From: Eledone cirrhosa
Taxonomy: Eukaryota
Assembly (NCBI GenBank): GCA_964016885.1
Contig: OZ024743.1
Coordinates: forward strand, 333,064,001 to 333,128,000
Direction: 5' to 3'
DNA length: 64,000 nt
A model generated the notes under the pieces. It was not told the origin of the DNA, did not search any database, and worked only from the letters and a program-made list of their open reading frames with translations. Positions 1 to 64,000 of this stretch are shown here, piece by piece (within the stretch, counting starts at the first letter, position 1; the number at the start of each line of letters is the position of its first letter). The translations under genes and the position numbers were made by a program.

Positions 1-513
1 GATGGAAGTTACAGAGTAGGTAGACCCAGAAAAACCTGGGATGATTTGATAAATTCCGACCTTACACACTTACACCTTTCTAAGACAATGTCACTGGACC
101 AAGATCGCACTAATACAGAAGACCCGCCTTGCCTATGTACATAGCGAAACCTACAGTCAGTAGGCACCTCTTAACCAAATATACACCCCCCACTCCCACT
201 AACACCACCCTCTCTCTGTAAAGTTATGTTGGTACCACAACATCCAGTCCAAACTAAAGAGGTGGTGTAGGTGTCACAACAAAAAAACGCACAGTCCACG
301 CTGTAATGTGGCCGTGTAGCTAACACGGTAAACACCTCCCAGTCCACACTGTAAACGTGGTTGGTGTTAGGAAGGGCATCCAACCGTAGAAAACCTGCCA
401 GACAATCCTACACGAGCGAGACATGGTCTCCCGACCAATCTTGCCTCAAGTGGGACAATTCCCATCTAAACCCATGCTAGCGTGGAAGATAGACGTTAAA
501 CAATGATGATGAT
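1..513 (+). mobile_element. 3' end (ORF C-terminus + 3'UTR + (ATG)n tail) of RTE LINE family A, cut by the window edge
   Basis: Near-colinear with 22460-22986 (GRPRKTWDDLINSDL coding, same 3'UTR); ends acgttaaacaatgatgatgat. Confidence 0.9.
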
Positions 514-582
514 ATCAAGAAATCATTTCAATAAGAGTTACAAGGCACATATTAAAAGAAACTACTGGAGAAAACTTGTGAA

Positions 583-830
583 GGTATGTGGCTTGGTGGT
601 TAGATAATTGGATTCACAATCGTGAGGTTGTGAGTTCGATTCTCAGATTAAACGATACGTCATGTCTTTGAGCAAGACACTTTATTTCACATTCTCTTTC
701 TGCCAGGAGTTGCGACTGGTAGATAGTATCAGCAATTGAGAAGACCAATGGAAATATTGTTTCCTTGGTCCGATTTGATGAGTTCCACTCCACTCGGTAA
801 GTGAGTGAGGTCTGGGATCTTGTCGCTTGT
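583..830 (+). mobile_element. tRNA-derived SINE with CORE-like body (family C)
   Basis: A box tggcttggtggtt, B box gagttcgattc, body tgtctttgagcaagacactttatttcac; same tail as 3711-3920. Confidence 0.75.
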
Positions 831-885
831 TCTTTTAACTGAAGAAAACTAAGATCTTTGATAAGTGAATACAGTGAAAATGAAC

Positions 886-1270
886 TCTTCTCCTCCTCCT
901 TCTCCCACTTATTCCTGAGTCCACAACACTCTCTCCAGCGAGTCCTGTCAGAAGCAACCATCTCCAATTGATCTGTCTGAATCCCCAAGCGAGACCAGCC
1001 AAGCTCATCGAAGTTATCCAATCATCTTGCTCAGCATCTAGCCCCGAGTCTCCTGCTGGTTAGTTTTGCTCATAAAATCTGTCCAGCAATTCTTTCCTGA
1101 GACATTCTAACATGCCCATACTTCAAAGATGTAACTGCTTTATCTGAAGTGACTCCCTGATATCTGAACTATGCACTCCAATGTTACTCCAAAGACCCTT
1201 TGGAGGAACCACATTTCAGCCACTTGTGTTTGCCATTGTATTCTTTTAGTCATTCTAGGTTATTGGATCA
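886..1270 (-). mobile_element. 5'-truncated, degenerate RTE LINE fragment (family E, Expander/Rex3-like C-terminus)
   Basis: Minus strand encodes DNFDELGWSRLGIQTDQLEMVASDRTRWR followed by a (GAA/GGA)n tail; homologous to 6690-7153, 7630-8040 and 24835-25213. Confidence 0.75.
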
Positions 1271-1529
1271 GTTCAAAACAATTTCAGTGTGTTTTTGGGG
1301 ACATTCTTCTATCTCTTCTACTGCTCACCCCATGATAGGTGCCAACACCACCCAAAACTACGTAAAAAAAACCCACCAGAATGTATGTGGCCTCAAGCTC
1401 ATCTAAGAGGTCAGTAGCACTGATTAAGTATTGACTTGGTCTGTGGCAAAGCATCCAACCCTTGCTAGCAGGAAAAACAGACATTAAATATTGCTGATGG
1501 TGAAATAATGATATTTACTATTAATAATA

Positions 1530-1872
1530 GAAGCACATGGCTTAGTGGTTAGAGCATTGGCCTTGCAATCGAAAGGTTGTGAGTTCAATTCTCAGACCAG
1601 GTGATGTGTTGTTTCCTTGAGCAAGACACTTTATTTCACATTGCTCCAGTTTACTCAGCTGTAGAAATGAGATGATAGGGACTGGGGTCCCTATCATTCC
1701 ACTGCAAAGTGGTCGTGGAGGTGCCACGGCAAAAAACCACCCAGCACTCATTGTAAATGAGGTTGGTGTTAGGAAGGGCATCCAGCTGTAGAAATCAAGC
1801 CAGAATCAGTTCCCATCCCACCCTTGCAAGCAGGGAAAAGCGGACGTAAAATGATGATGAAATGATGATGAT
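1530..1872 (+). mobile_element. tRNA-derived SINE family A (tRNA head, CORE-like body, RTE-derived tail)
   Basis: A/B boxes (tggcttagtggtt, gagttcaattc); body ttccttgagcaagacacttt; 3' end cccacccttgcaagcagggaaaagcggacgtaaaatgatga identical to the LINE end at 23966-24007; second copy at 29168-29510. Confidence 0.9.
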
Positions 1873-2297
1873 GAATAATGATTTTTACTGATGATGAAAT
1901 AATTGTTTCTACTTTTGGCACAAGGCCAGCAATTACCCCAGTGCACTGGTGCTTGGGGTAATAACTCTATACTGGGTCATAACTCTATACTGCAAAGCAT
2001 GTTGTCTGATGCTCTACCGATACTGCCAATCTACCTGATGATGAAATAATGGAGCAAAAACAGTGGAAAAAAAACAACTAGACAATAGACATTTTAACTA
2101 AATGTCATGTATTTAAGAGTCAGAAAGACAACTTTGCATCTAACCCTAATAGCAGGTAATCAACCCAGTAAAGTCTGATGTAGGATTAGTTAGTATTAAA
2201 TTAAGAAGGCCACAAATCTACATTGATGGAATAATAGTAATGATGTCATTAGCTTGTTCAAAAGTATTGATAATAAGCACAACTATAGATTTACATA

Positions 2298-2645
2298 AGC
2301 AGCAAATTGGCAGAGTTGTTGACTGTCAGATAGAATGCTTTGCAGTATTTGTTTCGGCTCTCTGTTTTCTGAGTTCAAATCCCACCGATGTCAGCTTTGC
2401 TTTTCATCCATTTAAGGTAAAAAATAAAAAAGTACCAGTCCAGTACTGGGGTTGATTTTTCCTCTATTTCTCTTTCTTACTTTCATTCTCTCACTCTCTA
2501 TCCTTCTCTGGAAGAAATCTGCTGTATTCAGACCTGTAGAGGAACTCGACTTCACTAGGTTTATAAAATGCTAAAGAATCACCATATATCAGTACAGTAC
2601 CCATATGACTCCCTCAGGAGTTACATGACCACACATACATAGATT
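2298..2645 (+). mobile_element. tRNA-derived SINE family B (body gcctttcatcctttcgaggtcgataaaa, (ACAT)n tail)
   Basis: tggcagag A box and gagttcaaatccc B box; homologous copies at 4493-4803, 25500-25807 and partial 31140-31260. Confidence 0.75.
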
Positions 2646-2657
2646 TACACAAGTTAA

Positions 2658-2874
2658 CCCATTAGCATTTACATTACTCTATATTTACTATTATATTTTC
2701 ATGGTAAACACTTTATGTTACATAATTATCTCACATATATCGAATTTATGAGATTTTGATATTTATTTTGAGAACAACACCTCAATATAAGTATAAGTAG
2801 CCAGTTATGGCTGGTTTGAACGGAAAGAGGTGAGAGAATTACGGCTGGATATGGCCGGTTTAAATGCTAAAGGG
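2658..2874. mobile_element. piggyBac-type MITE
   Basis: TTAA at 2654-2657 and 2875-2878 flank 14-bp TIRs cccattagcattta / taaatgctaaaggg (13/14 match) with CCC...GGG termini. Confidence 0.8.
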
Positions 2875-3436
2875 TTAACATAGTCAATATTTACCCCTCT
2901 TTATCATAAACCAGATTATACAGTACTGTAGATAGTAACTAAGAACTAGAATGCAATAAATGACTGGTATTTAGTTATTTCCAGCTTCTCTGTGGTGGAC
3001 CAAGGACAAGGACATTGGAGGTCTTCATGACAACTGGCATAAAAAGTAAATGGTCAGTCAATGCCTGCTACTTATCATTATCATCAGTGTTTAATGTCTG
3101 CTTTCTCTGCTAGCAAGTGTTGGACAGGTCTACATACACCAAGTCAGTACTGAAGTGGGGCTACTGACCTCCCAGACAGGCTGGAGTGGGGTCTGCATCT
3201 CACTTACATACAAGTCTTACATTCTATCAAGTGTCCAGGGGAGGTCTTTTGACACAAACTGTGTTTTATATCTTATACCGTTTGCATTAATTTATCATTT
3301 TAAATTGTAATTTGATTGGAAGACTTCAAAATGTAAAATTAATGGAAAATCAATTTCTTGATTATTATTAAAAGCTTCATATATCTGGCTGATTAAAATA
3401 CTGACAATTAACATGTCATTATAAGCTTTGTGTGAA

Positions 3437-3920
3437 CGTGTGTGGCTTAGTGGTCAGAGAATTAGATTCGTAGTGGTGTTTGACATGACCCGCAGCTAAA
3501 GTCAAGCCTTCAGACTAGTAGGGCAGTATGGCAAGGTTTACTGTAAATGTGGTTGGTGTTAGAAAGGGCATCCAGCCATAGAGACCAAGCCAGAAGCAGT
3601 TCTGTGTGAGCAAGACATAATCATCTGATCTGACTTGTCTCACAACAGGACAACCCATCTAATCTATGCTAGTGTGGAAAAATGAACGTTAAATGGTGAT
3701 GATGAGGATGAATCATGAGATTGTGAGTTCGATTCCTGGATTGGGCAATGTGTTATATCCTTCAGCAAGACACTTTATTTCCCGTTGCTATTTCTGCCAG
3801 GAGTTGCAACTGGTAGATAGTATCAGCAATGGAAAGTCCAATGGAAACATTGTTTCTTTGGTTTGATTTGACGAGTTCCACCCCATTCAGTAAGCAAATG
3901 AGGTTTGGGATCTTGTCGAT
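3437..3920 (+). mobile_element. SINE family C interrupted by an RTE-tailed insertion (~3474-3710)
   Basis: A box at 3441 is separated from the B box (gagttcgattcc, ~3725) by a segment ending gaacgttaaatggtgatgatgag; the remainder matches 583-830. Confidence 0.7.
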
Positions 3921-4034
3921 CAATACCACATAAGCTTTATATATCTGACCGTTGAATAAAATACTGACAACTAACATGTTATTAAAAGCCAGCTAAAGCT
4001 AACTTTAAACTCATTTCTTTCTATAAGGAACAGT

Positions 4035-4353
4035 GGATGCAGTGTGGCTGAATGTTTAAGATGTTTGCAATCTTAAGGTCCTGAGTTCAATCCCATTTAT
4101 CATAATCTCAGGTTAACCCATGCCTTGTGAGTGAAACTGAGTATGTGGAAACTGTTTGGAAGCCCATCAGCTAGACTGTACTTGTAATTGAAAGGGTCAA
4201 CCTTGTCACACAGAGTCAAGCTGAATCTCTCTCATGAGAATTACATTAAGTATATGTGTGTCTGTGGAATGCTCAGCCACTAAGATGTTAATTTCTTGAG
4301 CAGGCTGTTCCATTGATTGAACAACTGGAACAGTCATTGCTGAAACCAATGGA
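4035..4353 (+). mobile_element. Degenerate tRNA-derived SINE
   Basis: gtggctgaatgtttaag A-box-like and gagttcaatccc B box; body tgccttgtgagtgaaa...ggaaactg...gaagcccatc. Confidence 0.55.
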
Positions 4354-4492
4354 TCAAGATTGAGTTCATATGAACTAGAAACCCTTCCATGATTACTCTT
4401 GGGTCTTGAATAATCACCTCCGACTCTGCTTATTAATTTTTCCAATATTTTCCACCCACCTTTGTTTATTAAATTTTGCTAATCTATCTCCT

Positions 4493-4803
4493 AGGCAGTG
4501 AATTGGCAGAGTCGTTAGAAAGTCGGATAGAATGTTTTATGGTATTCGTTCCAGCTCTCTGAGTTCAAATCCCACCGAGGTCAACTTTGCCTTTCATCCT
4601 TTCGAGGTTGATAAAAAAATGACCAGTCAATTCTTCCTCTATATCTCTTTCTCACTTTCCAACTTTCTCTGGAAGAAATCTGCTGTACTCAGGCCTGGAG
4701 AGGGATGGGTTCTGCCAGGCTTAAGATGCCCAAGAAACGCTGTATGTCAACACAGCACCCATACAACTCTATCAGGAGTTACGGGATCATACATACATAT
4801 ACA
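4493..4803 (+). mobile_element. SINE family B
   Basis: ggcagtgaattggcagagtcgttag...gagttcaaatcccaccgaggtcaactttgcctttcatcctttcgagg...catacatacat. Confidence 0.8.
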
Positions 4804-5544
4804 ATCTATCTCCAGTGTTATTTTATTTTAAGTCGCAGCATTCCTGTGACAATTAATTTTCTTTAGACACTAAAAAACATTATACATGACAAAAGAAGTA
4901 CATTACAAGAAATCCCATACATTATAAAATAAATAGAATGGGTTGGGGTTTCAATATATGGACTAAATGACTAATTCTGGTTTTTAAAAACATCAACAGA
5001 GACAACTTTGAAAAATTACCAATTTTCTACCACCACCCATGCTTATTTCCCTTGCGCCCCTATTATTTGGGACCCATGAGTAGATCTGAAGAGAATGAAA
5101 GATAGAGGGCCAGGTTTTTCAGAAACATTTCTTCTGAAGTTACAGAAACATACCTCAATTTTTATTTATTTATTTATCTATTTATTCTTTCATGAATTCT
5201 CATCCTAAAATACATACATGTTCAAATTTCCTGAAGAGATGGGAATACGATTTGCAGTTTGTGAGTAAAATTGAACAGATATGTCTCAATAGAAACATAT
5301 GTGGTATGGAAGTTGTGGGGGCATCATAGTAGCATACGCTGTCTCTTGGGCATTTTAAGCCTGGTAGAACCCATCACTCTCCATATCTGAACACAGCAGA
5401 TTTCTTACAGAGAAGGATAGAAAGTGAGAAAGAGATGTAGAGGAAGAGTTGACTCCAGTAAGAACAAATTAAATGGAGGACCTTCAATTTCTGTTATTCT
5501 TACAGAATATGTGTTTGTGTGAGTGTATATATATATAGTTGTTG

Positions 5545-5797
5545 TGTTGGTGGCATGACAAAAAGCACCCAGTCCATACTGTAAAGTGGTCATGATGGTG
5601 ACATGACAAAAAGTACCCATTTCACACTGTAAATGTGGTTGCCATTAAGAAAGGCATCCAACCATAGAAATCAAGCCAGAAACAATTCTGTATGAGGAAG
5701 ACATGGTCATCTGATCTGACTTGTTTCAGAGTAGGACCACTTGTCTAACCCATGCTAGCATGGAAAATGGACGTTAAACAGTGATAATGATGATGAT
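5545..5797 (+). mobile_element. RTE-tail/SINE-body fragment
   Basis: cccagtccatactgtaaagtggt subrepeats, aaggcatccaaccatagaaa, and tail catgctagcatggaaaatggacgttaaac...(ATG)n. Confidence 0.65.
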
Positions 5798-6369
5798 AAC
5801 AATTTGTATCCAGTTTAGAACAGGTACACTGTATACATGTGTGTCATAAGAAGCAACTAAAAGGGTTGGTGCCAGGAAGGACTTCTGGCTGTAAAACACT
5901 GCCCCTAAAAGTTCTGTCATATTCATGCTAGCATCTTTGGTCCTCCAGCCAGGTGATGACCATGGTGTAGCTAGCCATAGAGTATCCTATATATGACACA
6001 CAAGTCTGACATATCCACTACAGAGGATATCTGTGGAGTGGCTGTGTGTGCAATTCTATCTCGCCAGGTGATTGGAAGGATCTGGAAACACTCAATATTA
6101 AAGGCATCATACAATCTACCTTTTTGCTCAGTTCTTAACTGAATATTATTTGTTACAAACTTTTCTCGTGCTTTCAGGTCAAGCAAAAGATATAGCCCAA
6201 ACATCTGTCGCAGTATTGAAGGAACTTTTGGCTAAAGTACTGAAGCTACTCACATCTGTGACCACAGTATCTTTTAAAATGTCTGACCTGCAGTGAATCA
6301 TCGATAGATTAGCTCATTAGATTTCTATTGGACAATCAGATATTTAGTGAGGTTATTAATTAATAGTAG

Positions 6370-6595
6370 TAAGGGTTACAATCATAATGTTATGGGTTCG
6401 ATTCCTGGGCTGGGTTGTGTGTTGTGTTCTTGAGCAAAACACTTCATTTCACATTGCTCCAGTATACTCAGCTGAAAATGAGTATGAGCAATAGCTGGTG
6501 GTGTAATCCTGCAATGGACTGGCGTCCTGTCCATGGGGGAGACTTGTACTCTCAGTCGCTTCACACCACAAAACCAGGATAAGCACCGGCCTGAC
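6370..6595 (+). mobile_element. tRNA-derived SINE with CORE-like body
   Basis: gggttcgattcc B box; ttgtgttcttgagcaaaacacttcatttcacattgctccag. Confidence 0.65.
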
Positions 6596-6689
6596 TTTTG
6601 ACTAGGTTTAGACTATTAATCAATAATTACATTTATATAAATTACTCCCAGAAATTAATAATCATCATCATTATCATTTTATATCCACT

Positions 6690-7153
6690 TATTATCTTCA
6701 ATTTGGTATTTGTGCCAACTCTTACTTATGGTCATGAATCTTGGGTAATGACTGAAAGAATACGATCGTGAATACAAGCAGCCGAAATAGGGTTCCTCAA
6801 AAGGATCTTTGGAGTAATGTTACTTGATAAAGTGTGTAGTTCGGAGATCAGAGAGTCACTCTAGATAGAGCTGCTACTTCTCCGAACTGAGAGATCAAGG
6901 CTCCAATACTATGGGCATGTGCTTAGAATGTCTCAGGAAAGAATCACTGGACAGATATTACAGGCAAAACCAACCGGCAGGAGACCCAGATGTAGATCCT
7001 GAGGAAGATGGTTAGATAACATCGATGAGCTTGGGTGGTTTCGCTTGGAGAACCAGCCGAATCAGATGGAGTCGGTTGCTTCTAACAGGAGCCGCTGGAA
7101 GGAGTGTTTGAGGACTCTTTTCCCCCCTCCCAGGAATAAGTGGGTGAAGAAGA
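6690..7153 (+). mobile_element. RTE LINE family E 3' fragment
   Basis: Encodes IQAAEIGFLKRIFGVMLLDKV..SSEIRESL..ELLLLRTERSRLQYYGHVLRMSQERI (with stops); tail gtgggtgaagaaga. Confidence 0.8.
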
Positions 7154-7629
7154 ACCATTTATTTATTCATTCATCCAAACAATTTAAACGTCTGTATAGA
7201 GATAGTAAGCCATGACAGACTAAGGAAAGTATCTAGTACTTCTTACAGTTGGTAGATCTTTTACAATATATAGTATCTCCAACCTTGGTAGTTTTTCCAC
7301 GCTCATGTGGGTTGGATGGATCATTTTTTGTCATCACCTGTGTGAGGTTTAGTGTTTTGAGATCAGCTCTCACCACTTCTGCCCAGGTCTTCCTTTACTG
7401 CAGTTTCTTCCCACTTGGATCTCTAAGTATATCTTCACCCCAACAATCACCATCCATGCATATCACATGTCCATACCAGCACAGTCTTCTATCTTGCACA
7501 CAATATTTAATTTTGATTAATTTCTAACAGACACAAGGATACAAATTTGGAACAAATATTGCAAGGCATTCTATTAAATCCTTTAATGATTTTGCCAATT
7601 TACTGCCCAATATCTTCTTTACTCATTTA

Positions 7630-8040
7630 TTCCTGGAAAGAATGCCTTCCAGCGGGTCCTGTCAGAAGCAACTGTCCCCAATTAATACGGCTGGATCTCT
7701 AAGTGAGACAAGCTGAGCCCATGGATGCTAGCCAACAATTCTTGCTCAGGGTCTACCCCTGGGTCTCCTGCCAGCTGGTTTTGTCTGCAAAATCTGTCCA
7801 GTGATTCTTTCTTTAGACATTCTAACCACATGACTGTAGTATCAGAACTGTGATTTCTCAATTCAGAGAAGTAGCAGTTCTACCAGGAGCTACACACTCT
7901 ATCGAGTAACGTTACTTCAAAGACCCTTCGGAGGAACCCCGTTTTGGACTCATGTATTCGTGTTTGTATTCTTTTGATCATTACCCAAGATTCGTAAACA
8001 TTGGTAACCATTGGCAGCAATACCAAATTGAAGATTGCGA
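7630..8040 (-). mobile_element. RTE LINE family E 3' fragment
   Basis: Reverse-complement homologue of 6690-7153. Confidence 0.75.
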
Positions 8041-8048
8041 GTTTGTCT

Positions 8049-8532
8049 CATCATCATCATCATCGTTTAACGTCCATATTCCACGCTTGCATGGGTTTGG
8101 ACGGGAGTTTTCCCACTTGAGGCAAGAGTGGTTGTCTTGCTCGCATAGGACTGTCTGGCGGGTTTTCTACGGCTGGATGCCCTTCCTAACACCAACCACG
8201 TTTACAGTGTGGAACTGGGAGGTTTTTACCGTGTTACCTACACGGCCACATTACAACGTGGACTGTGTGTTTTTTGTCGTGACACCTACACGACCTCATT
8301 TGTTTCGGCCTGGATGTTGTGGTACCAACATAACTTTACATTGACAGGGGCGGTGTGTATGGGGGTGTATTTTGTTAGAGGTGCCTACTGACTGTAGTAG
8401 GTTTTACTTTGTATTTAGGTAAGGCGGGTCTTCTCTATTACTGAGTACCGCCAAAGATCTCGGTCCAGTGACATTGTCTCGGAGAGGTGTAGGTGTGTGA
8501 GGTCGGAATTTATCAAGTCGTCCCAGGTTTTT
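8049..8532 (-). mobile_element. RTE LINE family A 3' fragment
   Basis: Reverse complement of 22490-22986, with a (CAT)n tail at the left end. Confidence 0.9.
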
Positions 8533-8604
8533 CAATCCTAATTTGTACAACGGTGGTGTTTTGTGGTCAATATATGAACATATATTGAATGCAATGAAAT
8601 TTAC

Positions 8605-8790
8605 AGCTCACACCTACATAGGTTTAACTGGTCTCCTACTAGGTTGTATCTCATGGGAGGTTTCTAAAGTGTTTTAATGATAGGGGACCCAGTGTTGTTG
8701 TTAAAGCTCACACCTATATATGTTTAGCTAGCCTCCTACGAGGTTGTATTTCATAGGAAATTTCTTGGATGTTTTAATAAGGGACACAGT
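8605..8790. repeat. ~100-bp tandem repeat (about 1.8 units) with an inverted copy at 9072-9184
   Basis: agctcacaccta at 8605 and 8705; 9072-9184 is the reverse complement of ~8608-8722. Confidence 0.75.
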
Positions 8791-9187
8791 TCTACCATGA
8801 AAAGCAATGTGGAATGAAGTGTCTTGCTCAAGAATATAATGTGCTTAACTGGGGCAGGAATGAAACCTACGATTCTGAGTCCAACACGCTAACCACTAGA
8901 CCAAGTGTCTTCACTGAGGCTAATGTAGGAATATCAGCATAAAGAGATATTCACTATTCAGCTATTTAAAAAAAGGGTCAAAGTATTCTCAAACCAAAGA
9001 GATTAACCAGGCTGAAACTTGTTCCAGTTTCATGAAGCAGAACAGTTGAGGGTACAAGACATTTGTACTGACATATAGATGTGAGCTTTAACAACAACAC
9101 TGGGTCCCCTATCATTAAAACACTTTAGAAACCTCCTATGAGATACAACTTAGTAGGAGGCCAGTTAAAGCTATATAGGTGTGAAGA

Positions 9188-9605
9188 GCCGCCTTCCCTA
9201 CGTGCAAAGTTAACCTACAGTCAGTAGGTCCCTCCTAACCAAATATGCACCCCAACCCGCTACCCCTACTCCATCCTCCCACTCCCACCAACACCACCCT
9301 TTCTCTGTAAAGTTATGTTGGTACCACAACATCCAGTCCAAACTAAAGAGGTGGTCTAGGTGTCACAACAAAAAACACACAGTCCACGCTGTAATGTGGT
9401 CGTGTAGGAAACACGGTAAAAAGGCTCCCAGTCCACACTGTAAATGTGGTTGGTATTAGGAAGGGCATCCAGCTGTAGAAAATCTGCCAGATAAGTCCTA
9501 TATGAGTGAGAGACAGTCACCCGATCAATGTTGCCTCAAATGGGACAATTCCCGTCTAACCCATGCTAGCGTGGAAGATAGCCGGTAAACGATGATGATG
9601 ATGAT
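9188..9605 (+). mobile_element. RTE LINE family A 3'UTR fragment
   Basis: Matches 125-513; (ATG)n tail. Confidence 0.85.
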
Positions 9606-10777
9606 AACTGAGGGTATATGAATGGACAGTAGCATTGAGTGAGGAGATAAGACTGGTCAGTGCTGTTGAGTGAGGGTACAAGACTAGACAATAGCATTCA
9701 GTGAGATAGTAAAATGGGATCAGTTTATATTCGAAGTCAATATTTTACCTATTTTCATCAACTTCAAAATTCTACGTAAATGAGGCGCTGAAATGTTTTG
9801 TGGGGTGAATATTACACCGGTTTCATTTTGGAGGTGAAATTCGTATTTCCTATTTTTTTTAATGCGAAATGCGTTTTGAATGAATGTAGCTTTGAAAACG
9901 GTCAGAAATTGTTAAAAATATCATTATGAGTTGTGAAACAAAAACGACACTTAAAACATTTTAAATATCAAAATATTAAAACTTCATAAATATATTCTCT
10001 GCTCATGAGAATTTAAAAACCGCACCATCTAAACATGTGTTGATTACCTGCCTCGACTTATAAACGGAGTTTGAACTTTTATCCATTTCTCAGACATATA
10101 ATAGGGGGTCGACTTATATAAGCTTCTATGTATAACTCTAGAAATAGCAGCCAAATCTCCCTCAAATCAAGCCATGCTATCTTTAAAAAAAGGAAAGATA
10201 CATTGGATAATGTAATCATAGGAAGAAAAGATGGGATAATCACAGCCGGAACACTTCGATTATAGAATTGAACAATCAAAGCTGCCCGAGTTAACCTTGC
10301 GTTACAAGATTTTTAGTAAAAGACAAAGAATATAATTTTCAAATCATTTTTAAAATGATTCATTAATTCCAAGGATTTAATAATGTTTCTCATTATTTAG
10401 CTGGTTCTGACATTAAATTATGATGGAAGATTTGGTATCAAAAGGGTTACAACATCCAAACAATTCATATCCATTGAATATATTATAATGTTGATTATCT
10501 CCCCCTGAACAGTCAGAAATATTTAAAAACTATTGAATCAAGGGAGCTTACTAAACACCAGCCAGTTGGTAACATTAAAATATAAGAGTTGCGACCTTGT
10601 CGACAAGAACGGACATGTGTATTAGATGCTTTGTTTGAAGTGTGAGAGTGTGACACAATAAATGCCAAGTAGTTTTCAAAAGAATCTGGAATGATTTCCA
10701 GCACGAGGAGTACGAATATGAAAGAGTAGCTAAATTCTAAGAAAGTAGTTAGGAGCTATCTAGGTAATATCTATGAC

Positions 10778-11059
10778 ATCATCATTTAACGTCCGCTTTC
10801 CCTGCTATCACGGGTTGGTCGGGCCTACAGAGACCAAGTCAGTAGTGAAGCGGGTTTATTGATCTCCCAGACAAGCCAAGGCGTCTGCATCCTTCTTAAG
10901 TACGGTCATACGTTCTATCGAGTGCAGAGGAGAAAGCTGTCGTGTCTTTTGACACAAACTGAAGGGTCCTTCCAACCCTTTGTTTGGCAAGATTTCTATG
11001 GCTGGATGCTCATACTAACGCCAACCACTTTACAGCGCATACTGGGTACCTTTCTATAC
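10778..11059 (-). mobile_element. Short RTE-tailed retroelement with a 16-bp target-site duplication
   Basis: aggtaatatctatgac (10762-10777) and aggtaatatctttgac (11060-11075) flank an element with a (CAT)n tail; related copy at ~3074-3262. Confidence 0.75.
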
Positions 11060-11341
11060 AGGTAATATCTTTGACTCCATATATGATATTCTATAGGTAG
11101 GGTCTATGGCACTCTATGGGTAATGCCTGTTTACCAATAACTGATAATTGGCAGGTGATAAGTTATCACCTGCTATAATCAATGCTATTGCAGTAACAAA
11201 TGAGGGGCTATCAAGAAACTCCTGACAGTTTAGAAATCTAGGAATGATGATGAGGATGATGTTAATCCAACAGTGTTATATTTGAGATATGACATGGGAA
11301 ATCAATGGTTCATTTACCTGGCCATATATATATATATATAT

Positions 11342-11433
11342 AAATGGCTTCTACAGGACTAGTACTGTTTCATTCGTATGAAATCATCAATGATTTCATA
11401 CGAATGAAAGTTCTAGTCTTGTAGAAGTCATTT
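11342..11433. repeat. Long near-perfect palindrome (fold-back) in DNAAF2 intron 1
   Basis: tttcattcgtatgaaatca (11368-11386) pairs perfectly with tgatttcatacgaatgaaa (11391-11409); the outer 24-bp arms pair with 3 differences. Confidence 0.85.
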
Positions 11434-11770
11434 CTATATTAAATATTGATGTTTTCACTCTACTAATGTAGTGAGTACCTTATTTACTGTTATGACCCCC
11501 CCCCCCCGGATATATATATATATATATCTCTCTCTCTCTGTATATATATATATATATATAGAGAGAGAGATAATTCAGTGTGTTGGTATATTGAACTAGT
11601 AAATTCAGTGTGGTTTGATGGTCTATAGAAATGAACTTGAATCTTCTTAATGAGAATATTCTTTATGTAATATAATTAATGATTACATTATGTGTTAATT
11701 AATTGTCATCATATCACATTACATACATTTGGTAGTCTCAAATAATTAATAAAAGAAAGTGATAACCTAC

Positions 11771-13507
11771 CTCAAAAGTGTTGCCATCACAAGAAGCAAA
11801 GAAACCTTCCCACAAGCTACAGTGTTCCTTGTCCTTTGATAACAGCACAACTAGATTGTTAGGTGATACATCTGTCTCATTTGTGGAACATACACAGCAG
11901 CCTTCATGGAACTCAATATAGAGACGATAATATAGTGGAAAACAACCAGAGCCTTGAGAAGAGAATGTTATGTCGTAGAGATGAGGTTCTGGGTACTTTT
12001 GGACAATACTGTTGGGAAGAATATTAGCAACATTGATAACAAAGGTAATTGTTTCTTGGTCTTGGAAATAGTGAAAACTAGGAAGCTGACACAATGGTAA
12101 GAAAGACAAGGAGCTTCTGTCGTCCTCATCATCTATACCTGTTTCTGGATTCATATCAACATCATTTGACAAGTTGGCATCATAATTTTCTTCTTGGAGA
12201 GAAATCTCTGAATCACACTGTTCGGAACCTTCGTCCACTGAGTTACCCCGGTCCACATCAGCTTCATTGTCACTTGAGGCTGCATAACTGGGGACTGAAC
12301 TAAAAATAGGAGTCTCAGGCTGGGCAGCAATGACAGGAAGTACCACATTTAATACACTTTTAGATTTATCAAATTTGGCAGTACCGTTAGTTTCATCAAC
12401 TGGATATGGTAACCTGAGGTCTAGTTCATATGATGCCGGAGTGGTACATTTCAACATGATGTGATTCTCAACGATATCCAAATCAATGGTATTTGCAGAT
12501 TTTAGCAGAGGTAATTCTATCGCTATAACAAGCTCTTTAGGTCTGGTCCTAGATTTTGCATCAGAGACGTTAGAGAAGTCTTGTATATCTAGTGCAGAAC
12601 GATGTAGAATACAATATTTGGGAACAGCAGGTGAGTCTGGAAGAGTTGATGATTCTGCAGATGTGGATGTTGTTGTTTCAGCTTTGTCTTCCTTTAATGA
12701 TTCTTTTGATTCAGTTTCTGATGTCGAACTTTTCGTTTCAGCTGGATCTTTCTTCTTAGCTTCTGCTAATCTCTTTGACGAACGCGTTTTGCCTTTTTTA
12801 TCAACCCATTCCTTAGAAAACTCGTCGGTCGTTTTACTAGTGTCATACGGGTAAGGCATACTGTTCAAAATACTGTCAGGATCATCGCTGCTTTTGGGCG
12901 GGCCACTTTCTCGTCGAGTTCGAATCACGGTAGGGGTGCTAACACCTTTGAAATTGTTCTTCACTTTTGGCGTGCTTATCTTTCTATCCAAAGTGATATT
13001 AAAATGTTCCTCAATAGCTTCTAGGGCTGTATCGTGTACCAGCTTTTTAAATTTAGAATTAGATTGAGCCATTCGGTAGGTATCTGGGTGAAATACAACA
13101 TCATATACAAAACATTTTTCACCTTTGAGGTCTAAATCCTCGCGAGGCCTTGCTAAAGAATGAGGTATTGCCCAATTAATTCCAAAACGATCAGGGCCGT
13201 TTTCTTTAGTAAATGTTGGCTTTCCAATGTTTTCATTCTTACATATATTTATAAAAGCTTTCTTCTTATTATCAATGAGTGATTTTATAACATGGCCTGG
13301 TTCAGGAGTAATGAATTTGATATCCATACCTCTTTCGTTTTCCAGTTGTGTAATCTCATCTTCATATTTTTTGCGATTTTCCGGATTACTTATTTCTTCG
13401 GCATATTCTACGAGCAATTTTCTGAATTCCTCTTTTTTCATCGCTTCCCCGAACCTTTTCAACTCATCTGGAGTCATATCGAGCTTCTTGCGATCTTCCC
13501 CAGACAT
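11771..13507 (-). CDS. DNAAF2: Dynein axonemal assembly factor 2 (kintoun/PF13), large first coding exon (579 codons; PIH1-N and CS domains)
   Basis: N-terminus KEEFRKLLVEYAEEISNPENRKKYEDEITQLENERG; PIH1 motifs FITPEPGHVIKS, KAFINIC, WAIPHSL, YDVVFHPDT; CS domain RPKELVIAIELPLLKSA...LPYPVDETNGTAKFDKSKSVLNVVLPV. Likely splice donor GAG|GTAGGT at 11771/11770; downstream exons not identified. Confidence 0.93.
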
Positions 13508-13632
13508 TGTTAAATAAATACTGTGAAAATAATTACGGGGCTACCACATAACAGGACAATCTTCACCAAAATAGTCTGTTGTGTTCCCCACTCAACGTGT
13601 CAAAATTTGTTTGTCTTCCAAGGTACTATCAA

Positions 13633-13653
13633 ATCTACATAGCAACGGAAGTG
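13633..13653 (-). promoter_or_regulatory. Putative RFX X-box overlapping an ETS-like site upstream of DNAAF2
   Basis: Minus strand GTTGCTATGTAGAT (13646-13633) resembles X-box GTTRCYATGGNRAC; CGGAAGTG at 13646-13653; ~130 bp upstream of the ATG of a motile-cilia gene. Confidence 0.55.
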
Positions 13654-16600
13654 CAGCTTTGCTATTATAGGAACGCACTTATGGCAATCCTTCCAACCCA
13701 ATTGGTTAAAATTCCCCTCATCTTTCTTTTTTATTTACCCGGTTTCGTTCACATTTGAATGTCAAATTAAATTTAATAAATTAATTTTGTCTTGAAATTA
13801 TAAAGTAATAAATAATTTCTATATCGCTTTCATCAATACCCAATTTAAATAAAACAGAATAGCCTTATTTTTAAGTTTTAAAGTAAATAAAGCAAATTAT
13901 TCACAAAAAATAATTCTAAAAATTATTTTAAATATTCCTAAGAACAACTTTTAATGAGATTTTGATTTAAAAAATTTCCATTTATAATTTTCCATAATCA
14001 GCTGTCGACGCTTTTAAAAAACCAAACTATATTTGTTTATTTATCATATTTAGGGTTTGTTAAACCCGTAGCTAAGTTTGGTTCATTTGAAAACAGAAAT
14101 ATGTTTTACATACTAAAAAAAGTCAGGCTCAGTAAAACTTATCTATATATTTTTTTCTTGGGTTTTTGTTGTCTTCTATATCAGGTTCACATGATGTCTA
14201 TTGTCTTCTGTTTATAACTTTTCAAAATCAAATAAGTGGTAAGAAACTCGTAGGATAGCTGACAAGAAACACCACACCAAGCGAGTGATTCGACCCTTAT
14301 TAATTATCACACTGAAACAATGAAGTTATTTCGTGTATCATTTGAATGTTGATAGAGTGAACACAGCAACTTACATAAATCGACTCTGTTGTTATCGTAT
14401 ATCAATATCTATCTCTCTCTATATATAGGGGTAAAAAACTCTCAGGAGAGCTGGACAACAGAAGGTTTTCACAGAAGAAATCCCCTCTCAAGCGAGTGTT
14501 TCGGCCCTTAACTTCAGAGGAGAAACGTGCAAATAAGACTGATAAATTCCAAGTATTTATATATTTATATATATATATATATATTATACTACAGCGATTA
14601 AGAAAATATAACGTTCTCAGCGAACGGCACCCTCAATTTAGGTTCCATCTATGTGTATTTTTGCTTCGGACTATTTTTGTTCACTTCAATCCAGTCTTTT
14701 TTTTAAAATATGAATGACACTTTATACTATTTGTCCTCTCACTGAAATCTGAAGTGTTGTTCTGAATTAATTCAATGTGTATATATATAACGTATACACT
14801 GCTGGTATAATAAAAGCCTTGATAAGCAAACAAAAGTTGATAACTTCCGCTTGTTATATACGAGACCGGATAACAGTGGTTGCTAGGTTTTTGTTTTGCT
14901 TGGTTGTAATTGCTTCGCTGCAAATATCAATTTTCAAAGGTATTTTTGGCGTTTGGTCAAATAATCTAAACGCGTGCTTTCACAGAAATATATGAGCAAG
15001 AAAGATGATTATAGTGTAGTACTTCACTATTTTCTTTAGTAAGATGAGATAAGCTCAATTACCTTACCGTCCTCAGTCTCTCTGGATTAAAAACTGGACA
15101 ATTAAAATATCCCGTTGTTAAGGGCGGTTCGGGTAGCAGAGCATCTAATGTTCAAAATTATAAGAGAGTCAAGGATTATTTATTTGGTTAAACATACAGA
15201 AAATAAATACAAATGTCATAAATGAGGGGAAGAGCAGGGACTACTAGACAAAGGAAGAAAGAAAAGGTGACTGACTCTACACCTAGGTCAGAGCAGTGTT
15301 TCGGCTGCGCCCCGCTGACAAAATGGCAAAGGCATTTCCGCAGACAATGGCAGCGACACGCCGCAACAGCCTCCCACCTCGCGGGGCTCCTTCCTCAGAC
15401 GAGCTGCTATCGATCTGATTTTACGGAGGATGTCAGCAGTCCGGGGCTGAAGGACGCCTGAGGTCTCGACGGTGACCGGTGTAAAGAGGAAACGGCCAGA
15501 TAAGCTAGAGTATTTGCTTGTGTTCCAGCATTGCGAGCCGCACTACTGGGGTTTGTGGTCGAGGCAACTAACGTGTCAGCATTTCGCGTCCCAAATTCTC
15601 GGTGGAAAATACGGATATAGAAGAACGCACCTCACCATTTCAGTGGGAAATAATTATTTTCCCTCGTTTTTGTTTATTCATTTATTTTATTTATTTATTT
15701 TTTGTGTGTGTGTGCTATCAACTAATCTGACCTCCGAACATACTGCAAAGGACATTTTTTCTCTGGAAACAAAGAGGAAAGGCGGCTCGGATCTTTCCCT
15801 TACCTCCGAGGTTTTCTTTACCATTTTTTTTTCATGCTATTTTATTCGTTTTTTAGTTAACTGTACTTCACGACAAATGTCGGAATGGTTAGGGTTAGAG
15901 TTAACGTGTTTGGAGGTCAGATTCATCGATAACGTGAAAAAATACTATGAAAAAAAAATGTTCCTACCAAATGCCCGCAGGGTACAGATCTGTGAAACTC
16001 CGAGTGTCTTTCCTCCTTCATTTGTCTAGAAAGCTAAAGCTAATCATTTCAGACAGGTTTGGAAGTCAGATTCTATAGTAGCAAAAAAAAAAAAAAATGG
16101 TAAAGAAAACTCACGAGAATGAGGAGGGGGAAACCCCCCTTACCCTCCGTTTTCCATGGAAAAAGTACTTTGTGGCATATTCAGAGGTCAGATTAGTCAG
16201 GAAAACTAGGCAACGTTTGTCAAAATTCAAAGAAGCCTTTATTAATACTGGAGAGTTTCTAACACGTTTCAATAGTTACGTGACTGCCTACAAAATCTGA
16301 ATTATTATACAATCCACTATCTCGCACTGCGCTGTTAGATTCTGCATGTCATCATGTATCATCATCATCATCATCATTTTACATCTGCTTTTCCCTGCTT
16401 GCAAGGGTGGGATGGGTCCTATTCACACACTTGTCACGGTCCTTCGTCATCTCCACCGTGAGCAGTCACTCTGAATAAATAAGATTGCTTGGGGGGTGGA
16501 CATGGGCTCTGCAAGCCTTAGTGAAGGCAACCCATCTAAAAGAGCGGTCATTCTGAATTAAAACTGATACAGTGTATGGAGGACTCTTCAGTTTGGTCAG

Positions 16601-16799
16601 ACACCCTCTCTAGTTGTGGTGGTACAATGAAATACACCCAGTCTATGCTGTAAAGTTGTTGGTAATAGGAAGGGCATCCAGTCAGAAAAAAGGCTACTAA
16701 AAACTATGTCCAGTACAAAATATAAGATTCACGTTAACTGCATATACAGGAGTAGTACTAGTCATGTTAGTGCTGCACATGGTACCTAAACCACCACTG

Positions 16800-18725
16800 T
16801 CAGGTAACATATCTCAGGGCTGCCACTCTCAATGTAAGCACTCTGAAAGGTGTTCAAGACATGAGATGGAGGGGTGCCTCAGCAAAACTACAGGCAAACT
16901 GTGTAAATAAATAAATGCTCTTCTGGGTAGGAAGTGATGATGGTATAGGTGGAGTAGACATTCTACTAGCTGGGAAGTGGATAGATGAGGTAGTTGAGTA
17001 AGTGACAGAATTATCAAGCTCAGAATAGTTGTAGGTAATAGAATGACAACAATTATCTCTAGCTATGCACCTCAATCAGGAATAAGTAAGGAACAAAAGG
17101 ATCGATTCTATGAGGAACTTTTACAAACAACCTCTGTTATAGATGACACAGACTTCATCATCTTAGCTGGTGACTTCAATTGTTATGCTAGACTGCATTA
17201 AGATGGCTACACTGGAGTAGTATGATTATGGCTCAAGAAATGAAGAGGGAGTGAAGCTCTTGGAATTCAGTGATGCGAATGAACTGACTATTTGCAACAT
17301 AAATTTCAGGATCCCCAAAGAAGAATGCACCACAGTTAGTTATTATTGACATCAGAATAAGCACAAAAGAGAACAAGAAACACAGGAAAATATAGAGAAG
17401 GAGAGTATGGAAGCTATATGACCTGACTATTAAATATAGGTTTAGAAAAGCTCAATGTGATGCAAATGACAATAGAGAAGAGGTGTTAGATACATATGAT
17501 ATAGAGGACAATTGGAAGTGTTTACATGACAACCTACTGTAGGCTACTGGGGGAGGAAAGATCAATATCAAGTAACTAAAAGATAAGCTAGATGTCAGGT
17601 GAACATAGAACATAAAGAAGCTGAAAGCAGAAGGTTTGCCAATGTCTTGAGATGTGAAGTGTTCCACATTGCGAAGCAATGTGTCCATGATAGCCAGGTT
17701 GTTGTTGGGGAAATAAATGTGTGTTTAAAATGACACTGGTACACTTAGTGTCACTGTCACTCAAAAGAAAGAGACCTTGAGAAGTTAATGAATATGGAGA
17801 ACAAGTGGGAGGATACCCCCAGCTGACCCTACAGAGTGACCAGCTTAGTCCTCAGCCCACTCTTGTTTATCATAAGTCTCTAGGTCATAAGAAAAGAGTT
17901 TAAGACAAGTTGTCCATGGGAACTTTTATATGCCAATGACCTGGTTCTTAAAGCCAAATCAGTGGAAGAGCTAGAGAGAAATTCTAGTTTGGGAATGTGA
18001 GCTAAGAATTAAGAAGACTGAAAGTCAGCTTGTGAAAAATCAAAATTTTGATAAGCACAAAGGAAGACAGGACCCTGATCCCACTGATATGTAGAAAGGG
18101 AGTAGCTAGTAACTCTATATGATGTACACAATGTAAATCCTGGGTACACAAGAGATGTAGTGGGATAGCAAGCAGACTAACAGGAAAGATAAACTTTGTA
18201 TGTGGCAGATGCACAGGGATAGTTGGCAGTAAGGGCATCAGCAAAATAAATGTTTTCCAATCACAGGAAGGGTCCTTAGATGTGGTTCATAGTTTCTGTT
18301 ATCTAGATGATCTAATTAGCAATGGAGGAAGTTGCTGTGAGAGAATAATAGTTAGAATAAAAACAGGATGGGAAAAGTTCAGGGAGCTACAAGCTCAGTT
18401 AACAACAAAAGGTTTCTTTCTACAAAAGAAAGACTGGAGGCATAATGCTTGTGTGCGAAGTGCAATGTTGCATGGTAGAGAGAAATGAAGTGAGCAAAAT
18501 TTGTTGGATGTGCAATGCTAATGTACAAGAATGACAAAGCATGGATGAACTGAAAAAAAATCTGGATATAAGAAGACTCAGATGTAGTGTGCAGCAGCGA
18601 AACTGCACTGGTGTGGCCATGTGGTGTGTATAGATGTTGATGGCTGGGTGAAGAGGTACAAAGTAATCCTAGTTGAGGGAGGCCAAGGAAGATCTGGGCA
18701 GAGCTTGTGAGAGCTGATCTCAAAT
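16800..18725 (+). mobile_element. Old, heavily decayed near-full-length RTE LINE
   Basis: Remnants of LRAATLNVSTLKG, ILAGDFN, CPWELLYANDL, CTQCKSWVHKRCSG, GWEKFREL and ACVRSAMLHG with many stops, frameshifts and deletions. Confidence 0.8.
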
Positions 18726-19379
18726 TACTGATTCTATATATTCTCTCAGCTGTGAAACAGATAACACCTGTCTTGTCTCTGTTCTCTCACTCATATATCT
18801 CTTTGCGATGAAAGTTCATTTTTCTCTTCTCAGCACCAAGTAACTGCACAACTTACCTTGTATTGTATTTTTTTAAATATTTCTTTCAAACTTAGTGTTT
18901 ATTATGTGGTCTCAAATCATCTCTCTAGCAGCTGGATGTAATAACACGATACCACATTTAAGCACAAAATTGCATGTATTATAGAAGAGGAATATGGATC
19001 CTTTTGAATGTTTGTCTTCTGTTCATTTTTTTTCATGTGCAACTTTTGATGAAGTGACATGGAATTGCTTATGCAATATCTGTATAGATTATACACCCTT
19101 TCAATCACTCCCTTCTCTCACCAAATATAAATAAACCTGTTACGAGGTACGAATCTCAGTCATCGCCCAGAATCCAATCTTTGCTCTTTCTCAATGCTAT
19201 TCTATAATTCTGTCTGGTTGTTCTAAATAATCTTCTTGTATTTTAAAATCCCATTATTCGCTTATTACTGTTATATACTTGTCCAATTATGCCCAAAATT
19301 CGAAGATTTTATTTAAACCCTCTTGCTAACTACCCCATACCCCTCCCACCCACCTCCACTCCCCACCATTATTATTAAG

Positions 19380-22300
19380 ACCAATCATACGTCAGCGCCC
19401 TATGCTATCACTTCTGGTTGCTTTTCGATATGATGGATGGACTATGGAATTCTGGAGAGTCTGAAAAATCTGGACACTCAGTGACAATGCCAAAGATAAA
19501 GACAAATTCACCTCATGCTGCCGGACGAAAAGGCAAGGACTCCCCCTCTTTGTTTCGGCCGTGGATGGCCAACACATCCCTAACCCCCTCCCCCTCCCTG
19601 CGCCCCACCTTGCCCACCCACCAAACGCAATCCAAAACTTCAGAGTTGGTACCATGAATGTAGGCACCTTAAAAGGTCGCTCTAACGAGGTTTTAGAAAT
19701 GCTTGAACGTAAGGAGGTTGATGTTTGCTGTATCCAAGAGACCAGGTGGAGGGGTGGGTCTGCTAGATTCATTGTGGGTAAAAAACGATGCTATAAGCTT
19801 TTCTGGGTGGGAAATGACAATGGGGTGGGTGGGGTAGGAATCATGTTAGCAGAAAAATGGGTAGATAAGATAATAGACGTAAATAGAGTGAACGACAGAA
19901 TAATTAAAATAAGACTTGTCCTAAATAGAACTACTGTGACAGTAATATCTGCGTATGCACCCCAATCCGGACAGATTCTATGAGACATTGATGCTCGCTA
20001 CCTCCCAAATAACCGACAGTGACTACATAATTATTGCTGGCGACCTAAATAGTCATGTTGGACAACATTGTGACAACTATGGCGGAATCCATGGAGGCTA
20101 TGGGTTAGGTACTAGAAATGAGGAAGGCTCCAGAATCCTGGAATTCTGTGACACAAATAACCTAACTATCTGTAACACTAACTTCAAAAAACGAGACAAT
20201 CACTTGATCACCTATAGATCAGGGGAACACGCCAGTCAGATAGATTATAGCCTTACCAGAAGATGTGATAGAGCGTCTGTTCTAAACACTAAATCCCTCC
20301 CCCATGAAGAATGCACCTCCCAACATAGACTCATAATCAGCGACCTCATAGTCAGGACAAGACGTACTCGACAACAGAGGAGGACTATCCTCAGGAGAAA
20401 AATATGGAAGCTAAAGGACCCCACAGCCAGTAATAAATTTAAAAGCATATTACTTGATGCTTTCGACAGTAAGGAAGAGCAATTAGAGTCGTACAATATA
20501 GAGGAACAGTGGGAATTCCTGAAAGCTAACCTGCTGAAGGCGGCAGATGAAGTCTGTGGCTGGAGCAGGCCTATAGGCAGGAGGAGAGTAACGTGGTGGT
20601 GGAACAGTAAGGTGGAGGAGTCAATTAAGGCAAAAAAGCAGGCTTGGAAAGTATGGCGGGATGCGGGAAGTAGAGAAGATTATCAAGTGTCCAGGAGGGA
20701 AGCTAGGAGACACATGTACTTTGCAAGAAGGGAAGCAGAGGAAAGAAAGTTCAAGCATATTCTACAACGCGAGGACCAAAAACGTGAGGTGTTCAGGATT
20801 GCTAGGCAATGTATCAAGGAAAACCGTGATATTGTCAGGGAGAAGTGTGTCCTTAATGATGATGGTGTACTTGCCATCACTGACGCTTGGAAGTGTCACT
20901 ACGAAAGGCTACTAATGAGGAGAATAAATGGGAGAAAGACAGTCTCCCCCACATCGATCCAATAGAGGGACCAGCAGTGCTAGTTGAAGGTAGTATAATA
21001 AGTAAGGCAATCAAAGATATGAAGACGGGTAAGGCGACTGGGCCTTTGGAAATAGTTGCTGAAATGCTAAAAGCATCTGGAACGGTGGGACACACTATGG
21101 TCACCCGGATAGTAAACCAAGTCATACAGAATGAGGCCGTTCCGAAGGACTGGCGTAGCAGCATCATCATTAACTGCTACAAGGTTAAAGGAGATGCCCT
21201 AGATAGGGGTAACTATAGAGGCATTAAATTAATTGACCAGGTCATGAAGGTCACAGAAAAAGTAATAGCGCAACTAATCAGAGAACGAATTGATCTAGAT
21301 GAAATGCAGTTCGGGTTTGTGTCAGGTAAAAGTACCACAGACGCTCTTTTCATTGGAGAAGTACCTAGCTAAAAGTAAACCCCTATACTTAGCTTTTGTT
21401 GACTTGAAAAAAGCCTTTGACAGAGTCCCCCGCTCCATTATCTGGTGGGCTCTTAGAAAACTAGGTGTTGATGAATGGCTTGTGAGAGCTATACAAGCCA
21501 TGTATAAAGAAACAGTCAGCAAGGTTAGAATTAACAACGAATATAGTGAAGAGTTTAGCGTAAAAGTTGGTGTTCATCAGGGCTCCGTTCTTAGCCCCCT
21601 ACTATTTATTATTGCCCTTCAGGCTAAAACAGAGGAGTTCAAGACCGGCTGCCCATGGGAACTCCTATATGCAGATGATCTAACGCTCATAGCTGAATCA
21701 ATGGCTGAACTAGAGAAGAAATTCCAAACATGGAAGCATGGCCTAGAATCAAAAGGCCTTAAAGTTAACTTGTCTAAGACTAAAGTTCTAGTTTGTAGGA
21801 AGGAAAATAGGGCACCGGTCCCATCTGGGAAATGGCCATGCTCAGTGTGTAGGAAAGGAGTAGGTAGAAACTCCATTTTATGTCCCAAATGCAAAGTATG
21901 GGTGCATAAAAGATGTAGTGGGATCACAGGTAAGCTAACTAAGAATATAGATTTTATATGTGGCCAATGCAGCAAGTGCCCACGGAATACTAGCTCATTC
22001 CATTGCACAGATGGTTCTATAGAAATAGTTGACACCTTCCGTTACCTGGGTGACAAAATCAGCAGTGGGGGAGGGTGCTCTGAAAGTACAGTAGCTAGAG
22101 TCAGAACGGGATGGAAAAAGTTCAGAGAGCTTATACCACTATTGGCCGCTAAAGGGTTCTCTCTAAAAATGAAAGGCAGGCTGTATGATGCCTGCATACG
22201 AACAGCAATGTTACATGGCAGTGAGACCTGGGCATTGTGTGCAGAGGATATACGCAGACTGGAGAGGAACGAAGCTTGCATGCTCCGCTGGATGTGTAAT

Positions 22301-22986
22301 AGTAATATATGTGAACGGCAAAGCATAAACGAACTAAGGGAGAAATTAGGAATAAGAGGGATCAGATGTTGTTTATTCGAGAGAAGACTACGTTGGTATG
22401 GTCACGTGATGCGCATAAAAGACGACAGCTGTATAAAAAAGTGCAGGGCGATAAAAATAGACGGTAGCCACGGAGTAGGCAGACCCAGAAAAACCTGGGA
22501 CGACTTGATAAATTCCGACCTCACACACTTACACCTCTCCCAGACAATGTCACTGGACCGAGATCTTTCGCGCTACACAGTAATACAGAAGACCCGCCTT
22601 GCCTAAGTACAAAGCGAAACCTACAGTCAGTAGGCACCTCTAACAAAAATACACCCCGTCCCACTACCCCCACCTCATCCACACCATCCCCTTCAATGTG
22701 AAGTTATGTTGGTACCACAACATCTAGTCCGAAACAAATGAGGGCGTGTAGGTGTCACGACAAAAAAAACACAGTCCACGCTGTAATGTGGCCGTGTAGG
22801 TAACCCGGTAAAAACCTCCCAGTCCACACTGTAAACGTGGTTGGTGTTAGAAAGGGCATCCAGCCGTAGAAAACCTGCCAGACAGTCCTATACGAGCAGG
22901 ACAACCAATCTTGCCTCAAGTGGGGAAAACTCCCGTCCAAACCCATACAAGCGTGGAAGATGGACGTTAAATGATGATGATGATGA
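19380..22986 (+). mobile_element. Near-full-length RTE-clade LINE (family A)
   Basis: APE endonuclease + RT coding region, ~370-nt 3'UTR and (ATG)n tail; 5' boundary approximate; no TSD recognised. Confidence 0.93.
19561..22606 (+). pseudogene. RTE ORF (APE endonuclease, reverse transcriptase, PHD finger) broken by three frameshifts
   Basis: Four overlapping ORFs carry GTMNVGTL/IQETRW/ISAYAPQ; AGDLNSHVG/SQIDY/SQHRLI; NYRGIKL/QFGF; AFVDLKKAFDRV/GVHQGSVLSPLLF/YADD (21668-21679)/FRYLG. Confidence 0.9.
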
Positions 22987-23559
22987 TTAACCACTGTGAA
23001 TGACAGTTGCAGCTGCGTATATCTAATCAGCCCATACTTGCAGAAACTATTAATATTTCAGGAAATTATAGTATGCAATTTACCATAACCCACATGCAGC
23101 TGTCTCCATTATGAATAATGTATATTGTGTGAGATATTATTTTGTACATTCCCACGTTGAAATTTTATGTCTCAGGGCTTTATGGATCCCTATTCCGCTA
23201 GCTTTGTTAACAAATTTATATATATAAACATTTAACTTAAGCCAAAATCTTGATGGGGAGGGGGATATAAGTTAGACAAACTAAAATAAGTCCGTTTCAT
23301 TCATATAATGCCCCCAACTATAGTTTCTGGAATTAGGGAATTATGAAACAATATTAATTATCTCAATAAATTAAGATAACCAATATTGGAAGAAAATTCC
23401 ATCATCAGGGAAAAATCTTTTGGAAGTATAGAAAATATTGAATAGATGGCATACAAACCATGTCATTGTTAAAATAATGTTAAAAAATGTGTTCTCTCTT
23501 CAGCCTTTATTGTTGTAACTATCAATTTTCTTTACTGGCTGCTGAACTGGGGAATCCTA

Positions 23560-23716
23560 AAAACTGTTCAAACCCAACATCAGAGCACGTTAACCCCCCA
23601 CCTCCTTACTGACTTGAGAGGGCGTGCGGTATCTTTGCAGTGGAGTGTAGGGGGGATTCCTGAAAAGATAAAATGCTGGTATACCTAGCCCGGCGCCACC
23701 GGGATGGGCCAGCTAG
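23560..23716 (+). mobile_element. Helitron-like 3' terminus
   Basis: GC hairpin cccgg-cgcca-ccggg (23689-23703) followed 9 nt later by CTAG|T (23713-23717); left boundary unknown. Confidence 0.55.
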
Positions 23717-23735
23717 TATATATATATATATTATA

Positions 23736-23806
<71 letters not shown>
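23717..23806. repeat. (TA)n microsatellite
   Basis: Direct inspection. Confidence 0.95.
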
Positions 23807-23809
<3 letters not shown>

Positions 23810-23945
23810 TTGCTCGCACCAACCGGAGATATATGGTCTTTAAAGCTAAGAAATACTGATGATGGTTGGAAGATCACTGATGAAGGACCACTTTATTCAT
23901 ATGTAACCCATTTGCAACTCCGCAGCACGTTTATTCTCATATATA

Positions 23946-24800
23946 TCATCATCATCATCATCATCATCATCATTTTACGTCCGCTTTTCCCTGCTTGCAA
24001 GGGTGGGACGGGTCTTATTCAGCACAGCATCTCTCCACTCGTCACGGTCCCTCGTCATCTCCACCGTGAGCTTCAATGATCTGAGGTCTGTTCTCACCAC
24101 CTCCGCCCATGTTTTTCGTGGTCTACCTCTACCACGTCTTCCTTCAACTGGCATTTCCTGGCACTTCTTCACCCATCGGTCATCCTCCATGCGCATCACA
24201 TGTCCATACCACCTCAGTCTCCTCTCCCGTGCACTACATTCTATCCCTCTCAGACACAGTTTCTCTCTCAACACATTTATGCTGGGTCGTTCACGCACAT
24301 TTACACTGCACATCCAACGGAGCATGCTTGCCTCATTTCTCTCCAGCCGTCGCATATCCTCTGTAGTTGCTGCCCATGTCTCACTACCATGCAGCATCGC
24401 GCTCCTCACACAGGCATCATACAACCGGCCTTTTGTACGCAGGGAGAAACCCTTCTTCGTCAACAGAGGAAGCAGCTCCCTAAACTTCTTCCAACCCGTC
24501 CTTATTCTAGATACTATGGCCTCGGAACACCCCCCTCCCATGCTAATCTGATCTCCTAGGTACCGGAAGCTATCCACCACTTCTATAGCGCCCTCTCGCA
24601 TTTGAAAAATGTGTCTATCAATGCGACTTCTACTGTCTAATTTCCCTGTACATCTACTGCATACATATTTCTCCCTACCTGTTAGTTTGCCTGCTATCCC
24701 GCTACATCTCTTGTGTACCCAGGACCTGCATTGTGTGCATTTTATAGAATTTATGCCAGTTCCTTTTCTGCATATCGAACATGGCCATTTCCCTGACGGA
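23946..24800 (-). mobile_element. 5'-truncated RTE LINE family B with an open C-terminal reading frame
   Basis: ORF 23975-24838 carries the PHD finger, FRYLG, GWKKFREL, LHGSETW, RRLRWYGHV and RGRGRPRKTW; the stop codon runs directly into an (ATG)n tail. Confidence 0.92.
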
Positions 24801-24834
24801 TTATATATATATATATATATCACAAAGGGAAATA

Positions 24835-25213
24835 TCACCGAAAGAATATGATTGGGAATACAAGCGGCTGAAATGGGGTTCCTCTTAAGGGTCTTTGGAT
24901 TAACGTTACTCGATAGAGTGCGTAGTTCAGAGATCAGAGAATCACTCTAGGCAGAACCACTATTTCGGAGAAGTAGTGGCTCTACCTGGAAAGAATCACA
25001 GAACAGATTTTAAGAACAAAACCAGCTAGCGGGATATGCAGGGGTAGACACTGAGCAAGATGGTTGGATAACATGCATGAGCTTGGCTGGTCTCACTTGG
25101 GGATCCAGCTGGATCAGTTGGAGACGGTTGCTCCTAACAGTACCTGCTGGAAGGCATGTTTGAGGACTCTGATCCCACGACCTCCTCAGGAATAAGTGGG
25201 TGAAGAAGAAGAA
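24835..25213 (+). mobile_element. RTE LINE family E 3' fragment
   Basis: IQAAEMGFLLRVFGLTLLDRVRSSEIRESL...WLDNMHELGWSHLGIQ; (GAA)n tail. Confidence 0.8.
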
Positions 25214-25499
25214 AATTTCTCCCCCTACATTTCATACTAATTCACATATCTCACTTACCATCATATGTGTATTCATTTTGATAAAAAAATAAAATAAATA
25301 GCTGCCTATCAGCTGTATTGCAGATTAGCATTATAACTGTATGACTGGTGGAAATCATACCCCTCTCTCATCTCACTTTCTACTCCGTGTGCTTCTCCTT
25401 GGGACTAAATGGCCCTTTTGAATTCTTGAGTTTGATATCCCTGCTATACAGGTTATGGAGTACTTTCATCAGAGATATTTAAGAGATATTCTGAATGTA

Positions 25500-25807
25500 T
25501 AGTGGCAAATTGGCAGAGACATTAGAATGTGGGATAGAATACTTTGTGGTATTCATTCCAGCTCTGTATGCTCTGAGTACAAATCTTGCTGAGGTCAACT
25601 TGCCTTTCATCCTTTCAAGGTCGATAAAAAGTACCAGTCTAATACTGGGGTCATTACTGCCTGCCTTCTCTGGAAAAAATTGGTTGTGTTCAGGCATGGA
25701 GAGGGAATGGGGTCTGCCAGGCTTGAAAATGCCCCCAAAAACGTTGTTTGGCACTATGGCGTCCCTACAACTCCACCAGGAGTTATGGGTCCATACATAC
25801 ATACATT
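25500..25807 (+). mobile_element. SINE family B
   Basis: Homologous to 4493-4803; (ACAT)n tail. Confidence 0.75.
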
Positions 25808-25995
25808 CTGGATGTCAGCTCATACATATATACTGTAGTTTTAATGATCCATTGATAGACTCTCACCCAACACCACCTAACTCTTGAAATGTCAAACATT
25901 GTTCTTGAAATGTCAAACAAGTAACCTATTTATAATATTAGAACATTAGAAAACTGATCTGACTTACCAGACAAACATCAACAATTCTGCATTAA

Positions 25996-26114
25996 CACTC
26001 CTGGGTCTCAAATAATAGGGGGTTGTGAAATAAGAGTTGGGTGTAGTGGTGGAAAAAATCTGAAAAATTAATAAGCGGTGGGTGGGAGGGACGATTATTC
26101 AAGACCCAAGAGTA
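25996..26114. mobile_element. ~120-bp Tc1/mariner-pogo-like MITE
   Basis: TIRs cactcctgggtctcaaataat / attattcaagacccaagagta; related halves at ~4393-4450 and ~5020-5082. Confidence 0.6.
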
Positions 26115-26827
26115 CTTATACAATATCCTAGTTCTTCCTTACACATATATATATGACAGTATAACTTGTGTCAACGAGGCAGCATCTACATGGTTTTTAG
26201 GCTTGCTAGAAATAGCAGTCAAATTTCCTTGAAGTTATGTTCCCTCTTCTTAACCCATTCGATACCAAATTGCCTGAAACATTCCCTAGTTCCACAATAC
26301 AAAACTGTTTGTTTTAAAGTGTTTATTATCATCACCATTATCACTGTTTAATGTTCATTTTCCACACTAGCATGGGTTAGACAGAGTGTCACATTATGAG
26401 ACAAATCAGATCAGGTGACCATGTCTTACTCATACAGATCTGTATTTTGGCTTGGTTTCTACAGCTGGATGCTCTTCCTATAACCAACCACTTCACAGCG
26501 TGTACTAGGTGCATTTATCGTGTAGATCACCAAACAATAGGGAGACTGTCGTGCCTTGACATGACTCATGGGTCCTCCCGACTCTTAGCTTGGCAAGTTT
26601 TCTATGGCTGGATGCTCTTCCAATCACTAACAACTAACAATACATATATGTATACAGACGTACAGTAGTATGTATATATATATACATACATGCACACATA
26701 TATATATGTACGTATGGATTCACCGAACATTTATTATAATGCTCGGTGTGTTTGTAAACAAACATCCCGTATTAAGCCGTAGTGTCTAGCAACCATCGTT
26801 GCTCGTTTGTTCAACACTGACAAAGGA

Positions 26828-26870
26828 ACGCTGTACTAGTTTCAAGCTTATTAGCTATCGTCAGCAACGT
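26828..26870 (-). ncRNA. Minimal type-I hammerhead ribozyme motif
   Basis: Minus strand: acguug CUGACGA u-agcu-aaua-agcu-u GAAA c-ua-GUA cagcgu; 6-bp stem I, palindromic ACUAGU stem III. Confidence 0.75.
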
Positions 26871-27252
26871 ATACCTTCCTGCCAGATTGTTGAACGTATA
26901 TACTTACCTTATGCATATTAACGGCTGAGTAGCCCAATTTGCATATCGAGTGGGTTAATCGGCCGGGTGCACCGAAAACGATAAACGGAAAAAATGAAAC
27001 AAAATTTCATTTCCCACTCTTAGTACGGCTGTTACTTAAATATAAGTATGTACACGTACATACATATATGTATACAGACGTACAGTAGTATGTATATATA
27101 TATATACATACATGCACACATATATATATATGTACGTATGGATTCACCGAACATTTATTATAATGCTCGGTGTGTTTGTAAACAAACATCCTGTATTAAG
27201 CCGTAGTGTCTAGCAACCATCGTTGCTCGTTTGTTCAACACTGACAAAGGAA

Positions 27253-27293
27253 CGCTGTACTAGTTTCAAGCTTATTAGCTGTCGTCAGCAACG
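27253..27293 (-). ncRNA. Minimal type-I hammerhead ribozyme motif (second tandem copy)
   Basis: cguug CUGACGA c-agcu-aaua-agcu-u GAAA c-ua-GUA cagcg; 424 nt from the first copy. Confidence 0.75.
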
Positions 27294-28616
27294 ATAAATA
27301 TTACAGTACAGCATACCTTTGTCAGTGTTGAACAAACGAGCAACGATGGTTGCTAGACACTACGGCTTAATACGGGATGTTTGTTTACAAAGACACTGAG
27401 CATTATAATAAATGTGCGGTGAATCCATACGTACATATATATATGTGTGCATGTATGTATATATATATACATACTACTGTACGTCTGTATACATATATGT
27501 ATGTACGTGTACATACTTATATTTAACTAACATCCGTACTGAGAGTGGGAAATGAAATTTCGTTTCATTTTTTCCGTTTATCGTTTTCGGTGCACCCGGC
27601 CGATTAACCCAAATTGGGCTACTCAGCCGTTAATATGCATAAGGTAAGTATATACGTTCAACAATCTGCAGGAAGGTTATATCAAAATACTGGGTTGTAT
27701 GAATGTAACTAGGAGACTTGGTTTGTGTGTATAATATTTAATTAACAATTTGTGAATATTTAGAACAGTATAGTTTTCATGTCAATGAGTAGATGAGAGA
27801 AAAAGTCTGTCTGAACGCGAATTTCACATGTGCGTGGTGTGTTCGTTTCTTGGTTGCGTATTTTCATAGTTTGTCAATAAAATTTTTCTGTGTATTCGTA
27901 ATGTTACTCACACAACACCAGATTCTGCTATTTTTTTCTTTTTTCGGGGTCACCACTTATAACAATGAACGGCAGCGTGTTCGTATCACGTCGGGGTCAC
28001 CAATTATAACAAAATACTGGTGTGTATGAATGTAACAAGGAGACAGGGTTTGTGTGTATAATATTTAATAAACAATTTGTCGATATATAGAACAGTATAG
28101 TTGACGCGTCAATGAATAGATAAGAGAATGAAACAAAGTTATTAATTACCGCTTGGTTGCCAGTGTTACACACGCCTGAGTGAAGACTCCTGGCCATGGC
28201 CAGGAGGCGCCTGACCGAAAAGGCGAATGAGAGATAGAGAGCTTAGCTAATAAGCTTGAAACTAGTACAGCGTTCCTTTGTCAGTGTTGAACAAACGAGC
28301 AACGATGGTTGCTAGACACTACGGCTTAATACGGGATGTTTGTTTACAAAGACACCGAGCATTATAATAAATGTGCGGTGAATCCATACGTACATATATA
28401 TATGTGTGCATGTATGTATATATATATACATACTACTGTACGTCTGTATACATATATGTATGTACGTGTACATACTTATATTTAAGTAACAGCCGTACTA
28501 AGAGTGGGAAATGAAATTTCGTTTCATTTTTTCCGTTTATATATATATATATATATATATACGTGGAAAAGTAAGAAATCGGAGAACAGACTGTTAATAC
28601 ATGTTTATTTAAAACA

Positions 28617-28656
28617 GCACCTACGTACGTTTCGCCCAGTTGGGCTTGTCAAGGGC
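28617..28656 (-). ncRNA. Minimal hammerhead motif, U3-A8 variant
   Basis: Reverse complement of 28876-28915. Confidence 0.65.
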
Positions 28657-28875
28657 ATAAATAACCTGTGCGTATCGACAATGGTAAGGTTGTAACCACA
28701 TCTTGTAACGGATAAAAAATTTATCCGGGAAAGATTGCCCTAACACCCGCCAGAGTTACCCCCTTGACCTACTGCAAAATCAAAACACGCTTTTTTTGCG
28801 AAGAATGAATTATGACGTGAACTTAACCCCCAAAACACTTTCCGAGCAATGTAAGGAACACTTTTGGTTATTTAT

Positions 28876-28915
28876 GCCCTTGACAAGCCCAACTGGGCGA
28901 AACGTACGTAGGTGC
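28876..28915 (+). ncRNA. Minimal hammerhead motif, U3-A8 variant
   Basis: gccc UUGACAA gccc-aacu-gggc GAAA c-guac-GUA ggugc; palindromic ACGUACGU stem III. Confidence 0.65.
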
Positions 28916-29137
28916 TGTTTTAAATAAACATGTATTAACGGTCTGTTCTCCGATTTCTTACTTTTCCACGTTCTTACGCTCTGCTAACTCTCTCGCCCAC
29001 TAAATATTAACACTTCTAATATTTAATACTGCCGGCACTAGTATTGAGCACCTTTTGCATACGCTATTTGGCAAATAACTAAATGTATCACCTATCCCTC
29101 CTTTTCTTCTCTCTCTCGATACGTAAATACTTTATTA

Positions 29138-29167
<30 letters not shown>

Positions 29168-29168
<1 letters not shown>

Positions 29169-29510
29169 CATCATTTCATCATTTCATTTTACGTCCGCTT
29201 TTCCCTGCTTGCAAGGGTGGGACGGGAACTGATTCTGGCTTGATTTCTACAGCTGGATGCCCTTCCTAACACCAACCTCATTTACAGTGAGTGCTGGGTG
29301 CTTTTTTGCCGTGGCACCTACACGACCACTTTGCAGTGGAATGATAGGGACCTCAGTCCCTATCATCTCATTTCTACAGCTGAGTAAACTGGAGCAATTT
29401 GAAATAAAGTGTCTTGCTCAAGGAAACAACACACCACCCGGTCTGAGAATTGAACTCACAACCTTTCGATTGCAAGGCCAATGCTCTAACCACTAAGCCA
29501 TGTGCCTCCA
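29168..29510 (-). mobile_element. SINE family A
   Basis: Reverse-complement, highly similar copy of 1530-1872 inserted in (TA)n. Confidence 0.9.
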
Positions 29511-29929
29511 TATATATATATATATATATATACAGTATTTTCCGTTGTATTGTAATATAAATATTACACACAGTAGATTATCAGCTCACGTAGAGTTTGC
29601 TCGACGGTTCCAGTTGTAGTTCCAAAAGTAATCCGGAGAAAAATAGAAAGATTTGAATGGATACAGTTTAGTTGAAAGGAATTTATTGACACGTGTTTCT
29701 ATAACAGTTACATAACCTAAAACCCTTTTTTCCCACTACAAGCCGAATATTACATAAAAGAGGGACATCCCCCAACTATATAAACCTTAATCTAGTTAGA
29801 AAAATATAAAAACAATCTCTTCTCAACATATATTAATAACCTTAAATTACCACACTAATAATGGAAAGATATGCTGATGAGAATAGGTGCAAATATGCGA
29901 TAATGAATGTGTCTAAAAACGTCCATAAG

Positions 29930-30055
29930 TATGTATATATATGTGAAAATGTATATAAATAAGTAAATATATATATATGTTTGATGTGTATAGTTAGATG
30001 TAAGTGTATTCATGTATTAAAGTGCATATATATATATGTATATATGTATGTATAT

Positions 30056-30111
<56 letters not shown>

Positions 30112-30390
30112 ATATGTGTATATGTATGTATATATGTGTATATAGATGTGTATGTATGTATATGTGTGTACACATGGACTAGAGTAAGTATGTATATATG
30201 TGTGTGTCTATACGTGTGTATATAAAGATAAGTTGAGTATGAAAATGTATACACATGAGTGCGTATGTATGTACATGAATACATGTGTGTATATATATGT
30301 GTATGCATGTGTATATATATGTAAGTATGAATATGTGAATTGTGAGTATATGTATTTTGTAGAGGTGTGCAAATATATTTGTGTGTGAAT
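29930..30390. repeat. Compound (TA)n/(TG)n/(TATG)n microsatellite
   Basis: Direct inspection. Confidence 0.9.
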
Positions 30391-30687
30391 GCGTGGGTGA
30401 AAGGATACGTACACTTGAAAGAAAAATTTAAGTCTGAATGTTAATTAAGTGCAAACACAAAACCAACCACGCATATCTTTACTATCTCTAATCCTTCTAT
30501 AGATTTAGAAAAATAACCAATAATATATTCTATAAAAAATGTCAAAACAACAGATGGGAATCTAATTACTCACTGCCACCAAGAATTCTCACTGCTATCG
30601 AAAAACCACTCCTTCAACTATTCTTCTAACAACTTCACCCCTCCCTCCTAATATTCTCTATAAAAACTAAATAGGTCCTCAGTAATA

Positions 30688-30807
30688 TTATTCTGATGAA
30701 ATGACAGTAAATAATAACATTGAAATATTGAATGCCTGCATAACTAAAAGTTTGTAGATAGCAGCTGTTTTAGGTTATGTAACTGTTATAGAAACACGTG
30801 TCAATAA
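30688..30807 (+). ncRNA. Hammerhead-like motif with an extended (~90-nt) domain II
   Basis: uuauu CUGAUGA a-augacagu...acuguuau-a GAAA c-acgu-GUC aauaa; 5-bp stem I, 8-bp base of stem II, palindromic stem III. Confidence 0.55.
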
Positions 30808-30956
30808 ATTCCTTTCAACGAAACTGTATCCATTCAAATCTTTCTATATATATATATATATATATGTATTTAAAAGGTAAACAGAAATAAAAACACAATC
30901 GGTACAGTATATGGAAGGAATATATTAGGTTAACGCTTGAAATAGTAGGATGGGGA

Positions 30957-30992
30957 TCTTAACGTTTCGGACGCTAGTCCTTCATCAGAAGA
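30957..30992 (-). ncRNA. Minimal Penelope-type hammerhead motif
   Basis: ucuu CUGAUGA a-ggac-uagc-gucc GAAA c-GUU aaga; palindromic AACGUU. Confidence 0.65.
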
Positions 30993-31282
30993 AAAAATGA
31001 GAAATTAGATAGATTGAAGGGACGGGCGGGGTGGAATTGGAAAAAATGTCTTTAGATAAAAATAACAGGTCCGGTAACATGCATGGACCTGTTATCGGTA
31101 GAGGGTCGGACACCATGCTTTCCAGCATAGTTATGTCTCTTTACGATCTGAGTTCAAATCCCGCCGAGGTTGACTTTGCCTTTCATCCTTACGGGGTCGA
31201 TAAAATAAAGTACCAGTAATGCACTGGGTAATTAATGGCCTTGTGCCTAAAGTAGAAACAATTATATATATATATATATTTA

Positions 31283-31851
31283 CTAGCAGTGGTACCCGGT
31301 GATGCACGGGATAAGATATTTTGGAACGTGAGCCTCCAACAGACCTAATCGTGGAAAAACTGCATGCCTGGACAATATGTAAAGAAAATAAACCGAATAC
31401 TCTGATGGCTGGATAATCTTCAAGATTTTCCTCGATGAAGCAGGAAAAATGCAGGTTTTCACCTAATGCGGGCCCCAAGGGATCAAGAAAATGAATTTTT
31501 ATGTGCATAATATGCCTTGAAATTTCAGCAAAAAAGCCCTAATGTGGGCTCTAGGCCATAAAAAAGTTGGATTTTCTTTGCTCACGTTATGAAGAAGAGA
31601 CTGACTAATACATAGTTACAATTTCAAGGAAATCAGTGTGACGTAACGCCTCAAAAAACCCCTAAAAATCTGAAAAAAAACGCAGTTTTTCACCTAATGC
31701 GGGCCCTAGGGGATCAAAAAGTTGAACCATAAGCTGAAACATAAGTAATACACATGTAAAGTTTGAAAAAAATCGGTTGGGTACTTCTCGAGTTTTAGCG
31801 ATTCAAACTAACAGACACACAGACAGACATCTTCAGTTTTATATATATAGA
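31283..31851 (-). mobile_element. Non-autonomous Helitron-like element
   Basis: Minus strand starts TCTATATATATAAAA (31851), has a (GTCT)n tract near the 5' end and internal subrepeats (cacctaatgcgggccc at ~31460 and ~31691), and ends with a GC hairpin then CTAG|T (31283). Confidence 0.75.
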
Positions 31852-32049
31852 CTAGCAGAAAACCACCCGGTGGGTGGTTTTCTGCTAGTTGATATATATT
31901 TAACACACATACATATATATATATACACCCATGTTCATATTTTGAGATGCATTATTCTCAAATCAGATTATTATCTCTGACAGGAAGAACCAGTTTATAA
32001 TTTTTAAGAAAAATTAAGCATACAGACATATTTTAGGAAACTTATGAAT

Positions 32050-32252
32050 TCCTGTACACTCACACTTACACAGATACACACAGACACACGTACAGACAGA
32101 CACACACGCATACAGACACATACGCTAACACACACATACCATACACACACTCATACATACGCACATATGCACACACATACACACGCACATACACACTTAA
32201 ACCTATATATATGTATATATATAGAGAGACATACATAATATACATATATAAT

Positions 32253-32294
<42 letters not shown>

Positions 32295-32450
32295 ATATAT
32301 TATATACACACACACACACAACACACACCCATATATAAAACACACGCGCGCACACATACACACATATAATACACACATACACACATATAACACACACACA
32401 CACGCATACACACACATATAACACACACACACACATATATATATATATTA
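32050..32450. repeat. Compound (CA)n/(TA)n microsatellite
   Basis: Direct inspection. Confidence 0.9.
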
Positions 32451-32921
32451 TATGCTCAGCCCCAGTGAGTTGGTTAAAACACAAAAGCCAGTCTTAAAGT
32501 TGTCGTCTGTAAATTCAAAGAACTCGGCTGTGTCTGGCTAGATCTCCATGGTAACTACTCCAAGGTCGCGCGTGCCATGGCTGGGAACGCAGGTGTCACA
32601 TGCTGGCCTAGAACGCTGGTTGTTGGAATCAGTGGTCGATGACAGGGAGTGAGAGGGGAGAGAAAGAAAGGCAGAGGTGAAGTGACGAAGTGACCCTCTC
32701 TTCCTCCTCCTCCATCTCCCCATTCGTCACAGCAATAGAGGGGATGAATGTTAGTGTGTTACAAAGAGAAAGAGTGAGAGTGAGAGAAAGAGACAGACTA
32801 AAAGAGAGGGATAGCTGGAGAGAGAGAGAGATAGCAACCACGCGTGTACGTGTTTCCACTGTCGGACAGACAGACAGAGAAATTGCTGGTTATATATTAT
32901 AAGGAGATTATATATATATAT

Positions 32922-33378
32922 ATGACAATGACACTGGATCGAGATCTTTGGCGCTATGCAGTTATACAGAAGACCTGCCTTCTCTTACATATGAACTTAA
33001 ACCTACAGTCAGTAGACACCTCTTAACCAAATATACACTCCAACCCACTACCCCTACTCCATCCTCCCACTCCCACCAACACCACCCTTTCACTGTAAAG
33101 TTATATTGGTACCACAGAACATCCAGTCCACACTAAAGAGGTCATGTAGGTGACACCCAGTATACACTGTAAAGTGGTCGCGTGGGAGACACGGTAAAAA
33201 GGTTCCCAGTTCACACTGTAAATGTGGTTGGTGTTAGGAAGGGCATCCAGCCGTAGAAAACCTGCCAGATACAGTTCTGTATGAGCGAGACATGGTCATC
33301 TGACCAATCTTGCCTCAAATAGGACAAACCCGTCCAACCCATGCTAGTGTGGAAGATGGACGTTAAACGATGATGATG
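32922..33378 (+). mobile_element. RTE LINE family A 3' fragment
   Basis: TMTLDRDLWRYAVIQKT plus a 3'UTR matching 22545-22986. Confidence 0.85.
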
Positions 33379-33499
33379 GTATCAATGTTACAAGGTATAG
33401 AGTTAGATTTAAGGTCAGTGTAACCTTAACATTTCTCTCCTTTCTGTCTGGGGATGTGTGTGTGTGGAGGGGAGCATCTTCGTAGTATATCTTGATACC

Positions 33500-33760
33500 T
33501 TATCAATCGACCCCCCCCCCCCCACACATACATACACATATACACAGACACATGCTCACCAATCGACCTTCCATGTACACACACTGAATAATAGACCCTC
33601 CTAACACATACACACCCCAACAACTGATCAAACCCAACCCTCTACACACACACATGTACACTCTCACCAATCAACCCTCCACACACACCCTCACCAATCG
33701 ACGCACCACATACACACATACCCTCACCAATTGACCCTACACACACACACACACACACAC
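33500..33760. repeat. Degenerate minisatellite ctcaccaatcgaccct(aca)n
   Basis: ctcaccaat recurs at ~33555, 33663, 33690 and 33723, interleaved with CA runs. Confidence 0.6.
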
Positions 33761-33859
33761 AATACTACCCAATTCCATTGACTTTCAGAAAACATTGTTC
33801 AGTATTTTGGCAACAGACAATGCAACATACATACATTGAATGTTCAAGTCAAGGCTACT

Positions 33860-34096
33860 GTTGCTGATGGTGATGATGATGATGGTAAAGGGAGAGAGAG
33901 TGATAGAAAGATAGTAGACATGTAATGAGAATTGATGATTATGATAGTAATGATGTTGATGATGATGACGATAATAATGAGGATTATAAACGGAGAGAGA
34001 GAGAGAAAGAGATAGAGAAATAGGAAACATGTAGAATTGATGATTATGATAGTAATGATGCTGAAGATGATGATGATGAGGACTAAAGTGATTAGC

Positions 34097-34134
<38 letters not shown>

Positions 34135-34153
34135 AGTGCTAAAGATGATGATG
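33860..34153. repeat. (GAT)n-rich microsatellite region bordering the satellite
   Basis: Direct inspection; includes an internal duplication agaattgatgattatgatagtaatgatg. Confidence 0.9.
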
Positions 34154-34209
34154 AGAAAACAGTATAGTTCCTAAACTTTCAGAAACATTTTTTCATGCTC
34201 AGAGTTGCT
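34154..34209 (+). mobile_element. Remnant of a CR1/L2-group LINE ORF2 C-terminus, contiguous with the satellite
   Basis: Translates RKQYSS / LNFQKHFFMLRVA immediately before the monomer WNKLPASVVSCRDTASFKTSM; matches the FFxxRVxxxWNxLPxxVVxxxxxxxFK motif. Confidence 0.7.
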
Positions 34210-37200
34210 GGAACAAACTACCTGCATCAGTTGTTAGCTGTCGAGACACTGCATCCTTTAAAACCTCCATGGAACAAACTACCTGCACCAGTTGTTAGCT
34301 GTCGAGACACTGCATCCTTTATAACCTCCATGGAACAAACTACCTGCATCAGTTGTTAGCTATCGAGACACTGCATCCTTTAAAACCTCCATGGAACAAA
34401 CTACCTGCATCAGTTGTTAGCTGTCGAGACACTGCATCCTTTAAAACCTCCATGGAACAAACTACCTGCATCAGTTGTTAGCTGTCGAGACACTGCATCC
34501 TTTAAAACCTCCATGGAACAAACTACCTCCATCAGTTGTTAGCTGTCGAGACACTGCTTCCTTTAAAACCTCCATGGAACAAACTACCTGCATCAGTTGT
34601 TAGCTGTCGAGACACTGCATCCTTTAAAACCTCCATGGAACAAACTACCTGCATCAGTTGTTAGCTGTCGAGACACTGCAACCTTTAAAACCTCCATGGA
34701 ACAAACTACCTGCATCAGTTGTTAGCTGTCGAGACACTGCATCCTTTAAAACCTCCATGGAACAAACTACCTGCATCAGTTGTTAGCTGTCGAGACACTG
34801 CATCCTATAAAACCTCCATGGAACAAACTACCTACATCAGTAGTTAGCTGTCGAGACACTGCATCCTTTAAAACCTCCACGGAACAAACTGCCTGCATCA
34901 GTTGTTAGCTGTCGAGACACTGCATCCTTTAAAACCTCCATGGAACAAACTACCTGCATCAGTTGTTAGCTGTCGAGACACTGCATCCTTTAAAACCTCC
35001 ATGGAACAAACTACCTGCATCAGTTGTTAGCTGTCGAGACACTGCATCCTTTAAAACCTCTATGGATCAAACTAACTGCAACAGTTGCTAGCTATCGAGA
35101 CACTGCATCCTTTAAAACCTCCATGGAACAAACTACCTACATCAGTTGTTAGCTGTCGAGACACTGCATCCTTTAAAACCTCCATGGAACAAACTACCTG
35201 CATCAGTTGTTAGCTGTCGAGACACTGCATCCTTTAAAACCTCCATGGAACAAACTACCTACATCAGTAGTTAGCTGTCGAGACACTGCATCCTTTAAAA
35301 CATCCATGGAACAAACTGCCTGTATCAGTTGTTAGCTGTCGAGACACTGCATCCTTTAAAACCTCCATGGAACAAACTACCTACATCAGTTGTTAGCTGT
35401 CGAGACACTGCATCCTTTAAAACCTCCATGGAACAAACTACCTTCATCAGTTGTTAGCTGTCGAGACACTGCATCCTTTAAAACCTCCATGGAACAAACT
35501 ACCTGCATCAGTTGTTAGCTGTCGAGACACTGCATCCTTTAAAACCTCCATGGAACAAACTACCTGCATCAGTTGTTAGCTGTCGAGACACTGCATCCTT
35601 TAAAACCTCCATGGATCACACTACCTACATCAGTAGTTAGCTGTCGAGACACTGCATCCTTTAAAACCTCCATGGAACAAACTGCCTGTATCAGTTGTTA
35701 GCTGTCGAGACACTGCATCCTTTAAAACCTCCATGGAACAAACTACCTACATCAGTTGTTAGCTGTCGAGACACTGCATCCTTTAAAACCTCCATGGAAC
35801 AAACTACCTGCATCAGTTGTTAGCTGTCGAGACACTGCATCCTTTAAAACCTCCATGGAACAAACTACCTGCATCAGTTGTTAGCTGTCGAGACACTGCA
35901 TCCTTTAAAACCTCCATGGATCAAACTACCTGCAACAGTTGCTAGCTGTCGAGACACTGCATCCGATAAAACCTCCATGGAACAAACTACCTACATCAGT
36001 TGTTAGCTGTCGAGACACTGCTTCCTTTAAAACCTCCATGGAACAAACTACCTACATCAGTTGTTAGCTGTCGAGACACTGCATCCTTTAAAACCTCCAT
36101 GGAACAAACTACCTGCATCAGTTGTTAGCTGTCGAGACACTGCATCCTTTAAAACCTCCATGGAACAAACTACCTGCATCAGTTGTTAGCTGTCGAGACA
36201 CTGCATCCTTTAAAACCTCCATGGAACAAACTACCTGCATCAGTTGTTAGCTGTCGAGACACTGCATCCTTTAAAACCTCCATGGAACAAACTACCTGCA
36301 TCAGTAGTTAGCTGTCGAGACACTGCATTCTTTAAAACCTCCAAGGAACAAACTACCTGCATCAGTAGTTAGCTGTCGAGGCACTGCATCCTTTAAAACC
36401 TCCATGGAACAAACTGCCTGTATCAGTTGTTAGCTGTCGAGACACTGCATCCTTTAAAACCTCCATGGAACAAACTACCTGCATCAGTTGTTAGCTGTCG
36501 AGACACTGCATCCTTTAAAACCTCCATGGAACAAACTACCTGCATCAGTTGTTAGCTGTCGAGACACTGCATCCTTTAAAACCTCCATGGAACAAACTAC
36601 CTGCATCAGTTGTTAGCTGTCGAGACACTGCATCCTTTAAAACCTCCATGGAACAAACTACCTGCATCAGTAGTTAGCTGTCGAGACACTGCATTCTTTA
36701 AAACCTCCATGGAACATACTACCTGCATCAGTAGTTAGCTGTCGAGACACTGCATCCTTTAAAACCTCCATGGAACAAACTGCCTGTATCAGTTGTTAGC
36801 TGTCGAGACACTGCATCCTTTAAAACCTCCATGGAACAAACTACCTCCATCAGTTGTTAGCTGTCGAGACACTGCATCCTTTAAAACCTCCATGGAACAA
36901 ACTGCCTGTATCAGTTGTTAGCTGTCGAGACACTGCATCCTTTAAAACCTCCATGGAACAAACTACCTGCATCAGTAGTTAGCTGTCGAGACACTGCATT
37001 CTTTAAAACCTCCAAGGAACAAACTACCTGCATCAGTAGTTAGCTGTCGAGGCACTGCATCCTTTAAAACCTCCATGGAACAAACTGCCTGTATCAGTTG
37101 TTAGCTGTCGAGACACTGCATCCTTTAAAACCTCCATGGAACAAACTACCTGCATCAGTTGTTAGCTGTCGAGACACTGCATCCTTTAAAACCTCCATGG

Positions 37201-40200
37201 AACAAACTACCTGCATCAGTAGTTAGCTGTCGAGACACTGCATTCTTTAAAACCTCCATGGAACATACTACCTGCATCAGTAGTTAGCTGTCGAGACACT
37301 GCATCCTTTAAAACCTCCAAGGAACAAACTACCTGCATCAGTAGTTAGCTGTCGAGGCACTGCATCCTTTAAAACCTCCATGGAACAAACTGCCTGTATC
37401 AGTTGTTAGCTGTCGAGACACTGCATCCTTTAAAACCTCCATGGAACAAACTACCTGCATCAGTTGTTAGCTGTCGAGACACTGCATCCTTTAAAACCTC
37501 CATGGAACAAACTACCTGCATCAGTAGTTAGCTGTCGAGACACTGCATTCTTTAAAACCTCCAAGGAACAAACTACCTGCATCAGTAGTTAGCTGTCGAG
37601 GCACTGCATCCTTTAAAACCTCCATGGAACAAACTGCCTGTATCAGTTGTTAGCTGTCGAGACACTGCATCCTTTAAAACCTCCATGGAACAAACTACCT
37701 GCATCAGTTGTTAGCTGTCGAGACACTGCATCCTTTAAAACCTCCATGGAACAAACTACCTGCATCAGTTGTTAGCTGTCGAGACACTGCATCCTTTAAA
37801 ACCTCCATGGAACAAACTACCTGCATCAGTTGTTAGCTGTCGAGACACTGCATCCTTTAAAACCTCCATGGAACAAACTACCTGCATCAGTAGTTAGCTG
37901 TCGAGACACTGCATTCTTTAAAACCTCCATGGAACATACTACCTGCATCAGTAGTTAGCTGTCGAGACACTGCATCCTTTAAAACCTCCATGGAACAAAC
38001 TGCCTGTATCAGTCGTTAGCTGTCGAGACACTGCATCCTTTAAAACCTCCATGGAACAAACTACCTCCATCAGTTGTTAGCTGTCGAGACACTGCATCCT
38101 TTAAAACCTCCATGGAACAAACTACCTGCATCAGTTGTTAGCTGTCGAGACACTGCATCCTTTAAAACCTCCATGGAACAAACTACCTGCATCAGTTGTT
38201 AGCTGTCGAGACACTGCATCCTTTAAAACCTCCATGGAACAAACTACCTGCATCAGTAGTTAGCTGTCGAGACACTGCATTCTTTAAAACCTCCATGGAA
38301 CATACTACCTGCATCAGTAGTTAGCTGTCGAGACACTGCATCCTTTAAAACCTCCATGGAACAAACTGCCTGTATCAGTTGTTAGCTGTCGAGACACTGC
38401 ATCCTTTAAAACCTCCATGGAACAAACTACCTCCATCAGTTGTTAGCTGTCGAGACACTGCATCCTTTAAAACCTCCATGGAACAAACTACCTGCATCAG
38501 TTGTTAGCTGTCGAGACACTGCATCCTTTAAAACCTCCATGGAACAAACTACCTGCATCAGTTGTTAGCTGTCGAGACACTGCATCCTTTAAAACCTCCA
38601 TGGAACAAACTACCTGCATCAGTTGTTAGCTGTCGAGACACTGCTTCCTTTAAAACCTCCATGGAACAAACTACCTGCATCAGTTGTTAGCTGTCGAGAC
38701 ACTGCATCCTTTAAAACCTCCATGGAACAAACTACCTGCATCAGTTGTTAGCTGTCGAGACACTGCATCCTTTAAAACCTCCATGGAACAAACTACCTGC
38801 ATCAGTTGTTAGCTGTCGAGACACTGCATCCTTTAAAACCTCCATGGAACAAACTACCTGCATCAGTTGTTAGCTGTCGAGACACTGCATCCTTTAAAAC
38901 CTCCATGGATCAAACTACCTGCAACAGTTGCTAGCTGTCGAGACACTGCATCCTTTAAAACCTCCATGGAACAAACTACCTACATCAGTTGTTAGCTGTC
39001 GAGACACTGCATCCTTTAAAACCTCCATGGAACAAACTACCTGCATCAGTTGTTAGCTGTTGAGACACTGCTTCCTTTAAAACCTCCATGGAACAAACTA
39101 CCTACATCAGTTGTTAGCTGTTGAAACACTGCTTCCTTTAAAACCTCCATGGAACAAACTACCTGCATCAGTTGTTAGCTGTCGAGACACTGCATCCTTT
39201 AAAACCTCCATGGAACAAACTACCTGCATCAGTTGTTAGCTGTCGAGACACTGCATCCTTTAAAACCTCCATGGAACAAACTACCTGCATCAGTTGTTAG
39301 CTGTCGAGACACTGCATCCTTTAAAACCTCCATGGAACAAACTACCTGCATCAGTTGTTAGCTGTCGAGACACTGCATCCTTTAAAACCTCCATGGATCA
39401 AACTACCTGCAACAGTTGCTAGCTGTCGAGACACTGCATCCGTTAAAACCTCCATGGAACAAACTACCTACATCAGTTGTTAGCTGTCGAGACACTGCTT
39501 CCTTTAAAACCTCCATGGAACAAACTACCTACATCAGTTGTTAGCTGTTGAGACACTGCTTCCTTTAAAACCTCCATGGAACAAACTACCTGCATCAGTT
39601 GTTAGCTGTCGAGACACTGCATCCTTTAAAACCTCCATGGAACAAACTACCTGCATCAGTTGTTAGCTGTCGAGACACTGCATCCTTTCAAACCTCCATG
39701 GAACAAACTACCTGCATCAGTTGTTAGCTGTCGAGACACTGCATCCTTTAAAACCTCCATGGAACAAACTACCTGCATCAGTAGTTAGCTGTCGAGACAC
39801 TGCATTCTTTAAAACCTCCATGGAACAAACTACCTGCATCAGTAGTTAGCTGTCGAGACACTGCATCCTTTAAAACCTCCATGGAACAAACTGCCTGTAT
39901 CAGTTGTTAGCTGTCGAGACACTGCATCCTTTAAAACCTCCATGGAACAAACTACCTCCATCAGTTGTTAGCTGTCGAGACACTGCATCCTTTAAAACCT
40001 CCATGGAACAAACTACCTGCATCAGTTGTTAGCTGTCGAGACACTGCATCCTTTAAAACCTCCATGGAACAAACTACCTGCATCAGTTGTTAGCTGTCGA
40101 GACACTGCATCCTTTAAAACCTCCATGGAACAAACTACCTGCATCAGTTGTTAGCTGTCGAGACACTGCTTCCTTTAAAACCTCCATGGAACAAACTACC

Positions 40201-43200
40201 TGCATCAGTTGTTAGCTGTCGAGACACTGCATCCTTTAAAACCTCCATGGAACAAACTACCTGCATCAGTTGTTAGCTGTCGAGACACTGCATCCTTTAA
40301 AACCTCCATGGAACAAACTACCTGCATCAGTTGTTAGCTGTTGAGACACTGCTTCCTTTAAAACCTCCATGGAACAAACTACCTGCATCAGTTGTTAGCT
40401 GTCGAGACACTGCATCCTTAAAAACCTCCATGGAACAAACTACCTGCATCAGTTGTTAGCTGTCGAGACACTGCATCCTTTAAAACCTCCATGGAACAAA
40501 CTACCTGCATCAGTTGTTAGCTGTCGAGACACTGCATCCTTTAAAACCTCCATGGATCAAACTACCTGCAACAGTTGCTAGCTGTCGAGACACTGCATCC
40601 GTTAAAACCTCCATGGAACAAACTACCTACATCAGTTGTTAGCTGTCGAGACACTGCATCCTTTAAAACCTCCATGGAACAAACTACCTACATCAGTTGT
40701 TAGCTGTTGAGACACTGCTTCCTTTAAAACCTCCATGGAACAAACTACCTACATCAGTTGTTAGCTGTCGAGACACTGCTTCCTTTAAAACCTCCATGGA
40801 ACAAACTACATACATCAGTTGTTAGCTGTTGAGACACTGCTTCCTTTAAAACCTCCATGGAACAAACTACCTGCATCAGTTGTTAGCTGTCGAGACACTG
40901 CATCCTTTAAAACCTCCATGGAACAAACTACCTGCATCAGTTGTTAGCTGTCGAGACACTGCATCCTTTAAAACCTCCATGGAACAAACTACCTGCATCA
41001 GTTGTTAGCTGTCGAGACACTGCATCCTTTAAAACCTCCATGGAACAAACTACCTGCATCAGTAGTTAGCTGTCGAGACACTGCATTCTTTAAAACCTCC
41101 ATGGAACAAACTACCTGCATCAGTAGTTAGTTGTCGAGACACTGCATCCTTTAAAACCTCCATGGAACAAACTGCCTGTATCAGTTGTTAGCTGTCGAGA
41201 CACTGCATCCTTTAAAACCTCCATGGAACAAACTACCTACATCAGTTGTTAGCTGTCGAGACACTGCATCCTTTAAAACCTCCATGGAACAAACTACCTG
41301 CATCAGTTGTTAGCTGTCGAGACACTGCATCCTTTAAAACCTCCATGGAACAAACTGCCTGTATCAGTTGTTAGCTGTCGAGACACTGCATCCTTTAAAA
41401 CCTCCATGGAACAAACTACCTACATCAGTTGTTAGCTGTCGAGACACTGCATCCTTTAAAACCTCCATGGAACAAACTACCTGCATCAGTTGTTAGCTGT
41501 CGAGACACTGCATCCTTTAAAACCTCCATGGAACAAACTACCTGCATCAGTTGTTAGCTGTCGAGACACTGCATCCTTTAAAATCTCCATGGAACAAACT
41601 ACCTGCATCAGTTGTTAGCTGTCGAGACACTGCTTCCTTTAAAACCTCCATGGAACAAACTACCTGCATCAGTTGTTAGCTGTCGAGACACTGCATCCTT
41701 TAAAACCTCCATGGAACAAACTACCTGCATCAGTTGTTAGCTGTCGAGACACTGCATCCTTTAAAACCTCCATGGAAAAAAACTACCTGCATCAGTTGTT
41801 AGCTGTTGAGACACTGCTTCCTTTAAAACCTCCATGGAACAAACTACCTGCATCAGTTGTTAGCTGTCGAGACACTGCATCCTTAAAAAGCTCCATGGAA
41901 CAAACTACCTGCATCAGTTGTTAGCTGTCGAGACACTGCATCCTTTAAAACCTCCATGGAACAAACTACCTGCATCAGTTGTTAGCTGTCGAGACACTGC
42001 ATCCTTTAAAACCTCCATGGATCAAACTACCTGCAACAGTTGCTAGCTGTCGAGACACTGCATCCGTTAAAACCTCCATGGAACAAACTACCTACATCAG
42101 TTGTTAGCTGTCGAGACACTGCATCCTTTAAAACCTCCATGGAACAAACTACCTGCATCAGTTGTTAGCTGTCGAGACACTGCATCCTTTAAAACCTCCA
42201 TGGAACAAACTACCTGCATCAGTTGTTAGCTGTCGAGACACTGCTTCCTTTAAAACCTCCATGGAACAAACTACCTGCATCAGTTGTTAGCTGTCGAGAC
42301 ACTGCATCCTTTAAAACCTCCATGGAACAAACTACCTGCATCAGTTGTTAGCTGTCGAGACACTGCATCCTTTAAAACCTCCATGGAACAAACTACCTGC
42401 ATCAGTTGTTAGCTGTTGAGACACTGCTTCCTTTAAAACCTCCACGGAACAAACTACCTGCATCAGTTGTTAGCTGTCGAGACACTGCATCCTTAAAAAC
42501 CTCCATGGAACAAACTACCTGCATCAGTTGTTAGCTGTCGAGACACTGCATCCTTTAAAACCTCCATGGAACAAACTACCTGCATCAGTTGTTAGCTGTC
42601 GAGACACTGCATCCTTTAAAACCTCCATGGATCAAACTACCTGCAACAGTTGCTAGCTGTCGAGACACTGCATCCGTTAAAACCTCCATGGAACAAACTA
42701 CCTACATCAGTTGTTAGCTGTCGAGACACTGCATCCTTTAAAACCTCCATGGAACAAACTACCTACATCAGTTGTTAGCTGTCGAGACACTGCATCCTTT
42801 AAAACCTCCATGGAACAAACTACCTGCATCAGTTGTTAGCTGTCGAGACACTGCATCCTTTAAAACCTCCATGGATCAAACTACCTGCAACAGTTGCTAG
42901 CTGTCGAGACACTGCATCCGTTAAAACCTCCATGGAACAAACTACCTACATCAGTTGTTAGCTGTCGAGACACTGCATCCTTTAAAACCTCCATGGAACA
43001 AACTACCTACATCAGTTGTTAGCTGTTGAGACACTGCTTCCTTTAAAACCTCCATGGAACAAACTACCTACATCAGTTGTTAGCTGTCGAGACACTGCTT
43101 CCTTTAAAACCTCCATGGAACAAACTACATACATCAGTTGTTAGCTGTTGAGACACTGCTTCCTTTAAAACCTCCATGGAACAAACTACCTGCATCAGTT

Positions 43201-46200
43201 GTTAGCTGTCGAGACACTGCATCCTTTAAAACCTCCATGGAACAAACTACCTGCATCAGTTGTTAGCTGTCGAGACACTGCATCCTTTAAAACCTCCATG
43301 GAACAAACTACCTGCATCAGTTGTTAGCTGTCGAGACACTGCATCCTTTAAAACCTCCATGGAACAAACTACCTGCATCAGTAGTTAGCTGTCGAGACAC
43401 TGCATTCTTTAAAACCTCCATGGAACAAACTACCTGCATCAGTAGTTAGTTGTCGAGACACTGCATCCTTTAAAACCTCCATGGAACAAACTGCCTGTAT
43501 CAGTTGTTAGCTGTCGAGACACTGCATCCTTTAAAACCTCCATGGAACAAACTACCTACATCAGTTGTTAGCTGTCGAGACACTGCATCCTTTAAAACCT
43601 CCATGGAACAAACTACCTGCATCAGTTGTTAGCTGTCGAGACACTGCATCCTTTAAAACCTCCATGGAACAAACTGCCTGTATCAGTTGTTAGCTGTCGA
43701 GACACTGCATCCTTTAAAACCTCCATGGAACAAACTACCTACATCAGTTGTTAGCTGTCGAGACACTGCATCCTTTAAAACCTCCATGGAACAAACTACC
43801 TGCATCAGTTGTTAGCTGTCGAGACACTGCATCCTTTAAAACCTCCATGGAACAAACTACCTGCATCAGTTGTTAGCTGTCGAGACACTGCATCCTTTAA
43901 AATCTCCATGGAACAAACTACCTGCATCAGTTGTTAGCTGTCGAGACACTGCTTCCTTTAAAACCTCCATGGAACAAACTACCTGCATCAGTTGTTAGCT
44001 GTCGAGACACTGCATCCTTTAAAACCTCCATGGAACAAACTACCTGCATCAGTTGTTAGCTGTCGAGACACTGCATCCTTTAAAACCTCCATGGAAAAAA
44101 ACTACCTGCATCAGTTGTTAGCTGTTGAGACACTGCTTCCTTTAAAACCTCCATGGAACAAACTACCTGCATCAGTTGTTAGCTGTCGAGACACTGCATC
44201 CTTAAAAAGCTCCATGGAACAAACTACCTGCATCAGTTGTTAGCTGTCGAGACACTGCATCCTTTAAAACCTCCATGGAACAAACTACCTGCATCAGTTG
44301 TTAGCTGTCGAGACACTGCATCCTTTAAAACCTCCATGGATCAAACTACCTGCAACAGTTGCTAGCTGTCGAGACACTGCATCCGTTAAAACCTCCATGG
44401 AACAAACTACCTACATCAGTTGTTAGCTGTCGAGACACTGCATCCTTTAAAACCTCCATGGAACAAACTACCTGCATCAGTTGTTAGCTGTCGAGACACT
44501 GCATCCTTTAAAACCTCCATGGAACAAACTACCTGCATCAGTTGTTAGCTGTCGAGACACTGCTTCCTTTAAAACCTCCATGGAACAAACTACCTGCATC
44601 AGTTGTTAGCTGTCGAGACACTGCATCCTTTAAAACCTCCATGGAACAAACTACCTGCATCAGTTGTTAGCTGTCGAGACACTGCATCCTTTAAAACCTC
44701 CATGGAACAAACTACCTGCATCAGTTGTTAGCTGTTGAGACACTGCTTCCTTTAAAACCTCCACGGAACAAACTACCTGCATCAGTTGTTAGCTGTCGAG
44801 ACACTGCATCCTTAAAAACCTCCATGGAACAAACTACCTGCATCAGTTGTTAGCTGTCGAGACACTGCATCCTTTAAAACCTCCATGGAACAAACTACCT
44901 GCATCAGTTGTTAGCTGTCGAGACACTGCATCCTTTAAAACCTCCATGGATCAAACTACCTGCAACAGTTGCTAGCTGTCGAGACACTGCATCCGTTAAA
45001 ACCTCCATGGAACAAACTACCTACATCAGTTGTTAGCTGTCGAGACACTGCATCCTTTAAAACCTCCATGGAACAAACTACCTACATCAGTTGTTAGCTG
45101 TTGAGACACTGCTTCCTTTAAAACCTCCATGGAACAAACTACCTACATCAGTTGTTAGCTGTCGAGACACTGCTTCCTTTAAAACCTCCATGGAACAAAC
45201 TACATACATCAGATGTTAGCTGTTGAGACACTGCTTCCTTTAAAACCTCCATGGAACAAACTACCTGCATCAGTTGTTAGCTGTCGAGACACTGCATCCT
45301 TTAAAACCTCCATGGAACAAACTACCTGCATCAGTTGTTAGCTGTCGAGACACTGCATCCTTTAAAACCTCCATGGAACAAACTACCTGCATCAGTTGTT
45401 AGCTGTCGAGACACTGCATCCTTTAAAACCTCCATGGAACAAACTACCTGCATCAGTTGTTAGCTGTTGAGACACTGCTTCCTTTAAAACCTCCATGGAA
45501 CAAACTACCTGCATCAGTTGTTAGCTGTCGAGACACTGCATCCTTAAAAACCTCCATGGAACAAACTACCTGCATCAGTTGTTAGCTGTCGAGACACTGC
45601 ATCCTTTAAAACCTCCATGGAACAAACTACCTGCATCAGTTGTTAGCTGTCGAGACACTGCATCCTTTAAAACCTCCATGGATCAAACTACCTGCAACAG
45701 TTGCTAGCTGTCGAGACACTGCATCCGTTAAAACCTCCATGGAACAAACTACCTACATCAGTTGTTAGCTGTCGAGACACTGCATCCTTTAAAACCTCCA
45801 TGGAACAAACTACCTACATCAGTTGTTAGCTGTTGAGACACTGCTTCCTTTAAAACCTCCATGGAACAAACTACCTACATCAGTTGTTAGCTGTTGAGAC
45901 ACTGCTTCCTTTAAAACCTCCATGGAACAAACTACCTGCATCAGTTGTTAGCTGTCGAGACACTGCATCCTTTAAAACCTCCATGGAACAAACTACCTGC
46001 ATCAGTTGTTAGCTGTCGAGACACTGCATCCTTTAAAACCTCCATGGAACAAACTACCTGCATCAGTTGTTAGCTGTCGAGACACTGCATCCTTTTAAAC
46101 CTCCATGGAACAAACTACCTGCATCAGTAGTTAGCTGTCGAGACACTGCATCCTTTAAAACCTCCATGGAACAAACTACCTGCATCAGTAGTTAGCTGTC

Positions 46201-49200
46201 GAGACACTGCATCCTTTAAAACCTCCATGGAACAAACTGCCTGATTCAGTTGTTAGCTGTCGAGACACTGCATCCTTTAAAACCTCCATGGAACAAACTA
46301 CCTACATCAGTTGTTAGATGTCGAGACACTGCATCCTTTAAAACCTCCATGGATCAAACTACCTGCAACAGTTGCTAGCTGTCGAGACACTGCATCCTTT
46401 AAAACCTCCATGGAACAAACTACCTGCATCAGTTGCTAGCTGTCGAGACACTGCATCCTTTAAAACCTCCATGGAACAAACTACCTACATCAGTTGGTAG
46501 CTGTCGAGACACTGCATCCTTTAAAACCTCCATGGAACAAACTACCTACATCAGTTGTTAGCTGTCGAGACACTGCTTCCTTTAAAACCTCCATGGAACA
46601 AACTACCTGCATGAGTTGTTAGCTGTCGAGACACTGCATCCTTTAAAACCTCCATAGAATAAATTACCTGCATCAGTTGTTAGCTGTCGAGACACTGTAT
46701 CCTTTAAAACCTCCATGGAACAAACTACCTGCATCAGTTGTTAGTTGTCCGGACACTGCATCCTTTAAAACCTCCATGGAACAAACTCCCTGCATCAGTT
46801 GTTAGCTGTCGAGACACTGCATCCTTTAAAACCTCCATGGAACAAACTACCTGCATCAGTTGTTAGTTGTCCGGACACTGCATCCTTTAAAACCTCCATG
46901 GAACAAACTACCTGCATCAGTTGTTAGCTGTCGAGACACTGCATCTTTTAAAACCTCCATGGAACAAACTACCTGCATCAGCTGTTAGCTATCGAGACAC
47001 TGCATCCTTTAAAACCTCCATAGAACATACTACCTGCATCAGTTGTTAGCTGTCAGGACACTACACCCTTTAAAACCTCCATGGAACAAACTACCTGCAT
47101 CAGTTGTTAGCTGTCAGGACACTGCATCCTTTAAAACCTCCATGGAACAAACTACCTGCATCAGTTGTTAGCTGTCGAGACACTGCATCCTTTAAAACCT
47201 CCATGGAACAAACTACCTGCATCAGTTGTTAGCTGTCGAGACACTGCATCCTTTAAAACCTCCATGGAACAAACTACCTGCATCAGTTGTTAGCTGTCGA
47301 AACACTGCATCCTTTAAAACCTCCATGGAACAAACTACCTGAATCAGTTGTTAGCTGTCGAGACACTGCATCCTTTAAAACCTCCATGGAACAAACTACC
47401 TGAATCAGTTGTTAGCTGTCGAGACACTGCATCCTTTAAAACCTCCATGGAACAAACTACCTGCATCAGTTGTTAGCTGTCGAGACACTGCATCCTTTAA
47501 AACCTCCATGGAACAAACTACCTACATCAGTAGTTAGCTGTCGAGACACTGCATCCTTTAAAACCTCCATGGAACAAACTGCCTGTATCAGTTGTTAGCT
47601 GTCGAGACACTGCATCCTTTAAAACCTCCATGGAACAAACTACCTACATCAGTTGTTAGCTGTCGAGACACTGCATCCTTTAAAACCTCCATGGAACAAA
47701 CTACCTGCATCAGTAGTTAGCTGTCGAGACACTGCATTCTTTAAAACCTCCATGGAACAAACTACCTGCATCAGTAGTTAGTTGTCGAGACACTGCATCC
47801 TTTAAAACCTCCATGGAACAAACTGCCTGTATCAGTTGTTAGCTGTCGAGACACTGCATCCTTTAAAACCTCCATGGAACAAACTACCTACATCAGTTGT
47901 TAGCTGTCGAGACACTGCATCCTTTAAAACCTCCATGGAACAAACTACCTGCATCAGTTGTTAGCTGTCGAGACACTGCATCCTTTAAAACCTCCATGGA
48001 ACAAACTGCCTGTATCAGTTGTTAGCTGTCGAGACACTGCATCCTTTAAAACCTCCATGGAACAAACTACCTACATCAGTTGTTAGCTGTCGAGACACTG
48101 CATCCTTTAAAACCTCCATGGAACAAACTACCTGCATCAGTTGTTAGCTGTCGAGACACTGCATCCTTTAAAACCTCCATGGAACAAACTACCTGCATCA
48201 GTTGTTAGCTGTCGAGACACTGCATCCTTTAAAATCTCCATGGAACAAACTACCTGCATCAGTTGTTAGCTGTCGAGACACTGCTTCCTTTAAAACCTCC
48301 ATGGAACAAACTACCTGCATCAGTTGTTAGCTGTCGAGACACTGCATCCTTTAAAACCTCCATGGAACAAACTACCTGCATCAGTTGTTAGCTGTCGAGA
48401 CACTGCATCCTTTAAAACCTCCATGGAAAAAAACTACCTGCATCAGTTGTTAGCTGTTGAGACACTGCTTCCTTTAAAACCTCCATGGAACAAACTACCT
48501 GCATCAGTTGTTAGCTGTCGAGACACTGCATCCTTAAAAAGCTCCATGGAACAAACTACCTGCATCAGTTGTTAGCTGTCGAGACACTGCATCCTTTAAA
48601 ACCTCCATGGAACAAACTACCTGCATCAGTTGTTAGCTGTCGAGACACTGCATCCTTTAAAACCTCCATGGATCAAACTACCTGCAACAGTTGCTAGCTG
48701 TCGAGACACTGCATCCGTTAAAACCTCCATGGAACAAACTACCTACATCAGTTGTTAGCTGTCGAGACACTGCATCCTTTAAAACCTCCATGGAACAAAC
48801 TACCTGCATCAGTTGTTAGCTGTCGAGACACTGCATCCTTTAAAACCTCCATGGAACAAACTACCTGCATCAGTTGTTAGCTGTCGAGACACTGCTTCCT
48901 TTAAAACCTCCATGGAACAAACTACCTGCATCAGTTGTTAGCTGTCGAGACACTGCATCCTTTAAAACCTCCATGGAACAAACTACCTGCATCAGTTGTT
49001 AGCTGTCGAGACACTGCATCCTTTAAAACCTCCATGGAACAAACTACCTGCATCAGTTGTTAGCTGTTGAGACACTGCTTCCTTTAAAACCTCCACGGAA
49101 CAAACTACCTGCATCAGTTGTTAGCTGTCGAGACACTGCATCCTTAAAAACCTCCATGGAACAAACTACCTGCATCAGTTGTTAGCTGTCGAGACACTGC

Positions 49201-52200
49201 ATCCTTTAAAACCTCCATGGAACAAACTACCTGCATCAGTTGTTAGCTGTCGAGACACTGCATCCTTTAAAACCTCCATGGATCAAACTACCTGCAACAG
49301 TTGCTAGCTGTCGAGACACTGCATCCGTTAAAACCTCCATGGAACAAACTACCTACATCAGTTGTTAGCTGTCGAGACACTGCATCCTTTAAAACCTCCA
49401 TGGAACAAACTACCTACATCAGTTGTTAGCTGTTGAGACACTGCTTCCTTTAAAACCTCCATGGAACAAACTACCTACATCAGTTGTTAGCTGTCGAGAC
49501 ACTGCTTCCTTTAAAACCTCCATGGAACAAACTACATACATCAGATGTTAGCTGTTGAGACACTGCTTCCTTTAAAACCTCCATGGAACAAACTACCTGC
49601 ATCAGTTGTTAGCTGTCGAGACACTGCATCCTTTAAAACCTCCATGGAACAAACTACCTGCATCAGTTGTTAGCTGTCGAGACACTGCATCCTTTAAAAC
49701 CTCCATGGAACAAACTACCTGCATCAGTTGTTAGCTGTCGAGACACTGCATCCTTTAAAACCTCCATGGAACAAACTACCTGCATCAGTTGTTAGCTGTT
49801 GAGACACTGCTTCCTTTAAAACCTCCATGGAACAAACTACCTGCATCAGTTGTTAGCTGTCGAGACACTGCATCCTTAAAAACCTCCATGGAACAAACTA
49901 CCTGCATCAGTTGTTAGCTGTCGAGACACTGCATCCTTTAAAACCTCCATGGAACAAACTACCTGCATCAGTTGTTAGCTGTCGAGACACTGCATCCTTT
50001 AAAACCTCCATGGATCAAACTACCTGCAACAGTTGCTAGCTGTCGAGACACTGCATCCGTTAAAACCTCCATGGAACAAACTACCTACATCAGTTGTTAG
50101 CTGTCGAGACACTGCATCCTTTAAAACCTCCATGGAACAAACTACCTACATCAGTTGTTAGCTGTTGAGACACTGCTTCCTTTAAAACCTCCATGGAACA
50201 AACTACCTACATCAGTTGTTAGCTGTTGAGACACTGCTTCCTTTAAAACCTCCATGGAACAAACTACCTGCATCAGTTGTTAGCTGTCGAGACACTGCAT
50301 CCTTTAAAACCTCCATGGAACAAACTACCTGCATCAGTTGTTAGCTGTCGAGACACTGCATCCTTTAAAACCTCCATGGAACAAACTACCTGCATCAGTT
50401 GTTAGCTGTCGAGACACTGCATCCTTTTAAACCTCCATGGAACAAACTACCTGCATCAGTAGTTAGCTGTCGAGACACTGCATCCTTTAAAACCTCCATG
50501 GAACAAACTACCTGCATCAGTAGTTAGCTGTCGAGACACTGCATCCTTTAAAACCTCCATGGAACAAACTGCCTGATTCAGTTGTTAGCTGTCGAGACAC
50601 TGCATCCTTTAAAACCTCCATGGAACAAACTACCTACATCAGTTGTTAGATGTCGAGACACTGCATCCTTTAAAACCTCCATGGATCAAACTACCTGCAA
50701 CAGTTGCTAGTTGTCGAGACACTGCATCCTTTAAAACCTCCATGGAACAAACTACCTGCATCAGTTGCTAGCTGTCGAGACACTGCATCCTTTAAAACCT
50801 CCATGGAACAAACTACCTACATCAGTTGGTAGCTGTCGAGACACTGCATCCTTTAAAACCTCCATGGAACAAACTACCTACATCAGTTGTTAGCTGTCGA
50901 GACACTGCTTCCTTTAAAACCTCCATGGAACAAACTACCTGCATGAGTTGTTAGCTGTCGAGACACTGCATCCTTTAAAACCTCCATAGAATAAATTACC
51001 TGCATCAGTTGTTAGCTGTCGAGACACTGTATCCTTTAAAACCTCCATGGAACAAACTACCTGCATCAGTTGTTAGTTGTCCGGACACTGCATCCTTTAA
51101 AACCTCCATGGAACAAACTCCCTGCATCAGTTGTTAGCTGTCGAGACACTGCATCCTTTAAAACCTCCATGGAACAAACTACCTGCATCAGTTGTTAGTT
51201 GTCCGGACACTGCATCCTTTAAAACCTCCATGGAACAAACTACCTGCATCAGTTGTTAGCTGTCGAGACACTGCATCTTTTAAAACCTCCATGGAACAAA
51301 CTACCTGCATCAGCTGTTAGCTATCGAGACACTGCATCCTTTAAAACCTCCATAGAACATACTACCTGCATCAGTTGTTAGCTGTCAGGACACTACACCC
51401 TTTAAAACCTCCATGGAACAAACTACCTGCATCAGTTGTTAGCTGTCAGGACACTGCATCCTTTAAAACCTCCATGGAACAAACTACCTGCATCAGTTGT
51501 TAGCTGTCGAGACACTGCATCCTTTAAAACCTCCATGGAACAAACTACCTGCATCAGTTGTTAGCTGTCGAGACACTGCATCCTTTAAAACCTCCATGGA
51601 ACAAACTACCTGCATCAGTTGTTAGCTGTCGAAACACTGCATCCTTTAAAACCTCCATGGAACAAACTACCTGAATCAGTTGTTAGCTGTCGAGACACTG
51701 CATCCTTTAAAACCTCCATGGAACAAACTACCTGCATCAGTTGTTAGCTGTCGAGACACTGCATCCTTTAAAACCTCCATGGAACAAACTACCTACATCA
51801 GTAGTTAGCTGTCGAGACACTGCATCCTTTAAAACCTCCATGGAACAAACTGCCTGTATCAGTTGTTAGCTGTCGAGACACTGCATCCTTTAAAACCTCC
51901 ATGGAACAAACTACCTACATCAGTTGTTAGCTGTCGAGACACTGCATCCTTTAAAACCTCCATGGAACAAACTACCTGCATCAGTTTTTAGCTGTCGAGA
52001 CACTGCATCCTTTAAAACCTCCATGGAACAAACTACCTGCATCAGTTGTTAGCTGTCGAGACACTGCATCCTTTAAAACCTCCATGGAACAAACTACCTG
52101 CATCAGTTGTTAGCTGTCGAGACACTGCATCCTTTAAAACCTCCATGGAACAAACTACCTGCATCAGTTGTTAGCTGTCGAGACACTGCATCCTTTAAAA

Positions 52201-55200
52201 CCTCCATGGAACAAACTACCTGCATCAGTTGTTAGCTGTCGAAACACTGCATCCTTTAAAACCTCCATGGAACAAACTACCTGAATCAGTTGTTAGCTGT
52301 CGAGACACTGCATCCTTTAAAACCTCCATGGAACAAACTACCTGCATCTGTTGTTAGCTGTCGAGACACTGCATCCTTTAAAACCTCCATGGAACAAACT
52401 ACCTACATCAGTAGTTAGCTGTCGAGACACTGCATCCTTTAAAACCTCCATGGAACAAACTGCCTGTATCAGTTGTTAGCTGTCGAGACACTGCATCCTT
52501 TAAAACCTCCATGGAACAAACTACCTACATCAGTTGTTAGCTGTCGAGACACTGCATCCTTTAAAACCTCCATGGAACAAACTACCTGCATCAGTTGTTA
52601 GCTGTCGAGACACTGCATCCTTTAAAACCTCCATGGAACAAACTACCTGCATCAGTTGTTAGCTGTCGAGACACTGCATCCTTTAAAACCTCCATGGAAC
52701 AAACTACCTGCATCAGTTGTTAGCTGTCGAGACACTGCATCCTTTAAAACCTCCATGGATCAAACTACCTGCAACAGTTCCTAGCTTTCGAGACACTGCA
52801 TCCTTTAAAACCTCCATGGAACAAACTACCTACATCAGTTGTTAGCTGTCGAGACACTGCATCCTTTAAAACCTCCATGGAACAAACTACCTACATCAGT
52901 TGTTAGCTGTCGAGACACTGCATCCTTTAAAACCTCCATGGAACAAACTACCTACATCAGTTGTTAGCTGTCGAGACACTGCTTCCTTTAAAACCTCCAT
53001 GGAACAAACTACCTGCATCAGTTGTTAGCTGTCGAGACACTGCATCCTTTAAAACCTCCATGGAACAAACTACCTGAATCAGTTGTTAGCTGTCGAGACA
53101 CTGCATCCTTTAAAACCTCCATGGAACAAACTACCTTCATCAGTTGTTAGCTGTCGAGACACTGCATCCTTTAAAACCTCCATGGAACAAACTACCTGCA
53201 TCAGTTGTTAGCTGTCGAGACACTGCATCCTTTAAAACCTCCATGGAACAAACTACCTGCATCAGTTGTTAGCTGTCGAGACACTGCATCCTTTAAAACC
53301 TCCATGGAACAAACTACCTACATCAGTAGTTAGCTGTCGAGACACTGCATCCTTTAAAACCTCCATGGAACAAACTGCCTGTATCAGTTGTTAGCTGTCG
53401 AGACACTGCATCCTTTAAAACCTCCATGGAACAAACTACCTACATCAGTTGTTAGCTGTCGAGACACTGCATCCTTTAAAACCTCCATGGAACAAACTGC
53501 CTGTATCAGTTGTTAGCTGTCGAGACACTGCTTCCTTTAAAACCTCCATGGAACAAACTACCTGCATCAGTTGTTAGCTGTCGAGACACTGCATCCTTTA
53601 AAACCTCCATGGAACAAACTACCTGCATCAGTTGTTAGCTGTCGAGACACTGCATCCTTTAAAACCTCCATGGAACAAACTACCTGCATCAGTTGTTAGC
53701 TGTCGAGACACTGCATCCTTTAAAACCTCCATGGAACAAACTACCTGCATCAGTTGTTAGCTGTCGAAACACTGCATCCTTTAAAACCTCCATGGAACAA
53801 ACTACCTGAATCAGTTGTTAGCTGTCGAGACACTGCATCCTTTAAAACCTCCATGGAACAAACTACCTGCATCAGTTGTTAGCTGTCGAGACACTGCATC
53901 CTTTAAAACCTCCATGGAACAAACTACCTACATCAGTAGTTAGCTGTCGAGACACTGCATCCTTTAAAACCTCCATGGAACAAACTACCTGCATCAGTTG
54001 TTAGCTGTCGAGACACTGCATCCTTTAAAACCTCCATGGAACAAACTACCTGCATCAGTTGTTAGCTGTCAAGACACTGCATCCTTTAAAACCTCCATGG
54101 AACAAACTACCTGCATCAGTTGTTAGTTGTCCGGACACTGCATCCTTTAAAACCTCCATGGAACAAACTGCCTGTATCAGTTGTTAGCTGTCGAGACACT
54201 GCATCCTTTAAAACCTCCATGGAACAAACTACCTACATCAGTTGTTAGCTGTCGAGACACTGCATCCTTTAAAACCTCCATGGAACAAACTGCCTGTATC
54301 AGTTGTTAGCTGTCGAGACACTGCTTCCTTTAAAACCTCCATGGAACAAACTACCTGCATCAGTTGTTAGCTGTCGAGACACTGCATCCTTTAAAACCTC
54401 CATGGAACAAACTACCTGCATCAGTTGTTAGCTGTCGAGACACTGCATCCTTTAAAACCTCCATGGAACAAACTACCTGCATCAGTTGTTAGCTGTCGAG
54501 ACACTGCATCCTTTAAAACCTCCATGGAACAAACTACCTGCATCAGTTGTTAGCTGTCGAAACACTGCATCCTTTAAAACCTCCATGGAACAAACTACCT
54601 GAATCAGTTGTTAGCTGTCGAGACACTGCATCCTTTAAAACCTCCATGGAACAAACTACCTGCATCAGTTGTTAGCTGTCGAGACACTGCATCCTTTAAA
54701 ACCTCCATGGAACAAACTACCTACATCAGTAGTTAGCTGTCGAGACACTGCATCCTTTAAAACCTCCATGGAACAAACTACCTGCATCAGTTGTTAGCTG
54801 TCGAGACACTGCATCCTTTAAAACCTCCATGGAACAAACTACCTGCATCAGTTGTTAGCTGTCAAGACACTGCATCCTTTAAAACCTCCATGGAACAAAC
54901 TACCTGCATCAGTTGTTAGTTGTCCGGACACTGCATCCTTTAAAACCTCCATGGAACAAACTCCCTGCATCAGTTGTTAGCTGTCGAGACACTGCATCCT
55001 TTAAAACCTCCATGGAACAAACTACCTGCATCAGTTGTTAGTTGTCCGGACACTGCATCCTTTAAAACCTCCATGGAACAAACTACCTGCATCAGTTGTT
55101 AGCTGTCGAGACACTGCATCTTTTAAAACCTCCATGGAACAAACTACCTGCATCAGCTGTTAGCTATCGAGACACTGCATCCTTTAAAACCTCCATAGAA

Positions 55201-58200
55201 CATACTACCTGCATCAGTTGTTAGCTGTCAGGACACTACATCCTTTAAAACCTCCATGGAACAAACTACCTGCATCAGTTGTTAGCTGTCAGGACACTGC
55301 ATCCTTCAAAACCTCCATGGAACAAACTACCTGCATCAGTTGTTAGCTGTCGAGACACTGCATCCTTTAAAACCTCCATGGAACAAACTACCTGCATCAG
55401 TTGTTAGCTGTCGAGACACTGCATCCTTTAAAACCTCCATGGAACAAACTACCTGCATCAGTTGTTAGCTGTCGAAACACTGCATCCTTTAAAACCTCCA
55501 TGGAACAAACTACCTGAATCAGTTGTTAGCTGTCGAGACACTGCATCCTTTAAAACCTCCATGGAACAAACTACCTGCATCAGTTGTTAGCTGTCGAGAC
55601 ACTGCATCCTTTAAAACCTCCATGGAACAAACTACCTACATCAGTAGTTAGCTGTCGAGACACTGCATCCTTTAAAACCTCCATGGAACAAACTGCCTGT
55701 ATCAGTTGTTAGCTGTCGAGACACTGCATCCTTTAAAACCTCCATGGAACAAACTACCTACATCAGTTGTTAGCTGTCGAGACACTGCATCCTTTAAAAC
55801 CTCCATGGAACAAACTACCTGCATCAGTTGTTAGCTGTCGAGACACTGCATCCTTTAAAACCTCCATGGAACAAACTACCTGCATCAGTTGTTAGCTGTC
55901 GAGACACTGCATCCTTTAAAACCTCCATGGAACAAACTACCTGCATCAGTTGTTAGCTGTCGAGACACTGCATCCTTTAAAACTTCCATGGAACAAACTA
56001 CCTGCATCAGTTGTTAGCTGTCGAGACACTGCATCCTTTAAAACCTCCATGGAACAAACTACCTGCATCAGTTGTTAGCTGTCGAAACACTGCATCCTTT
56101 AAAACCTCCATGGAACAAACTACCTGAATCAGTTGTTAGCTGTCGAGACACTGCATCCTTTAAAACCTCCATGGAACAAACTACCTGCATCAGTTGTTAG
56201 CTGTCGAGACACTGCATCCTTTAAAACCTCCATGGAACAAACTACCTACATCAGTAGTTAGCTGTCGAGACACTGCATCCTTTAAAACCTCCATGGAACA
56301 AACTGCCTGTATCAGTTGTTAGCTGTCGAGATACTGCATCCTTTAAAACCTCCATGGAACAAACTACCTACATCAGTTGTTAGCTGTCGAGACACTGCAT
56401 CCTTTAAAACCTCCATGGAACAAACTACCTGCATCAGTTGTTAGCTGTCGAGACACTGCATCCTTTAAAACCTCCATGGAACAAACTACCTGCATCAGTT
56501 GTTAGCTGTCGAGACACTGCATCCTTTAAAACCTCCATGGAACAAACTACCTGCATCAGTTGTTAGCTGTCGAGACACTGCATCCTTTAAAACCTCCATG
56601 GAACAAACTACCTTCATCAGTTGTTAGCTGTCGAGACACTGCATCCTTTAAAACCTCCATGGAACAAACTACCTGCATCAGTTGTTAGCTGTCGAGACAC
56701 TGCATCCTTTAAAACCTCCATGGAACAAACTACCTGCATCAGTAGTTAGCTGTCGAGACACTGCATCCTTTAAAACCTCCATGGAACAAACTACCTACAT
56801 CAGTAGTTAGCTGTCGAGACACTGCATCCTTTAAAACCTCCATGGAACAAACTGCCTGTATCAGTTGTTAGCTGTCGAGACACTGCATCCTTTAAAACCT
56901 CCATGGAACAAACTACCTACATCAGTTGTTAGCTGTCGAGACACTGCATCCTTTAAAACCTCCATGGAACAAACTACCTGCATCAGTTGTTAGCTGTCGA
57001 GACACTGCATCCTTTAAAACCTCCATGGAACAAACTACCTGCATCAGTTGTTAGCTGTTGAGACACTGCATTCTTTAAAACCTCCATGGAACAAACTACC
57101 TGCATCAGTTGTTAGCTGTCGAGACACTGCATCCTTTAAAACCTCCATGGAACAAACTACCTGCATCAGTTGTTAGCTGTCGAGACACTGCATCCTTTAA
57201 AACCTCCATGGAACAAACTACCTGCATCAGTTGTTAGCTGTCGAAACACTGCATCCTTTAAAACCTCCATGGAACAAACTACCTGAATCAGTTGTTAGCT
57301 GTCAAGACACTGCATCCTTTAAAACCTCCATGGAACAAACTACCTGCATCAGTTGTTAGCTGTCGAGACACTGCATCCTTTAAAACCTCCATGGAACAAA
57401 CTACCTACATCAGTAGTTAGCTGTCGAGACACTGCATCCTTTAAAACCTCCATGGAACAAACTGCCTGTATCAGTTGTTAGCTGTCGAGACACTGCATCC
57501 TTTAAAACCTCCATGGAACAAACTACCTACATCAGTTGTTAGCTGTCGAGACACTGCATCCTTTAAAACCTCCATGGAACAAACTACCTGCATCAGTTGT
57601 TAGCTGTCGAGACACTGCATCCTTTAAAACCTCCATGGAACAAACTACCTGCATCAGTTGTTAGCTGTCGAGACACTGCATCCTTTAAAACCTCCATGGA
57701 ACAAACTACCTGCATCAGTTGTTAGCTGTCGAGACACTGCATCCTTTAAAACCTCCATGGATCAAACTACCTGCAACAGTTGCTAGCTATCGAGACACTG
57801 CATCCTTTAAAACCTCCATGGAACAAACTACCTACATCAGTTGTTAGCTGTCGAGACACTGCATCCTTTAAAACCTCCATGGAACAAACTACCTACATCA
57901 GTTGTTAGCTGTCGAGACACTGCATCCTTTAAAACCTCCATGGAACAAACTACCTACATCAGTTGTTAGCTGTCGAGACACTGCTTCCTTTAAAACCTCC
58001 ATGGAACAAACTACCTGCATCAGTTGTTAGCTGTCGAGACACTGCATCCTTTAAAACCTCCATGGAACAAACTACCTGAATCAGTTGTTAGCTGTCGAGA
58101 CACTGCATCCTTTAAAACCTCCATGGAACAAACTACCTTCATCAGTTGTTAGCTGTCGAGACACTGCATCCTTTAAAACCTCCATGGAACAAACTACCTG

Positions 58201-61200
58201 CATCAGTTGTTAGCTGTCGAGACACTGCATCCTTTAAAACCTCCATGGAACAAACTACCTGCATCAGTTGTTAGCTGTCGAGACACTGCATCCTTTAAAA
58301 CCTCCATGGATCAAACTACCTGCAACAGTTGCTAGCTGTCGAGACACTGCATCCGTTAAAACCTCCATGGAACAAACTACCTACATCAGTTGTTAGCTGT
58401 CGAGACACTGCATCCTTTAAAACCTCCATGGAACAAACTACCTACATCAGTTGTTAGCTGTTGAAACACTGCTTCCTTTAAAACCTCCATGGAACAAACT
58501 ACCTACATCAGTTGTTAGCTGTTGAGACACTGCTTCCTTTAAAACCGCCATGGAACAAACTACCTGCATCAGTAGTTAGCTGTCGAGACACTGCATCCTT
58601 TAAAACCTCCATGGAACAAACTGCCTGATTCAGTTGTTAGCTGTCGAGACACTGCATCCTTTAAAACCTCCATGGAACAAACTACCTACATCAGTTGTTA
58701 GCTGTCGAGACACTGCATCCTTTAAAACCTCCATGGAACAAACTACCTGCATCAGTTGTTAGCTGTCGAGACACTGCATCCTTTAAAACCTCCATGGAAC
58801 AAACTACCTGCATCAGTTGTTAGCTGTCGAGACACTGCATCCTTTAAAACCTCCATGGAACAAACTACCTGCATCAGTTGTTAGCTGTCGAGACACTGCA
58901 TCCTTTAAAACCTCCATGGAACAAACTACCTGCATCAGTTGTTAGCTGTCGAAACACTGCATCCTTTAAAACCTCCATGGAACAAACTACCTGAATCAGT
59001 TGTTAGCTGTCGAGACACTGCATCCTTTAAAACCTCCATGGAACAAACTACCTGCATCAGTTGTTAGCTGTTGAGACACTGCATCCTTTAAAACCTCCAT
59101 GGAACAAACTACCTACATCAGTAGTTAGCTGTCGAGACACTGCATCCTTTAAAACCTCCATGGAACAAACTGCCTGTATCAGTTGTTAGCTGTCGAGACA
59201 CTGCATCCTTTAAAACCTCCATCGAACAAACTACCTACATCAGTTGTTAGCTGTCGAGACACTGCATCCTTTAAAACCTCCATGGAACAAACTACCTGCA
59301 TCAGTTGTTAGCTGTCGAGACACTGCATCCTTTAAAACCTCCATGGAACAAACTACCTGCATCTGTTGTTAGCTGTCGAGACACTGCATCCTTTAAAACC
59401 TTCATGGAACAAACTACCTGCATCAGTTGTTAGCTGTCGAGACAATGCATCCTTTAAAACCTCCATGGATCAAACTACCTGCAACAGTTGCTAGCCATCG
59501 AGACACTGCATCCTTTAAAACCTCCATGGAACAAACTACCTACATCAGTTGTTAGCTGTCGAGACACTGCATCCTTTAAAACCTCCATGGAACAAACTAC
59601 CTACATCAGTTGTTAGCTGTCGAGACACTGCATCCTTTAAAACCTCCATGGAACAAACTACCTACATCAGTTGTTAGCTGTTGAGACACTGCTTCCTTTA
59701 AAACCTCCATGGAACAAACTACCTGCATCAGTTGTTAGCTGTCGAGACACTGCATCCTTTAAAACCTACATGGAACAAACTACCTGAATCAGTTGTTAGC
59801 TGTCGAGACACTGCTTCCTTTAAAACCTCCATGGAAAAAACTACCTGCATCAGTTGTTAGCTGTCGAGACACTACATCCTTTAAAACCTCCATGGAACAA
59901 ACTACCTGCATCAGTTGTTAGCTGTCGAGACACTGCATCCTTTAAAACCTCCATGGAACAAACTTCCTGCATCAGTTGTTAGCTGTTGAGACACTGCATC
60001 CTTTAAAACCTCCATGGAACAAACTACCTACATCAGTTGTTAGCTGTTGAGACACTGCTTCCTTTAAAACCTCCATGGAACAAACTACCTGCATCAGTTG
60101 TTAGCTGTCGAGACACTGCATCCTTTAAAACCTCCATGGAACAAACTACCTGAATCAGTTGTTAGCTGTCGAGACACTGCTTCCTTTAAAACCTCCATGG
60201 AACAAACTACCTGCATCAGTTGTTAGCTGTCGAGACACTACATCCTTTAAAACCTCCATGGAACAAACTACCTACATCAGTAGTTAGCTGTCGAGACACT
60301 GCATCCTTTAAAACCTCCATGGAACAAACTGCCTGTATCAGTTGTTAGCTGTCGAGACACTGCATCCTTTAAAACCTCCATGGAACAAACTACCTACATC
60401 AGTTGTTAGCTGTCGAGACACTGCATCCTTTAAAACCTCCATGGAACAAACTACCTGCATCAGTTGTTAGCTGTCGAGACACTGCATCCTTTAAAACCTC
60501 CATGGAACAAACTACCTGCATCAGTTGTTAGCTGTCGAGACACTGCATCCTTTAAAACCTCCATGGATCAAACTACCTGCAACAGTTGCTAGCTATCGAG
60601 ACACTGCATCCTTTAAAATCTCCATGGAACAAACTACCTACATCAGTTGTTAGCTGTCGAGACACTGCATCCTTTAAAACCTCCATGGAACAAACTACCT
60701 ACATCAGTTGTTAGCTGTCGAGACACTGCATCCTTTAAAACCTCCATGGAACAAACTACCTACATCAGTTGTTAGCTGTCGAGACACTGCTTCCTTTAAA
60801 ACCTCCATGGAACAAACTACCTGCATCAGTTGTTAGCTGTCGAGACACTGCATCCTTTAAAACCTCCATGGAACAAACTACCTGAATCAGTTGTTAGCTG
60901 TCGAGACACTGCATCCTTTAAAACCTCCATGGAACAAACTACCTTCATCAGTTGTTAGCTGTCGAGACACTGCATCCTTTAAAACCTCCATGGAACAAAC
61001 TACCTGCATCAGTTGTTAGCTGTCGAGACACTGCATCCTTTAAAACCTCCATGGAACAAACTACCTGCATCAGTTGTTAGCTGTCGAGACACTGCATCCT
61101 TTAAAACCTCCATGGATCAAACTACCTGCAACAGTTGCTAGCTGTCGAGACACTGCATCCGTTAAAACCTCCATGGAACAAACTACCTACATCAGTTGTT

Positions 61201-64000
61201 AGCTGTCGAGACACTGCATCCTTTAAAACCTCCATGGAACAAACTACCTACATCAGTTGTTAGCTGTTGAAACACTGCTTCCTTTAAAACCTCCATGGAA
61301 CAAACTACCTACATCAGTTGTTAGCTGTTGAGACACTGCTTCCTTTAAAACCTCCATGGAACAAACTACCTGCATCAGTAGTTAGCTGTCGAGACACTGC
61401 ATCCTTTAAAACCTCCATGGAACAAACTGCCTGATTCAGTTGTTAGCTGTCGAGACACTGCATCCTTTAAAACCTCCATGGAACAAACTACCTACATCAG
61501 TTGTTAGCTGTCGAGACACTGCATCCTTTAAAACCTCCATGGAACAAACTACCTGCATCAGTTGTTAGCTGTCGAGACACTGCATCCTTTAAAACCTCCA
61601 TGGAACAAACTACCTGAGCTGTCGAGACACTGCATCCTTTAAAACCTCCATGGAACAAACTACCTGCATCAGTTGTTAGCTGTCGAGACACTGCATCCTT
61701 TAAAACCTCCATGGAACAAACTACCTGCATCAGTTGTTAGCTGTCGAAACACTGCATCCTTTAAAACCTCCATGGAACAAACTACCTGAATCAGTTGTTA
61801 GCTGTCGAGACACTGCATCCTTTAAAACCTCCATGGAACAAACTACCTGCATCAGTTGTTAGCTGTCGAGACACTGCATCCTTTAAAACCTCCATGGAAC
61901 AAACTACCTACATCAGTAGTTAGCTGTCGAGACACTGCATCCTTTAAAACCTCCATGGAACAAACTGCCTGTATCAGTTGTTAGCTGTCGAGACACTGCA
62001 TCCTTTAAAACCTCCATCGAACAAACTACCTACATCAGTTGTTAGCTGTCGAGACACTGCATCCTTTAAAACCTCCATGGAACAAACTACCTGCATCAGT
62101 TGTTAGCTGTCGAGACACTGCATCCTTTAAAACCTCCATGGAACAAACTACCTGCATCTGTTGTTAGCTGTCGAGACACTGCATCCTTTAAAACCTCCAT
62201 GGAACAAACTACCTGCATCAGTTGTTAGCTGTCGAGACACTGCATCCTTTAAAACCTCCATGGATCAAACTACCTGCAACAGTTGCTAGCTATCGAGACA
62301 CTGCATCCTTTAAAACCTCCATGGAACAAACTACCTACATCAGTTGTTAGCTGTCGAGACACTGCAACCTTTAAAACCTCCATGGAACAAACTACCTACA
62401 TCAGTTGTTAGCTGTCGAGACACTGCATCCTTTAAAACCTCCATGGAACAAACTACCTACATCAGTTGTTAGCTGTTGAGACACTGCTTCCTTTAAAACC
62501 TCCATGGAACAAACTACCTGCATCAGTTGTTAGCTGTCGAGACACTGCATCCTTTAAAACCTCCATGGAACAAACTACCTGAATCAGTTGTTAGCTGTCG
62601 AGACACTGCTTCCTTTAAAACCTCCATGGAACAAACTACCTGCATCAGTTGTTAGCTGTTGAGACACTACATCCTTTAAAACCTCCATGGAACAAACTAC
62701 CTGCATCAGTTGTTAGCTGTCGAGACACTGCTTCCTTTAAAACCTCCATGGAACAAACTACCTGCATCAGTTGTTAGCTGTCGAGACACTGCATCCTTTA
62801 AAACCTCCATGGAACAAACTACCTGCATCAGTTGTTAGCTGTCGAGACACTGCATCCTTTAAAACCTCCATGGAACAAACTACCTGCATCAGTTGTTAGC
62901 TGTCGAGACACTGCATCCTTTTAAACCTCCATGGAACAAACTACCTGCAACAGTTGCTAGCTGTCGAGACACTGCATCCTTTAAAACCTCCATGGAACAA
63001 ACTACCTGCATCAGTTGCTAGCTGTCGAGGCACTGCATCCTTTAAAACCTCCATGGAACAAACTACCTACATCAGTTGGTAGCTGTCGAGACACTGCTTC
63101 CTTTAAAACCTCCATGGAACAAACTACCTGCATCAGTTGTCAGCTGTCGAGACACTGCATCCTTTAAAACCTCCATGGAACAAATTACCTGCATCAGTTG
63201 TTAGCTGTCGAGACACTGTATCCTTTAAAACCTCCATGGAACAAACTACCTGCATCAGTTGTTAGCTGTCATGACACTGCATCCTTTAAAACCTCCATGG
63301 AACAAACTACCTGCATCAGTTGTTAGCTGTCGAGACACTGCATCCTTTAAAACCTCCATGGAACAAACTACCTGCATCAGTTGTTAGCTGTCGAGACACT
63401 GCATCCTTTAAAACCTCCATGGATCAAACTACCTGCAACAGTTGCTAGCTGTCGAGACACTGCATCCGTTAAAACCTCCATGGAACAAACTACCTACATC
63501 AGTTGTTAGCTGTCGAGACACTGCATCCTTTAAAACCTCCATGGAACAAACTACCTACATCAGTTGTTAGCTGTTGAAACACTGCTTCCTTTAAAACCTC
63601 CATGGAACAAACTACCTACATCAGTTGTTAGCTGTTGAGACACTGCTTCCTTTAAAACCTCCATGGAACAAACTACCTGCATCAGTAGTTAGCTGTCGAG
63701 ACACTGCATCCTTTAAAACCTCCATGGAACAAACTGCCTGATTCAGTTGTTAGCTGTCGAGACACTGCATCCTTTAAAACCTCCATGGAACAAACTACCT
63801 ACATCAGTTGTTAGCTGTCGAGACACTGCATCCTTTAAAACCTCCATGGAACAAACTACCTGCATCAGTTGTTAGCTGTCGAGACACTGCATCCTTTAAA
63901 ACCTCCATGGAACAAACTACCTGAGCTGTCGAGACACTGCATCCTTTAAAACCTCCATGGAACAAACTACCTGCATCAGTTGTTAGCTGTCGAGACACTG
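34209..64000 (+). repeat. 61-bp satellite array (~488 copies, continues beyond the window) with higher-order structure
   Basis: Monomer tggaacaaactacctgcatcagttgttagctgtcgagacactgcatcctttaaaacctcca; period 61 (34210 to 34271); no insertions or inversions seen. Confidence 0.98.

What the first reader, a model, noticed from the sequence alone, without database searches (positions are those of the whole stretch)
34154..64000. 30-kb satellite derived from a LINE coding segment, with the parent remnant still at the array edge
Seen: each 61-bp monomer translates WNKLPASVVSCRDTASFKTSM, and the unique flank just left of the first monomer encodes QKHFFMLRVA. Known: FFxxRVxxxWNxLPxxVVxxxxxxxFK is the conserved C-terminal ORF2 motif of CR1/L2-group LINEs. 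Inference: the array was amplified in situ from one LINE copy, plausibly through CATG microhomology at both ends of the unit (monomers join at cCATGg). This would be a snapshot of TE-to-satellite conversion with its origin preserved. The array is very homogeneous and TE-free although the flank is TE-saturated, implying recent expansion; a centromeric or heterochromatic role is possible but unproven.
Basis: partly seen in the sequence, partly recalled or inferred. Interest (0 to 1): 0.72.

Follow-up and report, generated by a model that had tools for sequence, protein, structure and literature searches.

The report
Contagious satellite growing inside LINE copies
A 166,000-base satellite sits between the two halves of one dead jumping-gene copy, and the same 61-base piece is repeated head to tail in about a fifth of that family's copies, mostly near chromosome ends, likely because the repeat is copied from one dead copy into another and then grows in place.

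Summary
The 61-bp array runs 166,211 bp (about 2,725 units) and ends in the 3' remainder of the same LINE copy. The unit is the coding end of ORF2 of an endonuclease + reverse-transcriptase LINE. The array grew here: one variant haplotype has 136 genome-wide matches and 136 in this array. But this is not a unique birthplace. The same junction follows a LINE 5' flank at 808 loci, against 3,159 single-unit copies. On C1-C2, 64 of 68 multi-unit loci are distal, against 12 of 83 singles. Several copies carry junctions from another subfamily between their own flanks, and neighbouring arrays share variants (p=0.0005). Best reading: rare birth of the junction at a palindromic CATG inside a 10-bp inverted repeat, spread by non-allelic copying, then local expansion. 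Corrections: the left CATG is deleted at this locus, QKHFFMLRVA is out of frame with the first unit, and nothing supports a centromere role. The scan noted this family before at another locus (e1-8810578).

The parts
34038..34154 (+). (GAT)n-rich tract into which the LINE inserted; a similar tract resumes right of the LINE tail, beyond the window
34154..34208 (+). 5' remnant (55 bp) of a 5'-truncated LINE copy, near the end of ORF2; lacks 7 nt at its right end, including the left CATG
   Evidence: 85.7% identical over 56 columns to the long copy L262; compared with other copies
34209..64000 (+). 61-bp tandem array, part inside the window (488.7 units); unit = codons WNKLP...KTS near the end of ORF2. 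Beyond the window it continues to G000 C4:333,264,419 (166,211 bp, about 2,725 units in all) and is followed at C4:333,264,420 to about 333,264,611 by the 3' remainder of the same LINE copy (last ORF2 codons, 3' UTR, degenerate ATT tail; 7.4% from its subfamily consensus)
   Evidence: for the unit; for the part beyond the window

Best explanation
The array is a 61-bp slice of a LINE's ORF2 end, repeated about 2,725 times between the 5' and 3' remains of one LINE copy, and it is one of more than 800 such tandems, which likely arose in three steps. (1) Birth, inferred: the junction forms rarely by a replication or repair slip between two CATG sites. These sit in the two arms of a 10-bp inverted repeat that brackets the unit, which would fix the register. 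(2) Spread, shown as mosaic haplotypes, pathway inferred: single-unit copies gain the junction by copying it from another, often nearby, copy through non-allelic gene conversion or template switching, and keep their own flanks. This happens mainly in distal regions, which are probably recombination-rich. (3) Growth, shown to be local: unequal exchange or block duplication expands each tandem in place, usually to 2-55 units and rarely to hundreds of kb. Whether this locus got its first junction by step 1 or step 2 cannot be told. No host function is needed or shown.
For: Both LINE ends bracket the array, with a GAT-rich tract on both sides. A private triple-variant haplotype has 136 genome-wide matches, all forward, and 136 in this array (one-base-shifted string). 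Identical blocks of up to 77 units recur at lags of 38-295 units. Post-insertion origin: 64 of 68 multi-unit loci on C1-C2 lie in the outer 10%, against 12 of 83 singles (p=5e-25; estimated 33% vs 0.5% of copies). Tandems occur in all three main subfamilies, and loci with 3 or more units are 6 of 43, 39 of 71 and 20 of 48 sampled loci as divergence goes 2.7, 5.2, 6.5%. Array 5' ends (808) and 3' ends (754) are about equal. Import: 4 of 4 multi-unit copies of subfamily S1 found by the main-type junction pattern keep S1 flanks around a foreign junction (L083, L092, L224, L229). The S1-type junction has 13 matches at 7 loci against 1,589 S1 ends. Of 4 of those 7 examined, one is pure S1 (L316), two are GG-subfamily copies holding an S1 tract (L318, 79 kb from L316; L319) and one is mosaic (L313). 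Arrays under 2 Mb apart share more variants (Jaccard 0.098 vs 0.044, 71 arrays, permutation p=0.0005, no shared unique flanks). The A12C variant is mixed in 33 of 71 arrays and fixed in 1. Inverted repeat: the MFE fold of a single copy pairs the two arms; a stem of 10 bp or more has P=0.0013 given the CATG pair.
Against: The whole-region fold is not exceptional (z = -0.67). The search patterns fix much of the arms, so stem conservation in singles (50 of 63 at 10 bp or more) is partly built in. A loose end in organism B's contigs reads as the S1-type junction, whose stem is only 8 bp (49 contigs), so 10 bp is not required. Unchecked scan notes report similar internal tandems in other LINE families of this genome, so the inverted repeat may only set the register. 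All 9 multi-unit loci with the GG-subfamily 3' flank marker in the sample have GG in every unit, which fits own-sequence duplication as well as same-subfamily donors. Neighbours also have slightly closer LINE flanks (0.106 vs 0.128). A12C occurs in singles of all three subfamilies and could be a mutable site. Recombination rate was not measured. S1 import cases were found with a pattern that cannot see the S1-type junction; one search covers that side only by exact match. The sample is biased to C1-C3.
Confidence: 0.68

Rival explanations
1. Every locus duplicated the unit independently from its own sequence (hairpin or microhomology slip), and mosaic haplotypes are later conversion that did not create any tandem.
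For: 9 of 9 GG-flank loci have only GG units. Several dimers share rare changes in both units (L192, L087, L195). The inverted repeat offers a hotspot.
Against: In dimers L083, L092, L229 and L318 the only junction present is foreign. L229 shows that shared own variants can flank an imported junction. S1 copies, which keep both CATG sites, almost never show their own junction (7 loci vs 1,589 ends).
Confidence: 0.17
2. The tandem is made at insertion: reverse transcriptase slips back at the RNA hairpin, or source elements already carry a tandem; mosaics come from switches between RNA templates.
For: The hairpin would exist in the RNA. Dimers exist in the youngest subfamily. Longer arrays have shorter 5' LINE flanks (median 141 vs 338 nt capped at 600, p=0.004).
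Against: Insertion-time tandems should be spread like singles, but are about 60-fold rarer in interiors. Carrying arrays in RNA should leave many 5'-truncated arrays, but 3' ends do not exceed 5' ends. Rare junction types cluster among neighbours. The flank-length effect is not significant within subfamilies.
Confidence: 0.08
3. Arrays spread as extrachromosomal circles that integrate by one crossover into the homologous unit of another LINE copy.
For: It would also give foreign tracts between own flanks. L092 and L318 fit it. It is proposed for Drosophila Rsp-like (PMC7403614, passages).
Against: In L224, L229 and L083 the recipient's own alleles appear on both sides of the foreign tract. A single crossover does not give that without a later event. 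Gains of one unit would need 61-bp circles.
Confidence: 0.05
4. The 166-kb array is a selected centromeric or structural element.
For: It is large and homogeneous, and a second satellite begins 12 kb further right.
Against: It is one of more than 800 loci and holds 1,963 of 16,708 exact junction matches. It is 20.7 kb from a protein-coding ORF. No chromatin data were available.
Confidence: 0.04

Closest known systems
SINE-derived satellites (sSat1-3) of squamates, PMC10702118 (parts 1-4 of 5 of the text read; supplements not seen)
   Same: A fixed internal slice of a retroposon is tandemly repeated at hundreds to thousands of loci, from a few to about 1,000 units, subtelomeric while the parent is evenly spread; the 67-nt snake unit is similar in size.
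   Different: Here the parent is a LINE and the unit is coding. Both element ends are usually kept (808 vs 754), whereas most sSats keep one end. That paper suggests unequal recombination and, in the parts read, shows no donor-recipient haplotypes or inverted-repeat register.
Rsp-like spreading into 1.688 clusters in Drosophila, PMC7403614 (passages)
   Same: A microhomology-born junction spreads to homologous landing sites by interlocus conversion or eccDNA, then expands locally.
   Different: There the landing sites are another satellite and the mechanism is proposed from junctions. Here they are single dispersed LINE copies, and subfamily markers trace donor and recipient.
LTR-retrotransposon-derived satellites of Lathyrus sativus, PMC7004042 (abstract only)
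   Same: Short arrays inside dispersed elements occasionally expand, depending on chromosome region.
   Different: LTR elements, with expansion in primary constrictions. Here even the first doubling depends on position and is distal.
LINE-ORF satellites: chicken HinfI (CR1), PROsat and Pvc 20 (L1), as listed in PMC9659126 (passages)
   Same: The satellite contains LINE ORF2 sequence.
   Different: There the LINE piece is part of a larger monomer or a partial match. Here the whole monomer is an exact ORF2 slice still inside its parent copy, with all intermediate sizes present.

Membership tests
APE-type non-LTR retrotransposon (parent) | ORF2 with AP endonuclease followed by reverse transcriptase | tested here: met
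   L262: Exo_endo_phos E=3e-15, RVT_1 E=3e-31; the RT frame ends in the unit's peptide
APE-type non-LTR retrotransposon (parent) | 5'-truncated copies with a fixed 3' end and simple-repeat tail | tested here: met
   variable 5' ends; ATT-type tails
CR1/L2 group | RT phylogeny with named CR1/L2 references | not tested
   no reference elements were obtained; the Atlas gave only generic RVT_1 clusters
   the motif is in frame in L262; that it marks CR1/L2 is recalled and comes from no call
TE-derived satellite DNA | long homogeneous head-to-tail array | tested here: met
   166 kb, 2.4% mean distance to the modal unit
TE-derived satellite DNA | monomer collinear with a TE and flanked by it | tested here: met
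sSat-like multi-locus retroposon satellite | same unit at many loci, distal bias, parent evenly spread | tested here: met
sSat-like multi-locus retroposon satellite | parent is a tRNA-derived SINE | tested here: not met
   the parent is a coding LINE; it works like sSat but is not a member
Centromeric satellite | CENP-A occupancy; one major array per chromosome | not testable with these tools
   no chromatin data; giant arrays could not be listed genome-wide

The most novel reading that the evidence does not exclude
A tandem duplication behaves as a contagious allele inside a LINE family. It is born rarely at a hairpin with a palindromic core, is passed between dead copies by non-allelic copying in distal chromosome regions, has converted about a third of distal copies into satellite seeds, and a few of these run away to 100-400 kb. 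Subfamily markers make donor, recipient, distance and age readable for hundreds of events in one genome.
Probability: 0.55. Interest if true: 0.72.

Novelty: new variant of a known kind. Interest (0 to 1): 0.57.

Why it matters
How a satellite gets its first duplication, and how one unit appears at many loci, is usually inferred from end products. Here single-unit copies, dimers, short arrays and a 166-kb array coexist inside marked LINE copies, so birth, spread and growth can be counted separately. The share of multi-unit copies could also serve as a record of where non-allelic recombination happens. Satellites from transposons, and their distal bias, are already described; the new part is the haplotype evidence for copy-to-copy transfer of the junction and the inverted-repeat register. 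I found no paper describing this in five PMC/bioRxiv searches aimed at it; only listings were seen for most hits, and subscription journals are not covered.

Tried and rejected
Unique birthplace: rejected. A single tandem-bearing master element: rejected, because tandems occur in all subfamilies and depend on position. Segmental duplication as the source of neighbour similarity: no shared unique flanks among the 71 arrays tested; L159, an apparent duplicate of L158, and L137, the other end of L079, were dropped first, as were 14 repeat fetches of the same loci. Dating by flank versus unit divergence: the window's flank is 7.4% from its subfamily and its units 2.9% from the modal unit, but the comparison across loci is not significant (p=0.83), so it is not used as evidence of import. 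Shorter 5' flanks at long arrays: significant overall, not within subfamilies; unexplained. Testing copies that lack the left CATG as a class: only this locus matched, so there is no test. Other organisms: the 61-bp joint is listed for runs X1 and X4 (organisms A, B), not for X5 and X7 (141 weaker joints not shown) nor X9, X12, X13, X14; contigs show presence, not absence, and X1 may be the window's own species. No RNA run was laid, so expression is untested. The Atlas search did not resolve the LINE clade. A words look-up of earlier findings returned nothing.
Full report
1. Observation. TRF reports one array at 34209-64000, period 61, 488.7 copies, 96% matches. The window is G000 C4:333,064,001-333,128,000, in a 3.0-Gb animal genome. 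Fetching the next 200 kb shows the array ends at window-based coordinate 200419: 166,211 bp, about 2,725 units, no N and no gap in monomer coverage over 30 bp. Of 2,716 parsed units, 2,672 are 61 bp, 789 equal the modal unit and 278 are distinct; mean distance to the modal unit is 2.4%. Identical blocks of up to 77 units recur at lags of 38-295 units. Right of the last unit come the last ORF2 codons, the 3' UTR and a degenerate ATT tail, then a GAT-rich tract like the one on the left. So the array lies inside one 5'-truncated LINE copy.

2. Parent. A long copy (L262) has endonuclease and RT domains, and its RT frame ends ...HFFTLRVAEAWNKLPASVVSCRDTASFKASMLPEIRQHYS. The unit is therefore an exact slice of the ORF2 end. 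CR1/L2 membership rests on a recalled motif and was not tested by a tree. In the window copy 7 nt are missing just before the first unit, so QKHFFMLRVA is out of frame with WNKLP and the left CATG is gone. Only this locus matches a strict pattern for that deletion; L013 and L016 show the same gap with other changes.

3. Growth in place. A triple-variant haplotype has 136 matches genome-wide, all forward, and the 100 listed are all in this array; the array holds 136 of the same string shifted by one base. The host copy's 3' flank is 7.4% from its subfamily consensus, so it is older than the identical blocks.

4. Not a unique birthplace. Strict patterns give 808 LINE 5' flanks followed by two or more units, 3,159 single-unit copies, 754 array 3' ends, 82 exact dimers with a different pattern and 16,708 exact junction matches, 1,963 of them here. 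Closed arrays in my sample have 2-55 units (110 loci). On C1-C2, 64 of 68 multi-unit loci are in the outer 10% of the chromosome, against 12 of 83 singles from a 291-copy variant subset: p=5e-25, an estimated 33% vs 0.5% of copies. This array is 45.8 Mb (12%) from the end of C4. Clustering 174 loci on their 3' flanks gives three main subfamilies (2.7, 5.2, 6.5% divergence), all with tandems and with longer arrays in the older two (dimers were over-sampled by design). These patterns point to a process that acts after insertion.

5. Why always this junction. In single copies the unit is bracketed by the arms GAAGCATGGA and TCCATGCTTC, a perfect 10-bp inverted repeat with CATG in each arm; the MFE fold pairs them, though the whole fold is unremarkable (z = -0.67). 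Given the two CATGs, a stem this long arises in 0.13% of shuffles, while 196 other direct repeats of 4 nt or more are available in the same 450 nt. A 7-bp direct repeat inside the unit gave another junction with 1,828 matches, the 100 listed all in one region of C1. That region holds a separate 27/30-bp satellite of about 423 kb with LINE sequence at both ends (interior sampled at 8 places only). The role of the hairpin is inferred, not shown.

6. Spread between copies. Subfamily S1 differs at seven unit positions, four of them in the last eight bases. It has 1,589 ends, and 1 of 30 examined is multi-unit. Four multi-unit S1 copies keep S1 flanks and an S1 last unit but carry a foreign junction; L224 holds three wholly foreign units. 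The S1-type junction has only 13 matches at 7 loci, three within 0.74 Mb on C12 and two within 0.58 Mb on C22. Of four examined, L316 is pure S1, L318 (79 kb away) and L319 are GG-subfamily copies with an S1 tract inside, and L313 is mosaic. Seven of 16 GG-informative loci are mosaic, while the nine with the GG flank marker are pure, so the junction has at least three sequence types and probably several births. Across 71 arrays, those under 2 Mb apart share more variants than distant ones (p=0.0005). In L224, L229 and L083 the recipient's own alleles lie on both sides of the foreign tract, which fits copying out and back better than circle integration (inference). For the window's own locus no marker tells birth from import.

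7. Other organisms. Related LINE ends occur in runs of at least eight coded organisms. The 61-bp go-back joint with 4 shared letters is in 46 contigs of X1 and 17 of X4, and is not listed for six other runs. This suggests a lineage-limited process but cannot show absence.

8. Comparison. It works like squamate SINE-derived satellites (PMC10702118, parts 1-4 of 5 read) and like Rsp-like spread in Drosophila (PMC7403614, passages), and resembles arrays inside LTR elements of Lathyrus (PMC7004042, abstract). LINE-ORF satellites are listed in PMC9659126 (passages). A repeat annotation of Octopus vulgaris (PMC13282606, passages) has no word starting with 'satellite' in its main text; that this genome is a cephalopod's is my recalled guess. 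Supplements of these papers were not seen and may hold related cases. Unchecked scan notes describe this family at another locus and similar tandems in other LINE families of this genome, which suggests a genome-wide tendency.

9. Verdict. Real; a new variant of a known kind. Growth inside one LINE copy is close to certain. Spread by non-allelic copying is supported by specific mosaics but not counted genome-wide. The hairpin trigger and the recombination link are inferred. No function is shown. Interest 0.57.

Noticed in passing
G000 C1:19,649,000-20,072,437 (L162, L265-L272, L321-L323): A second giant satellite (27/30-bp units, about 423 kb) made from a sub-slice of the same 61-bp unit, also with LINE sequence at both ends; a separate LINE copy 4 kb away (L161) has a single such duplication.
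   Followed up: partly
window 11741-13540, minus strand: 600-aa open frame with PIH1 and PIH1_CS domains; it resembles Kintoun/DNAAF2 (name recalled). Its start lies about 20.7 kb from the array.
   Followed up: partly
window about 19465-22603, plus strand: Another broken LINE with endonuclease, RT and a PHD-finger match, with no BLAST match to the array's parent.
   Followed up: no
G000 C4:333,276,812 onward, beyond the window (L035-L040): An unrelated 28-bp satellite, at least 51 kb, 92% matches, begins 12.4 kb right of the array.
   Followed up: no
array, beyond the window (L021-L034): Eight 34-bp units are present; the length fits deletion between the 7-bp internal direct repeats that also gave the C1 satellite.
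   Followed up: no
L077, L089, L090, L094, L097, the window copy, the C1 satellite: Long arrays often keep only 20-60 bp of LINE on their 5' side (21 of 62 under 100 nt, vs 6 of 44 dimers and 14 of 50 singles); partly explained by subfamily age.
   Followed up: partly
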